Shown here: positions 1 through 64,000 of the stretch, one piece after another
Layout: each line of letters starts with the position of its first letter
Position numbering within the stretch: the first letter of the stretch is position 1
Virus record (IMG/VR): IMGVR_UViG_3300020474_000001
Location: 124,001-188,000 of that record
Length of the DNA stretch: 64,000 nt
Reading direction: 5' to 3' (one strand)
Position numbers and translations under genes: made by a program
Notes under the pieces: model-generated
Told to the model about the DNA's origin: nothing
Databases searched by the model: none
Seen by the model: only the letters and a program-made list of their open reading frames with translations

Positions 1-481
1 TACTGTGTCTCAGGTTTTCCTTGTAGTATTCATAAGGGACACCCACAGATAGACGATCTACATCTATACTACCATCTTTAGTAAAGTGGAAAAGATGTTC
101 CCATGTTGGAGATAAAAATCTTTTACTGTTAATTGGTTTTGCATGACCACTAGTCTTACCATTTACATGAATAGACTTGACCCAATTAATATGATTTTGC
201 AATATCCAATCCTGCCTAAGAGCAAGACCCACTTCCATGCCAATCCATGGATCAACATTAGAGTATCCCATATTGACAAATAAATGCCCATCATCTTTAA
301 GAACTCGTTTTCCTTCTCGGAAGATTTCTACCAACCAGTCAAGATACTCCTGACGTGGTTTATTGTCATCATACTTACCGTATTTAATTTTAAGATTATA
401 CGGAGGAGACGTAACGATAGCATCAATACTACTATCCTCCAGTTTTTTCATACCCTCTAAACAATCAAGCAAATAAAGCAT
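1..481 (-). CDS. DNA methyltransferase, beta-class N4-C/N6-A type (3' end runs off window)
   Basis: Manual translation from ATG at 481: MLYLLDCLEGMKKLEDSSIDAIVTSPPYNLKIKYGKY...W; the DC...IDAIVTSPPY catalytic motif IV is typical of beta-class amino-MTases. Not in ORF track because truncated. Confidence 0.85.
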   Translation of the reverse strand, partial: MLYLLDCLEGMKKLEDSSIDAIVTSPPYNLKIKYGKYDDNKPRQEYLDWLVEIFREGKRVLKDDGHLFVNMGYSNVDPWIGMEVGLALRQDWILQNHINWVKSIHVNGKTSGHAKPINSKRFLSPTWEHLFHFTKDGSIDVDRLSVGVPYEYYKENLRHS

Positions 482-902
482 CACGATCTTTGAATGGAAT
501 GGAACCTTTGACGTATTTGGTGAGATCAGATCCGCGTTTGAATACAACGCTAACCTTAGGAAATTCAACAACGTCACAAAAAATATAAATCATGCCAGTA
601 GCATGTTCCCAAAGTTTTTCTTCATCCACATATCGACCAGCACCTTGCATCACACTAGGAGAGAACTTAGAACCACCCTTAGTAAAACACTTAGCATCAA
701 ACAACTCTTTCATGTATTTGTAACGATGATCATACCCCCTACCATCTTCAAAGACAAGACCTTCAAACCACTCTTCAAGTTGCAATTCAAGAAACCTAGA
801 TGCACAGCGACCATCAGTGAACAATCTATTCACACGTTCTTGAGATAAAGTGCCAAAAGATGCAGGGCACTCAAAATCATATACTTTATTGAGTTGTAGC
901 AT
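465..902 (-). CDS. Small PD-(D/E)XK restriction-endonuclease-like protein
   Basis: Motif E..(RFLE)...GYD-x9-FDAK fits PD-(D/E)XK spacing; overlaps the MTase start by 17 nt. Confidence 0.5.
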   Translation of the reverse strand: MLQLNKVYDFECPASFGTLSQERVNRLFTDGRCASRFLELQLEEWFEGLVFEDGRGYDHRYKYMKELFDAKCFTKGGSKFSPSVMQGAGRYVDEEKLWEHATGMIYIFCDVVEFPKVSVVFKRGSDLTKYVKGSIPFKDRDALFA

Positions 903-925
903 AAATTAAATCTCTTTACAAATTT

Positions 926-964
926 ATTGTAGCAAAAAAAGACCTCCCAGTCAAGGGAGGTCTT
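926..964 (-). promoter_or_regulatory. Intrinsic terminator (downstream of regA) fused with a sigma70-type promoter
   Basis: Hairpin AAGACCTCCC-loop6-GGGAGGTCTT with a T-run on the minus strand; the same bases read TTGACT-17nt-TACAAT. Confidence 0.75.
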
Positions 965-1010
965 CGGGTTTCCGACATTCGTAGAGTCTGCACGAAAGAC
1001 TCAAAAATAT

Positions 1011-1442
1011 TTATACACTTTCTTCCTGAGGTTTGGTTTTTTTCCCAATATTATATTTCTGCTCAAGCACCCAATCTGGTTTGTCTTTATAAGCTAAAAC
1101 TTTAATCTGATTCAAAGGTGCAATGTCAGCGATTGCATCTTCACTTGATACTTGAACAAGACCCCAATCAGAAATAAGTTTAATGATTCTATTACGTCTT
1201 TGCACATCGTTAATAGTAAGGTTTGTATTCTTACCGTCAAGAGCAAACAACTCTTTAAAGTGAACGATAAAATACCTTCCCTGCTTATGAAGGATATGAC
1301 AAGATTGATATAACTTCTTTTCTTTTCTCGAAGCAACACCTATTCTCGTCAAGGTCTCTCTAACTTTCAAAAAGTCATCAGGTTCACTGAGAAAGATTTC
1401 AACCATCTTATCTTGTGACCAATCATATATTGGTTCAGTCAT
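1011..1442 (-). CDS. regA: Translational repressor RegA
   Basis: DFLKVRETLTRIGVASRKEKKLYQSCHILHKQGRYFIVHFKELFALDG signature. Confidence 0.97.
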   Translation of the reverse strand: MTEPIYDWSQDKMVEIFLSEPDDFLKVRETLTRIGVASRKEKKLYQSCHILHKQGRYFIVHFKELFALDGKNTNLTINDVQRRNRIIKLISDWGLVQVSSEDAIADIAPLNQIKVLAYKDKPDWVLEQKYNIGKKTKPQEESV

Positions 1443-1822
1443 TTCATTCCTCCAATTTCAAGTTTTTTCTTTATATAACTAAGTTGTTCTTTGGTGAGGA
1501 TCTTCAACGCTTGAAATGCTTTCTCATTACTATAACCATAGTATTCTTTTACACATTCTAAGTCTTGAATGGAATCCTTTCGGATCCAAGGAGAGAATCT
1601 CTTCCTTTTCCTCAAACTATTTAGATAAAAAGAATATTGCATATCTTTCTGTAAAAATGAATACTTATTCATTTCATTGGCAAACATGACACAATCAATG
1701 TGGCCAGACAAACAACGATTAACGATATATGGAGGGTAAGAGCTAATGTTTTCACTTAAGTCAGTTTTCGTAAAATTGATCGATTGTAACCAGTCTTTCA
1801 GTTCTGGATTTATTTGGTTCAT
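1439..1822 (-). CDS. g62: Clamp loader small subunit gp62
   Basis: ELKDWLQSIN..., YPPYIVNRCLS, RKRKRFSPW, KEYYGYSNEKA; start at 1822 preferred over 1876; position just upstream of regA. Confidence 0.92.
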   Translation of the reverse strand: MNQINPELKDWLQSINFTKTDLSENISSYPPYIVNRCLSGHIDCVMFANEMNKYSFLQKDMQYSFYLNSLRKRKRFSPWIRKDSIQDLECVKEYYGYSNEKAFQALKILTKEQLSYIKKKLEIGGMK

Positions 1823-2687
1823 AGTTAAAAAGTAGAAGTTCTTTACGTTCTTTTTGATCTCGCATATATTCTCCAACAGACCTCATTGTATATGTGAGGT
1901 CGAACTCTCCTGTTTTGTATCCTTTAAATCGTTCTTTAATAAGTTGAGACGAATTGTAAGAAATAAGTTGAGGACCAGCAGAGCTAGAGCAAGAGGAAGC
2001 AAAATCATCGTGGTTGAACCCGCTATGCATACCCCCTCGTTTCCCATATAAATTAGATCCAATTTCGTAGGGTGGGTCAAGGTAGGTAAAGGAGTCATTG
2101 TTGTCAATGAGTAGTTGTTCATAACTAAGATTGGTAATTTTCCAATTGACAATTAATTTTGAATATTCTCTAATTTTCTCAATTCCTCGCATTGAGAAGT
2201 TGGAGACACTTGCTTGTTTGCTGAACGAGGAGGACTCAGTGAGACCAGAAAAAGAGCACTTGTTAATAATGTAGAAAGCACAAGCGCGATGTATATTGGA
2301 TACGGTAAGGTCATTTACCAACTCCTTCGATTTCAAAAATAAACTCTTTGCTGGAATTTCATAACCATTTTCTTGTGGTCCATAAACTGGATCTGGATGA
2401 GAAGATTTCTGAGACCTTAGTTCCTCATAAAGATCATCTCCATTTTCTTTAAGAACTACCCAAAAATTATATAAAGGTTCATATAAATCATTTACCCATA
2501 CTTTTATGTCTGGGTATTTCTGAGTAACGTATATAGCTACACTTCCACCACCCAAAAAAGGTTCTCGATACTCATCATAGTCACTAAGATCCGGAAAGAA
2601 AGGATCCATTTTCTTACAAGCACGAGACTTCCCTCCAGGATAGCGGAGAGGAGTTTTCAAAGAACTTGTAGTCATATCAATCATCAA
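1761..2687 (-). CDS. dam: Dam-like N6-adenine DNA methyltransferase (D12 class)
   Basis: LRYPGGKSR, EPFLGGGSV (motif I), YLDPPY (motif IV). Confidence 0.9.
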   Translation of the reverse strand: MMIDMTTSSLKTPLRYPGGKSRACKKMDPFFPDLSDYDEYREPFLGGGSVAIYVTQKYPDIKVWVNDLYEPLYNFWVVLKENGDDLYEELRSQKSSHPDPVYGPQENGYEIPAKSLFLKSKELVNDLTVSNIHRACAFYIINKCSFSGLTESSSFSKQASVSNFSMRGIEKIREYSKLIVNWKITNLSYEQLLIDNNDSFTYLDPPYEIGSNLYGKRGGMHSGFNHDDFASSCSSSAGPQLISYNSSQLIKERFKGYKTGEFDLTYTMRSVGEYMRDQKERKELLLFNYEPNKSRTERLVTIDQFYEN

Positions 2688-3208
2688 ATAGAATTTATAA
2701 AAGATAAATCAAAATCATCAGATTCTGCAAAATAGTCTCTAGGTTCTTCTCTTCCTTCAATTAAATTGTAACCAGTAAGAAAGAAATCAGAAGGTTCGGG
2801 ATTAGCACTTGCAGTCATCACAGCACCAGTATCTTTAAAATTATAAAGTTGTGATGATGGAATGCAACACGCTTTCCCTTTTTTCACATCAGCAATAATG
2901 AAATAATCAGCAAGTTTGTCATCATGGTCTCCAGCAGAACGGCGATTTTTGACGATCAAAGACCTAACAGCAATTTGCGATTTATTCTTAAACTGCGTAA
3001 CCTTAGATTCATAAGTTGTCCCGTTTGGACCAATGAGATCAACTCCTGGAAGATTTACTCTAGTTAGCAGTCCATTACTGTAAACATCGAGTGCTTTCTC
3101 AACCAACTCCCCTGCTTTAGGATACCTGAGGTTGTTCTGAGTATAACCACCAATTGTTCTTAAAAGTTTAGAAAAACGATTAAGGTCAAAAGATTCAAAA
3201 TCAATCAT
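2684..3208 (-). CDS. PD-(D/E)XK nuclease-like protein
   Basis: GELVEKAL...PGVD-x8-YESK pattern; 4-nt overlap with dam. Confidence 0.5.
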   Translation of the reverse strand: MIDFESFDLNRFSKLLRTIGGYTQNNLRYPKAGELVEKALDVYSNGLLTRVNLPGVDLIGPNGTTYESKVTQFKNKSQIAVRSLIVKNRRSAGDHDDKLADYFIIADVKKGKACCIPSSQLYNFKDTGAVMTASANPEPSDFFLTGYNLIEGREEPRDYFAESDDFDLSFINSI

Positions 3209-3223
3209 AATAAAAAATAATAA

Positions 3224-3469
3224 TTAATGAAACTGAACAGCACATGTATTAGATGATTCTACTACTTTTGAAAGTTGAGAACCAATGTAGAATTGCCCCG
3301 CCACCACTGAGATTATTGCGATACCCCAGAAAACGTTGTGTTTTTTTAACTTATAATGTGACTCTTCTATTATACACTGTTTTTTCTTGATTGCATCCAG
3401 TTCCCTATGAATATCTCGATGATGAAATCTTAGAGACTTGTCAATCAATTTAGAAATACGATTTTTCAT
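3224..3469 (-). CDS. Hypothetical protein with one predicted TM helix
   Basis: ORF track; hydrophobic VFWGIAIISVVAGQFYIG; in-operon spacing. Confidence 0.6.
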   Translation of the reverse strand: MKNRISKLIDKSLRFHHRDIHRELDAIKKKQCIIEESHYKLKKHNVFWGIAIISVVAGQFYIGSQLSKVVESSNTCAVQFH

Positions 3470-3474
3470 AGTAG

Positions 3475-3648
3475 TTAATCAACTCTGTCAAATCCCTCGA
3501 TCATATTTACAGGGACACTGTATTTATCGGCAATACGATACCAATGAGTTCCTTCTCCTTCACCAATATACTTGATTTCAGTTTCAGGAATGTTATGCTC
3601 TCGCATTGCTGCTTGAATTTTTAGATGCATCAAGTCGTCTTTGTTCAT
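3475..3648 (-). CDS. Small hypothetical cyanophage protein
   Basis: MNKDDLMHLKIQAAMREHNIPE...; start at 3648 follows stop of preceding small ORF. Confidence 0.65.
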   Translation of the reverse strand: MNKDDLMHLKIQAAMREHNIPETEIKYIGEGEGTHWYRIADKYSVPVNMIEGFDRVD

Positions 3649-3649
3649 G

Positions 3650-3784
3650 TTAAAAAGTCCACCCTTTGAGAATTGAGACAATGTTTAAGTAAGCCCAGGC
3701 AGTAAATACCTGGGGGACTATGAAGGCAATCATAGCCACGATCCAGAACCAGTAGTAATAGTTTTCTTTGTTTTGTGTTCTCAT
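3650..3784 (-). CDS. 44-aa membrane peptide (not in ORF track)
   Basis: Manual translation MRTQNKENYYYWFWIVAMIAFIVPQVFTAWAYLNIVSILKGGLF; 4-nt overlap with the g44 stop. Confidence 0.6.
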   Translation of the reverse strand: MRTQNKENYYYWFWIVAMIAFIVPQVFTAWAYLNIVSILKGWTF

Positions 3785-4728
3785 TTGAATTCACACTCCA
3801 CCATAATTTCAGTTAAACAAGCAAGCATATTTATTTCTTGATCCGCCACGAACGCCATCTGATACTGATACTTAGCAATAATAAGGACAGCAGAAGGAAT
3901 GCTATTCGGAACCAAGGAAATATTAAGAGCATCGTAAATACGACGCAAAAGTAAATTAGTATCATTGTCCAGGTTATTGACAACCCACTTACGGCACTCA
4001 CCGTAATCCTTGTTTTTAAGTTTCTTAACCAGTTCATCTGCATTTACATCACTGAACGTTGCAAGAATTCCCGTATCAATCTTACCAGAAGAAGAGTATC
4101 GTTGACATTCGTTGAGGACTCTTCTCCAGTCGGGGAAGTGCTTGTTGATGAGTTCATAGATGACTTTTGTGTCATATTCGACTCGCTCTGCATTAAGTAT
4201 TTCTTGAATTCGTTTGGAGAAGGACACAGCGATTGCTGGTTTTTGTTTTCCGCCAATTCCGAATTCAACCACAGCGCAACGGGAATGAAGTGGTTCGATG
4301 ATTTTGTTTTTGAAGTTGCAGGTGAGGATGAACCTGCAGTTGCCAGAAAACTCCTCTGTAAACGCCCTAAGTAAGAGTTGTACGTCGTTTGTTGTGTTAT
4401 CCGCCTCATCGATGATGATGACTTTGTGTCGAGCATCTGACGAAAGCGATACAGTGGAAGCGAAATTTTTTGCAGTATTTCTGACCGTATCAAGGAAGCG
4501 TCCCTCATCGGATCCGTTAATGACATAATAATCTGCTCCTAATTCATGACATAGTGCTTTTGCTACTGTTGTTTTTCCACATCCAGCAGGTCCAGAAAGG
4601 AGAAGATTTGGTACTTCTCCTTTACTTAAGAATCCCCGAAAGGTTTTTTTGATATCCTCTGGAAGGATGCATTCTTCAATTGTTTTGGGACGATACTTCT
4701 CGACCCAAAGAAACTCATCACGACTCAT
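3781..4728 (-). CDS. g44: Clamp loader large subunit gp44
   Basis: FLWVEKYRP, Walker A GPAGCGKTT, IIIDEAD, SRC motif. Confidence 0.97.
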   Translation of the reverse strand: MSRDEFLWVEKYRPKTIEECILPEDIKKTFRGFLSKGEVPNLLLSGPAGCGKTTVAKALCHELGADYYVINGSDEGRFLDTVRNTAKNFASTVSLSSDARHKVIIIDEADNTTNDVQLLLRAFTEEFSGNCRFILTCNFKNKIIEPLHSRCAVVEFGIGGKQKPAIAVSFSKRIQEILNAERVEYDTKVIYELINKHFPDWRRVLNECQRYSSSGKIDTGILATFSDVNADELVKKLKNKDYGECRKWVVNNLDNDTNLLLRRIYDALNISLVPNSIPSAVLIIAKYQYQMAFVADQEINMLACLTEIMVECEFK

Positions 4729-4735
4729 AATTTAG

Positions 4736-5209
4736 TTACTCACCAATGTTGTGGATTACTGGTTTCTCATGAGCCAGTATATCATAAAGTTCGGAGTTTT
4801 GCCCAGAGGAGACCTCCGAGAACTCTTTTTCTGGATCAAACTCATCATCACGAATTGCTTGATTGATAACTATTGATCCATCCTCTCCTGAGACACTCCT
4901 ATGAAATGTTTGGGGAGGAATGATCAATGCACCACTCTGACGATTCAAGTGAACAATATGATATGGAAACTTCCAACTCAAATTTACAAGTTCAAATGTG
5001 CGAGTCCCAGATAAAACTCGATTGTGATCAGTTTGGTGATAATGAATATAAAATTGCTTTGCCCCAACAATATCATCTGGAGGAGAAATAGCAGGTCCCG
5101 TATGAACCACTAGATCAGACGCATTGGAATCTTCTACTGAAATATCATAGAAGATTACAGATTCAGTTTCTCGAAAGACACGATGTTTTTTAAATTGAAC
5201 GAAACTCAT
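4736..5209 (-). CDS. Cupin-fold (RmlC-like) hypothetical protein
   Basis: HYHQTDHNRVLSG and IPPQTFHRS resemble the two cupin metal-binding motifs. Confidence 0.6.
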   Translation of the reverse strand: MSFVQFKKHRVFRETESVIFYDISVEDSNASDLVVHTGPAISPPDDIVGAKQFYIHYHQTDHNRVLSGTRTFELVNLSWKFPYHIVHLNRQSGALIIPPQTFHRSVSGEDGSIVINQAIRDDEFDPEKEFSEVSSGQNSELYDILAHEKPVIHNIGE

Positions 5210-5751
5210 TATTCTACCCAATCAGGTTTACGACTAGGAATACGCCTGTAATTACTCTTTACCCACGCCTTAGAAGAAATATACATTTTATATGCAGTGA
5301 ACGTATCTATTGATTCGTCATTCTTAAACTCATCTGGCATTGCACGAACAAAGGATTGTGGACCTTTACCAGATCTACCAGCAGGATCTGGAACCGGAAA
5401 GATTTGATTTGCGTATGCAAGAGTATGCAGGCAAGAATGAACCTTTCCATACCGATTAGAGTATTCTTCACAGAGTGCAAGTCCATGACGAATGACCCAA
5501 CGCCAATTATGAACAAATGATCCAGTCCATACTGTACATGGATGGTTCCTGAATGCCCCCTTCTCGGTGCTGTAAGGTGTTCCATCTGCCTTAGGTAGGG
5601 AACCATACCCACGACCCCATTTTTCCGAAGCAACAACAGAAAGCATCTGACAGCACTCCAGAGGCATCTTGACAATATGCTTGTCAGGAAGAACATACGC
5701 AGACTTGATTGGACATGGGTCTGTGACAAAGATGTTCAAGGGTTTCTCCAT
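5209..5751 (-). CDS. Pyrimidine-dimer DNA glycosylase-like (DenV-related) protein
   Basis: NIFVTDPCP...DKHIVKMPLECCQMLS, NHPCTVW, EY..RYGKVH motifs. Confidence 0.7.
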   Translation of the reverse strand: MEKPLNIFVTDPCPIKSAYVLPDKHIVKMPLECCQMLSVVASEKWGRGYGSLPKADGTPYSTEKGAFRNHPCTVWTGSFVHNWRWVIRHGLALCEEYSNRYGKVHSCLHTLAYANQIFPVPDPAGRSGKGPQSFVRAMPDEFKNDESIDTFTAYKMYISSKAWVKSNYRRIPSRKPDWVE

Positions 5752-5999
5752 AAGATGGTTGAGTCTCCAAATGAATCAACTGATCCACTCTCTCTTGAGT
5801 ATACAACTGCAAGAGTGATCCAGCAAACAAGCCAAATGAAATTAAACATTAAATTCTGCTTCCACATGAATTTACGGAACGATACAAACTCCGGTTTCTG
5901 AATAGTAACTTCGAGGATTAGTGATAAAACAAATCCAAAAATAAGCGGAATAAAAAGTATATCTGAGAAACTCAGAAGAAACAATAAAAATTCTTTCAT
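5736..5999 (-). CDS. Hypothetical membrane protein
   Basis: Two hydrophobic stretches; overlapping operon arrangement. Confidence 0.6.
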   Translation of the reverse strand: MKEFLLFLLSFSDILFIPLIFGFVLSLILEVTIQKPEFVSFRKFMWKQNLMFNFIWLVCWITLAVVYSRESGSVDSFGDSTILWRNP

Positions 6000-6319
6000 A
6001 ATATTTCCTTAGGTATAAACCAATATGATACTGACTGCCATCTCTTTCCTAGCAAATATGCCTCATAAAAATCCTTTACATCTTTCCATGTGTTGCGATA
6101 ATTCTTAGGATATATCGTCAAACTCATCAAAGCAAAGATAATCACATGGAAGAAGTGACCTGCGGGATGGTGACCCAATTGAAAACCAAGCAATCTTGCT
6201 TCATCATTAACACTAAAACCCAAATCAAAGTGCTTATGCAAATGATCATGAAGTTCGGTGCTTTCACCAATTCCAGGTATCCAATTCTCTAAAAACTGGA
6301 CGTAAGGATCGGGTTCCAT
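5996..6319 (-). CDS. Hypothetical protein
   Basis: ORF track; overlapping neighbours in the same orientation. Confidence 0.6.
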   Translation of the reverse strand: MEPDPYVQFLENWIPGIGESTELHDHLHKHFDLGFSVNDEARLLGFQLGHHPAGHFFHVIIFALMSLTIYPKNYRNTWKDVKDFYEAYLLGKRWQSVSYWFIPKEIL

Positions 6320-6525
6320 AGTTTAGATACTCCGATTACAATAAGAAAACTGAGCATAATCACCATATCCCATATTTTAAATTTTACAAAGTATGGGATA
6401 CAAATGAGGTCAGCAATCAAGTGAATAATTGTTCCTGACATTACACTCACGTATACCATGGCGAAATGTGCAGAGACAATGAGGGAGCACCCAAGCACCC
6501 TCATGTATGTTAAGACTTTGTTCAT
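6289..6525 (-). CDS. Small hypothetical multi-pass membrane protein
   Basis: Hydrophobic throughout; 4-nt overlap with the g45 stop. Confidence 0.6.
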   Translation of the reverse strand: MNKVLTYMRVLGCSLIVSAHFAMVYVSVMSGTIIHLIADLICIPYFVKFKIWDMVIMLSFLIVIGVSKLWNPILTSSF

Positions 6526-7211
6526 CCAAAAGTAGAATCAGGTTCCATAGCAATATAATATGTCAGATCACTATTCTTTGCTGTGAATCTAGAGAGAAGT
6601 TTTTGTGAAACAACCACTTCATAAGTTCCAGGAAGAATCTTGATATTTTCAACTTTAAAGTTGAAACAAAATACCGAATCAGTTTCACCAACAACTACTG
6701 AATAATCGTTTGAGGTATCATTCTTCTTGTCACGAACAACAAGTTTAATAACTCCATTATCACCAATAGCAGATAAATCTGGAGTCTGATATACAGCTGA
6801 TGCTTTTAGCAACTTATCCAGTTGCTCGGTGCTTACCTCAAAACAGACATCTTCTGTAGGAAGAGAAATCTCTTTATCTGGAGGAGAGACAATCACATTT
6901 GGATCTGCAAAGAAATACTTTGAACGAGACTTCCCCTCTTTAATGACAACATAACTGTCATCTTCAAAGTTAAGTTCTGGATTTTGATACAAACTCAATC
7001 CATTCAAGAATTGATTCAAATCATAGACACCAAAGTCTTTTGGGAAATCTTCTCGAACAGTAACCTCAGCAAGAATATTCTTCATAATGCTGATTGTACG
7101 CAACTTGCTTCCTTCTTTAATCAAGATAGATTGATTAATAGAAGAAAAGTTCTTCAAAAGAGAGATTGTTTTTTCAGAGAGTTTCATGCGATCTAAAGTT
7201 TTCATTATCAA
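6522..7211 (-). CDS. g45: Sliding clamp gp45
   Basis: MKLSEKTISLLKNFSSINQSILIK, FGVYDLNQFL, ENIKILPG, YYIAMEPDS. Confidence 0.96.
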   Translation of the reverse strand: MIMKTLDRMKLSEKTISLLKNFSSINQSILIKEGSKLRTISIMKNILAEVTVREDFPKDFGVYDLNQFLNGLSLYQNPELNFEDDSYVVIKEGKSRSKYFFADPNVIVSPPDKEISLPTEDVCFEVSTEQLDKLLKASAVYQTPDLSAIGDNGVIKLVVRDKKNDTSNDYSVVVGETDSVFCFNFKVENIKILPGTYEVVVSQKLLSRFTAKNSDLTYYIAMEPDSTFG

Positions 7212-7858
7212 TAGGGGAAATCGGATTTGGTTACTTTGTAGTGGTTATCAAAATGCAATAGCAGCATAGCATAATGAATGACTTTCAACAAGTCTTTCTT
7301 ATTTTGACCATCTTTATCACCATATCGTGTCCCATACTTTATGATATTTGATTGGCAGAATGCAGATGCAAGTCCTTTAGCTGCCATCAAATCAATAGTT
7401 TGAATATCTTTAAATCCACTATTCTTTCCAGTGTAGTGACTACGATAGGTGCCACTAACATACTCATGAATGTCCTTTAGGATAACATCCTCATCATACT
7501 TCCAACGTCCATTATTGTTATCTGGAGATCGTGGAAGATCTGGGACATCGATCTGTAGATCATAACCTTCAAGTTTTGTGTAGTCCATATCTCCTGTTGA
7601 GGTGTAACCTTGCCAAAAATCACCATAATCTTTCTGAGTTGCTTCACTGATGTTAAAAGAAACAGAATCAGTTCCTTCAGCACCAATGATTCCATCAGCA
7701 GTCTTTTCATAAAGACGATTTAGGCGATCTGGATCATTACGATTGTAATCGTAATAATACGTAGAATGTTCAGTCATTTTGTTGTTTGAATAAAGTTCAT
7801 CATACAGGAAACTCCAGGAGTTTGTCATCATTCTACCATTAGAAGTTGTGCTCGTCAA
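7208..7858 (-). CDS. DUF3310-like phage protein (C-terminal domain)
   Basis: KYDEDVIL...HY...FCQSNIIKYGTRYGDKDG..KDLLKVIHYA; true start probably about 7832. Confidence 0.65.
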   Translation of the reverse strand: MTSTTSNGRMMTNSWSFLYDELYSNNKMTEHSTYYYDYNRNDPDRLNRLYEKTADGIIGAEGTDSVSFNISEATQKDYGDFWQGYTSTGDMDYTKLEGYDLQIDVPDLPRSPDNNNGRWKYDEDVILKDIHEYVSGTYRSHYTGKNSGFKDIQTIDLMAAKGLASAFCQSNIIKYGTRYGDKDGQNKKDLLKVIHYAMLLLHFDNHYKVTKSDFPY

Positions 7859-8930
7859 GACACTGCTCTTGATGATCCTCTTCAGTAGGCATCACAAAGT
7901 CAGCATCAACTTTGTCATAAAGTTCCATAAAAGCTTGCTTAGTATCATCATCAAAACGATTTACACAAACTTCAATTGCTTTTGCCTTATCACCGAAGAT
8001 ATTATATGCCTGAACGATATGAACCAGACGACGGGTGCTAATGATCTCCTCAATACCACCATCGTAGAAAGTCTTGCGGATGATATCTGCCCAGTCAGCT
8101 AGACGCTTACAGAAGTTCGTATCGCCACACAATTTATTGAGGATCTTGGTTTCAATTGCAGCACTTGGATACTCCTGCTCAAAGGTAACAGGAAACCTCT
8201 CCAGGAACGCTTCGTTGAGCACGTTAGTTCCAATAAACCGACCATCATCAGATCCCTTACCCTTTGTATTGGCAGTGGCAAATACATTAAACCCTTTTGA
8301 CGGATTAATGTACTGACCTACCTTCTTCAGGAAGACACCTTTCCCTTCGAGGATTGATTGAAGGCAAAGAATCTTGTTGGAAGCCAGGTCAATCTCGTCA
8401 AGCAGTAGAATCGCACCGCGTTGCAACGCTTCGATGACCGGACCATTGTGCCAAACGGTTTCGCCATTGACAAGGCGGAATCCACCAATGAGATCATCTT
8501 CATCAGTTTCAATAGTAATGTTTACTCGAATCAATTCACGACCCAGTTGAGCACACGCTTGCTCAACCGAGAACGTCTTGCCATTACCAGATAGACCCGT
8601 AATGAACGTTGGATAGAATAGACCGGAAGAAATAATTTTCTTAACATCATTGAAATTGCCAAACTTGATGAAGGAATCATTTTTATTAGGAATCAGGGTT
8701 TGCTTTTCGACTGAAGGAACATTATAACTCTCTTCGAGATCCTGAATTGTCTCAGAAGTTACTTCAAGATTCCACTTACCGCGACCGACCTTATACTCTT
8801 CAAGTTTCTTGGTCACAGTAGCGTAAGTGGTTCCGTTCATGGCACACCATGCGCGGAGATCTCCAGCAGTCACAGACTCACCATAAAGACTTTGAAGTGA
8901 AGTGCGAATGTAATCGGCAGAAAGTGCCAT
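7839..8930 (-). CDS. cobS: CobS-like (MoxR family) AAA+ ATPase
   Basis: Walker A GLSGNGKT, Walker B LLLDEID, ATANTKGKG, NEAFLERF. Confidence 0.9.
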   Translation of the reverse strand: MALSADYIRTSLQSLYGESVTAGDLRAWCAMNGTTYATVTKKLEEYKVGRGKWNLEVTSETIQDLEESYNVPSVEKQTLIPNKNDSFIKFGNFNDVKKIISSGLFYPTFITGLSGNGKTFSVEQACAQLGRELIRVNITIETDEDDLIGGFRLVNGETVWHNGPVIEALQRGAILLLDEIDLASNKILCLQSILEGKGVFLKKVGQYINPSKGFNVFATANTKGKGSDDGRFIGTNVLNEAFLERFPVTFEQEYPSAAIETKILNKLCGDTNFCKRLADWADIIRKTFYDGGIEEIISTRRLVHIVQAYNIFGDKAKAIEVCVNRFDDDTKQAFMELYDKVDADFVMPTEEDHQEQCLDEHNF

Positions 8931-8952
8931 TGCCTTTGTTTGAACTACAACT

Positions 8953-8998
8953 AGTATACATGAAAAAAGGGGACCGTGTGGTCCCCCAGTGGACAGTT
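8953..8998 (-). promoter_or_regulatory. Promoter/terminator cassette upstream of cobS
   Basis: Half-site AACTGTCCAC, perfect hairpin GGGGACC-N4-GGTCCCC plus T-run, then -10 TATACT. Confidence 0.65.
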
Positions 8999-9155
8999 AT
9001 TCAAGTGTCCTCTGTTCGTAGTAATTCTCAGATATTATTTTGGCAGTGTATCCAGGATAATACCTTTGAACCCATGCGTTGATCCCCATAGCAGTAATTG
9101 CACTACTACAAACAACTAAAACTTCTTTAGTATCTTCCAATACAATGTGCTTCAT
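8997..9155 (-). CDS. 52-aa hypothetical protein (not in ORF track)
   Basis: Manual translation MKHIVLEDTKEVLVVCSSAITAMGINAWVQRYYPGYTAKIISENYYEQRTLE; 4-nt overlap with the upstream stop. Confidence 0.65.
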   Translation of the reverse strand: MKHIVLEDTKEVLVVCSSAITAMGINAWVQRYYPGYTAKIISENYYEQRTLE

Positions 9156-11281
9156 ACTACTAAAGAAATAAACTCTCCTAGAACTTTTTTATTTAGTTTC
9201 TTTGTTTTAAGAGACTTAATGAAAGCGGATTTAATCTGACCCTTTGTTGCACCATCATTAATGTCAAAATCAGAGTTCTGAGAAAGTGTGGTTGATGACA
9301 TTCCAAAGTAAGCATGATAACCGGACCTAGTGATGCAGAAGCTTCTATTCTTTTTCCAGTCAGAAAAGATCTTATCATAAGAATCGCTACCATAACTATG
9401 GTATTGCCTGATAAAACCATTTGCTTCGCGAGGTGGCAATACTCGGATACCAATAAAGTTTACGTTTGGAAAACTTCCTTTAAGATCCTTCAATAAGGTA
9501 TCTGTAAATTCGTGGAAATATACACCAAAATTCAAAGTAGTTCCGGTCTTCCTATTACGAAGATACCCACGATCACTAGGAATTTTACGTTGACCCAGGT
9601 AAGGTTCATCTTCCCAAGGACGATCTACTAGTACGTGTCTCGCAAGTGGTCCAGCCTCACCGTCTGTAAGAACTATACACTGAACTTTTTGAACACCGGT
9701 TTCTTTACTAAATTTTGGAAGTATATTATGTAGAGTAATCAGAGCCTCATTCAAAGGAGTCCCAGATAAAGAAAGTTTGTCAGGAATACTGTAATTAGAT
9801 TGCCTTAAAGTAAAGTAAGAAGCAATCCTCCAAATGTTAATCATCTGAGTTTGTAAATCCTTACCACTCACTTTACTGGTTAATAAATTCAACATACTAA
9901 AGCAATCATCTACACAGATTAACCCATTTTCTCTTTCATAGTGTGGAGACATATCAACTGCAACATAACGTCCATATTCAGAAGAATATTCCATCTTGTT
10001 CCACTCATTTGTAAAAGCATAAACCTCAAAGGGAATTGATACTTTCTTACAGAACCAAATCAAATTATATAATTGCTTGATCGTATCCAAGAGAACATTA
10101 GACATTGAACCCGACCAATCGAGAACAAACACCAGTCCATGATTCTTTCCATCAGAAAGAGTGGTTACTTTCTTAAAAAGATCTTCACTATACTTATACG
10201 TATGAAGTTTAGAGCAGTCCAAAACACCAGTTCTAGAAGTACTAGCACGGGCATAGGAGTCTGCAGCTTTCTTGCACTCAAACTCCTTTACTAGATAATT
10301 GACTTCTTTTTGTGCTGATTTTTTGAAAGACATGAATTCTGAATCAACAGATTCATAAATGTTCCATGGGGAGACATCATATTCTTTACAATGATCAATC
10401 ATTCTCTGTTTCGATGCATTCTCATATCGGAGACACTCTTTATGAATATCAGAATTGGAAACAATAACTGTATCTAGATTAACATCAGGTATTTCCACAT
10501 ACACATTATCTGAAGAATTATCTCTATTAAGATCTTTAAGTTTTTCCTCAAGACTGTCTACAGTATGTGTGGATGTCTCACTAAATCCACCACCTTTCTT
10601 AGGAGCATCATTCGAATTATTACCATCAGCATCTTCAGATGCCGGATTAATTCCATTTTCTTTTGTTTTTGTACTATCAGATTCTTCTGAAGATTCGGAT
10701 GATTTATTGTGAGAGGCAGGAACAGAAGATTTTTCTTGATCCTTAGATTCACAAAACTCATACAGTTTTCTTGTAGCAGCAATAGCATCTTCAAAGGTTT
10801 CACACTCTGCAATCATTTGAACAATAGGTTTTTCACTATTCTCAAAGGATATATCACCATGACTACCAATCTTAAAATAAAGATTGACTCGATCAGGTAA
10901 GCTCATTTTAGAAATATCTTCTCCAGAAATGCAAAAGAAATCTCTATCAGATAGCTCTTTGTATCCCTTAAAGAAACTTTTTGAAAGACCAGGATACCTA
11001 CGCTTCATCAACTTTTCAATACGAGCATCCTCTACAATATTGAACACAGAGTGAGGAACTTCTTTTGGTGGATCCACATTTGGAGTGAACAGAGCATGTC
11101 CAACTTCATGACCAACCAACAAATCATAAACAGAATTGCTGGCACGATCCCAGAGAGGAAGGGTCAAAACTCTGGTTTCTACATTGAACTGTGCTGTCTC
11201 AACACTTCGGTTCTCTACAATGATATCTTCCGTAGCGAGCAACTTTGCCAGTTGAGACTTGATTTCGTGTGAAATGGGCAT
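9152..11281 (-). CDS. CobT-like protein: N-terminal HExxH metallopeptidase-like domain plus vWA domain
   Basis: LVGHEVGHAL, NIVEDARIEK, MIDAS LDWSGSM, SGTPLNEAL, VLTDGE. Confidence 0.85.
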   Translation of the reverse strand: MPISHEIKSQLAKLLATEDIIVENRSVETAQFNVETRVLTLPLWDRASNSVYDLLVGHEVGHALFTPNVDPPKEVPHSVFNIVEDARIEKLMKRRYPGLSKSFFKGYKELSDRDFFCISGEDISKMSLPDRVNLYFKIGSHGDISFENSEKPIVQMIAECETFEDAIAATRKLYEFCESKDQEKSSVPASHNKSSESSEESDSTKTKENGINPASEDADGNNSNDAPKKGGGFSETSTHTVDSLEEKLKDLNRDNSSDNVYVEIPDVNLDTVIVSNSDIHKECLRYENASKQRMIDHCKEYDVSPWNIYESVDSEFMSFKKSAQKEVNYLVKEFECKKAADSYARASTSRTGVLDCSKLHTYKYSEDLFKKVTTLSDGKNHGLVFVLDWSGSMSNVLLDTIKQLYNLIWFCKKVSIPFEVYAFTNEWNKMEYSSEYGRYVAVDMSPHYERENGLICVDDCFSMLNLLTSKVSGKDLQTQMINIWRIASYFTLRQSNYSIPDKLSLSGTPLNEALITLHNILPKFSKETGVQKVQCIVLTDGEAGPLARHVLVDRPWEDEPYLGQRKIPSDRGYLRNRKTGTTLNFGVYFHEFTDTLLKDLKGSFPNVNFIGIRVLPPREANGFIRQYHSYGSDSYDKIFSDWKKNRSFCITRSGYHAYFGMSSTTLSQNSDFDINDGATKGQIKSAFIKSLKTKKLNKKVLGEFISLVV

Positions 11282-11302
11282 CGTCGTTTTGCGTATGCAT
11301 CA

Positions 11303-11360
11303 ATTATAGGGAAGGTGGGGCAGGTTCTGGGGCAGAGTAGACAGTTTTTCAACTGGTCAC
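11303..11360 (-). promoter_or_regulatory. Palindrome-associated promoter of the vWA gene
   Basis: GTAGACAGTT-tttc-AACTGGTCAC (11337-11360), 28 nt, then -10 TATAAT (11303-11308). Confidence 0.65.
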
Positions 11361-13064
11361 CATGCGACTAAATCCCTTAATCTTCTCAAACTTAATGGTA
11401 TCCTGAAACTTATCAAATAAACTTTCTTTGTGTGAGATGACAAAGACATTGGCATCACTCACAACATAATTGATAATTTTTAGAAACTCTTCTGTTCCAA
11501 ATGCATCGAGAGAACTATCAAATACTTCATCCATGATTAGTAGATTAGTATTTACAGAATTTTTCATTCTTGCAACTTCTCTCCAGGTAAACAAAAGAGC
11601 CAAATCTATTCTCATCTTTTCACCTTCACTAAAAGAAGAGTAAGAGAAATTATCATGTATAGCAGATTGTATTGTCTCATTAAACTCACCATCAAGACTA
11701 AAGTTGATGTAGATATCCATCATTTGAAGATATCGATTTACCTGCTGATTGATTAGAGGAAGATACTTACTAACAATCTTAGATTTAACCCCACCATCCT
11801 TTAGTAGCGAGTATGAAAACTCATAGTGACAAACTTTTTCACGTATCTCTGCTATTTGTTCAAGAGATTCTCCCAATCTTTTTTCATACTCTTGCAGTTT
11901 TTCGACTTCAGTATTTTTGTCTGCAATCTGGGAGGTAATTCCTTGAATTTCCGATTCCAAACTCTTGATTTGTTTGCGAATCTCAGAGATCGTAGTATTG
12001 TTTGTAGATATGCCATGCGTTAGAGATGTTATCTCCTTTGTGAGTTTATTGAGTTGATGCTCTCTCTCTTCTTCATTTTTAATTGCCTGTTCAAGTTCTG
12101 TAAACCCGGATTGCAACTCTACTATTTTATTTTGAGCATCGTTAATTTTATTTATTCTGAAGTCTTCGTCAATGGACTGCGTGCATGTCGGGCAAACCGT
12201 ATTGCTAGTAAAAAACTTATGATCTTTAGATACCGACTCGATGCGATGAGATATCTTCCCTCTAAGTTGATTCAACTTTTTTAACTTAGTTTTTCCATCA
12301 GACCAATCATCAAATTCAATCTGCTTCTCAACAATACTATCTTCATACTTCTCATTCTTCTTCATATGATCCAACATCTCATCTTCCAGTTTATCAATTC
12401 GATTGTGCTTTGATTCAATCATGAACTCAGCATCACGCTCAACCTTTTCGATAAACTCCTTTTGCATATTATACTTATCTGTAAGGGAAGTTTTTTTAAG
12501 ATCAGATATCTTAAGATTTTCTTTTAACTCTCTTATCCTTTCCTTAATCAACAAATTCATATTAGAAAATACTCTAATGTCCAACAAATCTTCAATCACT
12601 TCACGACGATTTGCTGGTGATAATTGCATGAATGGGACAAAACTACTACTTCCCAAAATTACAAGTTGTGTAAATGACTTATAATTCATCTTCAAAACAT
12701 TTTGTTCAAACCACTTCTGCTGATCTACAGCTGAAGCATGTTGATCTAGCAAACTATTATTTCTCCATATTTCAAATACATTCGGTTTTATCCCCCGAAC
12801 AACTTTCCACTTAACAGAAGAGATTTCAAACTCTATCACCACCAAGCAATCCTTTTCATTTACCGAATTTGGAAGCTGTGGTTTATTGATTTTACGAAAA
12901 GGTTTAGCAAACAAAGAAAATGTCAATGCATCCAAAATAGTGCTTTTGCCAGCACCATTTGTGCCAATAATCAACGTAGTTGATTTACCGGTTAAATTCA
13001 CTTCTGTAAATTGGTTGCCAGTAGAAAGAAAATTCTTCCAACTAATCTTCTCAAATAAAATCAT
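11349..13064 (-). CDS. g46: Recombination endonuclease ATPase subunit gp46 (Rad50/SbcC-like)
   Basis: GTNGAGKST, zinc hook CPTC, SFSEGEK, LIMDEVFDSSLD. Confidence 0.97.
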   Translation of the reverse strand: MILFEKISWKNFLSTGNQFTEVNLTGKSTTLIIGTNGAGKSTILDALTFSLFAKPFRKINKPQLPNSVNEKDCLVVIEFEISSVKWKVVRGIKPNVFEIWRNNSLLDQHASAVDQQKWFEQNVLKMNYKSFTQLVILGSSSFVPFMQLSPANRREVIEDLLDIRVFSNMNLLIKERIRELKENLKISDLKKTSLTDKYNMQKEFIEKVERDAEFMIESKHNRIDKLEDEMLDHMKKNEKYEDSIVEKQIEFDDWSDGKTKLKKLNQLRGKISHRIESVSKDHKFFTSNTVCPTCTQSIDEDFRINKINDAQNKIVELQSGFTELEQAIKNEEEREHQLNKLTKEITSLTHGISTNNTTISEIRKQIKSLESEIQGITSQIADKNTEVEKLQEYEKRLGESLEQIAEIREKVCHYEFSYSLLKDGGVKSKIVSKYLPLINQQVNRYLQMMDIYINFSLDGEFNETIQSAIHDNFSYSSFSEGEKMRIDLALLFTWREVARMKNSVNTNLLIMDEVFDSSLDAFGTEEFLKIINYVVSDANVFVISHKESLFDKFQDTIKFEKIKGFSRMVTS

Positions 13065-13323
13065 TGTTTCCTTCCTGAGGTACTACAAAATCGTTTTTCG
13101 TAATAATTGCATACTTACAGTCATTAACTTCACAACTACTAATAGCTACATCCGTATCAACTTCGATTACATGCATCTCTGGAGATCCATCTTCTTCAAG
13201 CATTAGACTAAATCTAATAGCATCATCTTCTTCTTCAAAAAAATATATTACTTCCTCCTTTTTCTCATTGATAGCATAGTAAATGGTTTCTGCTTCTCTG
13301 CCCAAAATAGTAATTACAAACAT
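13051..13323 (-). CDS. Hypothetical protein between g47 and g46
   Basis: ORF track; YFFEEEDDAIRFSLMLEE; operon spacing. Confidence 0.75.
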   Translation of the reverse strand: MFVITILGREAETIYYAINEKKEEVIYFFEEEDDAIRFSLMLEEDGSPEMHVIEVDTDVAISSCEVNDCKYAIITKNDFVVPQEGNNDFI

Positions 13324-13324
13324 A

Positions 13325-14368
13325 TTATATCATCTCACATGCTTCTTGGTAAACTTGCTTCATAATCATCTGTATCTTGGATTTGTCAATATCAACTTCG
13401 GACTCTTCAATATACCTATTCAAAATGGACAAAGTATCTTCAGTTTCAAAAGCCTCAAACTCTTCATTCTCATGTATATCAAAGTTCTCAACAATTTTAA
13501 GATCAGCAACTCCAGCTGAATATAACTTATCGATTACCTTTTCAAATTCTTTAGGTCTAGGTTTATTGCGAACAATTACCTTGACAATTTTATCTTTATA
13601 TGGTCTTGAATCAAGAAGAGATGCTGGTTCATCATCATAATACAACTTTGTAAATAACTTGTAAGGATTATCGATCGGTGTAAGTTCTAAAGTATCGGTG
13701 TCAAATATATGAAATCCTCTAGGATCATCCACATCATTCCAGTAAATTTCATAAGGATTTCCCAGATAAGTTATTTTCCCATCAGTTGATCGAGTGTGAT
13801 AATGACCACTGAATACCTTATCAAACTTATTAAATGATTCGCGATCAAAACCATGCTGCATGAAGACGTGCTTATTAGCTGCAAATCCTGCTAGTTCAAG
13901 GTGTCCCATTGACACTCTACAATCTGTCTTATCAATAAGTTTAAAAGTTTTTTTCTCGTTTTGAGAATTGATCCAAGGAATGAATAAAATCTTGAGTTTG
14001 TCTACCAATACCTCTTTTGCTTCTGAATATACACTCACATTATCATACTCACGAAGTAACAAATCTACTGCATTTACATCGTTTGTATTCTTATGATATG
14101 CATCATGATTGCCAACAATCAAATGAACTTTGATTCCACGTTCTTTGATTGGGTCAAAAATATTATTCTTTGCCCAAGACAAGGCACCAAAATTTACCCC
14201 AGTCCGATTATCAAAGGCATCTCCAAGATGTAAGATAGTACTAATACCTTCTTTGTCTATTGTAGGGAAGAAAACGTCATTATAAAATTTCAAAAAATAA
14301 TCATGAAATAGTTTAGAGTTTTTACGGGCACCGTAGTGTGTGTCCGTAATAATTGCAACTTTCATCAA
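13325..14368 (-). CDS. g47: Recombination endonuclease nuclease subunit gp47 (Mre11/SbcD-like)
   Basis: ITDTHYG, HLGDAFD, VGNHD, SGHYH phosphoesterase motifs. Confidence 0.97.
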   Translation of the reverse strand: MMKVAIITDTHYGARKNSKLFHDYFLKFYNDVFFPTIDKEGISTILHLGDAFDNRTGVNFGALSWAKNNIFDPIKERGIKVHLIVGNHDAYHKNTNDVNAVDLLLREYDNVSVYSEAKEVLVDKLKILFIPWINSQNEKKTFKLIDKTDCRVSMGHLELAGFAANKHVFMQHGFDRESFNKFDKVFSGHYHTRSTDGKITYLGNPYEIYWNDVDDPRGFHIFDTDTLELTPIDNPYKLFTKLYYDDEPASLLDSRPYKDKIVKVIVRNKPRPKEFEKVIDKLYSAGVADLKIVENFDIHENEEFEAFETEDTLSILNRYIEESEVDIDKSKIQMIMKQVYQEACEMI

Positions 14369-14901
14369 TACCGAAGTTTGGAGTGTACCTGGTCCTTAAT
14401 TTGATTATAGTCAGAATAGTTCGATCCGTCAAGTGTGTTGCTATCATCAAACACTTCGTTATAACCTGACCTCTCAATAATTTTATTTTTAATATCTAAC
14501 TGACGCTTCTCTCTTTGGATACGACGAAGGAATGCGTAGTGAATGATTTGTGTGAAGTATGCAAAAGGATTCTGAGATTTCTGTGGATCAAAATTATGAA
14601 TGTACTGAACACAGTTTTCAATCCCATCAGATATCATATCCTCCTTGAACATATAGTTCACAAAGTTTGGTTTGAATGACAAGTGATTCGCAATCTTTAA
14701 AAAACACTCACCAATGTAATTTGGTATTGGTGGTTTTGTATCCCATCTAGTTGCTCTATCTGCCTTCTCTGGCTCTCTGCCGTACTTCTTAATAAATGTT
14801 CTCTCAACCTCTGCTCTGTATGCAGAAAGTGCTGCTAAAAACTCTTTATTATTAACATAGTGCTCTGATCTTTTTCTTTTTGCCACAGTATTTCCCAACA
14901 T
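14365..14901 (-). CDS. g55: Late-transcription sigma factor gp55
   Basis: HYVNNKEFL, YIGECFLKIA, EDMISDGIENC, NPFAYFTQI. Confidence 0.97.
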   Translation of the reverse strand: MLGNTVAKRKRSEHYVNNKEFLAALSAYRAEVERTFIKKYGREPEKADRATRWDTKPPIPNYIGECFLKIANHLSFKPNFVNYMFKEDMISDGIENCVQYIHNFDPQKSQNPFAYFTQIIHYAFLRRIQREKRQLDIKNKIIERSGYNEVFDDSNTLDGSNYSDYNQIKDQVHSKLRY

Positions 14902-14926
14902 AAGATACTCTAATAATTATGTAGTA

Positions 14927-14977
14927 ATTATATCACTGAAACGTGGTATTGACAAATCCTCAAAATACCTCTAGAAT
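14927..14977. promoter_or_regulatory. Back-to-back sigma70-type promoters sharing a -35 region
   Basis: Minus: TTGTCA-17-TATAAT towards g55; plus: TTGACA(14949)-17-TAGAAT(14972), antisense to the upstream genes. Confidence 0.7.
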
Positions 14978-15018
14978 AACTATGTCAGGGTTGATAAGAA
15001 ATACTATAGATATAGATA

Positions 15019-15432
15019 TTACTCAGTATCAGTTTCAGTTTCTTTGTTAAAGAGTCTTTCTAAAATCTCTTTGGCATCATTAATATTGGAGATATATCCC
15101 ATTTCTTTAGTAATGTTTCCAGATCCACCCTTGTTCTTTTTTTTATTCTGATGAATAAACTCTTGATGCATTTTAATTACATCTATATCAGAAGATTCTG
15201 ATATTGTTAGTACATCGTCTAAACTTATTATATACATGTCATCTTTAGACATTTTGATCCAAGGTTCAACTTTATATCCAATCACATCTCCTTTAATGTG
15301 AACCTCTCCAATTATAACAGGATTTGATAGTATAAGGAATATTTTGTCACCTTCTTCTGAAGCAGCTACTTTTGCAAATATTTCTTCACTATTCTTCAGT
15401 TTTATGACTGCGTAAAAATCCTCTTCTATCAC
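15019..15432 (-). CDS. Hypothetical protein between uvsW and g55
   Basis: ORF track; FYAVIKLKNSEEIFAKV...KVEPW; operon spacing. Confidence 0.8.
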   Translation of the reverse strand: MIEEDFYAVIKLKNSEEIFAKVAASEEGDKIFLILSNPVIIGEVHIKGDVIGYKVEPWIKMSKDDMYIISLDDVLTISESSDIDVIKMHQEFIHQNKKKNKGGSGNITKEMGYISNINDAKEILERLFNKETETDTE

Positions 15433-16916
15433 ATTGAATCTCCTTTTCTAATTTGAATTGTGATTATCTCATAATTAAATTTTTCTTCATTATAGATTTT
15501 AATTCTTTCAATTAAATGGTTAAGTGTGTAGTTATTTCTGGACCCCTTTCGGATATCATCACCAATATCATATAGAACTGCTTTTGATTTAGTGCTACTT
15601 CTTCGCAATACCCTGCCAATAGACTGGAGATTCCTAATTCTAGACTTGGAAGGAGAAGCAAAAATGACATTATGCAAATTCTTTATATTAATACCTGTAG
15701 AGAATGTGCCATAAGAAGCTACAATGATTGCATGATTTTCTCTCTCAGTAATCTCACGAATCAATTCTCTTTGTTCAGTGTCAACTCCACCATGGACAAA
15801 GAATACTTTATGGTCATCTCGCTTATCACTATTTATCTTTTCATATAGTATAGCTCCATGACTTTCAACTCTTTGAAAGAGAACCAAAGTATTTCCTTTG
15901 AGATCTAGTGCTAAATTTTTAATGAAGTTGTTTCTTTGATCGTGTGTTATTAGATATTGAATTTCATCTTCATAAGTTTCAAATGTATTCTCGGGATGTT
16001 TTAATACAAGACACTGAATATCTAATTGAGCAAGATGTCCTTGTCTCATCAATTCTTCTGTTTTTGTTACTTTGTATGAAGGTCCAAACAATCCCTCTAA
16101 GACCCACTTATGCGTCTGTGTGCCGTCTAAAGTGCCTGTAAACCCAAATCTATACTTTGCATGGTGTAATTTGGTCATGATTTGAATCAATGACTTGCTC
16201 TTGAATAAATGAGCTTCATCACCTATAATGACGTTGTAATCTTCAAAGAAAGATCTATCTAACTTGTAAATAGATTGCCATGTAGTAATTGTAACTGGCA
16301 TTTCATTACTTTTCTCTCTACCAGAATAAATTTTGTGACAATATGACTGAGAATCCCAACCATAATCTTCAAAGTCCTTATACAACTGCTCTACTAAAGA
16401 TGTCGTTGGAAGAACTAGTAATATTTTTTCGCCTTGAGAATGATAGTATCTCACGATTGAGTAAATCATCAGAGATTTTCCAGAAGCAGTTGGACTTATC
16501 AATAGCTTCCTGTTATGTCTTAACGCACCATAAACTCCTTCAACCTGATACTTTCTAGGTCTGTGTCTACTGATTGCCTCCATGTATCCCTGGACACCCT
16601 CATAAGTAATATCGTCGTTCTCCTCATATGGAGTGCCATAGAACTTATTGTCTTCAAATTTGTAGGTATAATTATAATTATTACAAAACTGCACAATTTT
16701 ATCTAACAGACCAACATATATCTGCTTAGATCTGATATCAAATAAGTGTATCTCTCCATTCCAGTTTCTACCACGATACTGTGGCATAAACTTTGCATTT
16801 GGTACTTCAAACGTGAAGTGGTCTCTTAACTCATACTCAATATGAGGTTCTGTTTTTACTTTTAAAAATACTTCGTTTGACTTTGAAATAATAAGATTTC
16901 CTTTTGCTTCAATCAC
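15429..16916 (-). CDS. uvsW: UvsW RNA-DNA/DNA-DNA helicase
   Basis: SPTASGKS, GDEAH, TGT, QSIGRVLR SF2 motifs. Confidence 0.96.
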   Translation of the reverse strand: MIEAKGNLIISKSNEVFLKVKTEPHIEYELRDHFTFEVPNAKFMPQYRGRNWNGEIHLFDIRSKQIYVGLLDKIVQFCNNYNYTYKFEDNKFYGTPYEENDDITYEGVQGYMEAISRHRPRKYQVEGVYGALRHNRKLLISPTASGKSLMIYSIVRYYHSQGEKILLVLPTTSLVEQLYKDFEDYGWDSQSYCHKIYSGREKSNEMPVTITTWQSIYKLDRSFFEDYNVIIGDEAHLFKSKSLIQIMTKLHHAKYRFGFTGTLDGTQTHKWVLEGLFGPSYKVTKTEELMRQGHLAQLDIQCLVLKHPENTFETYEDEIQYLITHDQRNNFIKNLALDLKGNTLVLFQRVESHGAILYEKINSDKRDDHKVFFVHGGVDTEQRELIREITERENHAIIVASYGTFSTGINIKNLHNVIFASPSKSRIRNLQSIGRVLRRSSTKSKAVLYDIGDDIRKGSRNNYTLNHLIERIKIYNEEKFNYEIITIQIRKGDSM

Positions 16917-16943
16917 AAATGTTCATCCATCTGTGAGTATTTA

Positions 16944-17144
16944 TCACATCTCGTGGAACTTATGATCCAATATACAACGATACAAATTATCTCTCAATTC
17001 CCACAACTGCTCTTGCTCTTCAACTGGTCTAGCAGGAGATCCTGGCCAATTTTTGATTGTTTCTTGAACACAATGATACATTAAGTATATATCTTCTATA
17101 CTTGCATCTAGTTGATAGTACCCATCACCGAACTCTTCTTCCAT
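16944..17144 (-). CDS. Hypothetical protein
   Basis: ORF track; start abuts the uvsY stop. Confidence 0.7.
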   Translation of the reverse strand: MEEEFGDGYYQLDASIEDIYLMYHCVQETIKNWPGSPARPVEEQEQLWELRDNLYRCILDHKFHEM

Positions 17145-17581
17145 TATCCTAGACCTGCATTAAATTTCATGAACTCAAGAGATGCATTTATTTGATATGA
17201 TCGATTGGCAATCATTTTAAGTATACTCATTATATATTCTAAAGTAACATCATAATATTTAATTTTCATCGAAAGTCCTGAGAGTTTATCATCTGCATCC
17301 AAATACTTTTGCATAGTTTCCTTATCTCTAATCTTTTTGGGAAATGGATTCTCTTGATAGACCTCTGGGTCTGCTTTCCCTGAATAGAATTCGTATCTTT
17401 CATGCCTTATATTTTTTCTCTGCTGTTCTGCTCTAGATTTAAGTAACATTATATTATTATACAAATCATGATATTTTGCATGAAGAACTGGAATGTTAAT
17501 TGCTTCAGTGTGAAGATTGTCCATATCCATCTTTGAATCCTTCTCCCACATTTTCTGAATCACTTCAAGATCAATGCTCAT
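17144..17581 (-). CDS. uvsY: Recombination mediator UvsY
   Basis: IQKMWEKDSKMD, LHAKY, RYEFYSGKA, YLDAD, RSYQIN. Confidence 0.93.
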   Translation of the reverse strand: MSIDLEVIQKMWEKDSKMDMDNLHTEAINIPVLHAKYHDLYNNIMLLKSRAEQQRKNIRHERYEFYSGKADPEVYQENPFPKKIRDKETMQKYLDADDKLSGLSMKIKYYDVTLEYIMSILKMIANRSYQINASLEFMKFNAGLG

Positions 17582-18159
17582 AAGGGTCGCCCTTCTTTAT
17601 CGAGTATACTGTACATAGTATACTTGAAACCTACCTCTGCTGTAAAGTACTCGATATCTGTGTCAGTGGCATCAAACTCAAGTGTAGTTAATGTGTATGG
17701 AAATAGATCTTTGAAGTTTATTTCGAACTTTGGTGTAAAATTACTACCAAGAACTTGCAGAGTCCCATCAGAGTAAATGTTATGTCCAGATCCCCACTTT
17801 ACCTTAGTTTTTTTATATTCTTGTGTAAACATTAGAGATTCTCCTTCTTCATGGAGCTTTGAAAATTGTGTAGAATCTTCTGGGAATCCTAGTCCTCTTA
17901 TCCAGTTTTGTATCTCCAAATAATTCTCCAGATCTTCATCTACCATAAATCTAATATTTAAGTCACCAAACTCTACAATCTCACCTGGTTGTGGAATAGG
18001 TCTATAGTAATTTGGTTGCACTGTCGTGCCGAGTGATATATCTGGAATATTTGCTTTGTTGCAAAAGAATGCAACTTTAGGACTACGATTCAAAGAGAAT
18101 TTAAATCCTACTGGAGACAAAAAATTTCTATTTTCAATTTGTCTTGCAAAATTTGACAT
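17578..18159 (-). CDS. g3: Tail tube terminator / head-proximal tip gp3
   Basis: NFLSPVGFKF, ANIPDISLG, FMVDEDLENYLEIQNW, FKDLFPYTLTTLEFD. Confidence 0.88.
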   Translation of the reverse strand: MSNFARQIENRNFLSPVGFKFSLNRSPKVAFFCNKANIPDISLGTTVQPNYYRPIPQPGEIVEFGDLNIRFMVDEDLENYLEIQNWIRGLGFPEDSTQFSKLHEEGESLMFTQEYKKTKVKWGSGHNIYSDGTLQVLGSNFTPKFEINFKDLFPYTLTTLEFDATDTDIEYFTAEVGFKYTMYSILDKEGRPL

Positions 18160-18179
18160 TTTATTGAATATTTATGGAT

Positions 18180-18206
18180 AAAAAAAGAGGGTCTCGAAAG
18201 ACCCTC
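18180..18206 (-). terminator. Intrinsic terminator after g23
   Basis: GAGGGTCT-N4-AGACCCTC with a T-run on the minus strand. Confidence 0.85.
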
Positions 18207-18238
18207 AAACACTTCCTTCACACGGAAATTATATTATA

Positions 18239-19705
18239 TCACATAAGGTTCTTAACCATTACACGTCTGTAGTAACGGTTGGAGTTCATTGTCAGTCTTC
18301 CAAGACCTTGTGCGCCGTTAGCGGTATCTGGACCTTCAGCGAATGGGTTTGCTACCAGACCGTAACGGGTCTTGAAGCCAATCTTAGGCTGGAAGGTGTT
18401 CTCTCCAACTGCACGTACCATCTGCAGAGGTACATATGGGCAGTAGAACATGCCAGCGTCATAAGGTGAAGAACCCTTATAACCCATGACATAATACTGA
18501 GAACCATTTGCTCCAGGGTTTGAACCACCTGAATAAGGATCGATATATACGCGATACTTGCCTTGCAGAGTTCCTGCGAAGGTGCTACCGGTATCATCAA
18601 CGTTCAGGTTTGCGTTGAGTGCAGGTGTGTAATCGAGAACACCAGCCATGGTCAGTGCAGAAGCAACGTCTGCTGAGCACATGACGATGTTGCCCTTTCC
18701 GCGACGTGTTCTTTGTGCGATTGCGTTTGCATCACGCTCCATCTGGAACAGAAGACCCTTGAACTTCTCAACAGACCAACGACCGTTGGAGTCAACATCG
18801 AGGTCAAACAGACCAGCAGTTGCAACGTTGTGCTGTGCGCCAGGTTCAGCAACCTTATACAGAGTTCTGATGACTTCACGGTTGATTTCAGAAAGAATCT
18901 CAGTTGACAGAATGTTTGCCAACTCAGCTTCTGCATTCAAACCATGAATCGCCTTCAGATCCTGTGCAAGCTCAAGGCTGTATTCTGCCTTCAGTGCTCT
19001 GGACTTAGCAGTTACAGTGACCTTCTCGATTGAGAATGCCATCTGATTGAAGTGATCACCAGCTGCGCTTCCGAGTGCCTCAGAATCTGCAGTTCCCATG
19101 CCCTGACCAGCGTTATACTGAATTTGCTGTGCTCTTTGTGCAGCAGCATCAGCACCAACTGGGTTCAGAACGTTGGGGTTGGATCCGGACTGTGCAGTTG
19201 TGCCGAATCCAGCATTTGCTCCATCGGAACCTGCAACATATCCACCCTGGGTGATATCAAATCCTGCATCCTGACCAGAGAATGCTGAATCAACTTCATC
19301 GAAGAATGTCTCTCTTCCGGATTGATCTTCATAGCGTGAACGCATTGCGAAGATAAGTCCAGTAGGACCGTTCATAGGCTGAACGCCTGCCAGGTCATAA
19401 GCGACCAGGTTAGGCATTGAACGTCTGATCAGTGAGATCAGAACGGGGTCGAAACCTGCAACAGGACCTGCTGCAGCAGCATCACCAGAGAAACCAGCGG
19501 ATGCTCCGCTGTTGGTGTGCATGTTTGGTGTTTCTGTGAGCATTGAAGTGCCGCCTTCAAATGCAGCTTGCTCACGGAGGAATTTTTCTTGGTTTTCGAG
19601 CAGGACGGCAGTAACTGCCTTACGGTGGGAATCCTGGATAGGATCAAGACCCTCATGATTGAGGAGAGGTGCCCACTTTTCCTGCAGATGCTCTGAATGG
19701 AACAT
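18239..19705 (-). CDS. g23: Major capsid protein gp23
   Basis: VAGFDPVLISLIRR, GVQPMNGPTGLIFAMR, KSRALKAEYSLELAQDLKAIHGL, FQPKIGFKTRYG. Confidence 0.99.
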   Translation of the reverse strand: MFHSEHLQEKWAPLLNHEGLDPIQDSHRKAVTAVLLENQEKFLREQAAFEGGTSMLTETPNMHTNSGASAGFSGDAAAAGPVAGFDPVLISLIRRSMPNLVAYDLAGVQPMNGPTGLIFAMRSRYEDQSGRETFFDEVDSAFSGQDAGFDITQGGYVAGSDGANAGFGTTAQSGSNPNVLNPVGADAAAQRAQQIQYNAGQGMGTADSEALGSAAGDHFNQMAFSIEKVTVTAKSRALKAEYSLELAQDLKAIHGLNAEAELANILSTEILSEINREVIRTLYKVAEPGAQHNVATAGLFDLDVDSNGRWSVEKFKGLLFQMERDANAIAQRTRRGKGNIVMCSADVASALTMAGVLDYTPALNANLNVDDTGSTFAGTLQGKYRVYIDPYSGGSNPGANGSQYYVMGYKGSSPYDAGMFYCPYVPLQMVRAVGENTFQPKIGFKTRYGLVANPFAEGPDTANGAQGLGRLTMNSNRYYRRVMVKNLM

Positions 19706-19754
19706 TTGCGTTTACCTTTGTGTGACGTTTACGGTTTGATTTAATAAATCAGTT

Positions 19755-20954
19755 TCAGTTTCTTACTGTACTTCCCAGTGCTCTGACATATGCATTCATC
19801 GAACCAGTATATTGCTGGTGATCGTTGCTTACACCTTCAGAAAGGGTTTCAGTTGTTGTTGATGCAGACTGTTTCTTAGGGGCAAAATATGCTTCCTTTA
19901 AAGTCTCCAACTTTTCACGATATTGGGTTTCACTTTCAAACTCTACACTTTCGGCAAGTGAGGCGAGCTTCTCTTTCTGTGTCTGTGCAAGACCTTCAGA
20001 GACTTGATCTACTATTCCATCAGCAACAGACTCGGAGAGACGTTGGTTGAGGGAAACATTTTTCTCAATCTGCTCGTTGAGTTTATTCTCCATTTCATCA
20101 AGTTTATTTACCATGCTATTGAGAACATCATATTTATCTTCAGGGATTTCTACATAATGTGCTTCAAAAAGATCCTTCATGCCTGAGAGGAAACTCTCAG
20201 TCATGTCAATCTTCAGACCTTTTTCGATGCTGATCATGTTCTCAGTGAACCACTCATCAGCAACATACTCAAGGTAAGAATCCACTCTTTCAGTGAGTGA
20301 ACTCTTCATAACTGCAACTTCTTCTTCAAATGCTGCCTCATACTTCTGAGTCAGCTTCTCGTTCAATTGATCGATCTTAGAATTGATTGCAGCTTCAAAA
20401 ATTGTTTTTGCTTTATCTTGGAATTCTTCTGAGAGTTCCTCACCTTCAAACAATGCATTGACATCTTCTTCAATGCTGTATTCAACAGTGATTTCTTCTT
20501 CAGAAACTTCTTCGCCTTCTTCTTCAGTTTCTTCGTAAGTAGCTTTCTTCTTCTTTGGCTTGCTACCGCATGATCCTTCTTCAAGTTCATCTTCGGCAAC
20601 TACTTCGCCTTCGACCTGAGTCTCTTCAGATTCCACTTCAGATTCTTCAGATTCTACTTCTTCTGGAAGAGCGTTTTTCTTATCCAAGGTTGGCATTGGG
20701 TCAGCAGCCTTTGCTCCCTTTGTGATAATATCTTTGACTTGCTTAAGGGTTGCTGAAGCATCTTTGAACTTTGCAGAGTCATCGTCTGGCTTATAGTTCT
20801 CAGGTGTTGGACCACCAAGATCTTCAATAGCCCCCAGTTGTGTTCCGGGATCTGCCATTTTTGGCATTGGTTCAGCAGGTTTTGCACCAGCATTTACAGC
20901 AGTCTTGGACTGCTTTGTGCTTACTTCCATTTCTTGTAAATCTCCACTGGACAT
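19755..20954 (-). CDS. g22: Prohead core scaffold protein gp22
   Basis: EDLGGPTPEN, FQDKAKTIFEAA, VDSYLEYVADEW; between g21 and g23. Confidence 0.93.
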   Translation of the reverse strand: MSSGDLQEMEVSTKQSKTAVNAGAKPAEPMPKMADPGTQLGAIEDLGGPTPENYKPDDDSAKFKDASATLKQVKDIITKGAKAADPMPTLDKKNALPEEVESEESEVESEETQVEGEVVAEDELEEGSCGSKPKKKKATYEETEEEGEEVSEEEITVEYSIEEDVNALFEGEELSEEFQDKAKTIFEAAINSKIDQLNEKLTQKYEAAFEEEVAVMKSSLTERVDSYLEYVADEWFTENMISIEKGLKIDMTESFLSGMKDLFEAHYVEIPEDKYDVLNSMVNKLDEMENKLNEQIEKNVSLNQRLSESVADGIVDQVSEGLAQTQKEKLASLAESVEFESETQYREKLETLKEAYFAPKKQSASTTTETLSEGVSNDHQQYTGSMNAYVRALGSTVRN

Positions 20955-21003
20955 GTTTATTCTCCCAATTTAACCTTTGGATAATCTATATTTATTTAGT
21001 AAT

Positions 21004-21654
21004 TTAAAGTTTTGATATAAAATCTTCAAAGAGACCTAACTTATATTCGTCAAGCAATCTTTGATCAACTAATGTATTTATTTTCTTTTTAGTATTCTGT
21101 GCCAATTGTTCACGAAGAATACCACCATCCCAAACCCACTCTCTTCCTTCCATAATTCCATTAACAAATGCATCTGGAGCAGATGGGTCTGCAACAATAT
21201 CAGCAGCAGTTGCTAACTGAAAATCTTCACCAACCTCTTTATATCCATCTTTTGTCTCTCTTAATGAACCAATACCACGAGAAGAGACGCCAAGAGTTAC
21301 ACCCTCTTTTAACAGAGATTCTGCAATTTTACCCATAGGTGTTGAAAGAATTTGTGCCTTTCCAATAAAATTGTTACCCTCTCTATGAAGACCTACAATT
21401 TTATGAGAAACTCTATCAAGATTGATTGTTGGTCCATCTGGATGACCAAGCTCACCTAGAGCACGACCTTTATTAATGTAAGATTCTGTGTAACGTCCTA
21501 CCTCAGGTTCCATTACATTCATTCTATACATTCTTCCATTTCTATTCTTCATTTCTGTTTGAAGAAATGGTCCTTGAATAAAGAGTGTTTTTTTGCCATT
21601 TACATTTTCAGTAATGACTTCTATGTTCTCTATCTCTTCTCTAATTAGTTTCAT
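21004..21654 (-). CDS. g21: Prohead protease gp21
   Basis: NRNGRMY, ALGELGHP, GVSSRGIGS, DIVADPSAPDAFV. Confidence 0.97.
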   Translation of the reverse strand: MKLIREEIENIEVITENVNGKKTLFIQGPFLQTEMKNRNGRMYRMNVMEPEVGRYTESYINKGRALGELGHPDGPTINLDRVSHKIVGLHREGNNFIGKAQILSTPMGKIAESLLKEGVTLGVSSRGIGSLRETKDGYKEVGEDFQLATAADIVADPSAPDAFVNGIMEGREWVWDGGILREQLAQNTKKKINTLVDQRLLDEYKLGLFEDFISKL

Positions 21655-21658
21655 TTTT

Positions 21659-21919
21659 TTAGTTTGTAAATCCTACTTTTGCTCCTTTCAATGATGCACT
21701 GCACCAAATGGAGTATGTTGGTTTCTTTTCAATAAATTCAACTGAATTTGCCATTATGGTAATAGATACAGATTCTGCATCATCATTAATCATGGTCAAA
21801 GTTTCTGAAGAAGATGTAGAATTTACTACTCTAACTACAGTTGCAGAATCAAAAGTGCTTGCAGAATTACTTGCTGTTGGGACTGTTATTTCGTCCCCAA
21901 TCATCAATGTTCTATTCAT
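21659..21919 (-). CDS. Hypothetical protein
   Basis: Start MNRTLMIGDE at 21919 overlaps the upstream small ORF stop. Confidence 0.7.
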   Translation of the reverse strand: MNRTLMIGDEITVPTASNSASTFDSATVVRVVNSTSSSETLTMINDDAESVSITIMANSVEFIEKKPTYSIWCSASLKGAKVGFTN

Positions 21920-22085
21920 CTCCAGTTTCCTCCTGTTCTGCTCCCACTTCAAAAGTAGTTTTTGCTACCATTGGTTGAAATGCATCAACCCTTTGAGTTG
22001 CTTTTTGGAATAAAAGCTCTTTAATAGAATCGCTCACTTGGGAGGGTGACTCATCCCGTGAAATCATATCTAATAGCTCATCCAT
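21912..22085 (-). CDS. 57-aa small prohead-core-region protein (not in ORF track)
   Basis: Manual translation MDELLDMISRDESPSQVSDSIKELLFQKATQRVDAFQPMVAKTTFEVGAEQEETGDE; follows a late promoter. Confidence 0.7.
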   Translation of the reverse strand: MDELLDMISRDESPSQVSDSIKELLFQKATQRVDAFQPMVAKTTFEVGAEQEETGDE

Positions 22086-22115
22086 AGTTATAAAATATTA
22101 AAGTTTACTAACAGT

Positions 22116-22123
22116 TATTTATA
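22116..22123 (-). promoter_or_regulatory. T4-type late promoter TATAAATA (overlaps g20 stop)
   Basis: Perfect match; NATAAATA also seen in intergenic gaps near 1008, 16938, 18169, 20992, 26638, 29824, 31271, 33568, 42790, 43527, 57851. Confidence 0.8.
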
Positions 22124-23825
22124 TCTCACCGCCCTTGGGCATTTCTGGTGCTTTTGTTGCTCTTGCTTGTTGTTCTAAATCTGGTTCTGCCGGGACTTCA
22201 CCCAACTGCCCACCATCTCCGGCAGCTGCTGGATCTGCTGACATCGATGCATCTAAAGGCATTCCAGTTTCTGGATCTACTGGTTGATTTGGATCAGGAA
22301 TAACACCATCTCTAATTTCTTTCTCGATAATCTTATCCTGCTCATAAATTTCCTCATCAGTCTGACGAAGAATCTTTCTACGCACATAATCCTGAGAAAA
22401 ATATTTCCCAACATATGGTTGAGCAGTTTCAAGAAGACCAAACCTATCTTGCATTAGTTCAGATTCTTTCAGTTCTGAGAAGTGATTATCATATAAGAAG
22501 TCAAATTGAATATGCTCCTTCATTCTTTCCCAGTCTTCTGGAGTAACTACATTTTTAAGAATTAACTGAGTTCTCAAAATGTCATGAAACATATTAGAGA
22601 ATCTCTTTCTTAGACGACCAACAAATTTTGTAAATTTTAACTCATCCCTAAGGATTTCAGATGATCTACCCAAATTAAATCCACCTTCTCCGTCCATACG
22701 CGACGGCGGAACATTAAGGGACCTGTAAAGTTTTTTCTTAAAGTACTCAATATCTGTGATTTCTCCGAGGTTTTGACCTCCAGGCAGAGTAGTAATTTCA
22801 GTTCCACGTCCTCCCTCTCTTCTAGGAAGCCAGAAGTCCTCAAGCATAGACATGAACTTTTTATCATCTCTGATCTCTCCTGTTGATGCATCATATACTA
22901 ATTTATTACGATATCTCATCATAACGTCGCGCAGATATTGTTCTGCTTTTACTTTAGGAAGATTGCCTACATCAATGTAAAAAATACGACGCTCTGGTGC
23001 TCTTGATAATCTGTAAATTACAAGACTATCTTCAATCATTCGAAGTTGATTGAGTGCCTTGATTGACTTATGAATATAAGATAATGTAGTTCCTTTATTT
23101 CTATCTACAAGACCTGATGTGCAATATGCAATAGAATCCTTTGCAATCCGTATGCCACGGGTTGTATTTGTTTGCATCGGATTTCCAGTTCCAGTTGTCT
23201 TTGGATTGTAGATGAAATATTCTTCAATCTCTGGAAAATTATATGCCATTGGATCTTCATCCATTAGCATATTTTTAGTTACTAATTGATCATACTTATC
23301 TTTTTCTTTCTTCTTTTGCTGCCTGACATATCGCATTTTCATTGGATCGATATATCTAAGCTCTTGAATTCCTTCTTCTGGTTTCTTTAAATCGATGATT
23401 TTATGATAATAAAGTCTTCCATCGACGTACCAGTTTCTATAAATTTCATGAGATTTTTTTTGAAAATCAAGCATATCTAAAATGTGCTTGAACTCTTCTC
23501 TAATTGTCTTTTTTATGCCATCACTTACATTTAAATTTGATAGTTCAATTTCAATTGGACTATTATTTTGGTCAGATACAATAGCTTCATTTACAATGTC
23601 TTCAATTGCAGTATCTACTTCTGGATGAAGAGACATCTCACGATATCTCTTAATTAGATCAAATTCGGTTTTATATACACCCTCAATATCAACATAAGAT
23701 CCAAAAAATCCACTGCTCATATAGTGGTCAACCCCGTCCTCATTATTTGGAGGAACGGGGGAAACCGCTGACTTACTCAGCTTGTCTTCATTATTATCAA
23801 TTGAAAAACCAAAAAGCCTTGCCAT
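22119..23825 (-). CDS. g20: Portal protein gp20
   Basis: WYVDGRLYYHKI, QLRMIEDSLVIYR, RRIFYIDVGNLPK, EDFWLPRREGGRGTEI. Confidence 0.99.
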   Translation of the reverse strand: MARLFGFSIDNNEDKLSKSAVSPVPPNNEDGVDHYMSSGFFGSYVDIEGVYKTEFDLIKRYREMSLHPEVDTAIEDIVNEAIVSDQNNSPIEIELSNLNVSDGIKKTIREEFKHILDMLDFQKKSHEIYRNWYVDGRLYYHKIIDLKKPEEGIQELRYIDPMKMRYVRQQKKKEKDKYDQLVTKNMLMDEDPMAYNFPEIEEYFIYNPKTTGTGNPMQTNTTRGIRIAKDSIAYCTSGLVDRNKGTTLSYIHKSIKALNQLRMIEDSLVIYRLSRAPERRIFYIDVGNLPKVKAEQYLRDVMMRYRNKLVYDASTGEIRDDKKFMSMLEDFWLPRREGGRGTEITTLPGGQNLGEITDIEYFKKKLYRSLNVPPSRMDGEGGFNLGRSSEILRDELKFTKFVGRLRKRFSNMFHDILRTQLILKNVVTPEDWERMKEHIQFDFLYDNHFSELKESELMQDRFGLLETAQPYVGKYFSQDYVRRKILRQTDEEIYEQDKIIEKEIRDGVIPDPNQPVDPETGMPLDASMSADPAAAGDGGQLGEVPAEPDLEQQARATKAPEMPKGGEI

Positions 23826-23848
23826 TATTTAAATAATTTGTTTTCTAC

Positions 23849-23856
23849 TATTTATA
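23849..23856 (-). promoter_or_regulatory. Late promoter TATAAATA upstream of g20
   Basis: Perfect consensus in the g19-g20 gap. Confidence 0.8.
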
Positions 23857-23866
23857 GTATCAAAAA

Positions 23867-24442
23867 TCAGGTAGATTCAGCTTTTGTAACATCCTCTGGA
23901 GTCCAGTAGTTGACTTGCATCTCTACCTGGAATTCTTCGATCGCATTTGTGCTTTCATAATTTAACTGAATTGCACCCAGACTAATTGGGAATATATCAT
24001 GGAAAGTATATGTTGCAAGAACTTTAAGACCTGATCCCTCTGCTGCAGTTTCTGTAGTTTCTTTTCTTCCAAGTTGCTTCACTTTTGCAGTTTCCATATA
24101 ACTTCCTGGTTTTGATAGACCAGAAGCATCTGCATATTGTGCAATTCTCTGCATCCATCCTTCAAAATATTTTCTAATTTTATAATCCTCATCATTAATG
24201 ACTGTTATAGTCCAAGTCTCAAATGTTCTGTCACCAGCAACTTTGAGAATTCTGCCTCTAAATGGAACATCGATAGATGCTACTGTAGATGCAGGGATTT
24301 GAGCAGCTTTGCACAAATATTGAAAATCTGCTTTGGTTTCCGCATCATCAATTGAAGTCATTTCTACTTGGAATAGATTGGGGCGAGCTCCCCCACCCTT
24401 TAATCTCGACTTAAAATCTACGATAGAATGTTTTGATGCCAT
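23867..24442 (-). CDS. g19: Tail tube protein gp19
   Basis: GGGARPNLFQV, FRGRILKVAGDRTFETWTITV, IEEFQVEMQVNYW. Confidence 0.96.
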   Translation of the reverse strand: MASKHSIVDFKSRLKGGGARPNLFQVEMTSIDDAETKADFQYLCKAAQIPASTVASIDVPFRGRILKVAGDRTFETWTITVINDEDYKIRKYFEGWMQRIAQYADASGLSKPGSYMETAKVKQLGRKETTETAAEGSGLKVLATYTFHDIFPISLGAIQLNYESTNAIEEFQVEMQVNYWTPEDVTKAEST

Positions 24443-24477
24443 GGTTCTTTTCTCCTTTGTTAGTTTTTAATTTATGA

Positions 24478-26604
24478 TCAAGCTCTACCAGTCACTTCTT
24501 CAAAACTTACACCAGTTCGTGTAGCAACAAAGGTTAGAGTTATATAATTGATTGATTTAAGTGGTTTCAGGAAAATGTCAGCTCTAAACTCATTATTATC
24601 AATTACATCTGGAGTATTGTTTGTAGAGTCACAAACAACTACGAAATCAGATAATCCTCTATTTGATTGAACATCACGAAGATATGGTTCAACAATATTC
24701 AAGAATGAAGATCTTGTGAGTTCATCATTGAGTTCAAATAATTGAGCTTGTGCTGCACTTTCAAGTGCTTGCTCGATCGTTAAGAATAAACGGCGAACAT
24801 TGATTCTGTCAAAGGCAGAGGGGTAAGAAAGGGCAGTCTTATCTCCAAATAAGAATGTTCCTTTTCCAGATTGTGTTACAAAAGAATTAATTCTCTGTGG
24901 ATAAAGTCTATCTCTCTGTGACTTAGATGGATTATATGCAAGTTTGATTGCATTGTTGAGAACACCTCTATTTTCTCCAGCAGGAGAGAACCATGGGAAC
25001 GACTCTAAATTTGTGCGAGCCATAATACCAGCTACATCGGCATTACATGCAATATAACGGAATTTATTATTAAATCTATCATAGGTGTACTTATATCCAC
25101 TATCAAATACTGCATAAGATGATGATGCAATAGATCCAAAATATGAGATTAGATTATCGGTTTGTACCTCTGGGTTTGATTGACCAACCAAATCGGAGTA
25201 GTGTGGTCCAACAACTGCCATACAATCTTTTCTTTGCTCAGCAATTGAAATTATATAATTTGCTTTTGCCTGAGATTCAAATCTATCAATAAGACCTGGT
25301 CCCATGATGACAAAGTCTAGTGAGATTGCTTCATCGAGGAAAAGACTATATGAATTCATCAAATCTGATAGTGTGGCATCCATACCACCATCTGATGAAT
25401 AATCTTCTCCACCACTAAATGTGAATGTCAAATTACCTGCAGATTTAAATACACTACCTTGTGCATTTTCTCCCCATTCTGCAGAAGTTGGAGTATATCC
25501 AGTAGAAAATGATGTGGCAACTTTATTGATACTCTTGCCACCACAGTAGATATTTTCTGAAAAATCAGCTAAGTATGTTTTAAAGTAATTTTTCTGAGGA
25601 GCATTTGAAGAAGAAGTAGAATCCTTTGCTTTAGAAAGACCGAGGTGCTTCTCCAAAATAGACCCACGAACACCAGTTACAGTTCCCAAATCATCAACAA
25701 CTACGACGTGCATACTATCGCTCTTTCCTTGTCTGGAAAGAACATAGTTGTTTGATGTTGGTTTTGGTGCTATTGATTTCCAGTATATTGTATTGTTAGT
25801 CAAACTTAAAGTTTGATTATCATACCAGTCAGAGACAGATTCTACACTTGAAGAACCTGCAGTTGATCCAGAATTATCTACAAATGTTACATTTGCACTG
25901 GAGGAGAATGCTGCATAGTTGCTCATTGGAATATAATCCATGGCAGTTTCTTCTCCAGAGCTGGATACTCTAGATACAACTTTTACTGTGATCGTAGAAT
26001 CAGATGATGCAGAATCATTCACCGAGGTAATAATACCTTTGATGTGACCACTAAATGGTGTTGTTGATCCTGAACCAGGAATAACTGCATTGCTTATTGG
26101 TGCAGTAACTCCATATCCAACAGCAGCTCCAGCAGATCCAAGATCATCTGTATTGATTCCAATGATTTGATCTGCAAAATCATCAACAACACAGACCTTC
26201 ATTCCATTTGCCCAGGTTCCTGGATTTTTTGCAATGAAACTGTAATCACTAGCATCTGTGTGATACAACTGATAATCATCATAGTTTTTAATAGTCGATG
26301 ACACACCAGCATCATTTGCATTCTTAAGGTTGCTTCCTGATGTTCTAATAATCGACATATTTCCCCCGTAAGAGAGATATGTTGATGCACTCATCCAATA
26401 TTCAAATTGACTATCATTTTCACTTGGTTTTCCAAAAACTGAAATCAGATCTTTCTCACTTGAAATATTGATAGGTTCGTCTACTGGTCCAATTGAAAAT
26501 GGTCCAGCAAATGCTCCTGTGATATCAACTACATTATCAACTCTACCAACCGTTAGATCAATTTCTCTTGAAACTAATCCTGGAGATAATTGTGGAGTTG
26601 CCAT
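24478..26604 (-). CDS. g18: Tail sheath protein gp18
   Basis: QLSPGLVSREID, PWFSPAG, FGDKT, FDRINVRRLF, FELND. Confidence 0.97.
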   Translation of the reverse strand: MATPQLSPGLVSREIDLTVGRVDNVVDITGAFAGPFSIGPVDEPINISSEKDLISVFGKPSENDSQFEYWMSASTYLSYGGNMSIIRTSGSNLKNANDAGVSSTIKNYDDYQLYHTDASDYSFIAKNPGTWANGMKVCVVDDFADQIIGINTDDLGSAGAAVGYGVTAPISNAVIPGSGSTTPFSGHIKGIITSVNDSASSDSTITVKVVSRVSSSGEETAMDYIPMSNYAAFSSSANVTFVDNSGSTAGSSSVESVSDWYDNQTLSLTNNTIYWKSIAPKPTSNNYVLSRQGKSDSMHVVVVDDLGTVTGVRGSILEKHLGLSKAKDSTSSSNAPQKNYFKTYLADFSENIYCGGKSINKVATSFSTGYTPTSAEWGENAQGSVFKSAGNLTFTFSGGEDYSSDGGMDATLSDLMNSYSLFLDEAISLDFVIMGPGLIDRFESQAKANYIISIAEQRKDCMAVVGPHYSDLVGQSNPEVQTDNLISYFGSIASSSYAVFDSGYKYTYDRFNNKFRYIACNADVAGIMARTNLESFPWFSPAGENRGVLNNAIKLAYNPSKSQRDRLYPQRINSFVTQSGKGTFLFGDKTALSYPSAFDRINVRRLFLTIEQALESAAQAQLFELNDELTRSSFLNIVEPYLRDVQSNRGLSDFVVVCDSTNNTPDVIDNNEFRADIFLKPLKSINYITLTFVATRTGVSFEEVTGRA

Positions 26605-26681
26605 TTGTTTCTCCGTTAACTATATTAAACTAAAAATTATTTATTAAAAGGACAAGTTTCAACGGGGAAACTAGACGTGAA

Positions 26682-26918
26682 CTACCAATCTGGATAGATA
26701 TCTTCTGAGTATTCTTTACTTGATCTCCTTTTTATAACTCTTTTCTTAGTACATTCCTTACACTCATATGAATACGAAGATGCTGCTGGACCTCTATCTT
26801 TACGTGTTCTATAAAATCCATCTACTAGATCCTTTACCTCACCACACTTCCGACACTTCCTATCGGTGAGTAATAAATGACCTAGTTTAATTTGATTGTC
26901 ATCAAATCCTTCTATCAT
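26682..26918 (-). CDS. Small Cys-rich (zinc-binding) hypothetical protein
   Basis: CRKC...ECKEC. Confidence 0.7.
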   Translation of the reverse strand: MIEGFDDNQIKLGHLLLTDRKCRKCGEVKDLVDGFYRTRKDRGPAASSYSYECKECTKKRVIKRRSSKEYSEDIYPDW

Positions 26919-27136
26919 TTCTCTGCCGCATACAATGCAAATGTAGAGGTAGTTATAACAGTCATCATATTAGCAATATGTTGTTTGTCCGCTTCTGCAC
27001 ATTTATTGGACTTAGCAATAAAGCAACCGAATATGGTTACTCCTACTATTATTAATTGAACAAAAATAACAAAGCGTATTAGATCAATAACTTTTTCTTT
27101 GGTGGTTTTTCTGTTGATCATGACAGATAATCCCAC
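26915..27136 (-). CDS. Small membrane protein
   Basis: Two hydrophobic segments. Confidence 0.6.
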   Translation of the reverse strand: MGLSVMINRKTTKEKVIDLIRFVIFVQLIIVGVTIFGCFIAKSNKCAEADKQHIANMMTVITTSTFALYAAEK

Positions 27137-28767
27137 ATGTAAGCACTATCTCCATATTCATCAACATGCCAGCGATCACCATTTTTATCTACAAAACTTT
27201 CTGTATCTTCTAACCCATCAGACATAAATCCGAAAGGTGCCATATCTTGTTCAATTTGATTTTTCTGTTCCTCATACAATCTCTTCCTTACATCCTGATC
27301 TGTTAGCTCCTTGAAATAATCCTGTGCAACTAACCAAGCGTAAATGACAAGACACATTGCTAGGTCATCATTACATCCATCTTCTGCTTCAAAGGAATTT
27401 TTTTTCGAAATGAAAGTTGTAAGTTCTGAAATAATTTCATAGTCAGAGAAAAGAAGCTTATCTTCTTCTATTAATGTCTTCAAGTTGAGAGACCCAACTT
27501 TTTTTACAGTCTTTGACATCTTTAGTCCAAGTTGAGTTTTCTTTCCAGAAAATCCTTGACCAACTATTTGACCAGCTCTACCTCTCATAGAGCACATAAG
27601 AAGATTTTGATACTCTAAATCATATTGAATAATTGAAGCTACTTGATCTCCAACATCATTAACTTCGCATAAAATATATGCACTATTAAAACTTCTTGCG
27701 ACCTCCCAAATAATATTGGGGAATAGCATTGGTTTTATCTCATTATTTCTATACTTTGCTACTACTTTGTGTGGGAATTCTGTAATATCTACAACTATGA
27801 ACGCTGAATAATCTTCTCCAACTCCACGAGCAACATCAACTGTAATTACATAGTCATGATTCTCTATGGGGTCCTGATATACATCAAGACCGGCATTCAT
27901 AGTCTTTGGATTCTCATATATTAAAGACTTCAGTTTGCTGGGTGCGATTAAAGTATCAACAGATCCTAAGAATTCACACTCAAACTCAACCTTGAACTGA
28001 GATTCAGATGTGTTTGAAATTGTTTGTTTTTTCCACTTATCGTCTCTGCCTGGAACTTCTGACCAGTGAACTTCAGTTGGTACATATTCGCTAACTGATT
28101 TCTCAGCATCATGCCACATTCGGTAGAAATGATTCATACCATGTGGCGTAGAAACAATAATTACTTTGGTGCTTTTACCAGAAGTAATAGTAGGATAAAC
28201 AGATGCAAAGAATTGATCAGCAACGTGATTTGGGACGAACGCGAACTCGTCGAGAAAGAGGATGTTAAACGACATACCTCGCACAGCACTTGCAGACGTA
28301 GAAGCTGCCAATATTTTACTGCCATTTTCTAATTCAATATTACCCTTGTTCCAGTTTATCACACCTTGCTGCATCCACTTTGGAATGTTTTCATATGCAG
28401 TTGCAAGTCTACTTAAAAGTTCTCTAGATGTTGATGCTTTGTTTGCTAGAATACCAATACTTACATTTGCATTAAATAGCATGAAGTGTAGGAGATATGA
28501 TATAACTGTTGTAGATTTGCCAGTTTGTCGTGGCATCTTACAAATATTAAATCTATTCTCATGGAAGTTATTAATTAATTTCTCCTGAAAATCATATGGT
28601 CTAAATTGAGTTAAACCTTCGTCAAGTGAAACAATTTTAATATAATTATTAGCAAAGTAAACTGGATCATTCTGGGACTTTACTATTTCTATAATTTGTT
28701 CTTCTGTAAATTCATGTGTTGTCCCATACTTCTTAAGTAGGGGATTGCCAAGATAAGAATCAGTCAT
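27118..28767 (-). CDS. g17: Terminase large subunit gp17
   Basis: MPRQTGKST, LFLDEFAF, VSTPHG, VDVARGVG, DDLAM. Confidence 0.98.
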   Translation of the reverse strand: MTDSYLGNPLLKKYGTTHEFTEEQIIEIVKSQNDPVYFANNYIKIVSLDEGLTQFRPYDFQEKLINNFHENRFNICKMPRQTGKSTTVISYLLHFMLFNANVSIGILANKASTSRELLSRLATAYENIPKWMQQGVINWNKGNIELENGSKILAASTSASAVRGMSFNILFLDEFAFVPNHVADQFFASVYPTITSGKSTKVIIVSTPHGMNHFYRMWHDAEKSVSEYVPTEVHWSEVPGRDDKWKKQTISNTSESQFKVEFECEFLGSVDTLIAPSKLKSLIYENPKTMNAGLDVYQDPIENHDYVITVDVARGVGEDYSAFIVVDITEFPHKVVAKYRNNEIKPMLFPNIIWEVARSFNSAYILCEVNDVGDQVASIIQYDLEYQNLLMCSMRGRAGQIVGQGFSGKKTQLGLKMSKTVKKVGSLNLKTLIEEDKLLFSDYEIISELTTFISKKNSFEAEDGCNDDLAMCLVIYAWLVAQDYFKELTDQDVRKRLYEEQKNQIEQDMAPFGFMSDGLEDTESFVDKNGDRWHVDEYGDSAYMWDYLS

Positions 28768-28776
28768 AATTTAAAT

Positions 28777-29112
28777 TCACTTCTGTTTATTTTTTCCTGC
28801 ACAGTGTGCTTTTTGAGAAAACCCTTTTGGGTTGTTACAGTCAATAGATTTCTTATATTTTTTGCTCCAAGATTCTGTGGCATAATTGCCTTCTCTTTTT
28901 GCTTGATCTCTGAGTGCTTTAATCAACTTACTATCACCAGGAGCGTCTCCAGGTTTTTTCTTTAAGTTCTCTCTTCTCTGCTTTTCAAATTCATGTCGCT
29001 TTGCAGCAGACATTTGTTTCTTAGGCACCAATTGTCCAGTATGAGCACCAATTTCGGTCTCATCCTTTGCCTCTATCATAAATTCTCTTAATGTTTTCAT
29101 CAGCAATTCCAA
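28777..29112 (-). CDS. Hypothetical basic modular protein
   Basis: C-terminal WSKKYKKSIDCNNPKGFSQKAHCAGK module. Confidence 0.7.
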   Translation of the reverse strand: MELLMKTLREFMIEAKDETEIGAHTGQLVPKKQMSAAKRHEFEKQRRENLKKKPGDAPGDSKLIKALRDQAKREGNYATESWSKKYKKSIDCNNPKGFSQKAHCAGKNKQK

Positions 29113-29801
29113 CGACGACGTGCTGCTCTACCTCTTTCACCATTCCAACTCTTCGAACGAGCACAGAAACTCTTTCTGCGTTTTGCTGCTTTAGATCCTG
29201 GATTTAGTTTAGATGGGGGTGTAGTCACGGCAGTCTTCAAATTGCCACCAGTGCGTCTATTATATTTTGCGACACCCTTTGCAGTCATACCTGCACCACT
29301 CTTAGTGCTTCTCTTGTCACCAGATCTCTGAGACATTCCTGACATATCTTCAACTTGCAGGAATGGTTGTCCGGGAACTACCTGTGATGCTTTGTAAGTT
29401 ACAACACGAGCTCCTGGATATGCTTTTATGATTTCGTCTTGAATTTCTCCCTTATTTGGCATTTTCAGATTTGGGAAAAACATTTTCATTGAAATATATT
29501 TTCCTCTCCAATTCAAATACACATCAACCATATGTCCAGTTTTTGCTGGAATTCTTACTGCTTCAGAGATATTATAGTAATCTCTTATATTCTTGCTTCT
29601 GATAATATCCACTACATTTGCAAATGCTTTTCCATTTGCATCATTTATAACAACAGATTCTCCTACTCCACCTGATTCTCCAGCATCTCCCTCATCTGGA
29701 TCTTCTCCTGTAGTAAATCTATCCCAAGAAGAACCGCCATATCTGCAGTTAGATCTTAATTCTTTACGGTTGCATCTTCTACAATACTTTTCTTCTACCA
29801 T
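29100..29801 (-). CDS. Hypothetical modular protein with a basic C-terminal module
   Basis: CRRC..NC N-terminus; C-terminal GMTAKGV...AKRRKSFCARS...RRRWNC. Confidence 0.75.
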   Translation of the reverse strand: MVEEKYCRRCNRKELRSNCRYGGSSWDRFTTGEDPDEGDAGESGGVGESVVINDANGKAFANVVDIIRSKNIRDYYNISEAVRIPAKTGHMVDVYLNWRGKYISMKMFFPNLKMPNKGEIQDEIIKAYPGARVVTYKASQVVPGQPFLQVEDMSGMSQRSGDKRSTKSGAGMTAKGVAKYNRRTGGNLKTAVTTPPSKLNPGSKAAKRRKSFCARSKSWNGERGRAARRRWNC

Positions 29802-29822
29802 TGAAAAAAATATATTCTTGTT

Positions 29823-30245
29823 TTATTTATCAAGATCCTTAAGACCATTCTTTAACAACTTTGATAGTTCTGCAGTTGATCCAACAAATAATGCATTATT
29901 TACTGTTGATGGACCTTTTGTTTTTACACTTTCCTCTTCAACATCTTTTAATTTTTTCTGAAGCTCCATCAACTTGTCTGTAGTGTCTGAAACATTCTTG
30001 ATCAACTGTCCTAGAACTTCGTATGCTCTTGGTTGTTCTGTTTCTTGTGCCAATTCAAGAACACTATCTATTGCTTCCTGACCTTTTTCTATAATTGAGT
30101 ATAAGTTTCCACGAGTGTATTCATAATCTTTTTTAATATCTTCGACAGATGAGCTAATATCTTCTATCTTTTTTATCTTCTTACTTTCGACTTCCTTTGG
30201 TTCGATGTCGAAAGTTTCATTCAATTTATCAAATTTATCAGTCAT
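29823..30245 (-). CDS. g16: Terminase small subunit gp16
   Basis: KDYEYTRGNLYSIIEKGQEA, PRAYEV, TVNNALFVGSTAEL. Confidence 0.9.
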   Translation of the reverse strand: MTDKFDKLNETFDIEPKEVESKKIKKIEDISSSVEDIKKDYEYTRGNLYSIIEKGQEAIDSVLELAQETEQPRAYEVLGQLIKNVSDTTDKLMELQKKLKDVEEESVKTKGPSTVNNALFVGSTAELSKLLKNGLKDLDK

Positions 30246-30247
30246 AT

Positions 30248-31249
30248 TCAGAATATATCTCCATTAAATCCAAAATCATCACCTTCTTCAACCAATACAT
30301 CATCCTGTTGATTGATGATCTTAACTGCTGCTCCTCTCAAGTGAGAAGTGACTACAGTTTTGTCTCTACCACGATCTACCAAAACTTTTGAATCGGAAAT
30401 TGTTTTAATATATATCTGCTCTCCCTCAATATCAATATAAGAATCTTCTGTCAACACACTAGAGTCATCAACTTCAATAATAGTGGTTGATGCGTCAATA
30501 TCCTTAGATACTATTGTCACAACATCTCCATTATAATCTTTAATTGCTCTAGGAGATACTGAATAACTAAGTCCTCTAACCGCTGAGGTGCTAGATCGAC
30601 CTTCCAGATAATTGATAGTAGCTTTCTTGATAATATCTTTCGATGCCGATGTAACTGGACCAAATAAGTATGTCTTTGCGTTAAATTTTAAAGTATAAAG
30701 TAATACTCTTCTACTGGTAAAATCTCCAGTGTAATCATCTTGCATTGTGATATTATCAAGAACAATCGGAATATCTCTTTTTTCTTTTATCCCATCAACT
30801 AACTCAATGGAAATATTATACGCAGGTTGAAAGTATGGAAGTATTTGCTCAATTATTTGGAGCATATCATCATTGACCTTAGCCATTATACTAAGCTCAA
30901 ATTGCATAGTGTATGGAACAGGCATATATGTCTTTTTGCACTCAGACCCATCTTCAGAGTCTATTGATACAAACTGCTGTGTTGTAGTTACCTTTCTAGA
31001 TGAATCGTATGTTAATCCATTGAATTCGAATGACATTCTTGGGAGAGTGATTGCAGTTGATTTGTTTAAATCTGGAGACTGCTCTAATCTTGCAAGAAAT
31101 TTTTGTGTTGGTCCATACGCAAGAGGAACTTTTACAACATCAAGCACATTGTTACTACTATCAAAGTGCTTGATAGAAATATTGTTAAACATCGTGCCAA
31201 AGGCGATGATGGTTTTTCTTAATATTTCGTTATAAAAATACTCAAACAT
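30248..31249 (-). CDS. g15: Tail sheath stabiliser / completion protein gp15
   Basis: FYNEILRKTIIAFG, KVPLAYGP, LPRMSFE, IEQILPYFQP. Confidence 0.95.
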   Translation of the reverse strand: MFEYFYNEILRKTIIAFGTMFNNISIKHFDSSNNVLDVVKVPLAYGPTQKFLARLEQSPDLNKSTAITLPRMSFEFNGLTYDSSRKVTTTQQFVSIDSEDGSECKKTYMPVPYTMQFELSIMAKVNDDMLQIIEQILPYFQPAYNISIELVDGIKEKRDIPIVLDNITMQDDYTGDFTSRRVLLYTLKFNAKTYLFGPVTSASKDIIKKATINYLEGRSSTSAVRGLSYSVSPRAIKDYNGDVVTIVSKDIDASTTIIEVDDSSVLTEDSYIDIEGEQIYIKTISDSKVLVDRGRDKTVVTSHLRGAAVKIINQQDDVLVEEGDDFGFNGDIF

Positions 31250-31273
31250 GACTATTGCTTTTATATAAAATAT

Positions 31274-32701
31274 TTATGGGGTTCCAAATGGATTTATTTC
31301 AGAGAAATCAATGATATCATCTGACTCTGCTTCAATATTATAATTATCGGCAAAACCATCATCAGTTGGAAATTTATCGACAAATAAAATCCTATGTGTT
31401 GCTTTTGATTCTGAACCAGTCAATATTTCTCCAATTTTGAACTCTCCAGATATATGAGACAATTCTAGAACATTTGTATAATTCCAAGTTCTAACTCTTG
31501 CTGTAGTTCCACTCTCAGAACCAGTTACAGTTTCATTGAAAATGAAGTTTCCTTGAGATTCCAAATATGGATTGGATATGGTTATCGCAGGAGCCTCTGT
31601 ATACCCAACACCAGCATTAATTAGGTTGATTGTGGTGATTTGTCCATCAACACCTATTACAGCGGTTGCAGACGCTCCTACGGTCGAATTACCGGCAATG
31701 GTGATGGTAGGTTGATCTATATATCCAAGACCAGGATTTGTAATCTCAAATGAACCAACAACACCATCTGCAATTTGAGTTACAGCTTCCGCTCCATCTC
31801 CGCTACCAAAGAACTTTATACCAGGCGCTTCTGTGTATCCTGCACCAGTATTAACAATATCAACATTCTGAACCAACCTAGAACGAGTTCCAAGAGTTGC
31901 ATTATGTACATTTATGCCACCAATTAATCTTGTGGTCGCTATACCAGTAACTCCACCACTAGGTGCAGATGAAAAACCAACCGTTGGATTATCAAAGTAT
32001 CCACTTCCTCTATTTGTTATAGTTACCAATTGAATTCCACCATCAGCAATTGTAGCTGTTGCAGTAGCAGTAATACCAATACCTGTAACAAGAAGTGTCT
32101 GAGTTGGTCCAAGAATAACTGGAGTTCCGTCAGCATTTCTACCATCAATTTCATTTCCGATTAAATTGTCATCAATTTCATGAATATCGGTATCTATAAT
32201 TTCATTTTCGTAGCGGAACAACTCACATCTCAACTCATACACATAGTTCTTCTGGAGTTGATAGAATGGTTTTTCATGTTCGACATATTTAATTTCATAC
32301 AATCTATCACCTAAAGGAAGATATACTAAATCCCCTTCTTTTGGTCTAGATGATAACTTAATATTTGGTTTATCCTTTATCAGAGGTTCGATATAGTTTT
32401 CCCATCTTTCTTTGGATATTACAAATGTAATTTCCTGAGTTTGCTCGATACCAAACTTTGAGAGTAATACTGGATTTTCGGCATACCCGTCATAGTTTTG
32501 AATATATGCTTCTATTGGATATGAGTTTGTAAATGCAGACTGAGTAACTTCTCTTACTATATCATTTTCACTTACGAATGATCTTGGCATGTAGTGAACC
32601 TCTATGCCATACATTCTTAACTGTTCGTTAATGATATCTTGAATTAAATTCTGCTCACCGGATGTTCCTTGAGTAAAAAATGGATTTAGCATATCAACCA
32701 A
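31274..32701 (-). CDS. g14: Neck protein gp14 with an inserted GxGY repeat region
   Basis: LNPFFTQG, RPKEGDLVY, EHEKPFYQL, C-terminal FSEINPFG. Confidence 0.92.
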   Translation of the reverse strand: MVDMLNPFFTQGTSGEQNLIQDIINEQLRMYGIEVHYMPRSFVSENDIVREVTQSAFTNSYPIEAYIQNYDGYAENPVLLSKFGIEQTQEITFVISKERWENYIEPLIKDKPNIKLSSRPKEGDLVYLPLGDRLYEIKYVEHEKPFYQLQKNYVYELRCELFRYENEIIDTDIHEIDDNLIGNEIDGRNADGTPVILGPTQTLLVTGIGITATATATIADGGIQLVTITNRGSGYFDNPTVGFSSAPSGGVTGIATTRLIGGINVHNATLGTRSRLVQNVDIVNTGAGYTEAPGIKFFGSGDGAEAVTQIADGVVGSFEITNPGLGYIDQPTITIAGNSTVGASATAVIGVDGQITTINLINAGVGYTEAPAITISNPYLESQGNFIFNETVTGSESGTTARVRTWNYTNVLELSHISGEFKIGEILTGSESKATHRILFVDKFPTDDGFADNYNIEAESDDIIDFSEINPFGTP

Positions 32702-33542
32702 TCATATCTAGTGGTGGTAATTCGTATGTATTTGACATATCATCAAGGATGAATTCAATTTCTCTCTGCGCATCTTCATAGATCATTCTTCCATTTAACT
32801 CAACTCCTCCTGGGAGTTTTACTCCTTGGAATTTGATCAGATTCTGCCCCCACTGTCTCTTAACCAATGCTGTCAAATATCTCTTCAAGAAGGAATCGTT
32901 CCATACTCCAGTATATTCGTTTGGGTCTATGAGACGATAGCAATCAATAATCAAGTGCTCTCCTGCCTTTACAGCAGACCAATCGATATCAATATATAAG
33001 CGATCCATTCTCTGGTTAAATCTGATTTGCTTCTCAGTAGTTAACAAAAAGTTAAGATCTTCTAAGTATGTCTTAGTCATTGCATACTGAAGTATTTCCA
33101 TAGAACCCCAGTAATACAAATCATTCAGGAACATTTGGTACTTCAAACTGAACATATTATTTGTAGTAGTATTTGCACCATCAAAGTGATATATCTTTGT
33201 GATTCCAATCACTGCTGGAGGAATTTGTAAATAGTTTCCTGCCTCATTATATGAGAATGTGACTGTACCTATACCAGAAACATTCGAGCTTGCAGTTGTA
33301 GTTGTTACACCAATATTCCCGTTTTCTTCTTTTGCTCTACCTCTATCAATATCGTCTTGAGTTACTTTATATTTCAAGAAAGTTTGCATTACACCGTCAA
33401 AGTGTCTTTCATGAAAATACTGCAAGGCATCATCGACCAAATCATCAAGTTGCTCATCAGCGACATTAATTTCTAATACTGGAGCTCCTAGTTGCCTTTT
33501 ACAATAGTTTATTAACTCAGACCTACTTGATGGTTGTGACAT
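32694..33542 (-). CDS. g13: Neck protein gp13
   Basis: YCKRQLGAPVLEINV, QWGQNLIKF, LPGGVELNG, LPPLDMIG. Confidence 0.95.
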   Translation of the reverse strand: MSQPSSRSELINYCKRQLGAPVLEINVADEQLDDLVDDALQYFHERHFDGVMQTFLKYKVTQDDIDRGRAKEENGNIGVTTTTASSNVSGIGTVTFSYNEAGNYLQIPPAVIGITKIYHFDGANTTTNNMFSLKYQMFLNDLYYWGSMEILQYAMTKTYLEDLNFLLTTEKQIRFNQRMDRLYIDIDWSAVKAGEHLIIDCYRLIDPNEYTGVWNDSFLKRYLTALVKRQWGQNLIKFQGVKLPGGVELNGRMIYEDAQREIEFILDDMSNTYELPPLDMIG

Positions 33543-33580
33543 TTACTTAAAATAGACCTATTAATAGTATTTATCATGAT

Positions 33581-33841
33581 TTATATATCGCAGTCACCCC
33601 AGATACCAGTCTCTTGATATTTCAGTTCTTCATACATTTCTCTTCTAGAATCTTCTTGATGAAATACAGACCAACACCAAGACAATGCCATTTTCCGCAA
33701 TTCCTCAATGTCATCACATTCTTCAATCATTGGGATCATATGCTTAAATTGTGGATGCCGAGGTGGATTTTTAAAACACTCTTCTTTTAATTGCTCAAAA
33801 TTTAACATATTTCCATTTAAGATAAGTTCATCATAATCCAT
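33581..33841 (-). CDS. Small helical protein, possibly NblA-like
   Basis: IEECDDIEELRKMA-x9-Q helix-loop-helix pattern; family assignment is an inference. Confidence 0.4.
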   Translation of the reverse strand: MDYDELILNGNMLNFEQLKEECFKNPPRHPQFKHMIPMIEECDDIEELRKMALSWCWSVFHQEDSRREMYEELKYQETGIWGDCDI

Positions 33842-34031
33842 CTGTCAACTTTTTTAACATCTCTTTAATATCGTTTATTTCTTCACGTATATTGTCAAGA
33901 TCTATTTTGAATCTGTCTAATTTTTTGTCCTCTTTGATTTTGGAATTTCTTTTTGAAATGTATTCTTTATATTTTTCCGCATTTCTATTTGAAATAGAAT
34001 TTGTTGCACCATCTCTTTCAAAATCGCTCAT
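33831..34031 (-). CDS. Small coiled-coil hypothetical protein
   Basis: Heptad-rich C-terminus; directly follows the giant structural gene. Confidence 0.75.
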   Translation of the reverse strand: MSDFERDGATNSISNRNAEKYKEYISKRNSKIKEDKKLDRFKIDLDNIREEINDIKEMLKKLTDGL

Positions 34032-34032
34032 A

Positions 34033-37000
34033 TCATGCTAAAGCTATTACTTTTAAATTCTTAATTTTTGGAACTTGTACTTGATTCTTAGAAGTCATAA
34101 TAATTTTTACTCTATATGAAATGAAAGAGGACAAACTGTCAGCAGTGAATGTATATTCGGAATATTCCGATGACTTACTAATAATCTCATCAGATTTACC
34201 GCCATTCAAATCATCATATCCCGAGAATGGAACAAACGTTGGTTCAAATCCTTCAGAATCGCTGATTGCATAGAATGCTCTAATATCATTTTCTTCCATC
34301 AAGTCCGCATCTAGAATAATTTTTAATCCAGTGGCAGGATTATCAATATTCATCTCTTTCGAGATATATTGGCATGCAGTTGGATCTGTAAATATTTTAT
34401 TAACTCTTCCATCCTCAGCATAATCTTCAATTATGTTATTAATACGGTTGGATGTAAGTATCATACTTACTCTTTCAGAATCAATGATTGGTGTAAGTTT
34501 TGAATTTGTTGTACTCAAGAATAATCTAAGGTTTGAAGACTTATTTCCTATATTTGCAGATAGTTTATTATCCTCATTTACTTTTGAACATATGATTCTT
34601 GGAGATTTGAGATAGTTTGGTTTATTGATTGAAATCTCTTCAAATCCAGTATTTATAAATGGAACTTCATCTCCACTTTGTGACTGTCCGGTTGTAGTTC
34701 TCAATTGTGCTGATATGCTCGTTCCCTCAATGCTCAAATTATGAATGTTGGGAGTTACAATCTCGAATGGAATATTTTGAGTTGCTTTTGATAAATATCC
34801 TCCACATGTTTTTGTTTTATTTGCATGCAATTTCTGGAATCCAGCATCATTGCTTCTATCATCGTTATTTTGGTTGAAAACTTCTTCAGTATTCAACTTA
34901 ATATGATATGAATCAAATGTTATTGGATCATCAACCTCAACATCTGAGAAGTTGTGAATTTTATTAACTCTTAGCAAGTTTACCCCATTAATCTCATACT
35001 TATAAACAGGTGTTCCCGATGGGTATGATTTGGAGAGAGTATTGTTAACACCTCTCAAGATTCCGCCAACTTGAGTGTCAGATACCTGATTATATTCAAT
35101 GATTTCATCTTCAATCAACAGGAATCCTATATTTGTGGTTCCAACTCCAACGTTTTCAAAAGTTGAAAACTCTGAAGTATCATCTATTGATATTGGAGAA
35201 GTTGATTCTGAATCATATGCTAATGTCAGCTTGGTTGGTCTAACATCAGAAGAAACTCCGAATATCTCTACCCTATTGTCACTTGAGTGCATACCGTGAT
35301 TCTGGTGATTTATCTTGATGTGCAATCCATCAGAGTCAGTTACAATATTGTTGATATAAACTGGACCTTCACTATTATCTTTCATATCCGAAGACACTCC
35401 AGTGAGTCTCTTATATTGAAGTTTATTGTCTGATTGGTTGATTACGAAATCTCCTTGAACATTATCAAAAATCAACTCACTAGTCTCTCCAACAGTAGCA
35501 ATAGTAAGTCTTGCACCAGATCCAGAACCAGTAGTAGTTATTCCCAACACATCACCAACATTATATCCAGATCCACCGTCAGAAATTGTTGCACCAGTGA
35601 TTTCTCCTGCAGAAAGTGTCACGTCTGCTTTTGCACCTCTACCATTACCAGTAATTGTAGTCAAATTAATATCATCAAATGCAGTTGCACTTGCATCATA
35701 CCCGGATCCAGCATCTGTTATACTCAATGTACCAGTAGCTGTTGCCGCCGTACCTACTAGTGTTGCTGCTGCATTGGTTTTGTCTTGATAATAGACAACT
35801 CCAGGTGACAAAGCATAACTATCCATATCTGCAGAAGAACCCACTGCAGTTGACAATCCAGCTCTTATTTTCTTTGCTTTGAATGATAAAGAATCTGGCA
35901 TCAACTTAGCAATCTGACAATTTTGTGCAGAAAGTTGAGAATTGTAAAATTCAACTGTCCCAGAATCTAAGAAATCTGCTCTATACATCGTAAACTTCAA
36001 ATTCTCTGAAGAATTTGCTTCCCAGTCAGAAGTATTTTGTGATTTGAAAAGTGGTCCGAGATACGAATGATTTGATATATACGAATCTGAAATTATATCA
36101 AACTCACCAATTTTAGAAACAAATACACTATACTTTGTTGAATTTGATTTCAAACAGATTGCATACTCAGAGTTTCCTCCTTCCAAATATACTGGAGATT
36201 TAAATTCAAATGAAGTTGCTATAGATCCATCTGCAGAAGTTTGAACATCTTCTGGATTTATTGCAACTCTAGTTCCAGGTATAATCTTTTCTGATGGGAC
36301 ACCACTCTTCATGGGTCTTATTTGCATTTCAACAGGAATGCTATTTGCATCTTTTGTTCTAAAGAAAATATCGCATCGAGTTATAAAAATACCCGTTTCA
36401 TCTTCCACTTTAAATGATTGTGCAAGTGGATCGTACCATGCAATAGTTTTTTCTTGAGATGAACTTGTTGATGATCCTGATACAAGTTCAGTATCAATAG
36501 CATCTCTAACAGAAGATAATTCAAATTCTGGTCTTTCTTGAACAAGTGGTGATCGAACAGATACTATGTTATCATTAACGGTTTCAATTATGCCAGAAGA
36601 TGTAAATGTTCTCTCTGCTCTTGATATTACATCATTTGTATCGTTGCTTTCACTACTGGTCAAAGTAAATGTTTTTTCTCCAGATTCAAAGTTTGGATTT
36701 GAAACTCTTGTAGAATCTGGAATATAAAAACTACCGAGTAAACAGGATGCTGAATCTGATAATAATCTTATATTAGTTACAACTGCCTGTGCCCCACTAT
36801 CCCTACCTGAAAGTGTCATTCCAACTTCCACTAATCCATAGTAAGAAGATTCAGATTCACTTGACAGTGATAATGTATCTACATTTAATACTGTTGAAGT
36901 TGCTGAATATATTTCAGGTAGCTGTGTGTTATTGTATGGATTTTCATCATATACTTTTACTGGAGAGTTGTATGGACCTTCTTTATGGTTCAATTGCGCC

Positions 37001-40000
37001 AATCTGAAAATTATACATGAAGTTTCTCTAGTCTTTTGATCTAAACCATTGGCAATCACTTTTCCTTCTACCGTTTCACCAGACTGAAAAACTCCTTCAA
37101 TCATAGAAATTTCAAGTAACTTTGGTATGCAGTAATTTGTTACTTCTTTTCCATCAAAGAATGCATACATTCTTGTGTTTGGTTTTACATTTTTAGATTC
37201 AAAGTGAATATTTGTTGATTTTGATTTCAAATCAATCTTATTTAAAACCTTTCCTTGAATTGATATCCCATCAATATTGGAATTATCCATACCAATCCAA
37301 TTCTTTTGCCATGAATTCCAAACAGTTGGCTCAAAACCAACCTGCATGTCCACTTCTTTATCTTTTCTAACATCAATCCAGTCATCAGATCTTGGTTTGA
37401 GATCCAACATGCCTTGCCAAAAACTAACAGTGAATGGAGTGACATTTTCAGTTCTTGTCGCAAAGGTTTGAGATAAACACTCGATTTCCGAATAATCTAG
37501 GGTTATCAAGTTATCACTTCTTTGTATATTCACACCTTCTGCATTTGAAAAGTATAAATCATCTCCTGGAGCAATCTGATCCACTGGTCCTAGAATCATT
37601 CCTATAGACGTAGTATAGTGTTTTGGTCTCAATTCATTGTTTGACTCATCTATACTATTATTGATATAGACAGAAGTATCTTGTGATTTTGTTGTTGCAA
37701 AATCATCTACAAAGAATCCAGATTTAAATCTATCACTAGAATTTTGATCTCCTATAAACATATTTGCAGTAGATGTTTCAAGAAGTGATAACTTTGTTTC
37801 CTTCTCCAATTTTGACAATCTATCACTAATATGCTTAACATCTTTCATAGTATATCTCTTATTTTCCGATGTTAAGATGCTTGCGTCTTTAGTATCGTAG
37901 AGATATGGTGGAAGATTAATAGTTGCTATTTCTAAAGTTCCATCTACTTGATCTGGTTTTTCAGGAATATCTGATGGAACACCATATTTAACTTGAAATC
38001 TTCCAGATTTAGTTAAGAATATGCTATCAATTCTTCCTCTGTGATAAGAAAAATCTAAATCTATTGGTTCACCTGAAGCCAAAATATTTTTAGATGTGTT
38101 TCCTTGCTGCAAAAATCTCCTTCCCATAAACTCTAGCGGAGAGCGATCTTCTACTTGAGTAAAATTGGAAACTCTTGGTCGGATATCGATAATATCAGTA
38201 TTTCTGATTTCACCAATAGATGAAATCTCACTACTATAATCAAAATTTGAATATGAATTTACTGTTGTTATATCTCCACCATCAGTAGAATCATAAGATG
38301 CATGTGAAAAGTAAACTTTTAATTTTCTTGTCGGCTCTTCTACATCACTTTTTCTAGTTATTGTCGAATAATCATAAAATGTATTTTTTTGTCCACTAGA
38401 GAATGTATAATTTGACGTAATATCAAAACTTGGCGATTCTATTGAAATTATACTTGCTGAGTGCTCAGATTGCTCTAGTACAATAGATTCTCCAACCTTA
38501 AATTTATTCTCGTTTTTATATAAGATTGAGATTTCTTCTGCAGCATTTTTTTCAGATAATATTGCAACAGCACCACTTATCTGTCCAACGATTCTTTCTC
38601 CAATAATAAACTCAGATGTTGTTGATGAACTAGAATTAATTGTAGATAGAAATAGTTTTGGTGAACTAGGATCTTCTACATCTGTCGATTCAAATATGCC
38701 ATGAATAGAGATAACATCTGGTGTATTCAATGAAATGATTTCATCTTGAACTCTGGTTCCGAATGCATATCCATTAGTGCCGTAGTCCAATCCATCATTT
38801 AATGTTGTACTACCAACTCCAGATGATAATAACTTTGAATTGTTGATAATTATTGAACTTACTTTATTGTTTATTTTTTCTTTTGCTGATGGTGAAGATT
38901 TTTTCAGAGAAGCCATTAATGTGGCTCCAGTATCATCTGCACCTAAATTGACTATGGTTAGTGATTTTGAATCAATAGCTAATTGAACTTTGCTAAAATC
39001 CAACTCTTCAATACTACCATCAGATCTAATTAATGAGTATCTTGATGGAGAAAACTGCATAAACTCTTCCCCAATATCAGCATTCGGAGTAGTATTTGTT
39101 GTTATTCTATTATTTGCTATATTAACAATAAATTTCTTTCTAATAGAAATATTAGAATTATTTAAATTTATATTTGATATATTTGTTTTGGGTAGTTTTG
39201 TAAATAGAGATTTGTCAGATGATTTGTCTAGATTTGTCTTTAGAATAGATAAATCAACTACATCAATATTTGATGTCGGTAGAGATCCATCAAAAACTCC
39301 AGTTACAGATGTAATTGAAGAAATTTCAATTGAATTTTCTAATACTTGTGTAACTTTGGCTGCTCTCTTTTGAGAAGATATCGTATATTGAAGCAAATCA
39401 TTTACGTATATATTTTTGGGGAATCCTTCCTCTGAACTAGTAATAGTGCTTGTTCCTGAAGATTCTGCTGTTATAGATGCTTTACCTATCACTTTGGGGG
39501 ACTGAATTGTATCGCAACTGAAATCAACATCTCCATTCTCATCTGTTGAGAATATTGACTTCACATTAGATACGCCAAAATTGTCGATAGATACTATTTC
39601 CCTACTAGATTCTAATCCATCAAATGACAGCGTCTCATTTTCTACAAAGGTTCCTTTTTTATCATAAACTGTAATAGAAGTACTATCTGTTACACTATTT
39701 TTTAGGAATGCTGTTGCCCCGCTATTTTTTCCCTTTATAAATGTTGGTGTACTTAAGGTTACTGCAGAATTAAGGGTAAGAGTGGAGAATATATTTAAAT
39801 CATATAGTGATATTGACCACTCATTTATGTCTTTGTTAGAATTGTAGTTTGATTTTAGTTTAAAATCATAAACTCTGGCAACTCCGATCTCATCTCCAGA
39901 TAAAGTTGTGGATGCTGCGCCAACCCTATCAGATCTAAGACTAACATAGTAAGATGTTCCAATACCAATATTTGGTGCCCCATAAAGTCTATTTACTGAT

Positions 40001-41214
40001 AGCGTACTACCGGTGTTAAATGATAAAGACTGATTTTCTAAACTTTTTGTTACCCTTGGTTTTTGCACATCAATCATTACTGGAGATGTTGTCTCCACTT
40101 CATACCCACGAACATATGCCTTTCCTGTGGATATCTTATATACAGATAAATTATCAGAAGGTATTCCTCCACTAGGAGTGAATTGTGATTCTGTGAATAG
40201 TCCTTTATTTCCTACTCTATCATTTAATGAATTTTCTAAAGAAACCTCAAATGGTTTTATATAATAACTTCCCGAATCAGAAAAACTTCTATCGGATAAA
40301 CTATCAGATATATTCTTTTTTAAATTTGAGTTGGAAGAAGAACTTTTATTTGCCTTTAGAACTCCATCTTCAATTATTGCTAACTCAATAAAATTTGTAT
40401 CGTCTAGATCACTTAATGGTTTCTTAAACAAACTTACAGATAATTTTAATCTATCTGCACCAGGTGCAGAATAGTTATTATATCCCTGAGAATTATCGTT
40501 TAGAGATTCGTCTATATCTGCCGTTATAACTTCCTCACTAATAAACAATCCAACTCTATAGTTTGGAGTGTTTGTATATTGGTCTAGAATTAAATATTCT
40601 TTTTCAACTTCAACAAAGTTTCCTCTTATAAAATATACTCCACTATCAATTTGAAATACAGAACCAGTTGCAGCAGAATCCTCAGAAAAAGTTGTTGCAA
40701 ATGGAGTTCCTTCTTGAATAAATGGATTGCCAATAAGAGTTGATGCAATCAGTTTATTGCAAACCAATTCCTCACCATCTAAAAAGGTTTGCGTCGTATT
40801 GTTTTGAGTGCTTGAGCTGAGATAATTTATATAAAGAGTTATATTGCCCACCTCTGATTCTTCTTGAGGAAGAACAAAATCCACATAAGCAGATACTCCA
40901 GATGTTTGACCAGTAATTTTCGTACCAACAAGTTGGTCTGCATATGCAGAAACTGGTATCCCCAAGTGAGTATTATTTAATTGCACACAGTAATATAATT
41001 GAGAATATCCTGTATTCCCCGGAATTACTTTAGATCCCTCTTTGAAAAAATGTTGGCCAAATTTTTCAATCTGATCTTGAAGTATTGTTTGTAGAGTTGT
41101 TAACTCTCTAGCCTGTACCGGATAACCCGGTTTAAATAATACTCGATGATAATCATTATTTGAATCAAAATCATCAAAGTACGGCTCTACGTTTAGATTA
41201 GTTTGCTGTGGCAT
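34033..41214 (-). CDS. Large virion structural protein (DUF4815/VrlC-like)
   Basis: N-terminal PYFDDFD...YHRVLFKPGYPVQARELTTLQ, RFKSGFFVDDF, DPLAQSF, C-terminal PKIKNLKVIALA. Confidence 0.88.
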   Translation of the reverse strand: MPQQTNLNVEPYFDDFDSNNDYHRVLFKPGYPVQARELTTLQTILQDQIEKFGQHFFKEGSKVIPGNTGYSQLYYCVQLNNTHLGIPVSAYADQLVGTKITGQTSGVSAYVDFVLPQEESEVGNITLYINYLSSSTQNNTTQTFLDGEELVCNKLIASTLIGNPFIQEGTPFATTFSEDSAATGSVFQIDSGVYFIRGNFVEVEKEYLILDQYTNTPNYRVGLFISEEVITADIDESLNDNSQGYNNYSAPGADRLKLSVSLFKKPLSDLDDTNFIELAIIEDGVLKANKSSSSNSNLKKNISDSLSDRSFSDSGSYYIKPFEVSLENSLNDRVGNKGLFTESQFTPSGGIPSDNLSVYKISTGKAYVRGYEVETTSPVMIDVQKPRVTKSLENQSLSFNTGSTLSVNRLYGAPNIGIGTSYYVSLRSDRVGAASTTLSGDEIGVARVYDFKLKSNYNSNKDINEWSISLYDLNIFSTLTLNSAVTLSTPTFIKGKNSGATAFLKNSVTDSTSITVYDKKGTFVENETLSFDGLESSREIVSIDNFGVSNVKSIFSTDENGDVDFSCDTIQSPKVIGKASITAESSGTSTITSSEEGFPKNIYVNDLLQYTISSQKRAAKVTQVLENSIEISSITSVTGVFDGSLPTSNIDVVDLSILKTNLDKSSDKSLFTKLPKTNISNINLNNSNISIRKKFIVNIANNRITTNTTPNADIGEEFMQFSPSRYSLIRSDGSIEELDFSKVQLAIDSKSLTIVNLGADDTGATLMASLKKSSPSAKEKINNKVSSIIINNSKLLSSGVGSTTLNDGLDYGTNGYAFGTRVQDEIISLNTPDVISIHGIFESTDVEDPSSPKLFLSTINSSSSTTSEFIIGERIVGQISGAVAILSEKNAAEEISILYKNENKFKVGESIVLEQSEHSASIISIESPSFDITSNYTFSSGQKNTFYDYSTITRKSDVEEPTRKLKVYFSHASYDSTDGGDITTVNSYSNFDYSSEISSIGEIRNTDIIDIRPRVSNFTQVEDRSPLEFMGRRFLQQGNTSKNILASGEPIDLDFSYHRGRIDSIFLTKSGRFQVKYGVPSDIPEKPDQVDGTLEIATINLPPYLYDTKDASILTSENKRYTMKDVKHISDRLSKLEKETKLSLLETSTANMFIGDQNSSDRFKSGFFVDDFATTKSQDTSVYINNSIDESNNELRPKHYTTSIGMILGPVDQIAPGDDLYFSNAEGVNIQRSDNLITLDYSEIECLSQTFATRTENVTPFTVSFWQGMLDLKPRSDDWIDVRKDKEVDMQVGFEPTVWNSWQKNWIGMDNSNIDGISIQGKVLNKIDLKSKSTNIHFESKNVKPNTRMYAFFDGKEVTNYCIPKLLEISMIEGVFQSGETVEGKVIANGLDQKTRETSCIIFRLAQLNHKEGPYNSPVKVYDENPYNNTQLPEIYSATSTVLNVDTLSLSSESESSYYGLVEVGMTLSGRDSGAQAVVTNIRLLSDSASCLLGSFYIPDSTRVSNPNFESGEKTFTLTSSESNDTNDVISRAERTFTSSGIIETVNDNIVSVRSPLVQERPEFELSSVRDAIDTELVSGSSTSSSQEKTIAWYDPLAQSFKVEDETGIFITRCDIFFRTKDANSIPVEMQIRPMKSGVPSEKIIPGTRVAINPEDVQTSADGSIATSFEFKSPVYLEGGNSEYAICLKSNSTKYSVFVSKIGEFDIISDSYISNHSYLGPLFKSQNTSDWEANSSENLKFTMYRADFLDSGTVEFYNSQLSAQNCQIAKLMPDSLSFKAKKIRAGLSTAVGSSADMDSYALSPGVVYYQDKTNAAATLVGTAATATGTLSITDAGSGYDASATAFDDINLTTITGNGRGAKADVTLSAGEITGATISDGGSGYNVGDVLGITTTGSGSGARLTIATVGETSELIFDNVQGDFVINQSDNKLQYKRLTGVSSDMKDNSEGPVYINNIVTDSDGLHIKINHQNHGMHSSDNRVEIFGVSSDVRPTKLTLAYDSESTSPISIDDTSEFSTFENVGVGTTNIGFLLIEDEIIEYNQVSDTQVGGILRGVNNTLSKSYPSGTPVYKYEINGVNLLRVNKIHNFSDVEVDDPITFDSYHIKLNTEEVFNQNNDDRSNDAGFQKLHANKTKTCGGYLSKATQNIPFEIVTPNIHNLSIEGTSISAQLRTTTGQSQSGDEVPFINTGFEEISINKPNYLKSPRIICSKVNEDNKLSANIGNKSSNLRLFLSTTNSKLTPIIDSERVSMILTSNRINNIIEDYAEDGRVNKIFTDPTACQYISKEMNIDNPATGLKIILDADLMEENDIRAFYAISDSEGFEPTFVPFSGYDDLNGGKSDEIISKSSEYSEYTFTADSLSSFISYRVKIIMTSKNQVQVPKIKNLKVIALA

Positions 41215-41220
41215 AACTCT

Positions 41221-42774
41221 TTAGAATTGCAAAATTACCTTTATGTCTTCTTTTTGATTTTGTGATCTAGTAATAGATGGTCGATTATCTACATAGATGA
41301 TATTTCCAGAATATTTTTTCACCTCTGGAGATGACAAACCATTAAAAAATTCTTGGCCAAGGTAATAGGTTCTATTATTTATTGACGTTGAAACACCGGA
41401 AAAACTGGGATCTATTTCCAAATTCTGACCAGAAGATGGAGTAATAGTTAAACTTCCACCAGACTCTGGAAGACTTGTGAACTCTAATGACTCAAACCCA
41501 AATTCTGGATTTACTACAGGATCTCCAGATGTAGTAAATCCAGAGGATGTTCTATCCTGCCAATATTTTAAAACTCCAGTAACTTGATCATAATTAATTA
41601 CTTTACCAACAGCGGTTAAACCAGTCCCAACTGTTTGAGTTACAATAGAATCTGATGCAAAAGATGCAGAACTATAACCAATACCTGTAAGCTTAAGTGC
41701 ATATACAGCACTTGCCTTATCCAAACTCAATATAGAATTATCAGTCTGCTTTGGATTTTCTACAATTCCTACTCTAGCTATTTGATTTCCAGTTACAAAA
41801 TCTGGGTTTGACGAATCATTATCAATTCTAGAATATAAGAGTACATTATACGCTCCAAGTTCTCTGTAAATATCTGCACCATGTCCTCCTTGTGGAGACA
41901 TGATTACATCAAACTCTGGATTGACTGTTCCCTCAGGTACTAGTCCTGCAGTTAAATCAACAGTTCCAAAAGTATAATTTGATCCCTGATTTGAAATAGT
42001 TATAGATTCTACCCTTCTATCATTATTTGTAATGATAGTACACTCAGCACCTTCTCCGTCACCTTTAATTGGAACTCTAGTATACTCCGTTCCACCTATA
42101 GGACCAACACCTTCTCCACGATTTAAAATAACAGATGTTTTTATTGAACCATCAATGGCGTTATCTCTAACGGATGCATTATCTGTACTCGTACTCCAAT
42201 CATCAGGAACTGGGATAAAATCTGTAGACTCGAATTTAATAATATCATTTGGTTTAATACTATAAAGATATTTCCAAATATAACCATCACCACTACTTCC
42301 AGCAGCTCTTGGTTCTAAATCCTTAAACAATGGTTCATCTAATGATGGTTTTCCATTTAGATTGTCTGGACTTGTTCCATTTTGCAAACAAATATAAACA
42401 CTATATTCACTGTTTATAATATAAAAAGATGATGTGTATAAGTTAGTTGCACCAGAAATTTTAGCAGTATTTGATCTACTATAATCATGCCTGTACATGT
42501 CATAAGTTGTTCCAGAATTCCACAGTCTTCTTATAACAACCTGCCTCACATCTGAAGAGTTTATTTTCTTCAAAGCAATCATAGTATCCCAATAATTGTT
42601 TTCTTCATCAAAACTATCTTTTGGTGAAGGTGGGCTTACATTCCAGTCTGACTGAAAATCAGTAGCATTTGGAAGACCAATAAATGAATAATATGAATTA
42701 TCTGAAGACTTTACTTCGTTTACAAAATTCTTTGCATTTAAAATTCTAATTTGATCTGTAATTATTGCAGCCAT
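41221..42774 (-). CDS. g8: Baseplate wedge subunit gp8
   Basis: VYICLQNG, DGYIWKYLYSI, GHGADIYRELG, YSGNIIYVDNR...QKEDIKVILQF. Confidence 0.9.
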   Translation of the reverse strand: MAAIITDQIRILNAKNFVNEVKSSDNSYYSFIGLPNATDFQSDWNVSPPSPKDSFDEENNYWDTMIALKKINSSDVRQVVIRRLWNSGTTYDMYRHDYSRSNTAKISGATNLYTSSFYIINSEYSVYICLQNGTSPDNLNGKPSLDEPLFKDLEPRAAGSSGDGYIWKYLYSIKPNDIIKFESTDFIPVPDDWSTSTDNASVRDNAIDGSIKTSVILNRGEGVGPIGGTEYTRVPIKGDGEGAECTIITNNDRRVESITISNQGSNYTFGTVDLTAGLVPEGTVNPEFDVIMSPQGGHGADIYRELGAYNVLLYSRIDNDSSNPDFVTGNQIARVGIVENPKQTDNSILSLDKASAVYALKLTGIGYSSASFASDSIVTQTVGTGLTAVGKVINYDQVTGVLKYWQDRTSSGFTTSGDPVVNPEFGFESLEFTSLPESGGSLTITPSSGQNLEIDPSFSGVSTSINNRTYYLGQEFFNGLSSPEVKKYSGNIIYVDNRPSITRSQNQKEDIKVILQF

Positions 42775-42820
42775 TAGACAAAGTTTTTTATTTATTTATT
42801 ATACTAATCGACTGGTTTTT

Positions 42821-43519
42821 TTAGAAGGTATACTTAAAGTAGTCGATGTCTTTTTCAAAAAGTTTTGCCACAACTTTTTTATTGTAGTCAGAGTAAACTT
42901 CTTTGTATTTATCTGCCTTGTTTACTCTATTCAAATACTGGTTTTTAATACATATCTTCCCGTCAGTCTCTTCCTTAATTCTGGTTATAGCCCTATCTAT
43001 CTCTTCTACCTTATAAATGTAATCGGCAATTATATTGCCTTCACGATCCTCAAACCAATCTAACTGACACTTTGTTTTCAATGGATGTATGCAAGTATCA
43101 CTAGAAAAACTGAGTCTATCTATGAACATAGAAAATGTCATTTCATCCCGACAACCTACTCCTTCTCTGCGAGTGTATAAAGAATATACTCTTGCCCAAG
43201 GATTTCTCACTGATCCAAATTTATACATCTCGTCGAATATTTTCTGCGAAGCTATCCGAAGGTCTTCATCTGATGGGTGAAAATCTGATGTTGGGTGACT
43301 TGAATTTGTACCAAGATTGCATCTAAGGAGATATGGATATATTATATCCCTGAGTTGATTTAAAGTTAGATGTGGATTTGGTATAAAATTTTTGCCATTA
43401 CTTGCCAATTGGTCTCTAATTGATGTTGTACCTGTTTTAGGGATCGCTACAAAAATACAATTCAAGTGTATATTGATTGCTTCATTTATACTATTGAATT
43501 CTTTACAAAAAAACTTCAT
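42821..43519 (-). CDS. PAPS-dependent sulfotransferase family protein
   Basis: 5'-PSB loop FVAIPKTGTTSIR and 3'-PB motif SVRNPWARVYSLY. Confidence 0.85.
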   Translation of the reverse strand: MKFFCKEFNSINEAINIHLNCIFVAIPKTGTTSIRDQLASNGKNFIPNPHLTLNQLRDIIYPYLLRCNLGTNSSHPTSDFHPSDEDLRIASQKIFDEMYKFGSVRNPWARVYSLYTRREGVGCRDEMTFSMFIDRLSFSSDTCIHPLKTKCQLDWFEDREGNIIADYIYKVEEIDRAITRIKEETDGKICIKNQYLNRVNKADKYKEVYSDYNKKVVAKLFEKDIDYFKYTF

Positions 43520-43539
43520 AATACAATATTTATTAATAT

Positions 43540-46500
43540 TTATTGCAAATAATTAATATATTGTAGAGGGATAGATCTTCTTATTACTGTAGATGAAGAT
43601 ATGCCAACATATCCATTTAAGGATGATGGATCATATGTGTTCTGTTTTGTTCTTTCTTTCAAAATAATTTTACCCCAACTAAAAGACCCCAGATATCCTG
43701 AAGAAACTAAATCACCTGAATATACTGTTGGTGCCGTAGTACTATCAAAGCGATTTATTCTGCAAGAAACTCTTTTAAGTGTAGTTTGGACACCATCAAT
43801 ATTTCTAGAAATTATTTCAGCATCTTCTACAAAAAATGTAGAATCGATAAAGCTTGTAGTCATACCAACTATATTAAAGTTAGTATCATATGAGATCAAA
43901 GGAACTAAACTTGATTCTGGAGTTATTAATGATGAACTTATTGTAAAATAATCCCCCGAAGATAATTGACTGACAGTAACTGCTGTTCCAACTAAAGACT
44001 CATCTCTCATAATAGAATCATCCGGTATCTGTAAATCAAATATCATTCTATTATGGGGATCAGTTGTTACGGCGAACCCAACAACAACACCAAAATCTCC
44101 AGAATATTGTTCAACCTTACAATTCTCAGTTTTTACTTCAGTTTGTGACAGAAGAGTTATTTCATTTTGGAACGATGTGTCTTTATCATTCTCACTGACG
44201 TTGTCAAATGCAGGTCTCAGCGTATCAGCATAAATTATAGTTTGACCAACACCAACAGGATTTATTAAATATGATACTGGGTTTATAGAAGGTTCATAAA
44301 GTTCTCTATCTTTACCAACCTCTTGATCATTAATTATTTTATCTTCAGTTTGTTTGGTCCATATTACTGGTCTTAATAAATCTTCATTACTGACGTTTCC
44401 TGGTCCAAAATATGCATTGGTGTTAATAATATTTGTTGACTCTACACTTTCAGCAATTCTTGTATCTTCCTTTAGGTGAGAATTTTGACCAACAGATGGA
44501 TCGTTTATTATTTGAATCTCATCTCCTCTTTTAACCGTTTCAATAATATTTCTCTTTATAACATCAATATTCCCACTTCCTCTGTAGAATAAAATCTCTA
44601 CAGTATCTCCAAGTTCTAGAGGCTCTGTAAATGTTATGAGACTTCCTCCAGAGAATATATATCCTTCTCCAGGTATTTGCAGGATATTATTTACAAATAC
44701 AATCAATACATTCTGAACATCAACACTCGATCCTTCACCAGATATAATTGATTGTGATATATTGGATTTTGTTAATGGGAAAATTTTTCTAGTTCCGTCA
44801 ATAAACTTTTCAATATTATCCAACAATACCAATTCCCCCAATGACCATGCACTAAACTTATCTGTGACAGTTCTATCTACTGTTATGATAAATTCTTGGA
44901 ATCCTGTTGTAGTAGGTATGCCAACAGAAGATCCAGATGGCAATGTCAATACTTCACCAATTTCATATCCATATCCAGAATTTGTTAAAGTAAAATCAAT
45001 TACCTTAGAATCATTTCCAACAATAATATCAGCAACTGCACCTGTCCCTATACCAGATCCAGAAGATGTTGAAGAGTATACTAATGGAATATTGTTATAA
45101 CTCAATGGAGCATCTACAATAATTTTTGGTGGAGTTGTGGAAGTGTAACCACTACCTGGATTAGTAACAACATAATCAGTTACATGTCCATCTAATACGT
45201 TTGCACTTCCAACTACTTCAATATCATTAAAGTCATTATATACAGATACATTGACTGTTTGTATTCCAGATCTGTAACCAGATCCAGTATTTCCAACAGA
45301 AATAGATTCTATTGTTCCATCAGAAGCAATTCCAGCAGAACCTCCAGCAGTAACTAATGGTTGATAACCAAATCCCTGTGATGAACCAACAGAAATTATA
45401 GATCCACCTCTTGGAATTGATATCGTATTGTCTCCAGAATCGTCAAATGTGATCGTAGATATTCCCAAATTTTGATCGAGACTGTAGTTTACAGAATCTG
45501 GATATTGGAATATATCATTAATTAGAAGAATTGGATTGGGAATATCACTTACATTAGACGAATCATGTTTTAAAGTGAACTGGTTGTTTATAGTATTGAA
45601 TTGATGTGAGATATCATCAAATACATAATTCTTATTATATGTTTCCTCAGAGGTATTTGGAATTCCAGATCTTAAGAATACTCTACCATTGAAATTTGAA
45701 CTTGTAGATATTCCTGTCCAATCTCTATCTTCTGGATCATTTGTTGGAGAACCTATGGGAACTCTTCCATATGGAGCTTCGGCAAAGTTAATCTTATTAT
45801 CAACAATATTATAATTTCCACCCACTTTCCTTATATCTGCACCAGATGTATGTGAATAAATTCCAGTACCTAATTGAGATCTTCTAACGCGAATAGCATT
45901 TGTTGTTCCGACCCCAATACTGTCAACCAACATAACCTCATCATTTATTTGAATCAATTCTCCTCCAAATAATCCACTTACATCATTTACAAGGACTTTA
46001 TCATCAGTTATAAGTATATCTCTTACACTAGTTTTATTCAATGTTGTTGAGAATATTGGCGATTGAATAACGTTATCAATTGTAACTAAAACTTTAGAAT
46101 TTTGGTTATTAGATGTTAATTTATGGTCAGAACCAATACCCACGTTTGCGAATCTAATAAACTCTGGAGTTCCTTTTAACGCATTCTCTGGGGTAGAAGC
46201 TAATTTTATAACATTATTTGTGACTTTAATTGCAAATACACTAGATGGCAATCTATTAGTCACACCAATACCAACAAAATCTGTTGGTTCAATTTCTATA
46301 GACTCAAATACACTATTACTTTCTCCTGAAGCATTTGAATTATATGTTAGTGATTCTCCAGTAACAAAGAAATGATTTTGCAAGTTTATACTGTGATTAG
46401 ATACATCGACTACAGATGAATCTTCCCCACTGAATATATTCTCAAAAATAGGAGATCCTCCATTTGTCATATCAAATGATTTTTTGATGTCAGCGTGAGT

Positions 46501-49500
46501 TCCTTCATAAGATCCAGAAAAACTGCTAACCAATCCATCAATTGCATCCAAGTTAGTTTTGCTCTCATCTGAGATGTTTATCGCAGTCATGAAAACATTT
46601 GCATGAACATCAATATTTTGAATTGGTGTAAAAATTAATTGAGTTTTGTAAGAAGTGTCAAATATTATTCTAGAACTTATTGTCCCAACAGTTTCTCCAT
46701 TAGATATGATTCCATATTGAGTTTGATATGTGTCATATGTTGGTACTTCCTCTTGATAGGTATCAACTAGTATTATTTCGGAAAATTCTACAGTATTATT
46801 TGTAGTATCTGAAATCTGAACTATGAAATATGCCGCATCATATCCATCTGAAGATTGATACTCAGCAATAACTTCTGGTTGTGGAGATGCAGATGCTGCT
46901 ATTGATGTTGTTTTTGATTCTACTCTACCGAACTTCAAATCTGAAAATCCATTATCAGTTGAGCTAAAATCTTTTAATGCAATTACAAGAGAATTGGCAA
47001 CACCAGAATTTATAGTAATATTTTGATTTGGTGTAAAATCTATTTTTATTTTAGAATCTTCAGTATACGCACGATATGTCCCAAATCCAACAGAACTAGT
47101 TACCTGAAGATCTGTTGATATCTTTGTGCTTTCTAAAATATGAATATCTGAACCTATCTTGACGATATTCATTTCAGTAACTTCAAATTCTTGATTTTCG
47201 CTTGGATCTGGATCAATTTCCACAAGAATTTTAAATGAAGTATAGGTGTCATCTATTTCAAAGATGGTAGTTGTTTCTTCTTCTTCAATACTCTCTGTAG
47301 AAGTCGTCAATAATGCTCCACCTATCTCACCAGTACCTGTTGATTGAAGTGTTTCATCTAAATTGAAAGAAACTGCTGTTATATCGTAATTGTTTATCTC
47401 AGTTTTGTTTGGATAAAATAGCAAAAGTCCCCTATCACCGAAAACTGAATAATCAAAAGATCCCAAATCGTATGCGGTTTCAACTCTTGCATATTGATTC
47501 ATATATGCATCGGAACCATCATGCAAAAGGTCTACGACCATCAATTGCCTCTGCTGTGTGAATCTTTTATCTTTTACATATGTTAAATATTTTCCAAATC
47601 TTCTTTCTGAAAATACAAATGGTGCTATCTCACTAAACTCATCTGCTCTTGGATTGCTATTAAATTCTTCAGATATATTGTCAATTTCTAATACTCTATT
47701 TCCAACTGATTCAAAATAATCTCCTAAGATTTTACTATTAAATACTATCTTCGTAGAAGCACCGTCTATATTATTTTCAGATGCCAAATCAAAGTCAAAT
47801 ACAGAATTCAAATTACATTTGCCAATTAAATTATTAATTTGCTCAAATGTTCCTGTAGATAGACCGACAATCATAGAGTTTGGGTTTTCTACAAAAGACT
47901 CCAATTGATAATCTGAGAATTTCTTAAATCCTGTCGTATGTGCTAGAGGAGATACATCATCATTCCAAGTATCATAATCTACTCTTGATCTAACAGAGTA
48001 TGAAAACTTTTGGTAGTAGTCACTATCTTGAATTTTTTGCAGATTATTGTTTAAAAATCCAGATTCCGTTTTCGAGCTTGTTTTAACACTTAAAGAAGAG
48101 TTTAAAGGCAAATATGGACTTATTCTAATAGACTCTGTAACTATCCCTTCAGCTTTGGATGAAATTCCTTTAACTGAAGATCCAACCTCATAATCATCAC
48201 TTGATGATATGTGCATAACACCAGTTTCCGAGTCCCAATACTCAATAGTTCCAGAGTGATCTTTTCCTCTTATATTTTCATGTAATTTATAGGTTTCTTT
48301 TGTTAAAAAATCACTTTTCCTAAGTGTAGTTGAAAATACTGGAAAATATGACTCTGGTATTAATTTTCCAAAAGATCTAGTATCATCAAATTGTCCAATA
48401 GTATCGCCAATTTCTATAAGATCGGATATATTGTATGTTACTGATCCGTATAAACTAGATCCAATATTTTCTACTGTAGATATTGCTTCAAATAAAGTAT
48501 AATTGTAATCTTTGGAATTGAATCCACGTCCAGAAGTTTTATTGATTACATTTTCTATTAAAAATCTATCTCCAACTTTTACTGGAAAAGATTCGGTGTC
48601 ACTATACTGAACATTTAAAGAAACTGTAACATCATTAGTTGCTTCATTATATGATATTGTACTAATTCCGACTCCATTGCTATTTTGGGTGGGAATTATT
48701 ATTGGTTCAGAATTGCTAAGTCTGGTTGTATTTTTTAATACCTCTATAGAAGAATTTTCCAAGTCATAATTTAAATCTAAGTCATCAATAACTTCATTTC
48801 TGGTGGAATCTTTAACGATCAACTTAGGGGCAACTAAATAAGGTTTTCCATTTGATGAAATTGATATTGAGTCGATAGTGTATAGTGGATCAACCTTTAA
48901 TATTTGAGTTAAACATGCAGTTGGTCTAAGAGTCTCGTCAGAAGGATAACTTTTCTTTACACTTGAAATCCTTACACTATTAACTTTTCCTATAGAATTA
49001 CTTAATGGTTCTAAAACAGCATTTTCACCAAGCTGACTATCTATTGATGAAATTTTAGGAAGTTTTCTATAATTTTTCCCTTTGTTAGATACAAAAATTT
49101 TAGAAATTGGTCCAGAAGCTGTTAATGACGTTGTCGCATAGTTTATATCAGAAATATCTGGATCATAACTTTCACTTTCTACAATTTTTTTAGTATTAAA
49201 TTTAAATGATTTTTCTGACAATACCTCTATATTATAAACTCCATTATAATTACTATCCTTAACAATTATCGAAGAAGAATCTAATAATTCGTCGTCTACA
49301 AAAAGTTCAAGTTTGGATTCTGGAGGAATATTCTCAATTATTGGGTCAAGTCTATAATATAAAAATTTAGGTGTTTCATCGCTTATTGACAATGTCACTT
49401 TGGCATCAGAATCTATTCCTGGTCTTCCTACTCTATTTGCATTCAAAATAGATTCTTGCCAAATCATTTCATAATCCCTATCAAGATAGAAATTCAGTTC

Positions 49501-52500
49501 AAATGCAGAATATCTTACAGATTGTCTTAAATATGAAAGAGATGGATCTGACATATCAAATATTAATGTAGAATCTTTGTAAATACTTAATTTTGGATTT
49601 ACAGATCCAATCTCGCCAGAAGAAGATGTTAAAATACTTACGATTTTGTGAGATAGTGAATTGTTGTAAGTATCTGATAATTTTATAGTATCACTATCAA
49701 CAAATACTACATAATAAATCTGGTTATTCAACAATCCATCAGAAGGATTTGATGAAGTGTATATGATCTTATCCCCTGTGAATAATCCATGATTTGAAAT
49801 TGTAATCGAACTCATCTGAGTGTCTACATCTCCTTGATCGAATGACTTTTTATCTAAGATCATTCTTCTAGTATCATCATTATATGAAATAATATGTGTA
49901 AATGATTCTTTTGGATTTACAGAAAGAACAATCCCATCTTCTGCTGATAACTCGTGATTTTCTACAGTATTAATATAGATTTCATTTTTTGAGATATTTC
50001 CGATCAAATTATCATATGTTGTCTCAAAACTGTGGTAAATCCCAGTCCCAACATCATTGAAAAATAGCGTTCTAGACGCTTCAGAATCGCTTGTAATGCC
50101 CACAAAAGAACCTTCAGATCCTATCCCTACCTTAACGGTAGATATGCCGATTAGATCCTCAGAAATTCTAGCAACATAGAGATTTTGGTTGTTGCTTAAA
50201 GTAAATCCAATACCGACATTTTCTTCTGATACGATAATACCTGTACCAGAATTTATTTTATACTTAACTAGATCTCCAGTTCTTAATCCATGATCTTTAA
50301 GATATATTGATTTAGTTGGGATATACAAAGAACCATCATCAGTGCTAATCGTCGTGCCGATTCCAATACCAGAAATAGTTCCAATTCCAATCGATTGAAC
50401 TGGATTGAAATATATTTCTTTATTCTGCTGGCTTATATAATTTTCCTTAGATTTGATTTTTAATCTTCTGGGAATTTCAGATAATCTGGAAAATATTGTA
50501 TGGGAATCTCCAGATGTCCCATCAAATTCTCTTAAGACCCTAATATAAGATTGAGTCTTATTGATATTCAATACCTTTACTTTTTCCGAGTCAATTTGGT
50601 AAATATCATTTTCTTTCACTTCAGATAATGCATTGTTTCCCAATACTTTAAAGATTGTGACAATACCAGTCTGACCAGAATCTTGAATAGATTCAGATAT
50701 TCTTAAATTTATTGGATTTACACTTGCAATATATGTTCCTTCAAGATTAAAATTTGAAGAAATTCCAGAAATATTAATTATATCATTATTTCCCAAATCA
50801 TGTGGTGTATTGGAAGTTATGAGGTATGTATCTTTTTGATTTAAAGATGATACTTCAACATTATCGGATTGAACTGTTTCAAATCTTATGGATTCTACAG
50901 ATTTTCCTTTAACATGAGAAACTCTTCCTGATGCATTTGATCCACCACTATCAACATCATTAAATAATACTCTATCATTAACCTTATAATAGTCTCCAGG
51001 ATTTTTTACAATAATAGAATCGAGTTCTCCCGGTTTAATAGATTCTATTACCAGTCTTTGTGAATTATCACTTGGTACATCAAGATAATCGTAATTCTTT
51101 CCAGAATTACTTAAATTGTACGGTTTTGTATTTCTAGCCCAACTCTTATTAAAATTGAAATGGTTCTGATTTGAATTTCTTTCGAAGTTGAATTTTATTG
51201 GACTACTTTGATAGAAGTTTCCAATCAAATATGGGAATTCTGGTTTTTTGTATTTAATAAATGGTCCAGAAGATTCTACCGTAGTTGGATTTAGTGTTGC
51301 AAAGTAGGCATAAGTCCCATTTGGGAAATCTGGAGTTATACAAAATCTTCCATTATTTGGATCTAGAATATCTTCGCTACTTGAGTTTACATAATCATAG
51401 TCTTCTACAAAAAATCCTTCTGGAAATATAGATGTTGGTGGTCTCCCCTGTTTTATATTCAGTTTATATCCAGATTTCATTTGAGTGATACTACCTCTAC
51501 CATCTTTTTTGGAATATGCATATGGTCCATAAATTGGATTGCCATCATATGCCCAACCAATGATTGGAGAGTGATTTATTGAAGATACTTCAATATTATT
51601 TGATTTCCTTAAATCTTTTTTCCCATATAATTTTTCTCCGTTAGAATCTATAGAATGTATAGTCTCCCTCAGACCTCTTGGAGCATATATGTAAGAAGAT
51701 TGCAGACCTTTACTGGAATCAACTCCATTAGAAAGAACAGTATCGTCAAATTCTACATTTGATATATTTTTTTCAAAAAGGTTGACACTCCAGGATTTTA
51801 CTATTGGATTTAAATTTGCATCCTGTCCCGAAGGTTCAATATTTACAAAAGTTTCTTGAGTAAATCCAAATCCACCACTTATTACATTAATATCTCGTAA
51901 AAATCCGTTCTCAATTATAGGAGTTAAAACTGCACCTGTACCATTACCTATAATTATCAAATCTGGTGGAGAGGTATACCCACTACCCTGATTCAATATG
52001 ACTACATCTACAATTTCTCCGTTGTTTACTACTGTTTTTGCTTGAGCATTGACACCAAAGTTAAATTCAACAATTGGATCTCTATTATAATTGATTATCT
52101 CAGAAGATCCATATCCAACACCTCCAGAAGATACATGTACTCCTGAAATTTCTCCTCTGAAAATAGGTTGAACAACAACTTCAAATGTTTCTCCACCAAT
52201 AGAAGAAATACCAACTTTACTTATGATGTCTACTCTAATTTTTTGGTAATTAAATATGCTAATGCCACTGCCTTTTGAACTCAGATTTACATACTTTCCT
52301 TCAATGTAGTTTTTCTGTTCATCATCACTTTCACTAACTTCAGATAACTTAAACTCGTCATCATTTAACTTTTTCACGTAATATTCTTTACTTAATTCCA
52401 ATCCACCAATAGTACTTCCAGTTGATGAAACATATTCTACTATTTCCCCAGATTCATATCCATGATTTTGGAGGGTAATGCATTTTTTCTGTAAATTTAC

Positions 52501-55290
52501 ATTATTTTCTCTTATTGCTCTTCTCTTATTTTGGTAATTTTGACCCGAATTAAGAATATTGAAAGATTCGACTGTAAATTTCTTCTCTATAGATTCGATA
52601 ATGTGATCACCAACACCCAATGCAGTTAAATTTACTGGATTTGAACCTGAAATAGAGTCATCTCTTGTATTGTATAGAGAAATTGTATATTCATCTTTGG
52701 ATTCCACAAAATAATTTGAACCATTAGATAATCCACCGACAGACTGCTGGTCATTTGTTATATAAACAACTTGTTCTCCTGTTTTAAATTTGTGATATCC
52801 GGAGAATATAATTTTATTGTCTGTAGTTGAAATTCCCACAGAATTGAATTTTTCAAAATGTCTAGATCTCACCATATTTGGAGATACTAATGCCCCAGAA
52901 CCATTTCCACCAGTAATTGTTACGATTGGTGATTCTTGGTAATCAAATCCAGGATTTATAATTCTAAGCTCACTTAAAGATCCTGATACATCTAAAAGTG
53001 CTTCAGCACCAGTTCCAAATTTATCAGAAATTGTCAAATCTGGCGGATTTATAACATCAAAGTCAAATCCAGGAGAAAGTACGTCAATTTTCTCAATTTC
53101 TCCAAATTTTATACAATCAAAAGATTTGTAATTTAAAATTTCTACACCATTTATCATTATTCCAGTAAAACCTGGACTTGTTTCCACTTTTTTTGAAATT
53201 TTTTCTGGATTTTTTAATTTTCTAAGTAAATTTTGGTTATCTAAAGACTTTTCTCTTAATTCATATGGTTCAAGTGTATTATTATTAACAATTTTATCAG
53301 AATCTAAAGAAATAAATATAGAATTTTCAATATTTGAGAGACTGAGTGCAAATTTTACTTCAGTTGAAGAAATTCTTTTGATAAAATATTGCCCAGGATC
53401 AAATAAAGATGATAATGTTCTCTCAACAACAGTAAATCCATCTAAAGATGCATCAGAATCTTCAATTCTTTGCACTTCTACCTCTGGTTTATAGAAAACT
53501 GAGTCTCCAGTGTAAAATCCATGATCATTTATGTCTGAAATTGCGAAAATTTCTTCTCCTTCTTGAAAATTTCCAGAAAAATACAATTTTCTCTCGGCAT
53601 TTTCTCTTAAATTTGAAGGAATTGATGATGATGCTATCAAATATTCCTCTTCTTCATTATGTTTGTATAAATTTTGAACATTTGTGATATAATTATCATC
53701 ATATTTAAGAATATTTCTCTTAATTTTTACATAATTTGCATCTAGTGAGGAATTGCAGCGTACTGAAATCACTTTTTCTGATATAATATCAGTTATTTTG
53801 CCCGAAACAATTTCTTGAGATGTGGAAATTACCTCAAATTGGTCATTCACTATGAAATCGTGAGAATTTTTTAGAATTATTTGGTAACTATTATCAAACT
53901 CAGCAATTAAATCAATATTTTTAATATCAAACGATGGAGAAGTGTTGTAAATCCAGTTATCATTCTTAAAATCTTCTTCATAATATCCCAAGTGCTTGAA
54001 TTTGACTGAAAGATTTTTATGATAACCATAGGTATCATCAGGAAATTCTACTTTTTCTGGTATTGAGTGAATTCTTACCTTAATAGTATCGTCACCAGAC
54101 TTTGCATATGCAAATGTATTGATACTAACTGGAGTCGCATCTAAAATTTTTGATGAAACATTTCTACAACCAAAGAATTGATTGAGAGATTTCATCTTAT
54201 AAGACACCACACCGTTACTTAAATTGTCATAAGTTACATATATCTCACCCTTTTCTGGGAAACCTATAGTAGAATCTACAGTAATTGTTGTTGCGCCACT
54301 CTCTATATTGCCAATAACTCTTGTTTGTGGATGTACTTTAAAGTCTCCATAGATAGAACTCTTTAAACCACTATCTCTGTTAGAACCAAGACCAGAGTCT
54401 AACTTTGCTTTATAATATATTTCTCCAGTATTTGAGTCATCTATTTTTTCAACACCTGTAATTGGTGCAAATGCTTCTCCTATTATATCTTTGTATGGAT
54501 CTTGACATAGTGTAGATAGGCTTAGCTTATCGGGATTTCCAGAAATAACTTCCAAAATTATTTCATCGAATGTCTCATAGTTGGAATTTGATGGGGTAAG
54601 GAGAAAATCTTTAGGAGTTAGGATTTCAACTTTCTCTCCATATAATAGTTTGAATAGTAATTCAAATCCAACTTCAGTTCCTTTTGATGAATAAAAATCT
54701 CTACTATTTTGAATAAAGATATTTTCATCAACTGAGTAGTCAAATTTTTTATTTTCTAGTCCAGGTAAAAGCTGATGTTTTAATTTAAGTAATAGTTCTT
54801 TTAAAAATAATGAACTGAGATTATGAATAGTTGCACCGGATGCATGCTTACTGATATTTGTAGATTCAAATGTAAGATCTCCCATCTTATCTTGATCTCT
54901 GTATCCAGAAATACCACTAAATCCTCTCACACATCCAGTAAACGAGAAACGAGTTTTTCCCGTATATGTGATAATTTCATCATCTATCTTGAGAAGTCCA
55001 TAGGCATCTGGAAATCCATTTGTTCCAGTATAGGAAGTGGATGGATTGATTCTTATCGTTCTGTCACCAAACCCAATATCTCCCTGTAAAATTGCAGATT
55101 CTGTGCAATTGGTCAGTTCGTCTAACTTTACATACTTGTCTATGTTCTGAATTAAATCATATGGACCACCAGGATACTCTTGACCAGTGTAATACTGCTG
55201 CAAGAACTCTTCAAAAAGAGGATATTCTTCACGAACATATGTTGGAATCTGGCTCTTTAAAACCTGACTGATTTTAATTCTTTGAGACAT
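43540..55290 (-). CDS. g7: Baseplate wedge initiator gp7-like giant protein
   Basis: QIPTYVREEYPLFEEFL, FYSSKGT, IIGWAYDGNPIYGP, FPNGTYAYF, IQDSDYYQKFSY; between g6 and g8. Confidence 0.85.
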   Translation of the reverse strand: MSQRIKISQVLKSQIPTYVREEYPLFEEFLQQYYTGQEYPGGPYDLIQNIDKYVKLDELTNCTESAILQGDIGFGDRTIRINPSTSYTGTNGFPDAYGLLKIDDEIITYTGKTRFSFTGCVRGFSGISGYRDQDKMGDLTFESTNISKHASGATIHNLSSLFLKELLLKLKHQLLPGLENKKFDYSVDENIFIQNSRDFYSSKGTEVGFELLFKLLYGEKVEILTPKDFLLTPSNSNYETFDEIILEVISGNPDKLSLSTLCQDPYKDIIGEAFAPITGVEKIDDSNTGEIYYKAKLDSGLGSNRDSGLKSSIYGDFKVHPQTRVIGNIESGATTITVDSTIGFPEKGEIYVTYDNLSNGVVSYKMKSLNQFFGCRNVSSKILDATPVSINTFAYAKSGDDTIKVRIHSIPEKVEFPDDTYGYHKNLSVKFKHLGYYEEDFKNDNWIYNTSPSFDIKNIDLIAEFDNSYQIILKNSHDFIVNDQFEVISTSQEIVSGKITDIISEKVISVRCNSSLDANYVKIKRNILKYDDNYITNVQNLYKHNEEEEYLIASSSIPSNLRENAERKLYFSGNFQEGEEIFAISDINDHGFYTGDSVFYKPEVEVQRIEDSDASLDGFTVVERTLSSLFDPGQYFIKRISSTEVKFALSLSNIENSIFISLDSDKIVNNNTLEPYELREKSLDNQNLLRKLKNPEKISKKVETSPGFTGIMINGVEILNYKSFDCIKFGEIEKIDVLSPGFDFDVINPPDLTISDKFGTGAEALLDVSGSLSELRIINPGFDYQESPIVTITGGNGSGALVSPNMVRSRHFEKFNSVGISTTDNKIIFSGYHKFKTGEQVVYITNDQQSVGGLSNGSNYFVESKDEYTISLYNTRDDSISGSNPVNLTALGVGDHIIESIEKKFTVESFNILNSGQNYQNKRRAIRENNVNLQKKCITLQNHGYESGEIVEYVSSTGSTIGGLELSKEYYVKKLNDDEFKLSEVSESDDEQKNYIEGKYVNLSSKGSGISIFNYQKIRVDIISKVGISSIGGETFEVVVQPIFRGEISGVHVSSGGVGYGSSEIINYNRDPIVEFNFGVNAQAKTVVNNGEIVDVVILNQGSGYTSPPDLIIIGNGTGAVLTPIIENGFLRDINVISGGFGFTQETFVNIEPSGQDANLNPIVKSWSVNLFEKNISNVEFDDTVLSNGVDSSKGLQSSYIYAPRGLRETIHSIDSNGEKLYGKKDLRKSNNIEVSSINHSPIIGWAYDGNPIYGPYAYSKKDGRGSITQMKSGYKLNIKQGRPPTSIFPEGFFVEDYDYVNSSSEDILDPNNGRFCITPDFPNGTYAYFATLNPTTVESSGPFIKYKKPEFPYLIGNFYQSSPIKFNFERNSNQNHFNFNKSWARNTKPYNLSNSGKNYDYLDVPSDNSQRLVIESIKPGELDSIIVKNPGDYYKVNDRVLFNDVDSGGSNASGRVSHVKGKSVESIRFETVQSDNVEVSSLNQKDTYLITSNTPHDLGNNDIINISGISSNFNLEGTYIASVNPINLRISESIQDSGQTGIVTIFKVLGNNALSEVKENDIYQIDSEKVKVLNINKTQSYIRVLREFDGTSGDSHTIFSRLSEIPRRLKIKSKENYISQQNKEIYFNPVQSIGIGTISGIGIGTTISTDDGSLYIPTKSIYLKDHGLRTGDLVKYKINSGTGIIVSEENVGIGFTLSNNQNLYVARISEDLIGISTVKVGIGSEGSFVGITSDSEASRTLFFNDVGTGIYHSFETTYDNLIGNISKNEIYINTVENHELSAEDGIVLSVNPKESFTHIISYNDDTRRMILDKKSFDQGDVDTQMSSITISNHGLFTGDKIIYTSSNPSDGLLNNQIYYVVFVDSDTIKLSDTYNNSLSHKIVSILTSSSGEIGSVNPKLSIYKDSTLIFDMSDPSLSYLRQSVRYSAFELNFYLDRDYEMIWQESILNANRVGRPGIDSDAKVTLSISDETPKFLYYRLDPIIENIPPESKLELFVDDELLDSSSIIVKDSNYNGVYNIEVLSEKSFKFNTKKIVESESYDPDISDINYATTSLTASGPISKIFVSNKGKNYRKLPKISSIDSQLGENAVLEPLSNSIGKVNSVRISSVKKSYPSDETLRPTACLTQILKVDPLYTIDSISISSNGKPYLVAPKLIVKDSTRNEVIDDLDLNYDLENSSIEVLKNTTRLSNSEPIIIPTQNSNGVGISTISYNEATNDVTVSLNVQYSDTESFPVKVGDRFLIENVINKTSGRGFNSKDYNYTLFEAISTVENIGSSLYGSVTYNISDLIEIGDTIGQFDDTRSFGKLIPESYFPVFSTTLRKSDFLTKETYKLHENIRGKDHSGTIEYWDSETGVMHISSSDDYEVGSSVKGISSKAEGIVTESIRISPYLPLNSSLSVKTSSKTESGFLNNNLQKIQDSDYYQKFSYSVRSRVDYDTWNDDVSPLAHTTGFKKFSDYQLESFVENPNSMIVGLSTGTFEQINNLIGKCNLNSVFDFDLASENNIDGASTKIVFNSKILGDYFESVGNRVLEIDNISEEFNSNPRADEFSEIAPFVFSERRFGKYLTYVKDKRFTQQRQLMVVDLLHDGSDAYMNQYARVETAYDLGSFDYSVFGDRGLLLFYPNKTEINNYDITAVSFNLDETLQSTGTGEIGGALLTTSTESIEEEETTTIFEIDDTYTSFKILVEIDPDPSENQEFEVTEMNIVKIGSDIHILESTKISTDLQVTSSVGFGTYRAYTEDSKIKIDFTPNQNITINSGVANSLVIALKDFSSTDNGFSDLKFGRVESKTTSIAASASPQPEVIAEYQSSDGYDAAYFIVQISDTTNNTVEFSEIILVDTYQEEVPTYDTYQTQYGIISNGETVGTISSRIIFDTSYKTQLIFTPIQNIDVHANVFMTAINISDESKTNLDAIDGLVSSFSGSYEGTHADIKKSFDMTNGGSPIFENIFSGEDSSVVDVSNHSINLQNHFFVTGESLTYNSNASGESNSVFESIEIEPTDFVGIGVTNRLPSSVFAIKVTNNVIKLASTPENALKGTPEFIRFANVGIGSDHKLTSNNQNSKVLVTIDNVIQSPIFSTTLNKTSVRDILITDDKVLVNDVSGLFGGELIQINDEVMLVDSIGVGTTNAIRVRRSQLGTGIYSHTSGADIRKVGGNYNIVDNKINFAEAPYGRVPIGSPTNDPEDRDWTGISTSSNFNGRVFLRSGIPNTSEETYNKNYVFDDISHQFNTINNQFTLKHDSSNVSDIPNPILLINDIFQYPDSVNYSLDQNLGISTITFDDSGDNTISIPRGGSIISVGSSQGFGYQPLVTAGGSAGIASDGTIESISVGNTGSGYRSGIQTVNVSVYNDFNDIEVVGSANVLDGHVTDYVVTNPGSGYTSTTPPKIIVDAPLSYNNIPLVYSSTSSGSGIGTGAVADIIVGNDSKVIDFTLTNSGYGYEIGEVLTLPSGSSVGIPTTTGFQEFIITVDRTVTDKFSAWSLGELVLLDNIEKFIDGTRKIFPLTKSNISQSIISGEGSSVDVQNVLIVFVNNILQIPGEGYIFSGGSLITFTEPLELGDTVEILFYRGSGNIDVIKRNIIETVKRGDEIQIINDPSVGQNSHLKEDTRIAESVESTNIINTNAYFGPGNVSNEDLLRPVIWTKQTEDKIINDQEVGKDRELYEPSINPVSYLINPVGVGQTIIYADTLRPAFDNVSENDKDTSFQNEITLLSQTEVKTENCKVEQYSGDFGVVVGFAVTTDPHNRMIFDLQIPDDSIMRDESLVGTAVTVSQLSSGDYFTISSSLITPESSLVPLISYDTNFNIVGMTTSFIDSTFFVEDAEIISRNIDGVQTTLKRVSCRINRFDSTTAPTVYSGDLVSSGYLGSFSWGKIILKERTKQNTYDPSSLNGYVGISSSTVIRRSIPLQYINYLQ

Positions 55291-55298
55291 GTTTCTAA

Positions 55299-57230
55299 TT
55301 ATACTCTACTTGGACGAACTAAAGAATATGAACCGTAGCTTGATGATACGATATAGTTTGATGCTGATGGATCTAATCCAGATGATATATTATCAATGAT
55401 AGTTTCAAATATACTATTACTAGTATCTAGTTGCAAATAAAGATCTTGCAAACCAATTACGTCGTTTGAGCTTGGGCACAGTGACATTTCAATTATAGAT
55501 TGCCCATTCTTTAACATAGCTCCTGTTATATTGATCGGATTGAGAATAATAATTCCATTACCATAATTTATGGTACCAACATTCCTTTTTACAATTGTTG
55601 GTGTCAAAGAATTCTCTGATGGTAGTGTGAACAAAAATAGAGATCCTGTCTCTAAGTCAGCATTTGGTAAATCACTTAGGTATACATCTGAGTTTATACC
55701 ATCAACTTTAAATGCTGTTGTTTTAAGATTATACCCATCAGTAGATTTTATATGAAAACTATTTCCAAATCCAATAGCATACTCTGCAAAACTATTTAAA
55801 ACTGGTCTTAAATCTCTTCTAATAGAAATTGATGTAATATTAGATGTAATACCTTGATGACTATCGTCGATAATCTTTAGGAATTTACTATACTTAAATC
55901 TAGATCCATAACGATTCAATTCAGATGAATTTGCATACTTACTTGCATTATTTTGAACAATAGTAGATACATCTAAATCAGTTACTTGATTTGAGTTATA
56001 ATAAATTTTTGAATCAACTTCAATGTAGAGATATTTGAGGTCAAGTATCTCAGGAACAATTCCTGTGACAGCATATTTCTTTAACCTAAGCTTAATTTCT
56101 TGCTTTGCTAAGTTTGATAGGAAATCTCCAGTTTTTGGTTTAATGCTGATAAACACCTTTCCATATTGTGGAGGAACTAACTCTTCTCCACCAAATACAG
56201 ATATTGACTCAGTTTCTGGGTATATTTTACTTGGTATTAATACCTCATAATCTTGTGCAGTAACAGCTCTATTTTGTGTGCCGTATATTCTTGGCGCATA
56301 CTTTCGAATTGACTCTACAGATTCGATAGATGTTCCACCATATGATGGGGAAATAGTTGATATTGCAGATATGCCTTGTGTAGCATTATATTCTGCACCA
56401 TTTCGTATATAATACAAACTACCAGTAAATGCAAATCCACTTATACCATTTGCAGCTTCTCCATGAGATGTGATATACTCTGCGGTAATATAGTTACTAT
56501 CATCTAATTTATCACCAAAAATTCCATCACCAAAGAAGATTTCATATCTCTCATCTGATGACTCTTGAATATAAAAAACCTTTGAGTTATTTTGTAAGTT
56601 TAGAATATCAGTATATAGATTATATGTTGTTGAAGTAGTTGATTGCTCACTATTCTTTACAGATACATTGATTAAATCAGTATCGATACCGACATTTGGT
56701 AATAGAAATTTCTGCCTTGGATTTCTTGTAGAAAATGTAAAAGAAGAACTTAAGAAAGTTCCTTCATATATTTTTATGCTATCAAATAATGCAATACCGT
56801 TTACGACAGGAACAGTGATATCATTTAATATTGAATACACATAAGATTGATTTCCAATACCAGCACTGGATATTGCAACAGGTCCTTTTCTTAAGGTGAT
56901 CGTTGAAGGTGCAGGTACAATATTAGTTGCATCAACATTAAAACTTATATTTGCAGATGAAGCTTTTCTTGACTTTGGCAGATATCCAATATTCTTTGCC
57001 AATGATACTACATTCTCTCTTAATGTTGCACTATCAATAAAAACTTCATTTGTTACCATATTTGCATTATACGATGTGATATACGTATTGTATGCAAGTA
57101 AATTAATGATAGTCGATAAGTTTGAACCTTCAAAATCATAATCCGTAAAGTCCGAATTTGATTTTAAATAATCTTTTAATAATTCCTTAATTTGTTCAAA
57201 ATCTAAACTTGTAAAATTGATAAGTGACAT
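55299..57230 (-). CDS. g6: Baseplate wedge subunit gp6
   Basis: LDFEQIK, DYDFEGSNL, LRENVVSLAKNIGY, QNRAVTAQDY, PQYGKVFISIKP. Confidence 0.95.
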   Translation of the reverse strand: MSLINFTSLDFEQIKELLKDYLKSNSDFTDYDFEGSNLSTIINLLAYNTYITSYNANMVTNEVFIDSATLRENVVSLAKNIGYLPKSRKASSANISFNVDATNIVPAPSTITLRKGPVAISSAGIGNQSYVYSILNDITVPVVNGIALFDSIKIYEGTFLSSSFTFSTRNPRQKFLLPNVGIDTDLINVSVKNSEQSTTSTTYNLYTDILNLQNNSKVFYIQESSDERYEIFFGDGIFGDKLDDSNYITAEYITSHGEAANGISGFAFTGSLYYIRNGAEYNATQGISAISTISPSYGGTSIESVESIRKYAPRIYGTQNRAVTAQDYEVLIPSKIYPETESISVFGGEELVPPQYGKVFISIKPKTGDFLSNLAKQEIKLRLKKYAVTGIVPEILDLKYLYIEVDSKIYYNSNQVTDLDVSTIVQNNASKYANSSELNRYGSRFKYSKFLKIIDDSHQGITSNITSISIRRDLRPVLNSFAEYAIGFGNSFHIKSTDGYNLKTTAFKVDGINSDVYLSDLPNADLETGSLFLFTLPSENSLTPTIVKRNVGTINYGNGIIILNPINITGAMLKNGQSIIEMSLCPSSNDVIGLQDLYLQLDTSNSIFETIIDNISSGLDPSASNYIVSSSYGSYSLVRPSRV

Positions 57231-57235
57231 CTTCT

Positions 57236-57643
57236 TTATCTAGTTGGCTGTAAAACAAATTCTAACTGCTGGATTTGTGAATTAATATCAATCCCAATGA
57301 TTTCATATACAATTGATACATTAAATTCACCATTGTCATAATCTGAACCTACATCAACTTCGATTAATTTCACTCTTGGTTCATAATTTATAATGGAATT
57401 CTCAATTTTATCTTTGAGGATGTTTGCACTAAAGGTATCTATGTTCTCAAACAATGATGCGGTAACATCCGTACCAAAATCATAGTCAAAAAATTTCTCA
57501 CCAAATTGGGTATACACAATATTCCGAACACTTCGGGCAATTGCAGTCTCATTCTTTACTGGAAATATATCATCAGTTAATGGGTTCTTCTTAAATGATA
57601 AACTAATATCCTTAAACCCCTTACTGACCCTTTCTAGTGGCAT
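57236..57643 (-). CDS. g25: Baseplate wedge subunit gp25
   Basis: FKDISLSF, AIARSVRNIV, NYEPRV. Confidence 0.93.
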   Translation of the reverse strand: MPLERVSKGFKDISLSFKKNPLTDDIFPVKNETAIARSVRNIVYTQFGEKFFDYDFGTDVTASLFENIDTFSANILKDKIENSIINYEPRVKLIEVDVGSDYDNGEFNVSIVYEIIGIDINSQIQQLEFVLQPTR

Positions 57644-57649
57644 TTAAAT

Positions 57650-57787
57650 TTATAAATCTTCTTTTTTATTTATTCCCTTTTTTTCAGATTTTTTCTGCTT
57701 CAAGTACTTATCACTACTTACTTCCGTAATTAGTGTCATTCCTGATTCAATAAAATTTTTGCTTTTGTCAACTGGTGAATTGCCCAT
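57650..57787 (-). CDS. 45-aa hypothetical protein (not in ORF track)
   Basis: Manual translation MGNSPVDKSKNFIESGMTLITEVSSDKYLKQKKSEKKGINKKEDL with GGAG RBS. Confidence 0.65.
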   Translation of the reverse strand: MGNSPVDKSKNFIESGMTLITEVSSDKYLKQKKSEKKGINKKEDL

Positions 57788-57892
57788 AATAGTCTCCGAG
57801 ATACTACTGTAAGAACTTTTGTATGGGGTTTCTATCCCGCTGCTCAGATGTATTTATCAAAGAGCTACGTCGCGCCGTATAAACCCCTATAT

Positions 57893-57927
57893 AAAAAAAT
57901 GAGAGCGCCCCATTGAGACACTCTCAT
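57893..57927 (-). terminator. Intrinsic terminator
   Basis: ATGAGAGTG/CGCTCTCAT stem plus T-run on the minus strand. Confidence 0.7.
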
Positions 57928-57933
57928 AAACAC

Positions 57934-58074
57934 TTAACCTTTCCCTTGTCCTCGATAACGCTTTCGAGCTTTGTTACGTGAACTGGCAGCATACTTTGTA
58001 TGTTTCCCAGCACCTTGTCTTGTGTTCTTGGGAGTTGGTACAATTAAATCGCCAGTCTTACTTCGCATTGCCAT
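57934..58074 (-). CDS. 46-aa highly basic hypothetical protein (not in ORF track)
   Basis: Manual translation MAMRSKTGDLIVPTPKNTRQGAGKHTKYAASSRNKARKRYRGQGKG with GAGG RBS. Confidence 0.7.
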   Translation of the reverse strand: MAMRSKTGDLIVPTPKNTRQGAGKHTKYAASSRNKARKRYRGQGKG

Positions 58075-58085
58075 AATTCTTTACC

Positions 58086-58865
58086 TCAAATAATACGAGT
58101 CTTTTCATGTCCGACACGAATGCGTGGATCACAGAGAATACTAAAACCAGCTTTCTTTGCATCTAAACAAAAACTGACATCCTCGCCACACATGTCCTGC
58201 ACTTCACCACTCTCAAATACTTGCATCTTAGGTGCAAACCATGGATATGGTAATCCCTTATCCTCAAATACTCCCTTCCGAATTAACATCCACCCAAATC
58301 CTGCATAATCTACAGTGAATGGTTCGGTACGACCACTTAGACTTGTTAATGTCTCGTGATTCATTACCCCACCGTTATCCTTGAATCCATTCTCATCCAT
58401 CCAATGTGCAACACTCGATGACTTGCCATCTTCTGTACAATACCATCCAGTCGTAATTGCATTCTTCTTTCCTTCCTCAGGTTCTGCTAATGCACATAAC
58501 TGCCAGAATTTCTCCGTGTTGAATACAATATCACTATCAATCCATAATTGATAATCATACTCTAACTTACCGTCCCATGGCTCTTGGTCGGGTCCCCTCA
58601 ATACATTGGCACCCAAACATTTGCAACGGGCGAAATTTACCATTGAACTGTAATCTTGACTAATCTGTATAGCCATTCCATTCTGTACTAAGTCAAAACA
58701 TAATTGCACAAAATTTTTGAGAAATGTATACGATACTCCCCTGCCTGGAAGGCAAAATACAATCGTCTTCCCTCTCATACTCTCTTTGATACTCTCGTAA
58801 TCCCACTCAGGCTCTGATACACTCACAGCAGCGGCATCCTCCTTGATACTGAATCCTTTAGACAT
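58086..58865 (-). CDS. GT-A fold glycosyltransferase-like protein
   Basis: DxD motif WIDSDIVF, AGFGWMLI, CGEDVSFC, RVGHEK. Confidence 0.7.
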   Translation of the reverse strand: MSKGFSIKEDAAAVSVSEPEWDYESIKESMRGKTIVFCLPGRGVSYTFLKNFVQLCFDLVQNGMAIQISQDYSSMVNFARCKCLGANVLRGPDQEPWDGKLEYDYQLWIDSDIVFNTEKFWQLCALAEPEEGKKNAITTGWYCTEDGKSSSVAHWMDENGFKDNGGVMNHETLTSLSGRTEPFTVDYAGFGWMLIRKGVFEDKGLPYPWFAPKMQVFESGEVQDMCGEDVSFCLDAKKAGFSILCDPRIRVGHEKTRII

Positions 58866-58888
58866 AATCTTTCAATGACTACTCCGTA

Positions 58889-58917
58889 ATTATAACAAAT
58901 TTATATATACCTGTCAA
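58889..58917 (-). promoter_or_regulatory. Consensus sigma70 promoter
   Basis: TTGACA-17nt-TATAAT on the minus strand upstream of the GT-like gene. Confidence 0.85.
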
Positions 58918-59111
58918 TATTGTTACCCTTGACCACCCTTTTATATCCCACGGATTTTTTTCTGAAACCTTATACAAAAACCCTTTTTGGGTGGCAAAAA
59001 TTTTTGGCGTTTTTTTATATACATCGCGTTTTGTCACCTCTGTAGGTTAGGGATGTTTGCTTTTTTTAATACGCGCAAATATAAACAATTAACAATAAAT
59101 CGTAATTACTG

Positions 59112-59239
59112 TGTATTACTAATAGATAGTGATTTGCTATGTATTACTAATAGATAGTGATTTGTTATTTGATAATTAGCAGATTACTATTTGATAATTA
59201 AGCGATTGCTATGTAATAAGAATAGATAGCAATCGCTTA
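59112..59239. repeat. AT-rich direct repeats and a perfect inverted repeat
   Basis: 25-bp TGTATTACTAATAGATAGTGATTTG at 59112 and 59140; TATTTGATAATTA twice; 14-bp IR 59199-59212 / 59226-59239. Confidence 0.9.
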
Positions 59240-59267
59240 TATATTACTATATTGTGGATAGTCAATA

Positions 59268-59510
59268 TTAATAGTCTGCCCATTCTGCTAGCATTTCATT
59301 CAATCGCGCAACGTCCAAATCAGCATGCTTCCAATACACACCATCAGGAGTAACTGCACCGTAAAGTTCAACTAATTGGTGCGAGAGTGACTTATAACCG
59401 TGCTCCGCAAACATACGAGCAAGGTTATACATTCCCTCATCATTACCCAACCAGAGAGCAACATTCCAGGTTTCGTAGTTTGCCCAACCGTTGCAAGTTT
59501 GAGTGCTCAT
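59268..59510 (-). CDS. Putative early hypothetical protein (NGWANYETW motif)
   Basis: CNGWANYETWNVALWLGNDEGMY...TPDGV motif typical of small phage early proteins. Confidence 0.8.
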   Translation of the reverse strand: MSTQTCNGWANYETWNVALWLGNDEGMYNLARMFAEHGYKSLSHQLVELYGAVTPDGVYWKHADLDVARLNEMLAEWADY

Positions 59511-59547
59511 AATTCAGGGGGAAGATGTAAAGAATGGGGAGCGTTGC

Positions 59548-59739
59548 CTAGTCAAGGAGAACAGCAGCGTGATCGTTAGCGAAGCGGCGAGCGTTACAGG
59601 CAGCGATCTGCCATGCGGGACGCCCTGCTGAGGGTTCAGGGAACGCTGCGGAAATGGCAGCATCGACGCCCTGGTGGATGGAGCGTTCAACCCATACGTG
59701 GGAACGATCAGAGAGGGAGCAAGCGGGAGAGAAGGGCAT
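59548..59739 (-). CDS. Small GC-rich putative early hypothetical protein
   Basis: ORF track; same strand and spacing as neighbours; pyrimidine-rich leader. Confidence 0.45.
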   Translation of the reverse strand: MPFSPACSLSDRSHVWVERSIHQGVDAAISAAFPEPSAGRPAWQIAACNARRFANDHAAVLLD

Positions 59740-59797
59740 TGGAAGAACGGGGGGAGAGATACATGGGGGCGACGATGCCCCCGCTGTGTTGTGGTGC

Positions 59798-60016
59798 TTA
59801 GGGGAACATCAAGTCGGTAAAGCGCTCGGAGTGCCATGCCCGCAACTCGCCTAGGTCGATTCGCTCGCCCATCAGGCGTCCGTAGTCGATGGCGAACTGC
59901 TGTAGAAGGCAAAGTTCAGGATTAACAGGGTCCCAGACATAGCGAACTGCCTCTGGAAAGGAGATGGTGCCATTGGCATCAGCGGTGGGCATTGGTTTCG
60001 TTTGAACTAAACCCAT
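59798..60016 (-). CDS. Small putative early hypothetical protein
   Basis: Preceded by the palindrome/leader cassette at 60017-60070. Confidence 0.55.
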   Translation of the reverse strand: MGLVQTKPMPTADANGTISFPEAVRYVWDPVNPELCLLQQFAIDYGRLMGERIDLGELRAWHSERFTDLMFP

Positions 60017-60132
60017 AATCGCCGAGATCTCAGGAGAAATCTATAGGCACTGTGCCAGTTTGCCAACTGGTTTTGACTGGTTTTGAAATGTTAAGAGTTG
60101 TGAAATATTCGCGATTCTGCCTCTCGGTGCGC

Positions 60133-60218
60133 TACACTATGGGAGACAACCAAAGGAGGGGTGAGGTAGCCCTGATGACGCCAACGGTCGCCACTCCCCC
60201 TGCAATCAATTAAGTATA
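60133..60218 (+). other. Repeated element copy 1 between convergent -10 boxes; contains 12-codon ORF 60175-60213 (MTPTVATPPAIN)
   Basis: TACACT(+) ... GAGGTAGCCCTGATGACG...CGCCACTCCCCCTGC ... TATACT(-). Confidence 0.7.
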
Positions 60219-60270
60219 TCATTTTGTTACAAAATCCCTGTCAATGGGTTGTGTGCCACTATGGCGGGTG

Positions 60271-61011
60271 TCACACCCCGGCATGCTGTTGCTTATATGG
60301 TTTCAAAAATGCGGCGTTAAGTTTTACTTTAGCGTTAAGATTCGACTCCTTTGACTGACCGCCGTGCAGCAACAGTGCAAAGGGACCATCCATGAAACAG
60401 CGTTCTTCGTGGCGGTACTCGACACCGTCAATTGGCAGATTCAGTTCTGCCGCTTCTGCAATATCCTGCACGACCTTTACATAGCGAGGGAACCTGCCAG
60501 CATCAATTAATGCATCATATCTGCCGCCATAAGATGCTGTCATATAGAAATTATCAGGCAAAATAACACTGCGGAACAAGTGCAACGACTTAGAGTAGCA
60601 ATAGAATTTAAGACCTGGCATTCTCTTGGCGACCTTAATCCATGCTTTTAAATACTCAATATTGAAAAAATCACCAGACTCATGTATACGAATGCGAGTA
60701 TACTTACGGCGGCGCTTCTTTAACTCTACCTGAATCGATTGATAGATTAACTCCTCAATATTGTCACTAGCATTAATTAAATCAAAATTATGCTTTCGTG
60801 CATCATAAACTGCAGGATATTGTGCTTCAGCACGGGCAGCGAAACAAGTGAATTCAGTGTTATCACCACGCACTAGATTGCGCTTGCCGCTGTTAACAAC
60901 TGCCCATGCCCTACACTTATCAGCACCGGGACAGGTTCTACCCGCAGGCAGGTTGAAAATCAAGGTGTCGGGGTGCAGTTTAGCGTTGCCAGCGGAGAAC
61001 TTAAGAAGCAT
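60271..61011 (-). CDS. GP88-like (radical-SAM-related, Cys-containing) phage protein
   Basis: FSAGNAKL, FNLPAGRTCPGADKC...CFAA, RIRIHESGDFF, FYCYSKS; start MLLK at 61011. Confidence 0.75.
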   Translation of the reverse strand: MLLKFSAGNAKLHPDTLIFNLPAGRTCPGADKCRAWAVVNSGKRNLVRGDNTEFTCFAARAEAQYPAVYDARKHNFDLINASDNIEELIYQSIQVELKKRRRKYTRIRIHESGDFFNIEYLKAWIKVAKRMPGLKFYCYSKSLHLFRSVILPDNFYMTASYGGRYDALIDAGRFPRYVKVVQDIAEAAELNLPIDGVEYRHEERCFMDGPFALLLHGGQSKESNLNAKVKLNAAFLKPYKQQHAGV

Positions 61012-61150
61012 GGATCTGAGGTCGATTGATACCAGTATTGCCGGGATTCGCATGCATGCTGGGGTCATTGTGCCACTATGCCAACTGGTTTGAAACGTTA
61101 CAAGATGTTAAAGGTTCGTGAATCTGCCGCACTTCCCCCATCCGATACGC

Positions 61151-61235
61151 TATGATGTGGGAACAACAGAAGGAGGGGCAGGGCAGCCCTGATGACGAAA
61201 AAAGGCGACACTCACCCTGCAACGAAATAATCATA
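61151..61235 (+). other. Repeated element copy 2; contains 12-codon ORF 61192-61230 (MTKKGDTHPATK)
   Basis: TATGAT(+) ... GGGCAGCCCTGATGACG...CGACACTCACCCTGC ... TATGAT(-). Confidence 0.7.
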
Positions 61236-61291
61236 AGATATGTGACACTTTATGAACTGTCACAGTGCCACTTTTATATGTGGTTTTATTA

Positions 61292-61358
61292 CATAATTGT
61301 ATTTTATGGCAGGGTAAGTGGCGATCGTTGTCGTCTTCGGTGCTACCTCACACCTCAA
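61292..61358 (-). other. Repeated element copy 4 (inverted; AAG in place of ATG, no in-register stop)
   Basis: Minus strand reads GAGGTGTGAGGTAGCACCGAAGACGACAACGATCGCCACTTACCCTGCCATAAAA. Confidence 0.65.
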
Positions 61359-61489
61359 TAAATTGTAACAATCAGAGCATAATGGTGTTTCCCAACTGAT
61401 CGTATCTTAGCACAGCAGGAGCAGATCCGTGACCCACTCCGTAACATAATGAAATATTATCACTTTGCCAGCATAGAGTTTGAGTGATA

Positions 61490-61714
61490 TTATTCTTCCT
61501 CCTCCTCTACTTTTACGACCTTGAGTTTACCTGCGGCAATAAGATCCAACAGCATACCAGTCGATCCCTTCAAAATACCGTCTCCGTCAATACGCAGACA
61601 CTGAAATTCTTTGGCAATGTCATCTACAATGTCCGGCGTTATTTCCCCACAACGGATGGCATATACTCGTCTTGTATGCTCGTCGTTGATGTCAAGACCC
61701 AAATAGTTTCTCAT
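61490..61714 (-). CDS. Putative early hypothetical protein
   Basis: ORF track; plausible composition; acidic tail. Confidence 0.6.
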   Translation of the reverse strand: MRNYLGLDINDEHTRRVYAIRCGEITPDIVDDIAKEFQCLRIDGDGILKGSTGMLLDLIAAGKLKVVKVEEEEE

Positions 61715-61765
61715 GATGATGAAGATGAAGATGATGTTAGCGAAGGTGATGATTGTGAAGGTGAT

Positions 61766-62002
61766 TCAATACTGTGGATCAATGAACATAACAGTGCAGG
61801 ATCCACGCGGACGAAGAATAATGGTTTCGCCACATTCTTCTCGGTCACATTTCACTCCAGATAATCCTATTGCTTCCTTACATGCTAGGACAATCTGTCG
61901 ATCAGTGGCACAATCTGAGAGACTAATTGTCTCCCGATCACACCAACTGTAGTTTGCTTCACCACCGAATGTGTCAGTGTACTCAACCTTAAAGTTCTGC
62001 AT
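61766..62002 (-). CDS. Putative early hypothetical protein (YTDTFGGEANYSW motif)
   Basis: VEYTDTFGGEANYSWC...AIGLSGVKC...LRPRGSCTVMFI. Confidence 0.8.
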   Translation of the reverse strand: MQNFKVEYTDTFGGEANYSWCDRETISLSDCATDRQIVLACKEAIGLSGVKCDREECGETIILRPRGSCTVMFIDPQY

Positions 62003-62040
62003 GATTCAAAAAAAGAATAAAGTTTGCGGGTAAAATCTTA

Positions 62041-62304
62041 TCAGGTGTGAGTGCTACCATCAGGTAACATGCAACCGTGAAGACCACAATTTGGCAAAAT
62101 ACCTTCGATGATGACACTGTAGGTGCCATTATGATGGTTTCCTTGCACATCTTCCTCCACCATTAACCCCTGCATAAGTTCAACAACACTCTTGCCTGTT
62201 TGTATGCTCCACATAGAAAACTTTGCGAGTTGCTGATAAGTCAGAACCTGGAAGTGATCACCCAGGGTTCCATCAGATTCGAGAAGTGGTGCTCTGTAAC
62301 GCAT
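62041..62304 (-). CDS. Putative early hypothetical protein
   Basis: ORF track; preceded by palindromic sites at 62340-62385. Confidence 0.65.
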   Translation of the reverse strand: MRYRAPLLESDGTLGDHFQVLTYQQLAKFSMWSIQTGKSVVELMQGLMVEEDVQGNHHNGTYSVIIEGILPNCGLHGCMLPDGSTHT

Positions 62305-62393
62305 TTGGTTGGTTGCGATTGATATAAGTATGGGTCAGAGTGGACAACTTATCAACCTCAGAGTGACAGTTTGCCAAGTGTCCACTAATGTTA

Positions 62394-62759
62394 TCAAGCG
62401 ATTGCCCTTTCTATCATTTTAATAATAAGTTCACTTGGCGCTACAATATCATTAACTACGCTTTCTTCCCCCGTTGCTTCTAAGGGAACACAAGTTAAGT
62501 GCATCTTCCAATCATATTTTCTATTGTTGAAGAACAACATAGAATAATCTACAGCATCGACAATATCAGCACCGATAACAGCAAGGGATTTTGTATTCTT
62601 TTCTTTGCTAACTTTCCATTCTTTGACAGGTTCCATACCTTCGCCGTCGAGAACATCAAACGCAACAAGATTCCAACCTGCATCATCAAGTTTGCGAATA
62701 ATCTTCCGGGCGTTGCTGCATGTCTTGGAGATTGCCATGGGGTTGATGTAACTGAACAT
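62394..62759 (-). CDS. Putative early hypothetical protein
   Basis: ORF track; preceded by the leader cassette and a palindrome at 62762-62819. Confidence 0.65.
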   Translation of the reverse strand: MFSYINPMAISKTCSNARKIIRKLDDAGWNLVAFDVLDGEGMEPVKEWKVSKEKNTKSLAVIGADIVDAVDYSMLFFNNRKYDWKMHLTCVPLEATGEESVVNDIVAPSELIIKMIERAIA

Positions 62760-62848
62760 ATAATCATCGAGATCTCAGGACCAATCAATACCAGCTGTGA
62801 CAGTTCACCAAGTGTCCACCGATGCCCTCAGAGGCACCTAGGAGGCGC

Positions 62849-62932
62849 TATAATATAAACAAATCAGAAGAGAGGTGGGGTAACCTCGATGACAACAAAT
62901 ATCGACACTACTCCTGCCATAAAATAATTATA
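62849..62932 (+). other. Repeated element copy 3; contains 12-codon ORF 62889-62927 (MTTNIDTTPAIK)
   Basis: TATAAT(+) ... GGGGTAACCTCGATGACA...CGACACTACTCCTGCC ... TATAAT(-). Confidence 0.7.
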
Positions 62933-62947
62933 TCAAAATGTAACAAT

Positions 62948-63136
62948 GTGCCAGTTTGCCAAGTGTCACAGTGCCAGTTCATAAACTGTCCACTCGGTCC
63001 TACTGCCTCCCTCCCGTGCTCCACCCTTCCACTGTAGGGGCTGCTGCCCGCTGCTGCTGTATAAACCACTACGATTTTATAAATTGTCACAAAGACACAT
63101 AAAGCACTGGCACTGGACAGTTCTCGAAGTGTCCAC
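62948..63136. promoter_or_regulatory. Cluster of palindromic operator-like sites
   Basis: GTGCCAGTT-tgcc-AAGTGTCAC (62948), GTGCCAGTT-cata-AACTGTCCAC (62971), TGGACAGTT-ctcg-AAGTGTCCAC (63114). Confidence 0.75.
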
Positions 63137-63179
63137 TGTGTGAAAATCGCGACCTTATGAATTTTTATGGCGGGGGTGC

Positions 63180-63208
63180 TTGACAAAACGGCGATCGTGT
63201 GATAACAT
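63180..63208 (+). promoter_or_regulatory. Sigma70-type promoter with no obvious downstream ORF
   Basis: TTGACA-17nt-TAACAT. Confidence 0.6.
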
Positions 63209-63240
63209 GCTGCCCAAGATCACAAGGTCTCAGAGGGTTT

Positions 63241-63280
63241 CATAAGACTTTACATAAGACTTTACATAAGACTTTACATA
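63241..63280. repeat. 12-bp tandem repeat CATAAGACTTTA x3 plus a partial unit
   Basis: Units at 63241, 63253, 63265, partial at 63277. Confidence 0.95.
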
Positions 63281-63720
63281 ACAATTCAAAATATAAACAC
63301 TACTTATATTAGATATAAGAAAAACAAATACATCATCCCTTAGCAGACAAATACATACATGTCAAGAGATAAGTTACAAAATTTAAGATAATTTTTGTTA
63401 CATATTATTTTCCACAATTCCACAGAGTTATTCCACAAGATGATGATTATGAAGATGATGATGATAATGAAGATGATATGTATGCCCGTGAAGATGATAC
63501 TCTAGATGCTTCGTAGATACTCTGTAGCACCTTCCTAGACACTACTGAGTGCATTTGAATAAAAAACGAAAGTATATTTATTTAACCATTTTTTATATGT
63601 TTTTGCACTATTTTGTAGGTAATAATGCTCAAATATATGACTGAAGATGACATTTAGTCTTTTCTCCATCACGGGACTGTCATAAATGCCCTGGTGGTCA
63701 TGCTGCTGCTGAAGATGACA

Positions 63721-63749
63721 TAAAAAAAGGAGAGTATTAACTACTCTCC
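63721..63749 (-). terminator. Intrinsic terminator after the His-rich gene
   Basis: GGAGAGTA-N5-TACTCTCC perfect stem plus T-run on the minus strand. Confidence 0.85.
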
Positions 63750-63767
63750 ATATATTATGCTTAATCA

Positions 63768-63998
63768 TCAATGAAAGTGAGTTTTTATTGTATAGTGATA
63801 AGATCTAATACCATGATGTTTGTGACCATCTCCGTGCTTATGTTTGTGCTTATGAGTAATACCTGATTTGAAATGAGTATGCCAATGATTGTGCTTAATT
63901 ACATGAACATGATAATGTTTATGATGTCCATGTCCATGATGTTTAGTATGAGCAAATGCTGGGGCAGTTGTAATCAGCAGACCAGCAGTGAGAAAGAG
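63768..63998 (-). CDS. Secreted histidine-rich peptide (5' end outside window)
   Basis: Manual translation ...LFLTAGLLITTAPAFA|HTKHHGHGHHKHYHVHVIKHNHWHTHFKSGITHKHKHKHGDGHKHHGIRSYHYTIKTHFH*; AxA signal-peptidase site. Confidence 0.8.
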   Translation of the reverse strand, partial: LFLTAGLLITTAPAFAHTKHHGHGHHKHYHVHVIKHNHWHTHFKSGITHKHKHKHGDGHKHHGIRSYHYTIKTHFH

Positions 63999-64000
63999 AA

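What the first reader, a model, noticed from the sequence alone, without database searches (positions are those of the whole stretch)
1..964. Nuclease-methyltransferase pair with its own host-type promoter downstream of regA: candidate phage-encoded R-M system
Seen in sequence: a TTGACT-17-TACAAT promoter drives a 145-aa ORF with a YD...DAK PD-(D/E)XK pattern, which overlaps a beta-class SPPY methyltransferase. Established: cyanomyovirus MTases are usually orphans, and other genes (often hsp20) commonly follow regA. Inference: a compact Type II-like R-M cassette that could cut host or competitor-phage DNA while protecting the phage genome.
Basis: partly seen in the sequence, partly recalled or inferred. 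Interest (0 to 1): 0.65.

Follow-up and report, generated by a model that had tools for sequence, protein, structure and literature searches.

The report
Cyanophage restriction-modification gene cassette
A T4-like marine cyanophage carries, right after regA, a small DNA-cutting enzyme gene overlapping a DNA-methylase gene under its own early promoter; this looks like a real Type II restriction-modification cassette, but the same pair is already annotated in a few cultured cyanophages, so it is a new member of a known kind.

Summary
All features are on the minus strand. A terminator hairpin (965-938) carries TTGACT in its loop and is followed by a T-run and TG-TACAAT. A 145-aa ORF (902-465) follows and overlaps by 17 nt a 278-aa SPPY methyltransferase that starts at 481 and runs 356 bp past the window start.

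ORF145 folds confidently (pLDDT 91.6) into a PD-(D/E)XK nuclease closest to PvuII and EcoRV. D58, D/E69 and K71 are conserved, and it models as a symmetric homodimer. It matches a PADLOC Type II REase profile. It is 43% and 33% identical to genes annotated 'R.RsaI endonuclease' in phages Syn19 and ACG-2014j, and both of those overlap a 77-78% identical methylase.

In viral metagenome contigs, relatives at 55% identity or more carry the same overlapping pair, with two exceptions. The pair sits in several genome contexts, and both genes are under purifying selection.

Phage Bellamy has regA, one terminator-promoter element, then hsp20. Here the cassette plus a second such element sits between them.

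GTAC/m4C specificity is likely but unproven. GTAC depletion is general in cyanomyoviruses. More distant relatives of the nuclease often lack an adjacent methylase, and this is unexplained.

The parts
938..965 (-). Intrinsic terminator hairpin after regA (stem GAAGACCTCCC/GGGAGGTCTT, loop TTGACT) followed by a T-run. It forms the first half of a PeSL-like terminator/promoter composite.
   Evidence: Terminator scan. RNA fold -34.2 kcal/mol, z -4.98. The same architecture occurs in related loci.
926..954 (-). Sigma-70-type early promoter candidate: TTGACT, 17 nt, TACAAT, with TG extended -10. The -35 lies in the hairpin loop.
   Evidence: 10/12, TG present. A -10-like element lies 20-45 nt upstream of the homologous ATG in most cassette loci. 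Function not shown.
465..902 (-). ORF145 (R): PvuII/EcoRV-like PD-(D/E)XK Type II restriction endonuclease candidate of the 'R.RsaI'-annotated family. Catalytic candidates are E39, D58, D69 and K71. Predicted homodimer through residues 11-44.
1..481 (-). N-terminal 160 codons of the beta-class SPPY (N4-cytosine type) DNA methyltransferase (M). The full gene is 278 aa at L003:1145-1981(-) and ends 356 bp before the window start. It overlaps R by 17 nt.
1011..1442 (-). regA translational repressor, the conserved upstream neighbour. It is the last gene before the inserted cassette.
   Evidence: Pfam PF01818 3.4e-43, PHROG 242. Bellamy synteny.

Best explanation
This is a compact Type IIP restriction-modification cassette carried by a lytic T4-like cyanomyovirus.

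Shown or directly computed:
- R (ORF145) has the alpha-beta-beta-beta-alpha-beta PD-(D/E)XK core, with conserved E39, D58, D/E69 and K71.
- R resembles PvuII and EcoRV most, and is predicted to form a symmetric homodimer through its N-terminal helices.
- M is a beta-class methyltransferase with the SPPY motif typical of N4-cytosine enzymes.
- The two genes overlap by 17 nt. They sit behind a terminator-promoter composite, and a second such composite follows M.
- The pair recurs in many marine T4-like phage contigs, in different genomic places, under purifying selection.

Inferred mechanism:
1. Host RNA polymerase reads the sigma-70-type promoter early after injection.
2. R and M are made from one mRNA by translational coupling.
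3. The incoming phage DNA is already methylated from the previous cycle, and newly replicated DNA is hemimethylated. R therefore spares the phage.
4. R cuts the unmethylated host chromosome and any co-infecting phage that lacks the mark. This helps host shut-off, nucleotide recycling and exclusion of competitors.
5. M additionally shields the phage from host enzymes of the same specificity.

The site is probably GTAC with GTA(m4C) protection, as for RsaI. That rests on database annotation of homologues.

The cassette most likely entered between regA and hsp20 by recombination at terminator-promoter (PeSL-like) elements.
For: - Fold: pLDDT 91.6. Foldseek top hits are PvuII (prob 0.98, TM 0.45-0.49), NlaIV, ThaI, DpnI and NaeI. 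VIA gives Z 7.4-7.0 for Eco15I-N/NhoI, I-Ssp6803I and PvuII, and 6.2 for EcoRV.
- Motif conservation.
- PADLOC REase_II PDLC03550: hit by 22 of 22 family members, best E 1.9e-16.
- Nearest Pfam-bearing ESM-Atlas cluster: Endonuc-PvuII.
- Homodimer model: score 0.83 against best control 0.01; the mark was reached by 20 of 30 solved homodimers and 1 of 23 monomers; the three runs share at least 96% of contacts; partner pLDDT 90; interface residues 11-44.
- Homologues annotated R.RsaI have an overlapping 77-78% identical M in Syn19 and ACG-2014j.
- In IMG/VR loci, R at 55% identity or more has the overlapping M directly downstream. The exceptions are L021, where a 354-aa ORF intervenes, and L043, where the contig ends. 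The pair occurs after regA, before gp44 and elsewhere.
- dN/dS: R 0.07-0.16, M 0.05-0.11.
- M: Pfam N6_N4_Mtase; PADLOC MTase_II 1.5e-86 over the full length; best PDB relatives are cytosine-N4 methyltransferases, E 7e-25.
- M.RsaI makes GTA(m4C) (PMC3287169, PMC6256690).
- Bellamy has regA, one PeSL-like element, then hsp20, with no cassette. Here two such elements flank R-M.
- PeSL-mediated module shuffling is described for T4-like phages (PMC2839356, PMC4122927).
Against: - No enzymatic, methylome or transcript evidence exists. Four metatranscriptome contig sets covered neighbouring genes of relatives but nothing at window 1-965 (contigs cannot show absence).
- No Pfam, PHROG or NCBIfam family matches R. 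Structural Z scores are below 8, a range the tool calls middling.
- Homology to authentic R.RsaI could not be tested, because no R.RsaI sequence was available by reference. M.RsaI appears to be about 400 aa by plasmid-size arithmetic, against 278 aa here.
- GTAC depletion (O/E 0.51) is no stronger than in relatives lacking the cassette (0.38-0.41), so it does not pin down the specificity.
- Many more distant R homologues lack an adjacent methylase. Members of the family can therefore exist outside a classical pair.
Confidence: 0.8

Rival explanations
1. The cassette is mainly a selfish mobile element. In mixed infections, R cuts cassette-free relatives, and recombinational repair copies the cassette or its flanks into them. 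This resembles the marker exclusion caused by T4 Seg/Mob homing endonucleases. Any benefit to the phage would be secondary. This overlaps with the best explanation and differs only in which selective force keeps the cassette.
For: The same R-M pair occurs in several unrelated genomic contexts and is patchy among close relatives. One ACG-2014j isolate has it and the other lacks it. It is flanked by recombinogenic PeSL-like elements. I-Ssp6803I, a PD-(D/E)XK homing endonuclease, is among the best structural matches (Z 7.3).
Against: A 4-bp cutter with hundreds of sites does not target one homing locus. Strong purifying selection on both genes over dS of about 1 or more fits a function useful to the carrier.
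Confidence: 0.3
2. Only M matters, as anti-restriction methylation against host enzymes. ORF145 is not a restriction enzyme but another PD-(D/E)XK nuclease, for example a recombination or junction-resolving enzyme such as Hjc, or a host-DNA nuclease protected against by other means. It merely sits next to M.
For: Hjc resolvases match with Z about 6. Distant R homologues often stand without an adjacent methylase, once next to a Mom-family gene. Cyanophage methylases are commonly orphans (PMC12801897).
Against: The 17-nt overlap with M is kept in nearly all relatives at 55% identity or more. The close M clade is never found without R in cultured phages. R matches a Type II REase profile. The PvuII-like N-terminal dimerisation module passed the complex test.
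Confidence: 0.1
3. The ORF145 frame or the promoter is a chance feature and not a real expressed gene.
For: The count of promoter-like sites in the region does not exceed shuffles. No RNA contigs cover the cassette.
Against: More than 100 protein relatives were found by word search and 638 representative clusters by profile search. dN/dS is about 0.1. The fold is confident. A comparable promoter-like element recurs upstream of the homologous gene in most related loci.
Confidence: 0.02

Closest known systems
Syn19_153/154 and ACG-2014j (isolate Syn7803US23) gp047/048: 'R.RsaI endonuclease' plus DNA methyltransferase in cultured Synechococcus myoviruses
   Same: R is homologous (43% and 33% identity over 88% of the query). 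M is 77-78% identical. Both have R first, with M overlapping the R stop, in a T4-like cyanophage.
   Different: The genomic position differs. Syn19 has the pair two genes upstream of hsp20 but not after regA. ACG-2014j has it after 2OG-Fe(II) oxygenase genes. Their R proteins are 167-171 aa against 145 aa here. As far as the searched literature shows, none has been tested experimentally.
RsaI restriction-modification system of Rhodobacter blasticus 28/5 (GT^AC; M.RsaI makes GTA(m4C))
   Same: Homologues of R are annotated as R.RsaI. M here has the SPPY motif of N4-cytosine enzymes, the same chemistry as M.RsaI.
   Different: Direct sequence comparison with R.RsaI or M.RsaI could not be made. 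M.RsaI appears much longer, about 400 aa by plasmid-size arithmetic. The host is a bacterium, not a lytic phage. The recognition site here is untested.
PvuII system (R.PvuII, 157-aa blunt-cutting homodimer; M.PvuII, beta-class m4C methylase)
   Same: PvuII is among the best structural matches (Foldseek prob 0.98; VIA Z 7.2, rmsd 3.6 over 104 residues). The size is similar. The acidic/acidic/lysine triad falls at almost the same residue numbers: D58/D69/K71 here, D58/E68/K70 in PvuII from my own knowledge. Dimerisation is through the N-terminal helices. The partner is an m4C-type beta methylase.
   Different: There is no sequence-family membership: Pfam Endonuc-PvuII gives no hit at E up to 5 for any of 22 members. 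There is no C (controller) gene. A different recognition site is expected.
Chlorovirus-encoded R-M systems (for example CviQI G^TAC with M.CviQI GT(m6A)C; PBCV-1 enzymes that degrade host DNA)
   Same: A lytic virus of a photosynthetic microbe carries complete Type II R-M pairs, one of them GTAC-specific. Their accepted role (own knowledge) is early degradation of host DNA while viral DNA is methylated. M.CviQI specificity is from PMC3287169.
   Different: The host is eukaryotic and the virus a giant virus. M.CviQI is an adenine methylase. No sequence relationship was shown here.
PeSL (promoter-early stem-loop) terminator/promoter cassettes of T4-like phages (Arbiol 2010, Comeau 2014)
   Same: A stem-loop plus a near-consensus sigma-70 early promoter flanks variable gene modules. 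Here one copy precedes R and one precedes hsp20, whereas Bellamy has a single copy.
   Different: PeSLs were described in coliphages, a Vibrio phage and relatives. The 2014 paper does not mention cyanophages. Here the -35 lies inside the loop. Recombination at these elements is inferred, not shown.

Membership tests
Type II (IIP) restriction-modification system | Endonuclease with a nuclease catalytic core (here PD-(D/E)XK: alpha-beta-beta-beta-alpha-beta with acidic, acidic and Lys residues) | tested here: met
   The AF2 model has pLDDT 91.6, with H31-45, E49-51, E59-61, E67-74, H94-102 and E105-110. Best structural matches are all PD-(D/E)XK nucleases. D58, D/E69 and K71 are conserved. This is predicted structure only.
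Type II (IIP) restriction-modification system | Separate, adjacent DNA methyltransferase with SAM-binding and catalytic motifs | tested here: met
   PF01555 3.5e-24. The full gene has SPPY (motif IV) near the N-terminus and DPFMGTGST (motif I) near the C-terminus, which is the beta-class order. PADLOC MTase_II 1.5e-86. It overlaps R by 17 nt.
Type II (IIP) restriction-modification system | Endonuclease acts as a homodimer on a palindromic site | tested here: inconclusive
   The homodimer model scored 0.83 against a best control of 0.01. The mark was reached by 20 of 30 solved homodimers and 1 of 23 monomers. The runs agree in at least 96% of contacts and partner pLDDT is 90. A model supports binding but does not show it. 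The site is unknown.
Type II (IIP) restriction-modification system | R and M recognise the same sequence, and methylation blocks cleavage | not testable with these tools
   Needs enzyme assays or a methylome.
RsaI family (GTAC) | Sequence homology to R.RsaI of R. blasticus 28/5 | tested here: inconclusive
   The evidence is only indirect: homologues are annotated 'R.RsaI endonuclease' in GenBank, and there is a REBASE-derived PADLOC REase_II profile hit. The scan of bacterial genomes found only two MAG contigs. One of them (L084) looks like a phage contig. No R.RsaI sequence was available by reference.
RsaI family (GTAC) | Cognate methylase makes N4-methylcytosine (GTA(m4C)) | tested here: inconclusive
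   The SPPY motif and the best PDB relatives, 'DNA cytosine-N4 methyltransferase' at 7e-25, fit m4C. The base and the site were not measured. M.RsaI chemistry is from PMC3287169 and PMC6256690.
RsaI family (GTAC) | GTAC recognition | tested here: inconclusive
   GTAC O/E is 0.51 in this genome, but 0.38-0.41 in relatives without the cassette. Pooled loci with solitary R homologues show the strongest depletion (0.22, rank 1 of 16), but no matched control exists.
Pfam Endonuc-PvuII (PF09225) | Match to the family HMM | tested here: not met
   No hit at E up to 5 for any of 22 members. The PDB profile search found nothing. The likeness is structural only.
PeSL terminator/early-promoter cassette | Stem-loop joined to a sigma-70-like early promoter, flanking variable modules that differ between close relatives | tested here: met
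   Composites lie at window 965-926 and at G000 about 123,612, both on the minus strand. Bellamy has one copy and no cassette. Promoter activity and recombination were not tested.

The most novel reading that the evidence does not exclude
ORF145 belongs to a large, essentially phage-borne nuclease family: 638 representative clusters at 50% identity, and no convincing bacterial locus found by the pattern scan. Marine T4-like phages would use this family as an offensive weapon against host and rival-phage DNA. Self-protection would be interchangeable: an overlapping m4C methylase in this clade, but in other clades a distant methylase, a Mom-type adenine modification (L078), or strong avoidance of the site (GTAC O/E 0.22). 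That would make it a modular 'nuclease plus any self-mark' system rather than a classical, strictly paired R-M system.
Probability: 0.2. Interest if true: 0.7.

Novelty: new member of a known kind. Interest (0 to 1): 0.42.

Why it matters
T4 destroys host DNA with EndoII and EndoIV and protects itself with hydroxymethylcytosine. Cyanomyoviruses lack that chemistry, and how some of them shut off and recycle the host genome is not settled.

A complete, early-promoter-driven R-M cassette offers a directly testable mechanism: cut the unmethylated host and rival-phage DNA while sparing the pre-methylated phage genome.

The cassette is found in cultured phages (Syn19, Syn2, one ACG-2014j isolate) and in many uncultured marine phage contigs. 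Natural pairs with and without it exist, such as the two ACG-2014j isolates, so experiments are feasible.

The cassette also gives a clean example outside the enterobacterial and vibrio phages of a module bounded by terminator-promoter elements. It supports that model of T4-like genome plasticity.

The pair itself is already annotated in GenBank, so the finding extends known biology rather than opening a new category.

Tried and rejected
- Pfam, PHROGs and NCBIfam gave nothing for ORF145. The PDB profile search gave only noise.
- tblastn against plasmids found no match.
- The scan of bacterial genomes found two MAG contigs. L084 has the gene order of phage loci L068/L071, so it is not evidence of a bacterial home.
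- The profile search of 1.84 billion representatives found 638 clusters but no named member. Ten sampled clusters carry no informative name.
- Longer proteins containing the domain (421-478 aa) have no Pfam domain in the rest, so they are not demonstrable R-M fusions.
- PADLOC REase profile PDLC03550 does not ring in any of 14 control genomes, including M. jannaschii, which has a GTAC system. That shortcut to specificity failed.
- I tried GTAC depletion as a test of specificity. It is rejected as evidence, because cassette-free relatives are equally depleted.
- Literature searches for RsaI with cyanophage, Syn19 with restriction, and cyanophage R-M found no study of this pair.
- RNA evidence: contigs from four marine metatranscriptomes lie on regA, gp62, Dam and ORF174 of relatives, but none on 1-965. 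This gives neither support nor refutation.
- ORF174 with Dam as a second R-M pair: the AF2 model failed (pLDDT 39.6), and the adjacency is not conserved. It is not claimed.
- M.RsaI and R.RsaI sequences could be reached only as supplementary text without a reference, so the direct comparison was left out.

Full report
**Where the window lies and gene order.** The window is bases 124,001-188,000 of a 207,655-bp virus record. The nearest cultured relatives over regA-gp62 are Synechococcus myoviruses such as Bellamy, at about 76% DNA identity. All genes at window 1-4728 are on the minus strand. Read in the direction of transcription, they are:
- gp44 clamp loader (4728-3781) and small ORFs;
- ORF174 (3208-2684);
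- a Dam-like D12 methyltransferase (2687-1761);
- gp62 (1822-1439);
- regA (1442-1011);
- the finding;
- hsp20, just outside the window.

**Checking the observation.** The promoter-like site is TTGACT (954-949), 17 nt, TACAAT (931-926), with TG before the -10. It is the best site in the first 5 kb (10 of 12). The number of such sites there (16) equals the shuffled expectation (15.4), so the match alone proves nothing.

The context is more telling. The -35 hexamer is the loop of an 11-bp G+C-rich hairpin (965-938) that is followed by a T-run. This is an intrinsic terminator for regA fused to a promoter (fold z-score -5.0).

ORF145 (902-465) cannot be extended upstream. The methyltransferase starts at ATG 481, 17 nt before the ORF145 stop codon ends. 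SPPY is encoded at 409-398. Only 160 of its 278 codons are in the window, and the gene ends 356 bp before the window start (L003:1145-1981).

**What ORF145 is.** Pfam, PHROGs and NCBIfam are silent. PADLOC's Type II REase profile PDLC03550 matches at E 6.8e-7. It matches all 22 diverse family members, with a best E of 1.9e-16.

tblastn against 50,697 phage records finds five records representing three phages: Syn19, Syn2 and ACG-2014j isolate Syn7803US23. Identity is 43% and 33%. The gene is annotated 'R.RsaI endonuclease' in Syn19 and ACG-2014j, and in each case it is followed by an overlapping methyltransferase.

An AlphaFold2 model built on 26 homologues is confident (pLDDT 91.6, pTM 0.86). 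It has the order helix 31-45, strands 49-51, 59-61 and 67-74, helix 94-102, strand 105-110. That is the PD-(D/E)XK core, with D58 at the start of the second strand and D69-A-K71 in the third.

Foldseek ranks PvuII first (prob 0.98, E 0.02, TM 0.45-0.49), followed by NlaIV, ThaI, HinP1I, DpnI and NaeI. VIA-align gives:
- Z 7.4 for the Eco15I N-domain;
- Z 7.3 for I-Ssp6803I;
- Z 7.2 for PvuII (rmsd 3.6 over 104 residues);
- Z 6.2 for EcoRV;
- about Z 6 for Hjc.

These Z values are in the range the tool calls middling, but every good match is a PD-(D/E)XK nuclease. The ESM Atlas look-alike search likewise gives Endonuc-PvuII as the nearest Pfam-bearing cluster.

Across 22 members down to 35% identity, D30, G31, R32, S35, D58, K71, T74, G77, S83, G87, R90, D110, F114 and P115 are invariant. 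Position 69 is always D or E, and E39 is nearly invariant.

A two-copy complex prediction passed its controls. The score was 0.83 against a best control of 0.01. That mark was reached by 20 of 30 solved homodimers and 1 of 23 monomers. The runs agree in at least 96% of contacts, and partner pLDDT is 90. The interface is symmetric and made by residues 11-44. From my own knowledge, PvuII uses the same region for dimerisation. The model supports binding but does not show it.

**What the methyltransferase is.**
- It is an N6_N4_Mtase.
- Its motif order is SPPY first and DPFMGTGST near the C-terminus, which is the beta class.
- PADLOC MTase_II PDLC03295 matches at 1.5e-86 over the whole length.
- Its best solved relatives are chains named 'DNA cytosine-N4 methyltransferase' (8s9m, 8s9n; E 7e-25), ahead of adenine enzymes.
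- Close relatives (77-78% identity) exist in cultured phages only in the three phages that also have R. ACG-2014f has a 56% relative without R.

This M clade is therefore not one of the common orphan cyanophage methylases.

**Linkage, mobility and selection.** A scan of IMG/VR found 131 contigs with an R relative, and 80 were kept. In loci with R at 55% identity or more, M follows with the same overlap. There are two exceptions: L021, where a 354-aa ORF intervenes, and L043, where the contig ends. The pair sits after regA in some loci, before gp44 in another, and in unrelated surroundings in many. Pairwise dN/dS against the window copy is 0.07-0.16 for R and 0.05-0.11 for M, at dS of about 0.8-2.

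Upstream of R, most loci show a hairpin, a T-run and a TGnTAnnnT element. Several have TTGAC in the loop, as here.

In this genome, a strict search for such composites finds three strong ones. All are on the minus strand and consecutive: before R, before hsp20, and about 1.8 kb further on.

Bellamy has regA, one such element, then hsp20, and no cassette. Its element aligns with the regA-proximal part of the window's first copy and with the hsp20-proximal part of the second copy. This is the pattern described for PeSL elements, which mediate module gain and loss in T4-like phages (PMC2839356, PMC4122927).

**Specificity.** M.RsaI makes GTA(m4C) (PMC3287169, PMC6256690). The m4C-type motif here fits that. 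I could not compare the proteins with authentic R.RsaI or M.RsaI, because no referenced sequence was available.

GTAC is the second most depleted 4-bp palindrome in this genome: 282 observed against 558 expected, O/E 0.51. It is equally or more depleted in 45-50 kb samples of relatives without the cassette: 0.38 in ACG-2014j Syn7803US103 and 0.41 in Bellamy. The depletion is therefore a general cyanomyovirus trait and not evidence for this enzyme's site. GTAC remains the most likely guess, at roughly even odds.

**Mechanism.** I commit to an orthodox Type IIP system used offensively by a lytic phage.
1. The cassette is transcribed early from the host-type promoter.
2. R and M are translated together from the coupled genes.
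3. The pre-methylated incoming genome and its hemimethylated replication products are spared.
4. The host chromosome and unmarked co-infecting phages are cut.

The gene anatomy, fold, conservation and linkage are shown. Timing, activity, site and biological benefit are inferred. The closest functional analogue is the chlorovirus R-M systems. From my own knowledge, the analogue within T4 is EndoII/EndoIV acting with modified cytosine.

The main rival differs only in emphasis: a selfish element spreading in co-infections. A minor rival holds that R is not a restriction enzyme. It draws on the observation below.

**An unexplained observation.** R relatives at 44-53% identity, in about 35 viral loci and one Logan contig, have no beta-class methylase beside them and no shared downstream partner. 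Their neighbours are T4-like replication genes.

In L078, L079 and L083 the R relative has the same arrangement. In L078 the ORF overlapping the R start was scanned and is a Mom-family DNA-modification gene (PF25680, 5.8e-48). In L092, a 165-aa ORF with weak gamma-methylase hits follows R.

The pooled solitary loci show GTAC O/E 0.22, the most depleted palindrome, but there is no matched control. The records are 25-59% complete, and two of five carry an N6_N4 methylase elsewhere. How these phages spare their own DNA is open.

**RNA evidence.** Six metatranscriptomic runs hold small shares of the stretch. Contigs from four of them lie on regA, gp62, Dam and ORF174 of 90-97% similar relatives. 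None lies on 1-965. Contigs cannot show absence, so this neither supports nor refutes expression.

**Verdict.** This is a real and very probably functional R-M cassette. It is a new member of a kind already annotated in a few cyanophages, placed at a different locus and neatly bounded by terminator-promoter elements. Interest is moderate. It rises if the solitary-nuclease branch turns out to use alternative self-marks.

Noticed in passing
window 2684-3208 (-), overlapping the start of the Dam-like methylase at 1761-2687 (-): ORF174 has invariant D57 and E67-S-K69. Its nearest Pfam-bearing ESM-Atlas clusters are PDDEXK_16, DpnI, PvuII and Bsp6I, so it is probably another PD-(D/E)XK nuclease. 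The AF2 model failed (pLDDT 39.6). Its homologues usually follow a DEAD/ResIII helicase with a 4-bp overlap (S-SM1_072, L095-L102) and are absent next to Dam in related loci. A second R-M pair is therefore not supported.
   Followed up: partly
window 1761-2687 (-) and 1439-1822 (-): A D12-class (Dam-like) methyltransferase sits between gp44 and gp62, as in Bellamy and S-CAM4. Its 3' end overlaps the likely gp62 start by about 62 nt.
   Followed up: partly
L043-L083 (subset), L092: About 35 T4-like phage loci carry a solitary ORF145-family nuclease with no adjacent beta-class methylase and no shared neighbour. Pooled, GTAC is their most depleted palindrome (O/E 0.22).
   Followed up: partly
L078:3163-3978 (+) with R at 3947-4399; L079 and L083 have the same arrangement: A Mom-family DNA-modification gene (PF25680, 5.8e-48) overlaps the start of the nuclease homologue. 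This may be a nuclease paired with a non-methyl self-mark. A 2025 paper states that Mom had not been seen before in cyanophages (PMC12801897).
   Followed up: no
G000 124,940, 123,612 and 121,800 (minus strand); window 965-926 and upstream of the window start: Three consecutive PeSL-like composites (hairpin, T-run, TGnTAnnnT) bound successive gene modules downstream of regA. They are the only strong examples found in the 207-kb genome by a strict pattern.
   Followed up: partly
window ~982-1000 (-): A second hairpin (GAGTCTTTCGTGCAGACTC) lies between the regA stop and the terminator. It is conserved in L014 and, in diverged form, in Bellamy and L007. Its role is unknown. The weak Rfam Phe_leader match at 933-1015 (E 0.078, below gathering) just reflects these hairpins.
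   Followed up: no
whole genome G000; L087-L090: GGCC, GTAC and AGCT (and TGCA or CCGG in some) are strongly under-represented in all cyanomyovirus samples examined, whether or not they carry the cassette. This suggests widespread restriction pressure at these sites.
   Followed up: partly
L099-L102:1-498 and 491-1327: An Endonuclease_7-family ORF overlaps a different 278-aa SPPY N6_N4 methylase. That methylase shares only the conserved motifs with the window's M. It is another nuclease-methylase overlap in marine phage contigs.
   Followed up: no
P0317, P0322, P0345, P0371: Proteins of 421-478 aa contain the ORF145-family domain at one end. The rest has no Pfam match.
   Followed up: partly

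What the first reader, a model, noticed from the sequence alone, without database searches (positions are those of the whole stretch)
8989..63136. Palindromic operator network, usually 28-30 nt upstream of a -10 box, linking early genes with cobS and the vWA gene
Seen in sequence: consensus GTG(A/C/G)CA(G/C)TT-N4-AA(C/G)TG(T/G)C(C)AC occurs at about 11337, 60052, 60253, 61070, 61242, 62363, 62797, 62948, 62971 and 63114, with half-sites at 8989, 62340, 63082 and 63106. It is absent from the 45-kb structural block. In four cases the proximal end lies 28-30 nt from a -10 hexamer lacking a good -35 (cobS 30, vWA gene 28, GP88-like 30, cassette copy 3 29). Inference: a dimeric activator defines a phage regulon, analogous in role but not in sequence to the T4 MotA box. 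I recall a palindromic early-promoter motif being reported for the cyanomyovirus Syn9; that needs verifying, and the binding protein is unknown to me.
Basis: partly seen in the sequence, partly recalled or inferred. Interest (0 to 1): 0.65.

Follow-up and report, generated by a model that had tools for sequence, protein, structure and literature searches.

The report
Cyanophage early-promoter palindrome, binder unknown
A 22-base palindrome sits a fixed 29-31 bases upstream of the -10 box of the early genes, cobS and its neighbour in this marine T4-like cyanophage; it is real and shared by cultured relatives, very probably the early-gene element already reported for Syn9, and the protein that reads it is still unknown.

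Summary
The window comes from a 207.7-kb T4-like cyanomyovirus, with a portal 78% identical to S-SM2. A matrix built only from other viral contigs finds 9 sites in the window against 0.11 in shuffles.

The element is not private to this phage.
- More than 120 IMG/VR contigs carry it, as do Syn9, P-SSM2, P-SSM4, S-PM2 and P-HM2.
- T4, a pelagiphage, T7-like cyanophages and cyanosiphoviruses lack it.
- About 400 genomes of the host family lack it too.

Across 504 sites a TAnnnT box lies 30 or 31 nt from the palindrome. A -35 box is usually missing, the promoter-proximal half-site is better kept, and many sites serve divergent promoters.

In P-HM2 the sites sit in front of the published early genes. 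These include cobS and the gene upstream of it, the only early genes outside the early cluster.

The best reading is a binding site for a dimeric activator centred near -54 of early promoters that have only a -10 box. This is most likely the "novel regulatory element" of Doron et al. 2016, which I could not read. The binder is unidentified. This is a new member of a known kind.

The parts
8990..9011 (-). Palindromic site upstream of cobS (TGGACAGTT-ATTC-AAGTGTCC), 15.2 bits
   Evidence: The orthologous site in P-HM2 stands before cobS, which is early class.
8953..8958 (-). -10 box TATACT of the cobS promoter, 31 nt from the site. The cobS ATG is at 8930.
8963..8986 (-). Intrinsic terminator (GGGGACC-acac-GGTCCCC plus T6 on the minus strand) packed inside the 31-nt spacer between site and -10 box
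   Evidence: Read from the sequence. It shows that the spacer length is constrained, not its sequence.
11338..11359 (-). Palindromic site upstream of the 709-aa CobT-like ('vWA') gene. It overlaps the stop codon of the gp46/SbcC-like gene.
   Evidence: The same position is occupied in Syn9 (127493) and P-HM2 (125043).
11303..11308 (-). -10 box TATAAT, 29 nt from the site. The gene's ATG is at 11281.
60052..60073 (-). Site with a consensus proximal half and a degenerate distal half (AAACCAGTT). It is identical to P-HM2 site 38152.
60253..60274 (.). Degenerate site at the 3' end of cassette 1 (22.6 bits, poor central part)
61070..61091 (.). Weak site (9 bits) abutting the ATG of the GP88-family gene 60271-61068
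61242..61263 (.). Perfect-consensus site (32.4 bits) at the 3' end of cassette 2, followed by a degenerate second copy
62363..62384 (-). Site 30 nt upstream of CATACT (62327-62332), the promoter of the 87-aa gene 62041-62304
62797..62818 (.). Divergent site. On the + strand, TATAAT (62849-62854) lies 30 nt away and drives cassette 3. On the - strand, GATGAT lies 28 nt away, before gene 62394-62759.
62948..62992 (.). Two adjacent strong sites (62948-62969 and 62971-62992), 23 bp centre to centre, without a -10 box at the standard distance
63114..63135 (.). Site of the TGGACA variant type (13.9 bits) in the gene-free stretch 62.82-63.53 kb
60175..60213 (+). Cassette 1 micro-ORF (12 codons, MTxxxxTxPAxx) behind a Shine-Dalgarno hairpin. 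Copies 2 and 3 are at 61192-61230 and 62889-62927.
   Evidence: Two more copies stand in other viral contigs (L096, L098).

Best explanation
The palindrome (T)GTG(A/C)CA(G/C)TT-N4-AA(C/G)TG(G/T)CAC(A) is the upstream recognition element of the early promoters of T4-like cyanomyoviruses. A symmetric protein dimer binds it on DNA. If transcription starts 7 nt after the -10 box, the core spans about -64 to -43 and is centred near -54.

From there the dimer helps host RNA polymerase, carrying its primary sigma factor, to use promoters that have a sigma-70-type -10 box but usually no -35 box. Because the site is symmetric, one dimer can serve two divergent promoters.

In this phage the element switches on the small-ORF early region (window 60-64 kb and the next 16 kb of the genome). 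It also switches on two isolated genes inside the replication and structural part: the CobT-like 709-aa gene and cobS.

Shown here:
- the motif, its excess over chance and its fixed spacing;
- its conservation across the family;
- its link with published early-class genes in P-HM2.

Inferred:
- that a protein dimer binds it;
- that the effect is activation;
- the position of the transcription start.

The binding protein is unknown. The absence of the motif from host chromosomes and from other phage families of the same hosts makes me lean slightly towards a factor of the cyanomyovirus itself (injected or made first) rather than a host regulator.
For: Excess over chance:
- 7 sites against 0.6 matches expected.
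- 9 against 0.11 with a matrix built from other contigs.
- 18 against 0.1 in the whole genome.

Family-wide occurrence:
- Those 120 loci, 1.01 Mb in all, hold 522 sites.
- P-SSM2 has 17 hits against 1 in the control, P-SSM4 9/1, S-PM2 15/0, P-HM2 13/0 and T4 0/0.
- Syn9 has sites in its small-ORF cluster gp60-gp90 and between gp46 and the 'peptidase' gene.

Geometry:
- TAnnnT follows the core at 30 nt in 280 and at 31 nt in 192 of 1008 oriented flanks. The background is about 15 per offset.
- A TTGACA-like -35 box occurs in only 100 flanks.
- 291 sites are one-sided, 132 two-sided and 63 have no -10 box at the standard distance.
- The proximal half-site is better conserved than the distal one (119 sites against 55). 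The symmetric S positions are complementary in 34% of sites, against 50% expected if independent, so there is no selection for an RNA stem.
- A terminator sits inside the cobS spacer without changing its length.

Expression: in P-HM2 seven of nine geometry-positive sites precede Early(A) genes, which are 20 of 242 genes. Two of the seven precede PHM2_135 and cobS, the only early genes outside the early cluster (Thompson et al. 2016, PMC5082946, S2 Table).
Against: - There is no start-site or expression data for this phage. Four metatranscriptomes from the source samples gave no contigs on the region.
- No DNA-binding domain was recognised in 61 early-region ORFs by Pfam or PHROGs, so there is no candidate protein.
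- A centre near -54 is not a classic activator position for CRP-type proteins.
- Some strong sites (62948, 62971) have no -10 box at the standard distance. Two P-HM2 sites precede Mid(B) genes.
- S-SM2 and SynMITS9220M01, close relatives by portal sequence, have few or no strong sites.
- I could not check identity with the published Syn9 element, because Doron et al. 2016 is not in the paper library.
Confidence: 0.6

Rival explanations
1. Host-factor hijack: the same architecture, but the dimer is a regulator conserved in all marine Synechococcus and Prochlorococcus. The phage recruits it so that early genes fire at time zero without any phage protein.
For: Early promoters must work before phage proteins are made. 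The consensus is nearly invariant in phages of very different hosts (MED4, NATL1A/2A, WH7803, WH8102), as expected for a conserved host protein. No phage DNA-binding protein was found.
Against: In 201 host-family genomes, hits with 2 mismatches or fewer are no more frequent than for the reversed control. In 401 genomes with 1 mismatch or fewer, only 6 have a hit. These are a mis-binned phage contig, a coding coincidence in a LysR gene and one mobile island, with the hits in G172, G222 and G280 not resolved. Only 9 of 40 host hits have a TAnnnT box at 29-32 nt, which is about chance. T7-like phages, siphoviruses and S-TIM5, which infect the same hosts, lack the motif. Weaker host sites would have escaped these searches.
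Confidence: 0.3
2. Operator for shut-off: a phage-made repressor binds the palindromes, possibly cooperatively at paired sites, and closes early promoters at the switch to middle transcription.
For: There are paired sites 23 bp apart (62948/62971, and 61242 with a degenerate neighbour), gene-free clusters of sites, and tandem 58-bp arrays in other contigs where each site also lies just downstream of the previous promoter. Early transcripts do fall after 1.5 h in P-HM2.
Against: Sites lie upstream of the core promoter, not over the -35/-10 boxes or the start. The spacing is fixed to within 1 nt and a -35 box is missing, which calls for help rather than blockage. The proximal half-site is favoured.
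Confidence: 0.07
3. The palindromes act as RNA hairpins (terminators, processing or stability elements), or as DNA sites for replication, packaging or recombination, and their link to promoters is incidental.
For: They are inverted repeats with a 4-nt loop. Some stand at 3' ends of genes and cassettes. An AT-rich repeat region lies next to the densest cluster.
Against: There is no selection for complementarity: the symmetric variable positions pair less often than chance, 34% against 50%. No U-tract follows. Rfam finds nothing. The 30/31-nt link to a -10 box in about half of all oriented flanks cannot be incidental.
Confidence: 0.03

Closest known systems
Early-gene regulatory element of T4-like cyanophages (Doron et al. 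2016, ISME J 10:1437; Syn9 and P-TIM40)
   Same: The abstract, as I remember it, reports a novel regulatory element that controls early-gene transcription and is abundant and conserved among T4-like cyanophages. Here the palindrome stands in Syn9's small-ORF cluster with a -10 box about 30 nt downstream. It is conserved in five cultured genera and precedes early-class genes in P-HM2.
   Different: I could not read the paper, so the identity of the published logo with this palindrome is unverified. This window is a new, uncultured phage with unusually strong, near-perfect sites, paired sites and divergent micro-ORF cassettes.
Ogr/Delta-dependent late promoters of phages P2 and P4 (from my own knowledge)
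   Same: These promoters have a -10 box, a poor -35 box and a region of dyad symmetry centred near -55. A small phage activator binds it and contacts RNA polymerase. The satellite P4 carries the same element and so responds to its helper.
   Different: The sequence differs (TGT-N12-ACA there). Those promoters are late, not early. No Ogr_Delta homologue is present in this genome.
T4 MotA box and sigma appropriation (middle promoters)
   Same: A phage-specific upstream element combined with a host-type -10 box and no -35 box defines a temporal class.
   Different: The MotA box is 9 bp, asymmetric, centred at -30 and replaces the -35 box. It needs MotA and AsiA, which cyanomyoviruses lack (PMC2984593). 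The element here is a 22-bp palindrome near -54.
CRP/FNR/NtcA-type activator sites
   Same: A 22-bp twofold-symmetric site with outer TGTG...CACA, use at divergent promoters, and activation of promoters without a -35 box (type 2 cyanobacterial promoters).
   Different: The outer blocks are 16 bp apart instead of 6-8. There is an extra inner block (CAGTT/AACTG). The centre is at -53.5/-54.5 instead of -41.5 or -61.5. Host genomes hold no regulon of such sites.

Membership tests
Cyanomyovirus early-promoter element (Doron et al. 2016) | Stands upstream of early-class genes | tested here: met
   This is indirect. In P-HM2, 7 of 9 sites with a correctly spaced -10 box precede Early(A) genes, including cobS and PHM2_135. 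No expression data exist for this phage.
Cyanomyovirus early-promoter element (Doron et al. 2016) | Abundant and conserved among T4-like cyanophages | tested here: met
   It is absent from T4, HTVC008M, P-SSP7, Syn5, P-SS2 and S-TIM5.
Cyanomyovirus early-promoter element (Doron et al. 2016) | Sequence identical to the published motif logo | not testable with these tools
   The paper is not held. Citing papers do not quote the motif.
T4 MotA-dependent middle promoter | 9-bp asymmetric MotA box centred at -30, with motA and asiA genes | tested here: not met
   The element is a 22-bp palindrome centred near -54. Pfam names no MotA or AsiA family among its matches to the 61 early-region ORFs. Cyanomyoviruses lack motA and asiA (PMC2984593).
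P2 Ogr / P4 Delta late promoter | Dyad TGT-N12-ACA near -55, with a zinc-finger Ogr/Delta activator gene | tested here: not met
   The position and dyad character match, but the sequence does not. PF04606 is not found in the genome.
CRP/FNR-family site | TGTGA-N6-TCACA or a similar half-site spacing, centred at -41.5 or -61.5 | tested here: not met
   The site is TGTG-N16-CACA with inner CAGTT-N4-AACTG. The centre is at -53.5/-54.5 if the start lies 7 nt after the -10 box.
Lambdoid repressor operator | Sites overlap the -35/-10 boxes or the start; a repressor gene lies next to them | tested here: not met
   The core ends 29-31 nt upstream of the -10 box. No helix-turn-helix gene lies nearby.
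Structured RNA or intrinsic terminator | Compensatory changes keep the stem; a U-tract follows | tested here: not met
   Symmetric positions pair in 34% of sites against 50% expected. Rfam gives no match.

The most novel reading that the evidence does not exclude
The palindrome is read by a factor that the cyanomyovirus brings in or makes first, not by a host regulator. It is therefore a trans-acting signal that infection has begun. Mobile islands in host chromosomes have copied the element to switch themselves on during infection, as satellite P4 does with the activator of its helper P2.

One Synechococcus-family genome (G038) carries an island at tRNA-Ser that shows this arrangement. A perfect site lies 30 nt before a -10 box upstream of the integrase gene. 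A second site lies 31 nt before a -10 box upstream of an operon that ends in a Type ISP restriction-modification enzyme.
Probability: 0.12. Interest if true: 0.75.

Novelty: new member of a known kind. Interest (0 to 1): 0.4.

Why it matters
T4-like cyanophages kill a large share of the ocean's Synechococcus and Prochlorococcus. They lack the T4 proteins (Alt, Mod, MotA, AsiA) that organise early and middle transcription, so how they start their programme is only partly understood.

This window offers an unusually clean set of strong sites. The wider survey adds several rules:
- the spacing is fixed at 30/31 nt;
- the proximal half-site dominates;
- many sites are used in both directions;
- the element is absent from host chromosomes and from other phage families of the same hosts;
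- cobS and its neighbour belong to the early class.

These rules make the open question, which protein reads the element, directly testable by pull-down with a defined 22-bp probe. The element would also be a compact infection-responsive promoter for reporter work in marine picocyanobacteria.

Tried and rejected
1. I first took TATAGA/TATTGA boxes 6 nt from several sites for the -10 box, which would put the site centre at -30 as in MotA promoters. The survey of 1008 flanks shows no excess at that offset, and the real box lies at 29-31 nt.
2. RNA evidence: four metatranscriptomes from the same samples gave no contigs on window 59000-64000. This says nothing either way.
3. Rfam at gathering threshold gave no match in the window.
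4. Cassette RNA structure: RNAalifold on five copies found no compensatory pairs.
5. The recurrent host hit GTGCCAGTCAAACAACTGGCAC lies inside a LysR-type gene (GASQTTGT) and is a coding coincidence. A second recurrent host family (GTGCCACTAATYAAAYTG...) varies in a synonymous-looking way and lacks the -10 geometry, so it is probably coding as well.
6. Apparent similarity between a host locus and the cassette upstream region is borderline and was dropped.
7. A de novo search for another dyad in S-SM2, which has few sites, was too insensitive even for the window's own genome.
8. Candidate binder: Pfam and PHROGs on 61 early-region ORFs and Ogr_Delta on the whole genome found nothing. Clustering ORFs around sites in 120 contigs gave only acidic small proteins, DUFs, a helicase and a ligase-like protein.
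9. Literature: Doron et al. 2016 is not held. Seven searches and eight papers gave no description of the motif.
Full report
**What the window is**

The window is bases 124001-188000 of a 207,655-bp IMG/VR virus record. Its portal protein is 78% identical to that of Synechococcus phage S-SM2, and all best hits are T4-like cyanomyoviruses. Its psbA is 96-97% identical to psbA of marine Synechococcus. Nearly all genes run on the minus strand.

The window holds three parts:
- replication and repair genes, with a gp46/SbcC-like gene, a 709-aa CobT-like gene and cobS;
- a 45-kb structural block;
- from about 57 kb on, a region of small ORFs that runs on to the end of the genome.

Yes. A matrix trained on the genome itself finds 18 sites against 0.1 in shuffles.

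A matrix built only from other viral contigs is independent of this genome. None lies between 11.4 and 60.0 kb.

Some details need correction:
- 8989 is a full site.
- 61070 is weak.
- 62340 and 63082 are not sites.
- The network continues for another 16 kb beyond the window.

**What it is: anatomy**

Those 1.01 Mb hold 522 matrix sites.

I took 504 non-redundant sites and read 80 nt on each side.
- A TAnnnT hexamer starts 30 nt after the 22-nt core in 280 flanks and 31 nt after it in 192, of 1008 flanks in all. The background is about 15 per offset.
- A TTGACA-like hexamer occurs at offset 8 in only 100 flanks.
- Of the sites, 291 have the -10 box on one side, 132 on both sides and 63 on neither.

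If transcription starts 7 nt after the -10 box, the core spans about -64 to -43, with its centre at -53.5 or -54.5.

In one-sided promoters the half-site nearer the -10 box is the better conserved one (119 sites against 55). The two variable symmetric positions are complementary in 34% of sites, where independence predicts 50%. The symmetry is therefore that of a protein dimer on DNA, not of an RNA stem.

In the window the rule holds for:
- cobS: 31 nt, TATACT;
- the CobT-like gene: 29 nt, TATAAT;
- the 87-aa gene at 62041-62304: 30 nt, CATACT;
- cassette 3 on the plus strand: 30 nt, TATAAT.

It also holds for five or six promoters beyond the window. Upstream of cobS a complete intrinsic terminator is packed into the spacer without changing its length.

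**Relatives**

The same consensus is present in:
- P-SSM2, with 17 hits of three mismatches or fewer against 1 for the reversed control;
- P-SSM4, 9 against 1;
- S-PM2, 15 against 0;
- P-HM2, 13 against 0.

It is absent from T4. Syn9 has weaker copies. Six lie in its small-ORF cluster gp60-gp90 and one lies between gp46 and the 'peptidase' gene, and each has a -10 box about 30 nt downstream. That last position is the same as the window's site before the CobT-like gene.

The motif does not exceed chance in T7-like cyanophages P-SSP7 and Syn5, siphovirus P-SS2, S-TIM5 or pelagiphage HTVC008M. S-SM2 and SynMITS9220M01 are poor in strong sites.

**Link to early expression**

No RNA data exist for this phage. 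For P-HM2, Thompson et al. 2016 (PMC5082946, S2 Table) place 20 of 242 genes in the early cluster. These are PHM2_056-070 and 072-074, plus PHM2_135 ('peptidase') and PHM2_136 (cobS), which are early in the light.

P-HM2 has nine sites with a correctly spaced -10 box in the three stretches that I scanned with the matrix (35.4-45.5 and 122-134.5 kb). Seven face early genes: 37627, 38152, 38255, 39293 in both directions, 39760, 125043 before PHM2_135, and 127351 before cobS. Two face the first middle cluster.

**Who binds?**

This is not resolved.

In five marine Synechococcus genomes and 201 genomes of the host family, hits with two mismatches or fewer are no more frequent than for the reversed control. 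In 401 genomes with one mismatch or fewer, only six have a hit. They break down as follows:
- One is a mis-binned cyanophage contig.
- One is a coding coincidence in a LysR-type gene.
- One is a mobile island.
- Three were not resolved: G172 (-10 box arguable, downstream ORF without Pfam match), G222 (no convincing -10 box) and G280, which has the promoter geometry before a small secreted-looking ORF.

Of 40 host hits only 9 have a TAnnnT box at 29-32 nt, which is about chance. So there is no host regulon of strong sites, although weak host sites would have been missed.

On the phage side, Pfam and PHROGs recognise no DNA-binding domain in 61 early-region ORFs, and there is no Ogr/Delta homologue.

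Three things make me lean slightly to a factor of the cyanomyovirus lineage: the invariance of the motif across phage genera and hosts, its restriction to this phage lineage, and its absence from hosts. I still give a conserved host protein about 0.3.

**Comparison with known systems**

The element is very probably the 'novel regulatory element' of early genes reported for Syn9 and P-TIM40 by Doron et al. 2016. I know that paper's abstract only from memory, and the paper is not held.

In mechanism it is closest to promoters that depend on an upstream dyad, such as the Ogr/Delta-dependent late promoters of P2 and P4 with their dyad near -55 (from my own knowledge). It is further from the T4 MotA box, which is asymmetric, sits at -30 and needs proteins that cyanophages lack. 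It is also further from CRP-type sites, which have a different half-site spacing and position.

**Verdict**

The finding is real, and its interpretation is largely sound. It is a new member of a known kind, not a new kind. Its value lies in the sharpened rules and in the still unknown binder.

Noticed in passing
window 60120-60235, 61130-61235, 62830-62935 (+ strand); also L096:8148-8233 and L098:2205-2290: There are three copies of a small cassette on the strand opposite to all genes. Each has a -10 box, a Shine-Dalgarno sequence inside a short hairpin, and a 12-codon ORF (MTPTVATPPAIN, MTKKGDTHPATK, MTTNIDTTPAIK). Each ends at another palindrome, and -10-like boxes also stand on the antisense strand. 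Two more copies occur in other viral contigs. It is undecided whether the peptide or the RNA is the product.
   Followed up: partly
L061:778-2330, L055:88-780, L110:11-390 (IMG/VR contigs): These contigs hold tandem arrays of up to six 58-bp units without genes between them. Each unit is a palindrome, 8 nt, a perfect TTGACA, a 17-nt spacer and TAGAT or TAGCT. They may be promoter arrays or sinks for the factor or for polymerase.
   Followed up: no
L250 (G038:C1:111000-130900), sites at locus 3043 and 17296: A host-family chromosome carries an island next to tRNA-Ser. A perfect palindrome lies 30 nt before TAAATT upstream of a tyrosine integrase. A second site lies 31 nt before TATAGT upstream of an operon that ends in a Type ISP restriction-modification enzyme. 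The island may be tuned to cyanomyovirus infection.
   Followed up: partly
window 8963-8986: A strong intrinsic terminator for the CobT-like gene lies inside the 31-nt spacer between the palindrome and the cobS -10 box. Its T-tract occupies part of the spacer just upstream of the -10 box.
   Followed up: yes
window 62819-63535: This 0.7-kb stretch has no credible gene. It holds three strong sites (62948, 62971, 63114), a canonical TTGACA-N17-TAACAT promoter on the + strand (about 63181-63209), three tandem copies of a 12-nt unit (ACATAAGACTTT, about 63243-63280) and an AT-rich tract. It may be a control hub or an origin.
   Followed up: no
window 7839-8930 and 9152-11281: 'cobS' matches AAA_5 and the CbbQ/NirQ/NorQ C-terminal domain. 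Its 709-aa neighbour gave only a weak CobT hit in Pfam and no vWA domain at E of 0.01 or less, and it is annotated as 'peptidase' in Syn9 and P-HM2. The pair looks like a MoxR/CbbQ-type ATPase with its adaptor, and both genes are early class in P-HM2.
   Followed up: partly
G376:C1:131375-138572 (loci L259-L263): A 'genome' of the host family contains a contig with five strong sites in 7 kb and homologues of cyanophage early proteins. It is most likely a cyanomyovirus contig binned with its host.
   Followed up: partly
window 60052-60073 and P-HM2 38152-38173: The same imperfect site, GTGCCAGTTTGCCAACTGGTTT, occurs letter for letter in this Synechococcus-type phage and in Prochlorococcus phage P-HM2. 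In P-HM2 it precedes the early gene PHM2_061.
   Followed up: partly
genome 84534-84555 (outside the window, upstream of psbA at 83355-84254): A weak site (10.6 bits) lies with TATTAT 30 nt away on the psbA side. It is uncertain whether psbA has an early-type promoter here. In P-HM2 psbA is middle class.
   Followed up: no

What the first reader, a model, noticed from the sequence alone, without database searches (positions are those of the whole stretch)
60133..62932. Triplicated cassette: convergent promoters bracketing a conserved ~55-bp core with a 12-codon ORF
Seen in sequence: three dispersed copies (60133-60218, 61151-61235, 62849-62932) share the core RGGYARCCYYGATGACR-N7-KCGMCACT-N3-CCTGC. 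Each starts with CGC plus a plus-strand -10 box (TACACT, TATGAT, TATAAT). Each ends with a minus-strand -10 box (TATACT, TATGAT, TATAAT); the outer span is 86, 85 and 84 bp. Each has an ATG 34-36 nt after the plus -10 box, a purine-rich SD-like stretch and a TAA at codon 13, giving MTPTVATPPAIN, MTKKGDTHPATK and MTTNIDTTPAIK (consensus MTxxx[AD]TxPA[IT][NK]). The plus-strand units oppose every neighbouring gene. Inference: each cassette would make a fully complementary sense/antisense RNA pair. Possible functions are (a) a micropeptide plus cis-antisense module (type I TA-like or a peptide signal), (b) a structured sRNA or leader switch timing early genes (the GG-rich 5' half can pair with the CC-rich 3' half), or (c) R-loop priming sites. 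Caveat: the TAA overlaps the opposite -10 box, so its conservation could be a by-product. I know of no described phage system with this layout.
Basis: partly seen in the sequence, partly recalled or inferred. Interest (0 to 1): 0.9.

Follow-up and report, generated by a model that had tools for sequence, protein, structure and literature searches.

The report
Repeated cyanophage promoter-hairpin noncoding module
The repeats are real, but they are four copies of a widespread, unannotated cyanophage intergenic module (a promoter driving a short hairpin-bearing noncoding transcript that marks the borders of swappable gene cassettes), not genes for a 12-residue peptide.

Summary
The three copies exist as described and are far beyond chance (covariance-model E 1e-17). 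A fourth, inverted copy at 61290-61379 (minus strand) was missed. I found 141 distinct homologues in 128 loci, almost all uncultivated T4-like cyanophage contigs. Phage S-SRM01 and the metagenome-assembled DSL-LC03 also carry it. No cyanobacterial genome or Rfam family matched.

Conserved features:
- a TAnnnT -10 box, often TG-extended;
- a 5-bp hairpin about 20 nt downstream, with strong compensatory covariation, a closing G-U pair and a G-rich hexaloop (RRGGUM);
- an A-rich linker of 16-21 nt;
- the tracts CGNCAC-N4-CCUGC and usually AAAUA.

The 12-codon ORF is not conserved. 77% of copies lack the ATG. Orthologues of copies 1 and 2 carry CTG or TAG there, and indels break the frame while the nucleotide motifs persist.

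Most copies point opposite to both neighbouring genes. They sit about 30 nt from a palindromic box (TGTGNCA-N8-11-TGNCACA) shared with the neighbour's divergent promoter. In close relatives the genes between modules are swapped.

Best reading: an early-expressed small noncoding RNA unit inside a PeSL-like mobile regulatory cassette. Its function is unproven.

Novelty: the reader's claim stands as far as I could check. Rfam gave no match, and the cyanophage papers I could read do not describe the element.

The parts
60130..60222 (+). Element copy 1. -10 TACACT 60133-60138. Hairpin P1 60158-60162 / loop 60163-60168 / 60169-60173. CGCCAC 60189-60194. CCTGC 60199-60203. Incidental ORF 60175-60213.
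   Evidence: CM R1 90 bits, E 3e-17; coordinates; sequence
61148..61239 (+). Element copy 2. -10 TATGAT 61151-61156. P1 GGGGC 61175-61179 / loop AGGGCA 61180-61185 / GCCCT 61186-61190. CGACAC 61206-61211. CCTGC 61216-61220. Incidental ORF from 61192.
   Evidence: CM 88.6 bits, E 6e-17
62846..62936 (+). Element copy 3. -10 TATAAT 62849-62854. P1 62872-62876 / loop 62877-62882 / 62883-62887. CGACAC 62903-62908. CCTGC 62913-62917. AAAATAAT tail.
   Evidence: CM 92.3 bits, E 9e-18
61290..61379 (-). It is inverted, co-oriented with the genes and convergent with copy 2. TACAAT 61362-61367. P1 61350-61354 / loop 61344-61349 / 61339-61343. CGCCAC 61318-61323. CCTGC 61309-61313. No ATG and no TAA.
   Evidence: CM 66.4 bits, E 7e-12; nhmmer E 1e-15; orthologues at L005 7016-7105(-) and L042 7982-8071(-)
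60051..60074 (.). Box upstream of copy 1 (TGTGCCAGTTTGCCAACTGG, right half degenerate). The sense-gene -10 GATTAT (60015-60020, minus strand) lies 30 nt beyond it.
   Evidence: (D5, D8)
60252..60275 (.). Palindromic box TGTGCCA-N10-TGTCACA, downstream of copy 1
   Evidence: 0 mismatches to the box pattern
61069..61091 (.). Box abutting the start of the GP88-family gene, upstream of copy 2
   Evidence: D5
61241..61286 (.). Perfect palindromic box TGTGACA-N10-TGTCACA (61241-61264) plus an overlapping second box-like repeat, lying between convergent copies 2 and 4
   Evidence: (D5, D19)
62796..62820 (.). Box 28 nt upstream of the copy 3 -10. The sense-gene -10 GATTAT (62760-62765, minus strand) lies 30 nt on its other side. 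It forms a direct repeat with the box at 62362-62386, and the two flank the p121 cassette.
   Evidence: (D8)
62362..62386 (.). Box at the 3' border of the p121 cassette. L005 has a single box at the joined site.
   Evidence: window 62385|62807 are joined in L005; window 62363-62386 is 100% identical to L042 9222-9245
62947..62990 (.). Two overlapping boxes downstream of copy 3 (TGTGCCAGTTTGCCAAGTGTCACA, then GTGCCAGTTCATAAACTGTCCAC)
   Evidence: (D5, D19)

Best explanation
Each copy is a self-contained small noncoding transcription unit.

What the unit contains:
- A host-type (sigma-70/SigA-like) promoter of the -10 or extended -10 kind, with no -35 element.
- The start of an RNA whose first 75 nt or so are conserved across a large family of T4-like cyanophages.
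- That RNA has a short GACAAYC leader, a 5-bp hairpin with a closing G-U pair and a G-rich hexaloop (RRGGUM), an A-rich linker, and single-stranded tracts CGNCAC-N4-CCUGC(C)-N3-4-AAAUA.

Where the unit sits:
- It usually lies between two tandem early-type ORFan genes, on the opposite strand.
- Its promoter stands back-to-back with the next gene's promoter across a shared palindromic box.
- Its transcript runs toward the terminator of the preceding gene.

Shown: the family, the hairpin and its strand, the loss of the ORF, the placement, the coupling to the box, and the fact that these modules delimit gene cassettes that differ between close relatives.

Inferred: that the -10 box fires early, and that the RNA, not the DNA, is the functional product. 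I take it to be a multi-copy ('sibling') small RNA that acts through its conserved loop and C-rich tract on a factor in trans, either a host or phage mRNA or a protein. It keeps all its features in either orientation and next to unrelated genes. As a secondary DNA-level role, the ~90-250-bp repeated modules serve as homology patches for cassette shuffling, as PeSLs do in T4-type coliphages.
For: Family:
- 44 pattern hits included 11 distinct true homologues.
- An ATG-independent pattern returned 119 stretches, more than 100 of them true.
- In total 185 nhmmer hits in 128 loci, 141 unique copies; 125 CM hits.
- Isolate S-SRM01 and the MAG DSL-LC03 carry it in unannotated intergenic DNA next to gp25/gp6/gp7.

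Hairpin:
- 98.5% of cells are paired in 121 distinct sequences. There are 150 compensatory cells against 37 in shuffles, and the covariation score is 0.78 against 0.22 (0/500 shuffles). Slid controls score 0.09 or less.
- The closing pair is G-U in 79 sequences and G-C in 37, which fits only the element strand.

Promoter: a TAnnnT box at a fixed distance in nearly all copies.

Not coding.

Context independence: high-scoring copies are co-oriented with downstream genes in L033 and L028 and in window copy 4.

Placement:
- Both neighbours are on the opposite strand in 77 of 132 cases, and the downstream neighbour is convergent in 102 of 132.
- The box lies within 110 nt upstream in 107 of 138 copies against 9% of shuffles, and 78 of those sit about 30-34 nt from the -10.
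- The sense-gene -10 mirrors it on the other side.

Shuffling: homology between the window and L005/L042 is confined to the modules. GP88, p74 and p121 are missing or replaced in the relatives.

Phage-specific: only 5 short MAG contigs matched in 185,579 genomes, and none was cyanobacterial.

Not a known RNA family.
Against: - There is no expression data, so transcription from the -10 box is inferred.
- Most copies lack a canonical terminator on their own strand. Of 95 copies with a strong downstream hairpin, 56 have the T-run on the opposite strand and only 15 on the element strand. A discrete sRNA 3' end is therefore not evident.
- No complementary target was found in the other 60 kb of the window, and host genomes could not be searched for targets.
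- The strong orientation bias is not required for a trans-acting RNA and hints at a cis role.
- Outside the hairpin, conservation has no covariation partner. Those tracts could be DNA-level protein sites. G[C/A/T]CAC also occurs in the box half-site.
- Both discovery patterns fixed some motifs (CGNCAC, CCTGC, AAATA), so their apparent invariance is partly ascertainment.
Confidence: 0.5

Rival explanations
1. Cis-acting convergent (antisense) unit or insulator. The promoter fires back toward the preceding gene. This would stop polymerases that read through its terminator, or make an antisense RNA to that gene's 3' end and so speed early-mRNA decay. The conserved 5' domain would only stabilise the RNA or recruit an RNase.
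For: - 102 of 132 copies converge on the gene downstream of them, at a median distance of 56-62 nt.
- A terminator hairpin for that gene lies a median of about 25 nt beyond the element, and most elements lack their own U-tract terminator.
- In the window, copies 2 and 4 face each other 50 nt apart.
Against: - Interference or antisense action does not need about 75 nt of conserved sequence with an invariant loop and tracts.
- About 23% of copies are followed by a co-oriented gene yet are equally conserved.
- The same sequence sits next to unrelated genes.
Confidence: 0.2
2. Purely DNA-level mobile regulatory cassette (PeSL-like). The repeats persist because they carry promoters and operators and act as recombination joints. 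The hairpin would be a DNA or terminator feature, and the transcript itself would have no function.
For: - Modules coincide with the borders of swapped cassettes.
- They lie in the hyperplastic region beside the baseplate genes in the window, Sf-FP1, DSL-LC03 and S-SRM01.
- GGGG..CCCC-type stems recall PeSLs.
Against: - G-U closing pairs in 65% of copies mean the hairpin forms well on one strand only.
- Homology patches need no conserved loop or fixed tracts across very divergent phages.
- The stem-loop lies downstream of the -10 and has no U-tract, so it is not a PeSL-type terminator.
Confidence: 0.12
3. Micropeptide gene (12 aa), with or without a cis-antisense RNA.
For: All three + strand window copies, and 14 of 120 family members, have an ATG two nt after the hairpin and a stop at codon 13, giving MTxx[VI][AD]TxPAxK-like peptides.
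Against: - The ATG is absent in 77% of copies.
- Orthologues carry CTG, TAG, AAG or GAG at that position.
- There are frame-breaking indels.
- Codon 6 varies at its second position (GCC/GAC/GUC) while positions 1 and 3 stay fixed.
- The stop codon coincides with the conserved AAAUAA motif.
- Twelve residues with no hydrophobic stretch do not resemble a type I toxin.
Confidence: 0.03
4. R-loop or primer site for replication initiation. This is the reader's option (c), analogous to the T4 origins that use a promoter-derived RNA.
For: A promoter is followed by a purine/G-rich initial transcript and an A/T-rich tail. From my own knowledge, T4 oriF and oriG use transcripts as primers.
Against: - There are up to four copies within 3 kb, in both orientations.
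- The 3' half of the RNA is C-rich.
- A conserved hairpin loop and fixed tracts are not features of the T4 origins.
- No direct test was possible.
Confidence: 0.03

Closest known systems
PeSLs (promoter-early stem-loop cassettes) of T4-type coliphages and vibriophages (Arbiol et al. 2010, PMC2839356; Comeau et al. 2014, PMC4122927)
   Same: - Short repeated intergenic cassettes concentrated in hyperplastic regions of T4-like genomes.
- They combine a host-type promoter with a G/C stem-loop and flank ORFans.
- Cassette content differs between close relatives exactly at these repeats.
   Different: - PeSLs are co-oriented with the genes, have full -35/-10 promoters with an AT-rich upstream element, and place the stem-loop upstream as a terminator.
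- Here the unit mostly points the opposite way and has only a -10 box. The hairpin lies inside the transcript without a U-tract.
- A further ~45 nt of conserved sequence follows, and a palindromic box is attached.
- There is no sequence similarity, and minicircles were not tested.
Multi-copy ('sibling') cyanobacterial sRNAs such as Yfr1 and Yfr2-5 and the tandemly repeated NsiR1 (my own knowledge; Yfr1 and Yfr2, as far as I recall, are in Rfam)
   Same: - Each copy has its own promoter.
- The RNA has a 5' stem-loop followed by a conserved single-stranded C-rich tract.
- There are several paralogous copies per genome.
   Different: - No Rfam match.
- It is phage-borne only.
- Most copies lack their own terminator.
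- No target is known.
- Expression is unproven.
Lambda-type nut sites and HK022 put sites (promoter-proximal RNA signals; my own knowledge)
   Same: A promoter-proximal RNA with a short linear motif, a 5-bp hairpin whose stem covaries while the loop is conserved, and further linear motifs.
   Different: - Those elements sit upstream of the operons they antiterminate. Here 77% of copies face the 3' end of a convergent gene.
- No N-like or Q-like factor was identified.
- There is no sequence similarity.
Known cyanophage RNA elements: CfrI antisense RNA, PhotoRC-II, wcaG, manA, glnA/glutamine riboswitch, abiF (listed in PMC9964418)
   Same: Conserved noncoding RNA motifs carried by T4-like cyanophages.
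   Different: None matches in Rfam scans of the window or of ten other loci. Those motifs are cis-regulatory leaders or gene-specific antisense RNAs, whereas this one has no fixed partner gene.

Membership tests
PeSL (T4-type mobile regulatory cassette) | Repeated cassette in hyperplastic regions, flanking ORFans | tested here: met
   It lies in the region beside gp25/gp6 and phrog_1574 in the window, DSL-LC03, S-SRM01 and 62 loci. There are 1-4 copies per locus.
PeSL (T4-type mobile regulatory cassette) | Strong sigma-70 consensus promoter (-35 and -10, AT-rich upstream element) co-oriented with the flanking genes | tested here: not met
   Only a -10 or extended -10 is conserved, and there is no -35 at 17 nt. 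The unit is on the opposite strand to both neighbours in 77 of 132 cases.
PeSL (T4-type mobile regulatory cassette) | Stem-loop upstream of the promoter acting as a terminator | tested here: not met
   The hairpin lies about 20 nt downstream of the -10, inside the transcript, and has no U-tract.
PeSL (T4-type mobile regulatory cassette) | Recombination between copies creates indels, replacements and minicircles | tested here: inconclusive
   Homology blocks against L005 and L042 end at the modules, and the genes between them differ. This is consistent with the feature, but junctions inside the elements and minicircles were not shown.
Micropeptide / type I toxin-antitoxin | Conserved ORF (start, frame, stop) across homologues | tested here: not met
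   There is no ATG in 92 of 120 copies, the spacing is variable, and a 1-nt deletion subfamily exists.
Micropeptide / type I toxin-antitoxin | Small hydrophobic membrane-active peptide | tested here: not met
   The 12-mers are polar and proline-rich, for example MTKTVATPPAIK.
Any Rfam 15 family (riboswitches, Yfr1/2, hammerhead, ykkC-III and others) | Covariance-model match at or near the gathering score | tested here: not met
   Nothing overlaps any element at E <= 10 in window 57000-64000. In ten other loci the only match touching an element (L20_leader, L118 272-400) scores 25 bits against a gathering score of 58.7.
Riboswitch / cis-regulatory leader | Consistent co-oriented downstream gene under its control | tested here: not met
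   The downstream neighbour is on the opposite strand in 102 of 132 cases, and neighbour identity is variable.
Trans-acting bacterial/phage sRNA | Own promoter at a fixed distance from a conserved RNA body | tested here: met
   A TAnnnT box is conserved in register with the hairpin. This rests on sequence only.
Trans-acting bacterial/phage sRNA | Own intrinsic terminator defining a discrete 3' end | tested here: inconclusive
   95 of 139 copies have a strong hairpin within 110 nt, but only 15 have a U-run on the element strand, against 56 on the opposite strand.
Trans-acting bacterial/phage sRNA | Complementary target(s) | tested here: inconclusive
   No target was found elsewhere in the 64-kb window. 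Host genomes were not searchable for targets.
Trans-acting bacterial/phage sRNA | Detectable stable transcript | not testable with these tools
   No transcriptome data were available.
nut/put-type antitermination signal | Located upstream of, and co-oriented with, the terminators and genes it controls, with a cognate factor | tested here: not met
   The orientation statistics do not fit, and no factor was identified.

The most novel reading that the evidence does not exclude
The element is a new class of phage-encoded regulatory or decoy RNA. It would be a multi-copy early RNA whose hairpin loop (RRGGUM) pairs with the downstream (N)CCU of CCUGC to form a small pseudoknot. That RNA would bind and titrate a host factor, such as a defence or RNA-processing protein, or block a set of host mRNAs. 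It would be expressed in lock-step with every early gene cassette through a shared palindromic operator. The operator plus the RNA unit would together form the mobile joint that lets cyanomyoviruses shuffle early genes.
Probability: 0.25. Interest if true: 0.8.

Novelty: new variant of a known kind. Interest (0 to 1): 0.6.

Why it matters
- T4-like cyanophages are among the most abundant viruses in oceans and lakes, and most of their early 'hyperplastic' DNA is unexplained.
- It has clean hairpin covariation, a conserved promoter, and a fixed partnership with a palindromic box. It is absent from Rfam and from the genome papers I could read.
- It gives a concrete handle on two open questions: how early transcription is organised in cyanomyoviruses, which lack T4's MotA/AsiA system, and how ORFan cassettes are exchanged.
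- One carrier, S-SRM01 on Synechococcus KCZYC6, is an isolated phage-host pair, so the predictions can be tested directly.
- It also shows how a convincing-looking mini-ORF can be a by-product of conserved nucleotides.

Tried and rejected
1. My first search patterns used the wrong spacing (N10 instead of N9) and found nothing, not even the window's own copies.
2. The pattern containing GATGAC made the ATG and the 12-codon ORF look conserved. This was ascertainment bias, exposed by CM hits in the same contigs and by an ATG-free pattern.
3. A Shine-Dalgarno/'split RBS' reading of GAGG was dropped. In many members those bases are part of a covarying stem (ACCGGC/GCCGGU, GGCAGC/GCUGCC).
4. The long-range GG/CC helix (the MFE fold of single copies) has no covariation. 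An inner GAC/GUC helix is not maintained either.
5. A mutual-information scan of all column pairs found only the P1 pairs.
6. An ORF on the opposite strand (ATGGCAGG...) has its ATG in 57 of 120 copies and lengths from 3 to more than 65 codons, so it is not conserved.
7. Hammerhead (CUGAUGA) and guanidine-III (ACGAGGUGCG) look-alikes were rejected. The motifs are not conserved and Rfam is silent.
8. tRNA or tmRNA: none.
9. A host origin was rejected, because no cyanobacterial genome was hit.
10. BLAST of three further variants against 50,697 phage records found only S-SRM01 and DSL-LC03.
11. The Syn9 transcriptome paper (Doron et al. 2016) is not held, so I could not check its promoter motifs.
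12. Pfam and PHROG scans of the neighbouring genes gave no function that would explain the element.


Full report
**Setting.** The window is part of IMG/VR contig UViG_3300020474_000001 (207,655 bp). It is a T4-like cyanomyovirus: gp6-like and gp25-like baseplate genes lie at 55.3-57.6 kb, and all sizeable genes in the region are on the minus strand. The finding lies in a stretch of higher G+C (0.43-0.45 against 0.30-0.36 elsewhere). That stretch holds small genes of unknown function: DUF7249, phrog_25802, a GP88/PF17338 protein, phrog_22729 and three ORFans. This is a typical hyperplastic region next to the baseplate block.

**The observation.** The three + strand copies are as described (family D2). 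The -10-like boxes, the ATGs, the TAA at codon 13 and the three 12-mers are all correct. A covariance model built from these copies and their homologues scores them 88-92 bits (E about 1e-17). This copy faces copy 2 across 50 nt and is co-oriented with the genes. It reads GAAGAC where the others have GATGAC, and TAC where they have TAA. No further copy exists in the 64 kb.

**Homologues.**
- A pattern taken from the core found true relatives in other viral contigs. Because that pattern contained GATGAC, it made the ORF look conserved.
- Two unbiased routes corrected this. CM hits within the same contigs showed the syntenic relatives L005 and L042 with the same four-copy layout.
- nhmmer finds 185 copies in 128 loci, 141 of them unique. 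cmsearch finds 125.
- Among 50,697 deposited phage genomes only two carry the element, both in unannotated intergenic DNA beside the baseplate genes. They are Synechococcus phage S-SRM01 (an isolate; PMC8557907) and DSL-LC03 (a lake MAG; PMC10611076).
- A scan of one genome per 185,579 prokaryotic species returned 25 hits, about the number I expected by chance from the pattern's information content. Five were true elements, all on short MAG contigs assigned to non-cyanobacterial groups, which are probably mis-binned phage DNA. None was in a cyanobacterium.

**What is conserved.**
1. A TAnnnT hexamer, often preceded by TG or CG.
2. About 6 nt later, GACAAYC.
3. A 5-bp (sometimes 6-bp) hairpin with loop RRGGUM.
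4. A linker, typically G-NN-GAC followed by A-rich sequence. The distance from the end of the loop to CGNCAC is 16-21 nt.
5. CGNCAC, four variable nt, then CCUGC(C).
6. After 3-4 nt, usually AAAUA(AU).

The hairpin is the only paired element. In 121 distinct sequences 98.5% of cells pair. There are 150 cells with compensatory double changes against 37 in shuffles, and the covariation score is 0.78 against 0.22 (0 of 500 shuffles reach it). Slid controls give 0.09 or less. The closing pair is G-U in 79 sequences and G-C in 37, and another pair is U-G in 10. On the complementary strand these would be C-A mismatches, so the hairpin belongs to the element's own strand. With the -10 box in fixed register, that strand is most simply an RNA.

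**The peptide model fails.**
- Of 120 anchored copies, 92 have no ATG after the hairpin. The hexamer at that site is GATGAC in 15, ACTGAA in 15, GTAGAC in 14, TATAAA in 8, GTTGAC in 7, GCTGAC in 6, and so on. Only 14 copies have a 12-codon ORF.
- Orthologues of window copies 1 and 2 read CTG or TAG at that position.
- A subfamily (L028, L015, L077) has a 1-nt deletion that shifts the frame yet keeps ACACUUACCCUGC and AAAUAAU.
- Where an ATG is present, the 'conserved' residues simply translate the conserved nucleotides. Codon 6 is G-N-C, giving Ala, Asp or Val, and AAAUAA gives Lys-stop.
- The opposite strand has no conserved ORF either.

**Other structures.** On the alignment, that helix is no better than shuffled columns: 78.8% against 78.0% paired, with no compensatory signal. 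Four of its pairs, loop RGGG with (N)CCU, are compatible with the hairpin. They would form a small pseudoknot and are formed in 80-93% of sequences, but both sides are nearly invariant, so this cannot be tested by covariation. Rfam 15 has no overlapping match in the window region. In ten other loci its only match touching an element is a 25-bit L20_leader hit, far below the gathering score.

**Placement.** The following figures come from a crude longest-ORF tiling.
- Both neighbours are on the opposite strand in 77 of 132 cases.
- The gene downstream of the element is convergent in 102 of 132, with a median gap of 56-62 nt.
- Between the element and that gene there is often a GC-rich hairpin. 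Ninety-five of 139 copies have one of -10 kcal/mol or better, starting about 25 nt past the element. The run of T lies on the gene's strand in 56 and on the element's strand in only 15. This hairpin is therefore the neighbour's terminator, and most elements lack a canonical terminator of their own.
- Upstream, 107 of 138 copies have a palindromic box TGTGNCA-N8-11-TGNCACA within 110 nt, against 9% of shuffles. In 78 of them it ends about 30-34 nt from the -10. The next gene's -10 (for example TGTATGAT, TATACT, or GATTAT in the window) lies about 30 nt on the other side.
- The usual intergenic layout, read along the gene strand, is therefore: terminator, inverted element, box, gene promoter. 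The element's promoter and the gene's promoter diverge.
- In the window the sense -10 GATTAT (60015-60020 and 62760-62765) overlaps the ATGs listed by the ORF finder. The real starts of those two genes are probably the next ATGs (59992 and 62738).
- The box also occurs without the element in P-HM2 and Sf-FP1, so the box is the more general motif.

**Cassette shuffling.** BLAST of the window against its syntenic relatives shows homology confined to the regulatory modules and some genes. The GP88 gene (60278-61061), p74 (61492-61715), and DUF7249 plus p72 (59250-60018) have no counterpart in L005. In L042 the homology runs on to about 59606 and so keeps DUF7249. The p121 cassette (62386-62806) is missing in L005, exactly between two direct box repeats (62362-62386 and 62796-62820). 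L042 differs again. This is the behaviour described for the PeSLs of T4-type coliphages (PMC2839356, PMC4122927). The anatomy differs, however, in orientation, in promoter type, in the position and role of the stem-loop, and in the extra conserved tracts. A study of S-PM2 reported no dense PeSLs in that cyanophage (PMC4503421).

**Interpretation.**
- Shown: a large phage-specific family; a strand-specific hairpin; a conserved -10 in register; no coding constraint; a stereotyped position coupled to a palindromic box; association with cassette borders.
- Inferred: that the unit is transcribed early by host polymerase and that the RNA is the functional product.
- I favour a multi-copy small RNA acting in trans through its loop and C-rich tract (confidence about 0.5 for 'functional noncoding RNA unit', and less for the trans mechanism). 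My reason is that the sequence is equally conserved in both orientations and beside unrelated genes.
- The main rival is a cis-acting convergent or antisense insulator. The orientation bias and the missing terminator favour it.
- A purely DNA-level cassette, the micropeptide and an R-loop primer rank lower.
- No target was found in the window, and no expression data exist. Both discovery patterns fixed some motifs, so their invariance is overstated.

**Novelty.** I found no Rfam family and no description in the papers I could read. The Syn9 transcriptome paper could not be read. I rate this a new variant of a known kind: a phage intergenic regulatory cassette or candidate sRNA.

Noticed in passing
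window 60252-60275, 61241-61264, 62947-62970 (perfect); 60051-60074, 61069-61091, 62362-62386, 62796-62820 (degenerate); also L002 (P-HM2) 4001-4026 and 4105-4128; L001 (Sf-FP1) about 4765-4790, 5003-5025, 5178-5200, 5836-5860: A palindromic box TGTGNCA-N8-11-TGNCACA lies in early intergenic regions of many cyanomyoviruses, with or without the element. It typically sits about 30 nt from two divergent -10 boxes. It looks like the operator of a dimeric DNA-binding protein, and I found no description of it.
   Followed up: partly
window 60014-60021 and 62757-62765 (minus strand): The conserved sense-strand motif CCTGAGATCTCG(R)(Y)GATTAT puts a -10-like GATTAT on top of the first ATG of ORFs 59798-60016 and 62394-62759. 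Their true starts are probably the next ATGs (59992, 62738), giving very short or absent leaders.
   Followed up: partly
window 58000-63200: This stretch has G+C 0.43-0.45 against 0.30-0.36 in the rest of the window. The hyperplastic region looks compositionally foreign. The phrog_1574 (glycosyltransferase-like) gene at 58086-58865 is a syntenic anchor, present in 62 of the element-bearing loci.
   Followed up: partly
window 59514-59797: A G+C-rich stretch of about 280 nt has no convincing ORF (only a TTG-started 132-aa frame of odd composition). Homology to L042 stops at about 59606.
   Followed up: no
window 59106-59245: Three copies of a ~35-nt repeat (TTGCTATGTATTACTAATAGATAGTGATTTG) are present, the last forming a long near-perfect hairpin (59191-59245, minus strand). 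That hairpin gave a spurious sub-threshold 'mir-4766' hit in Rfam.
   Followed up: no
window 63410-63437; L001 (Sf-FP1) 5941-5975: Three closely spaced TTCCACA repeats lie in a long noncoding stretch. A similar triple TTTTCCACA occurs at the corresponding place in Sf-FP1. These look like iterons or protein-binding repeats.
   Followed up: no
window 63241-63283 and 63441-63500: A tandem 12-nt repeat (AAGACTTTACAT, three copies) and a GATGAT/GAAGAT low-complexity run lie in the gene-poor 63.0-63.55 kb stretch.
   Followed up: no
L001 9890-10025 (Sf-FP1), L050 21945-22328 (DSL-LC03), L051 8700-8876 (S-SRM01): Small AbrB/MazE/SpoVT-type or other DNA-binding proteins are annotated in the same early regions. 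They are candidates for the box-binding factor.
   Followed up: no
L064, L065, L070, L076, L081 (about 5-40 nt after the element): One subfamily carries a 12-bp A/T-rich hairpin (ATTCTCAATAAG...CTTATTGAGAAT) directly after the element, followed by a box, in place of the GC-rich terminator hairpin.
   Followed up: no
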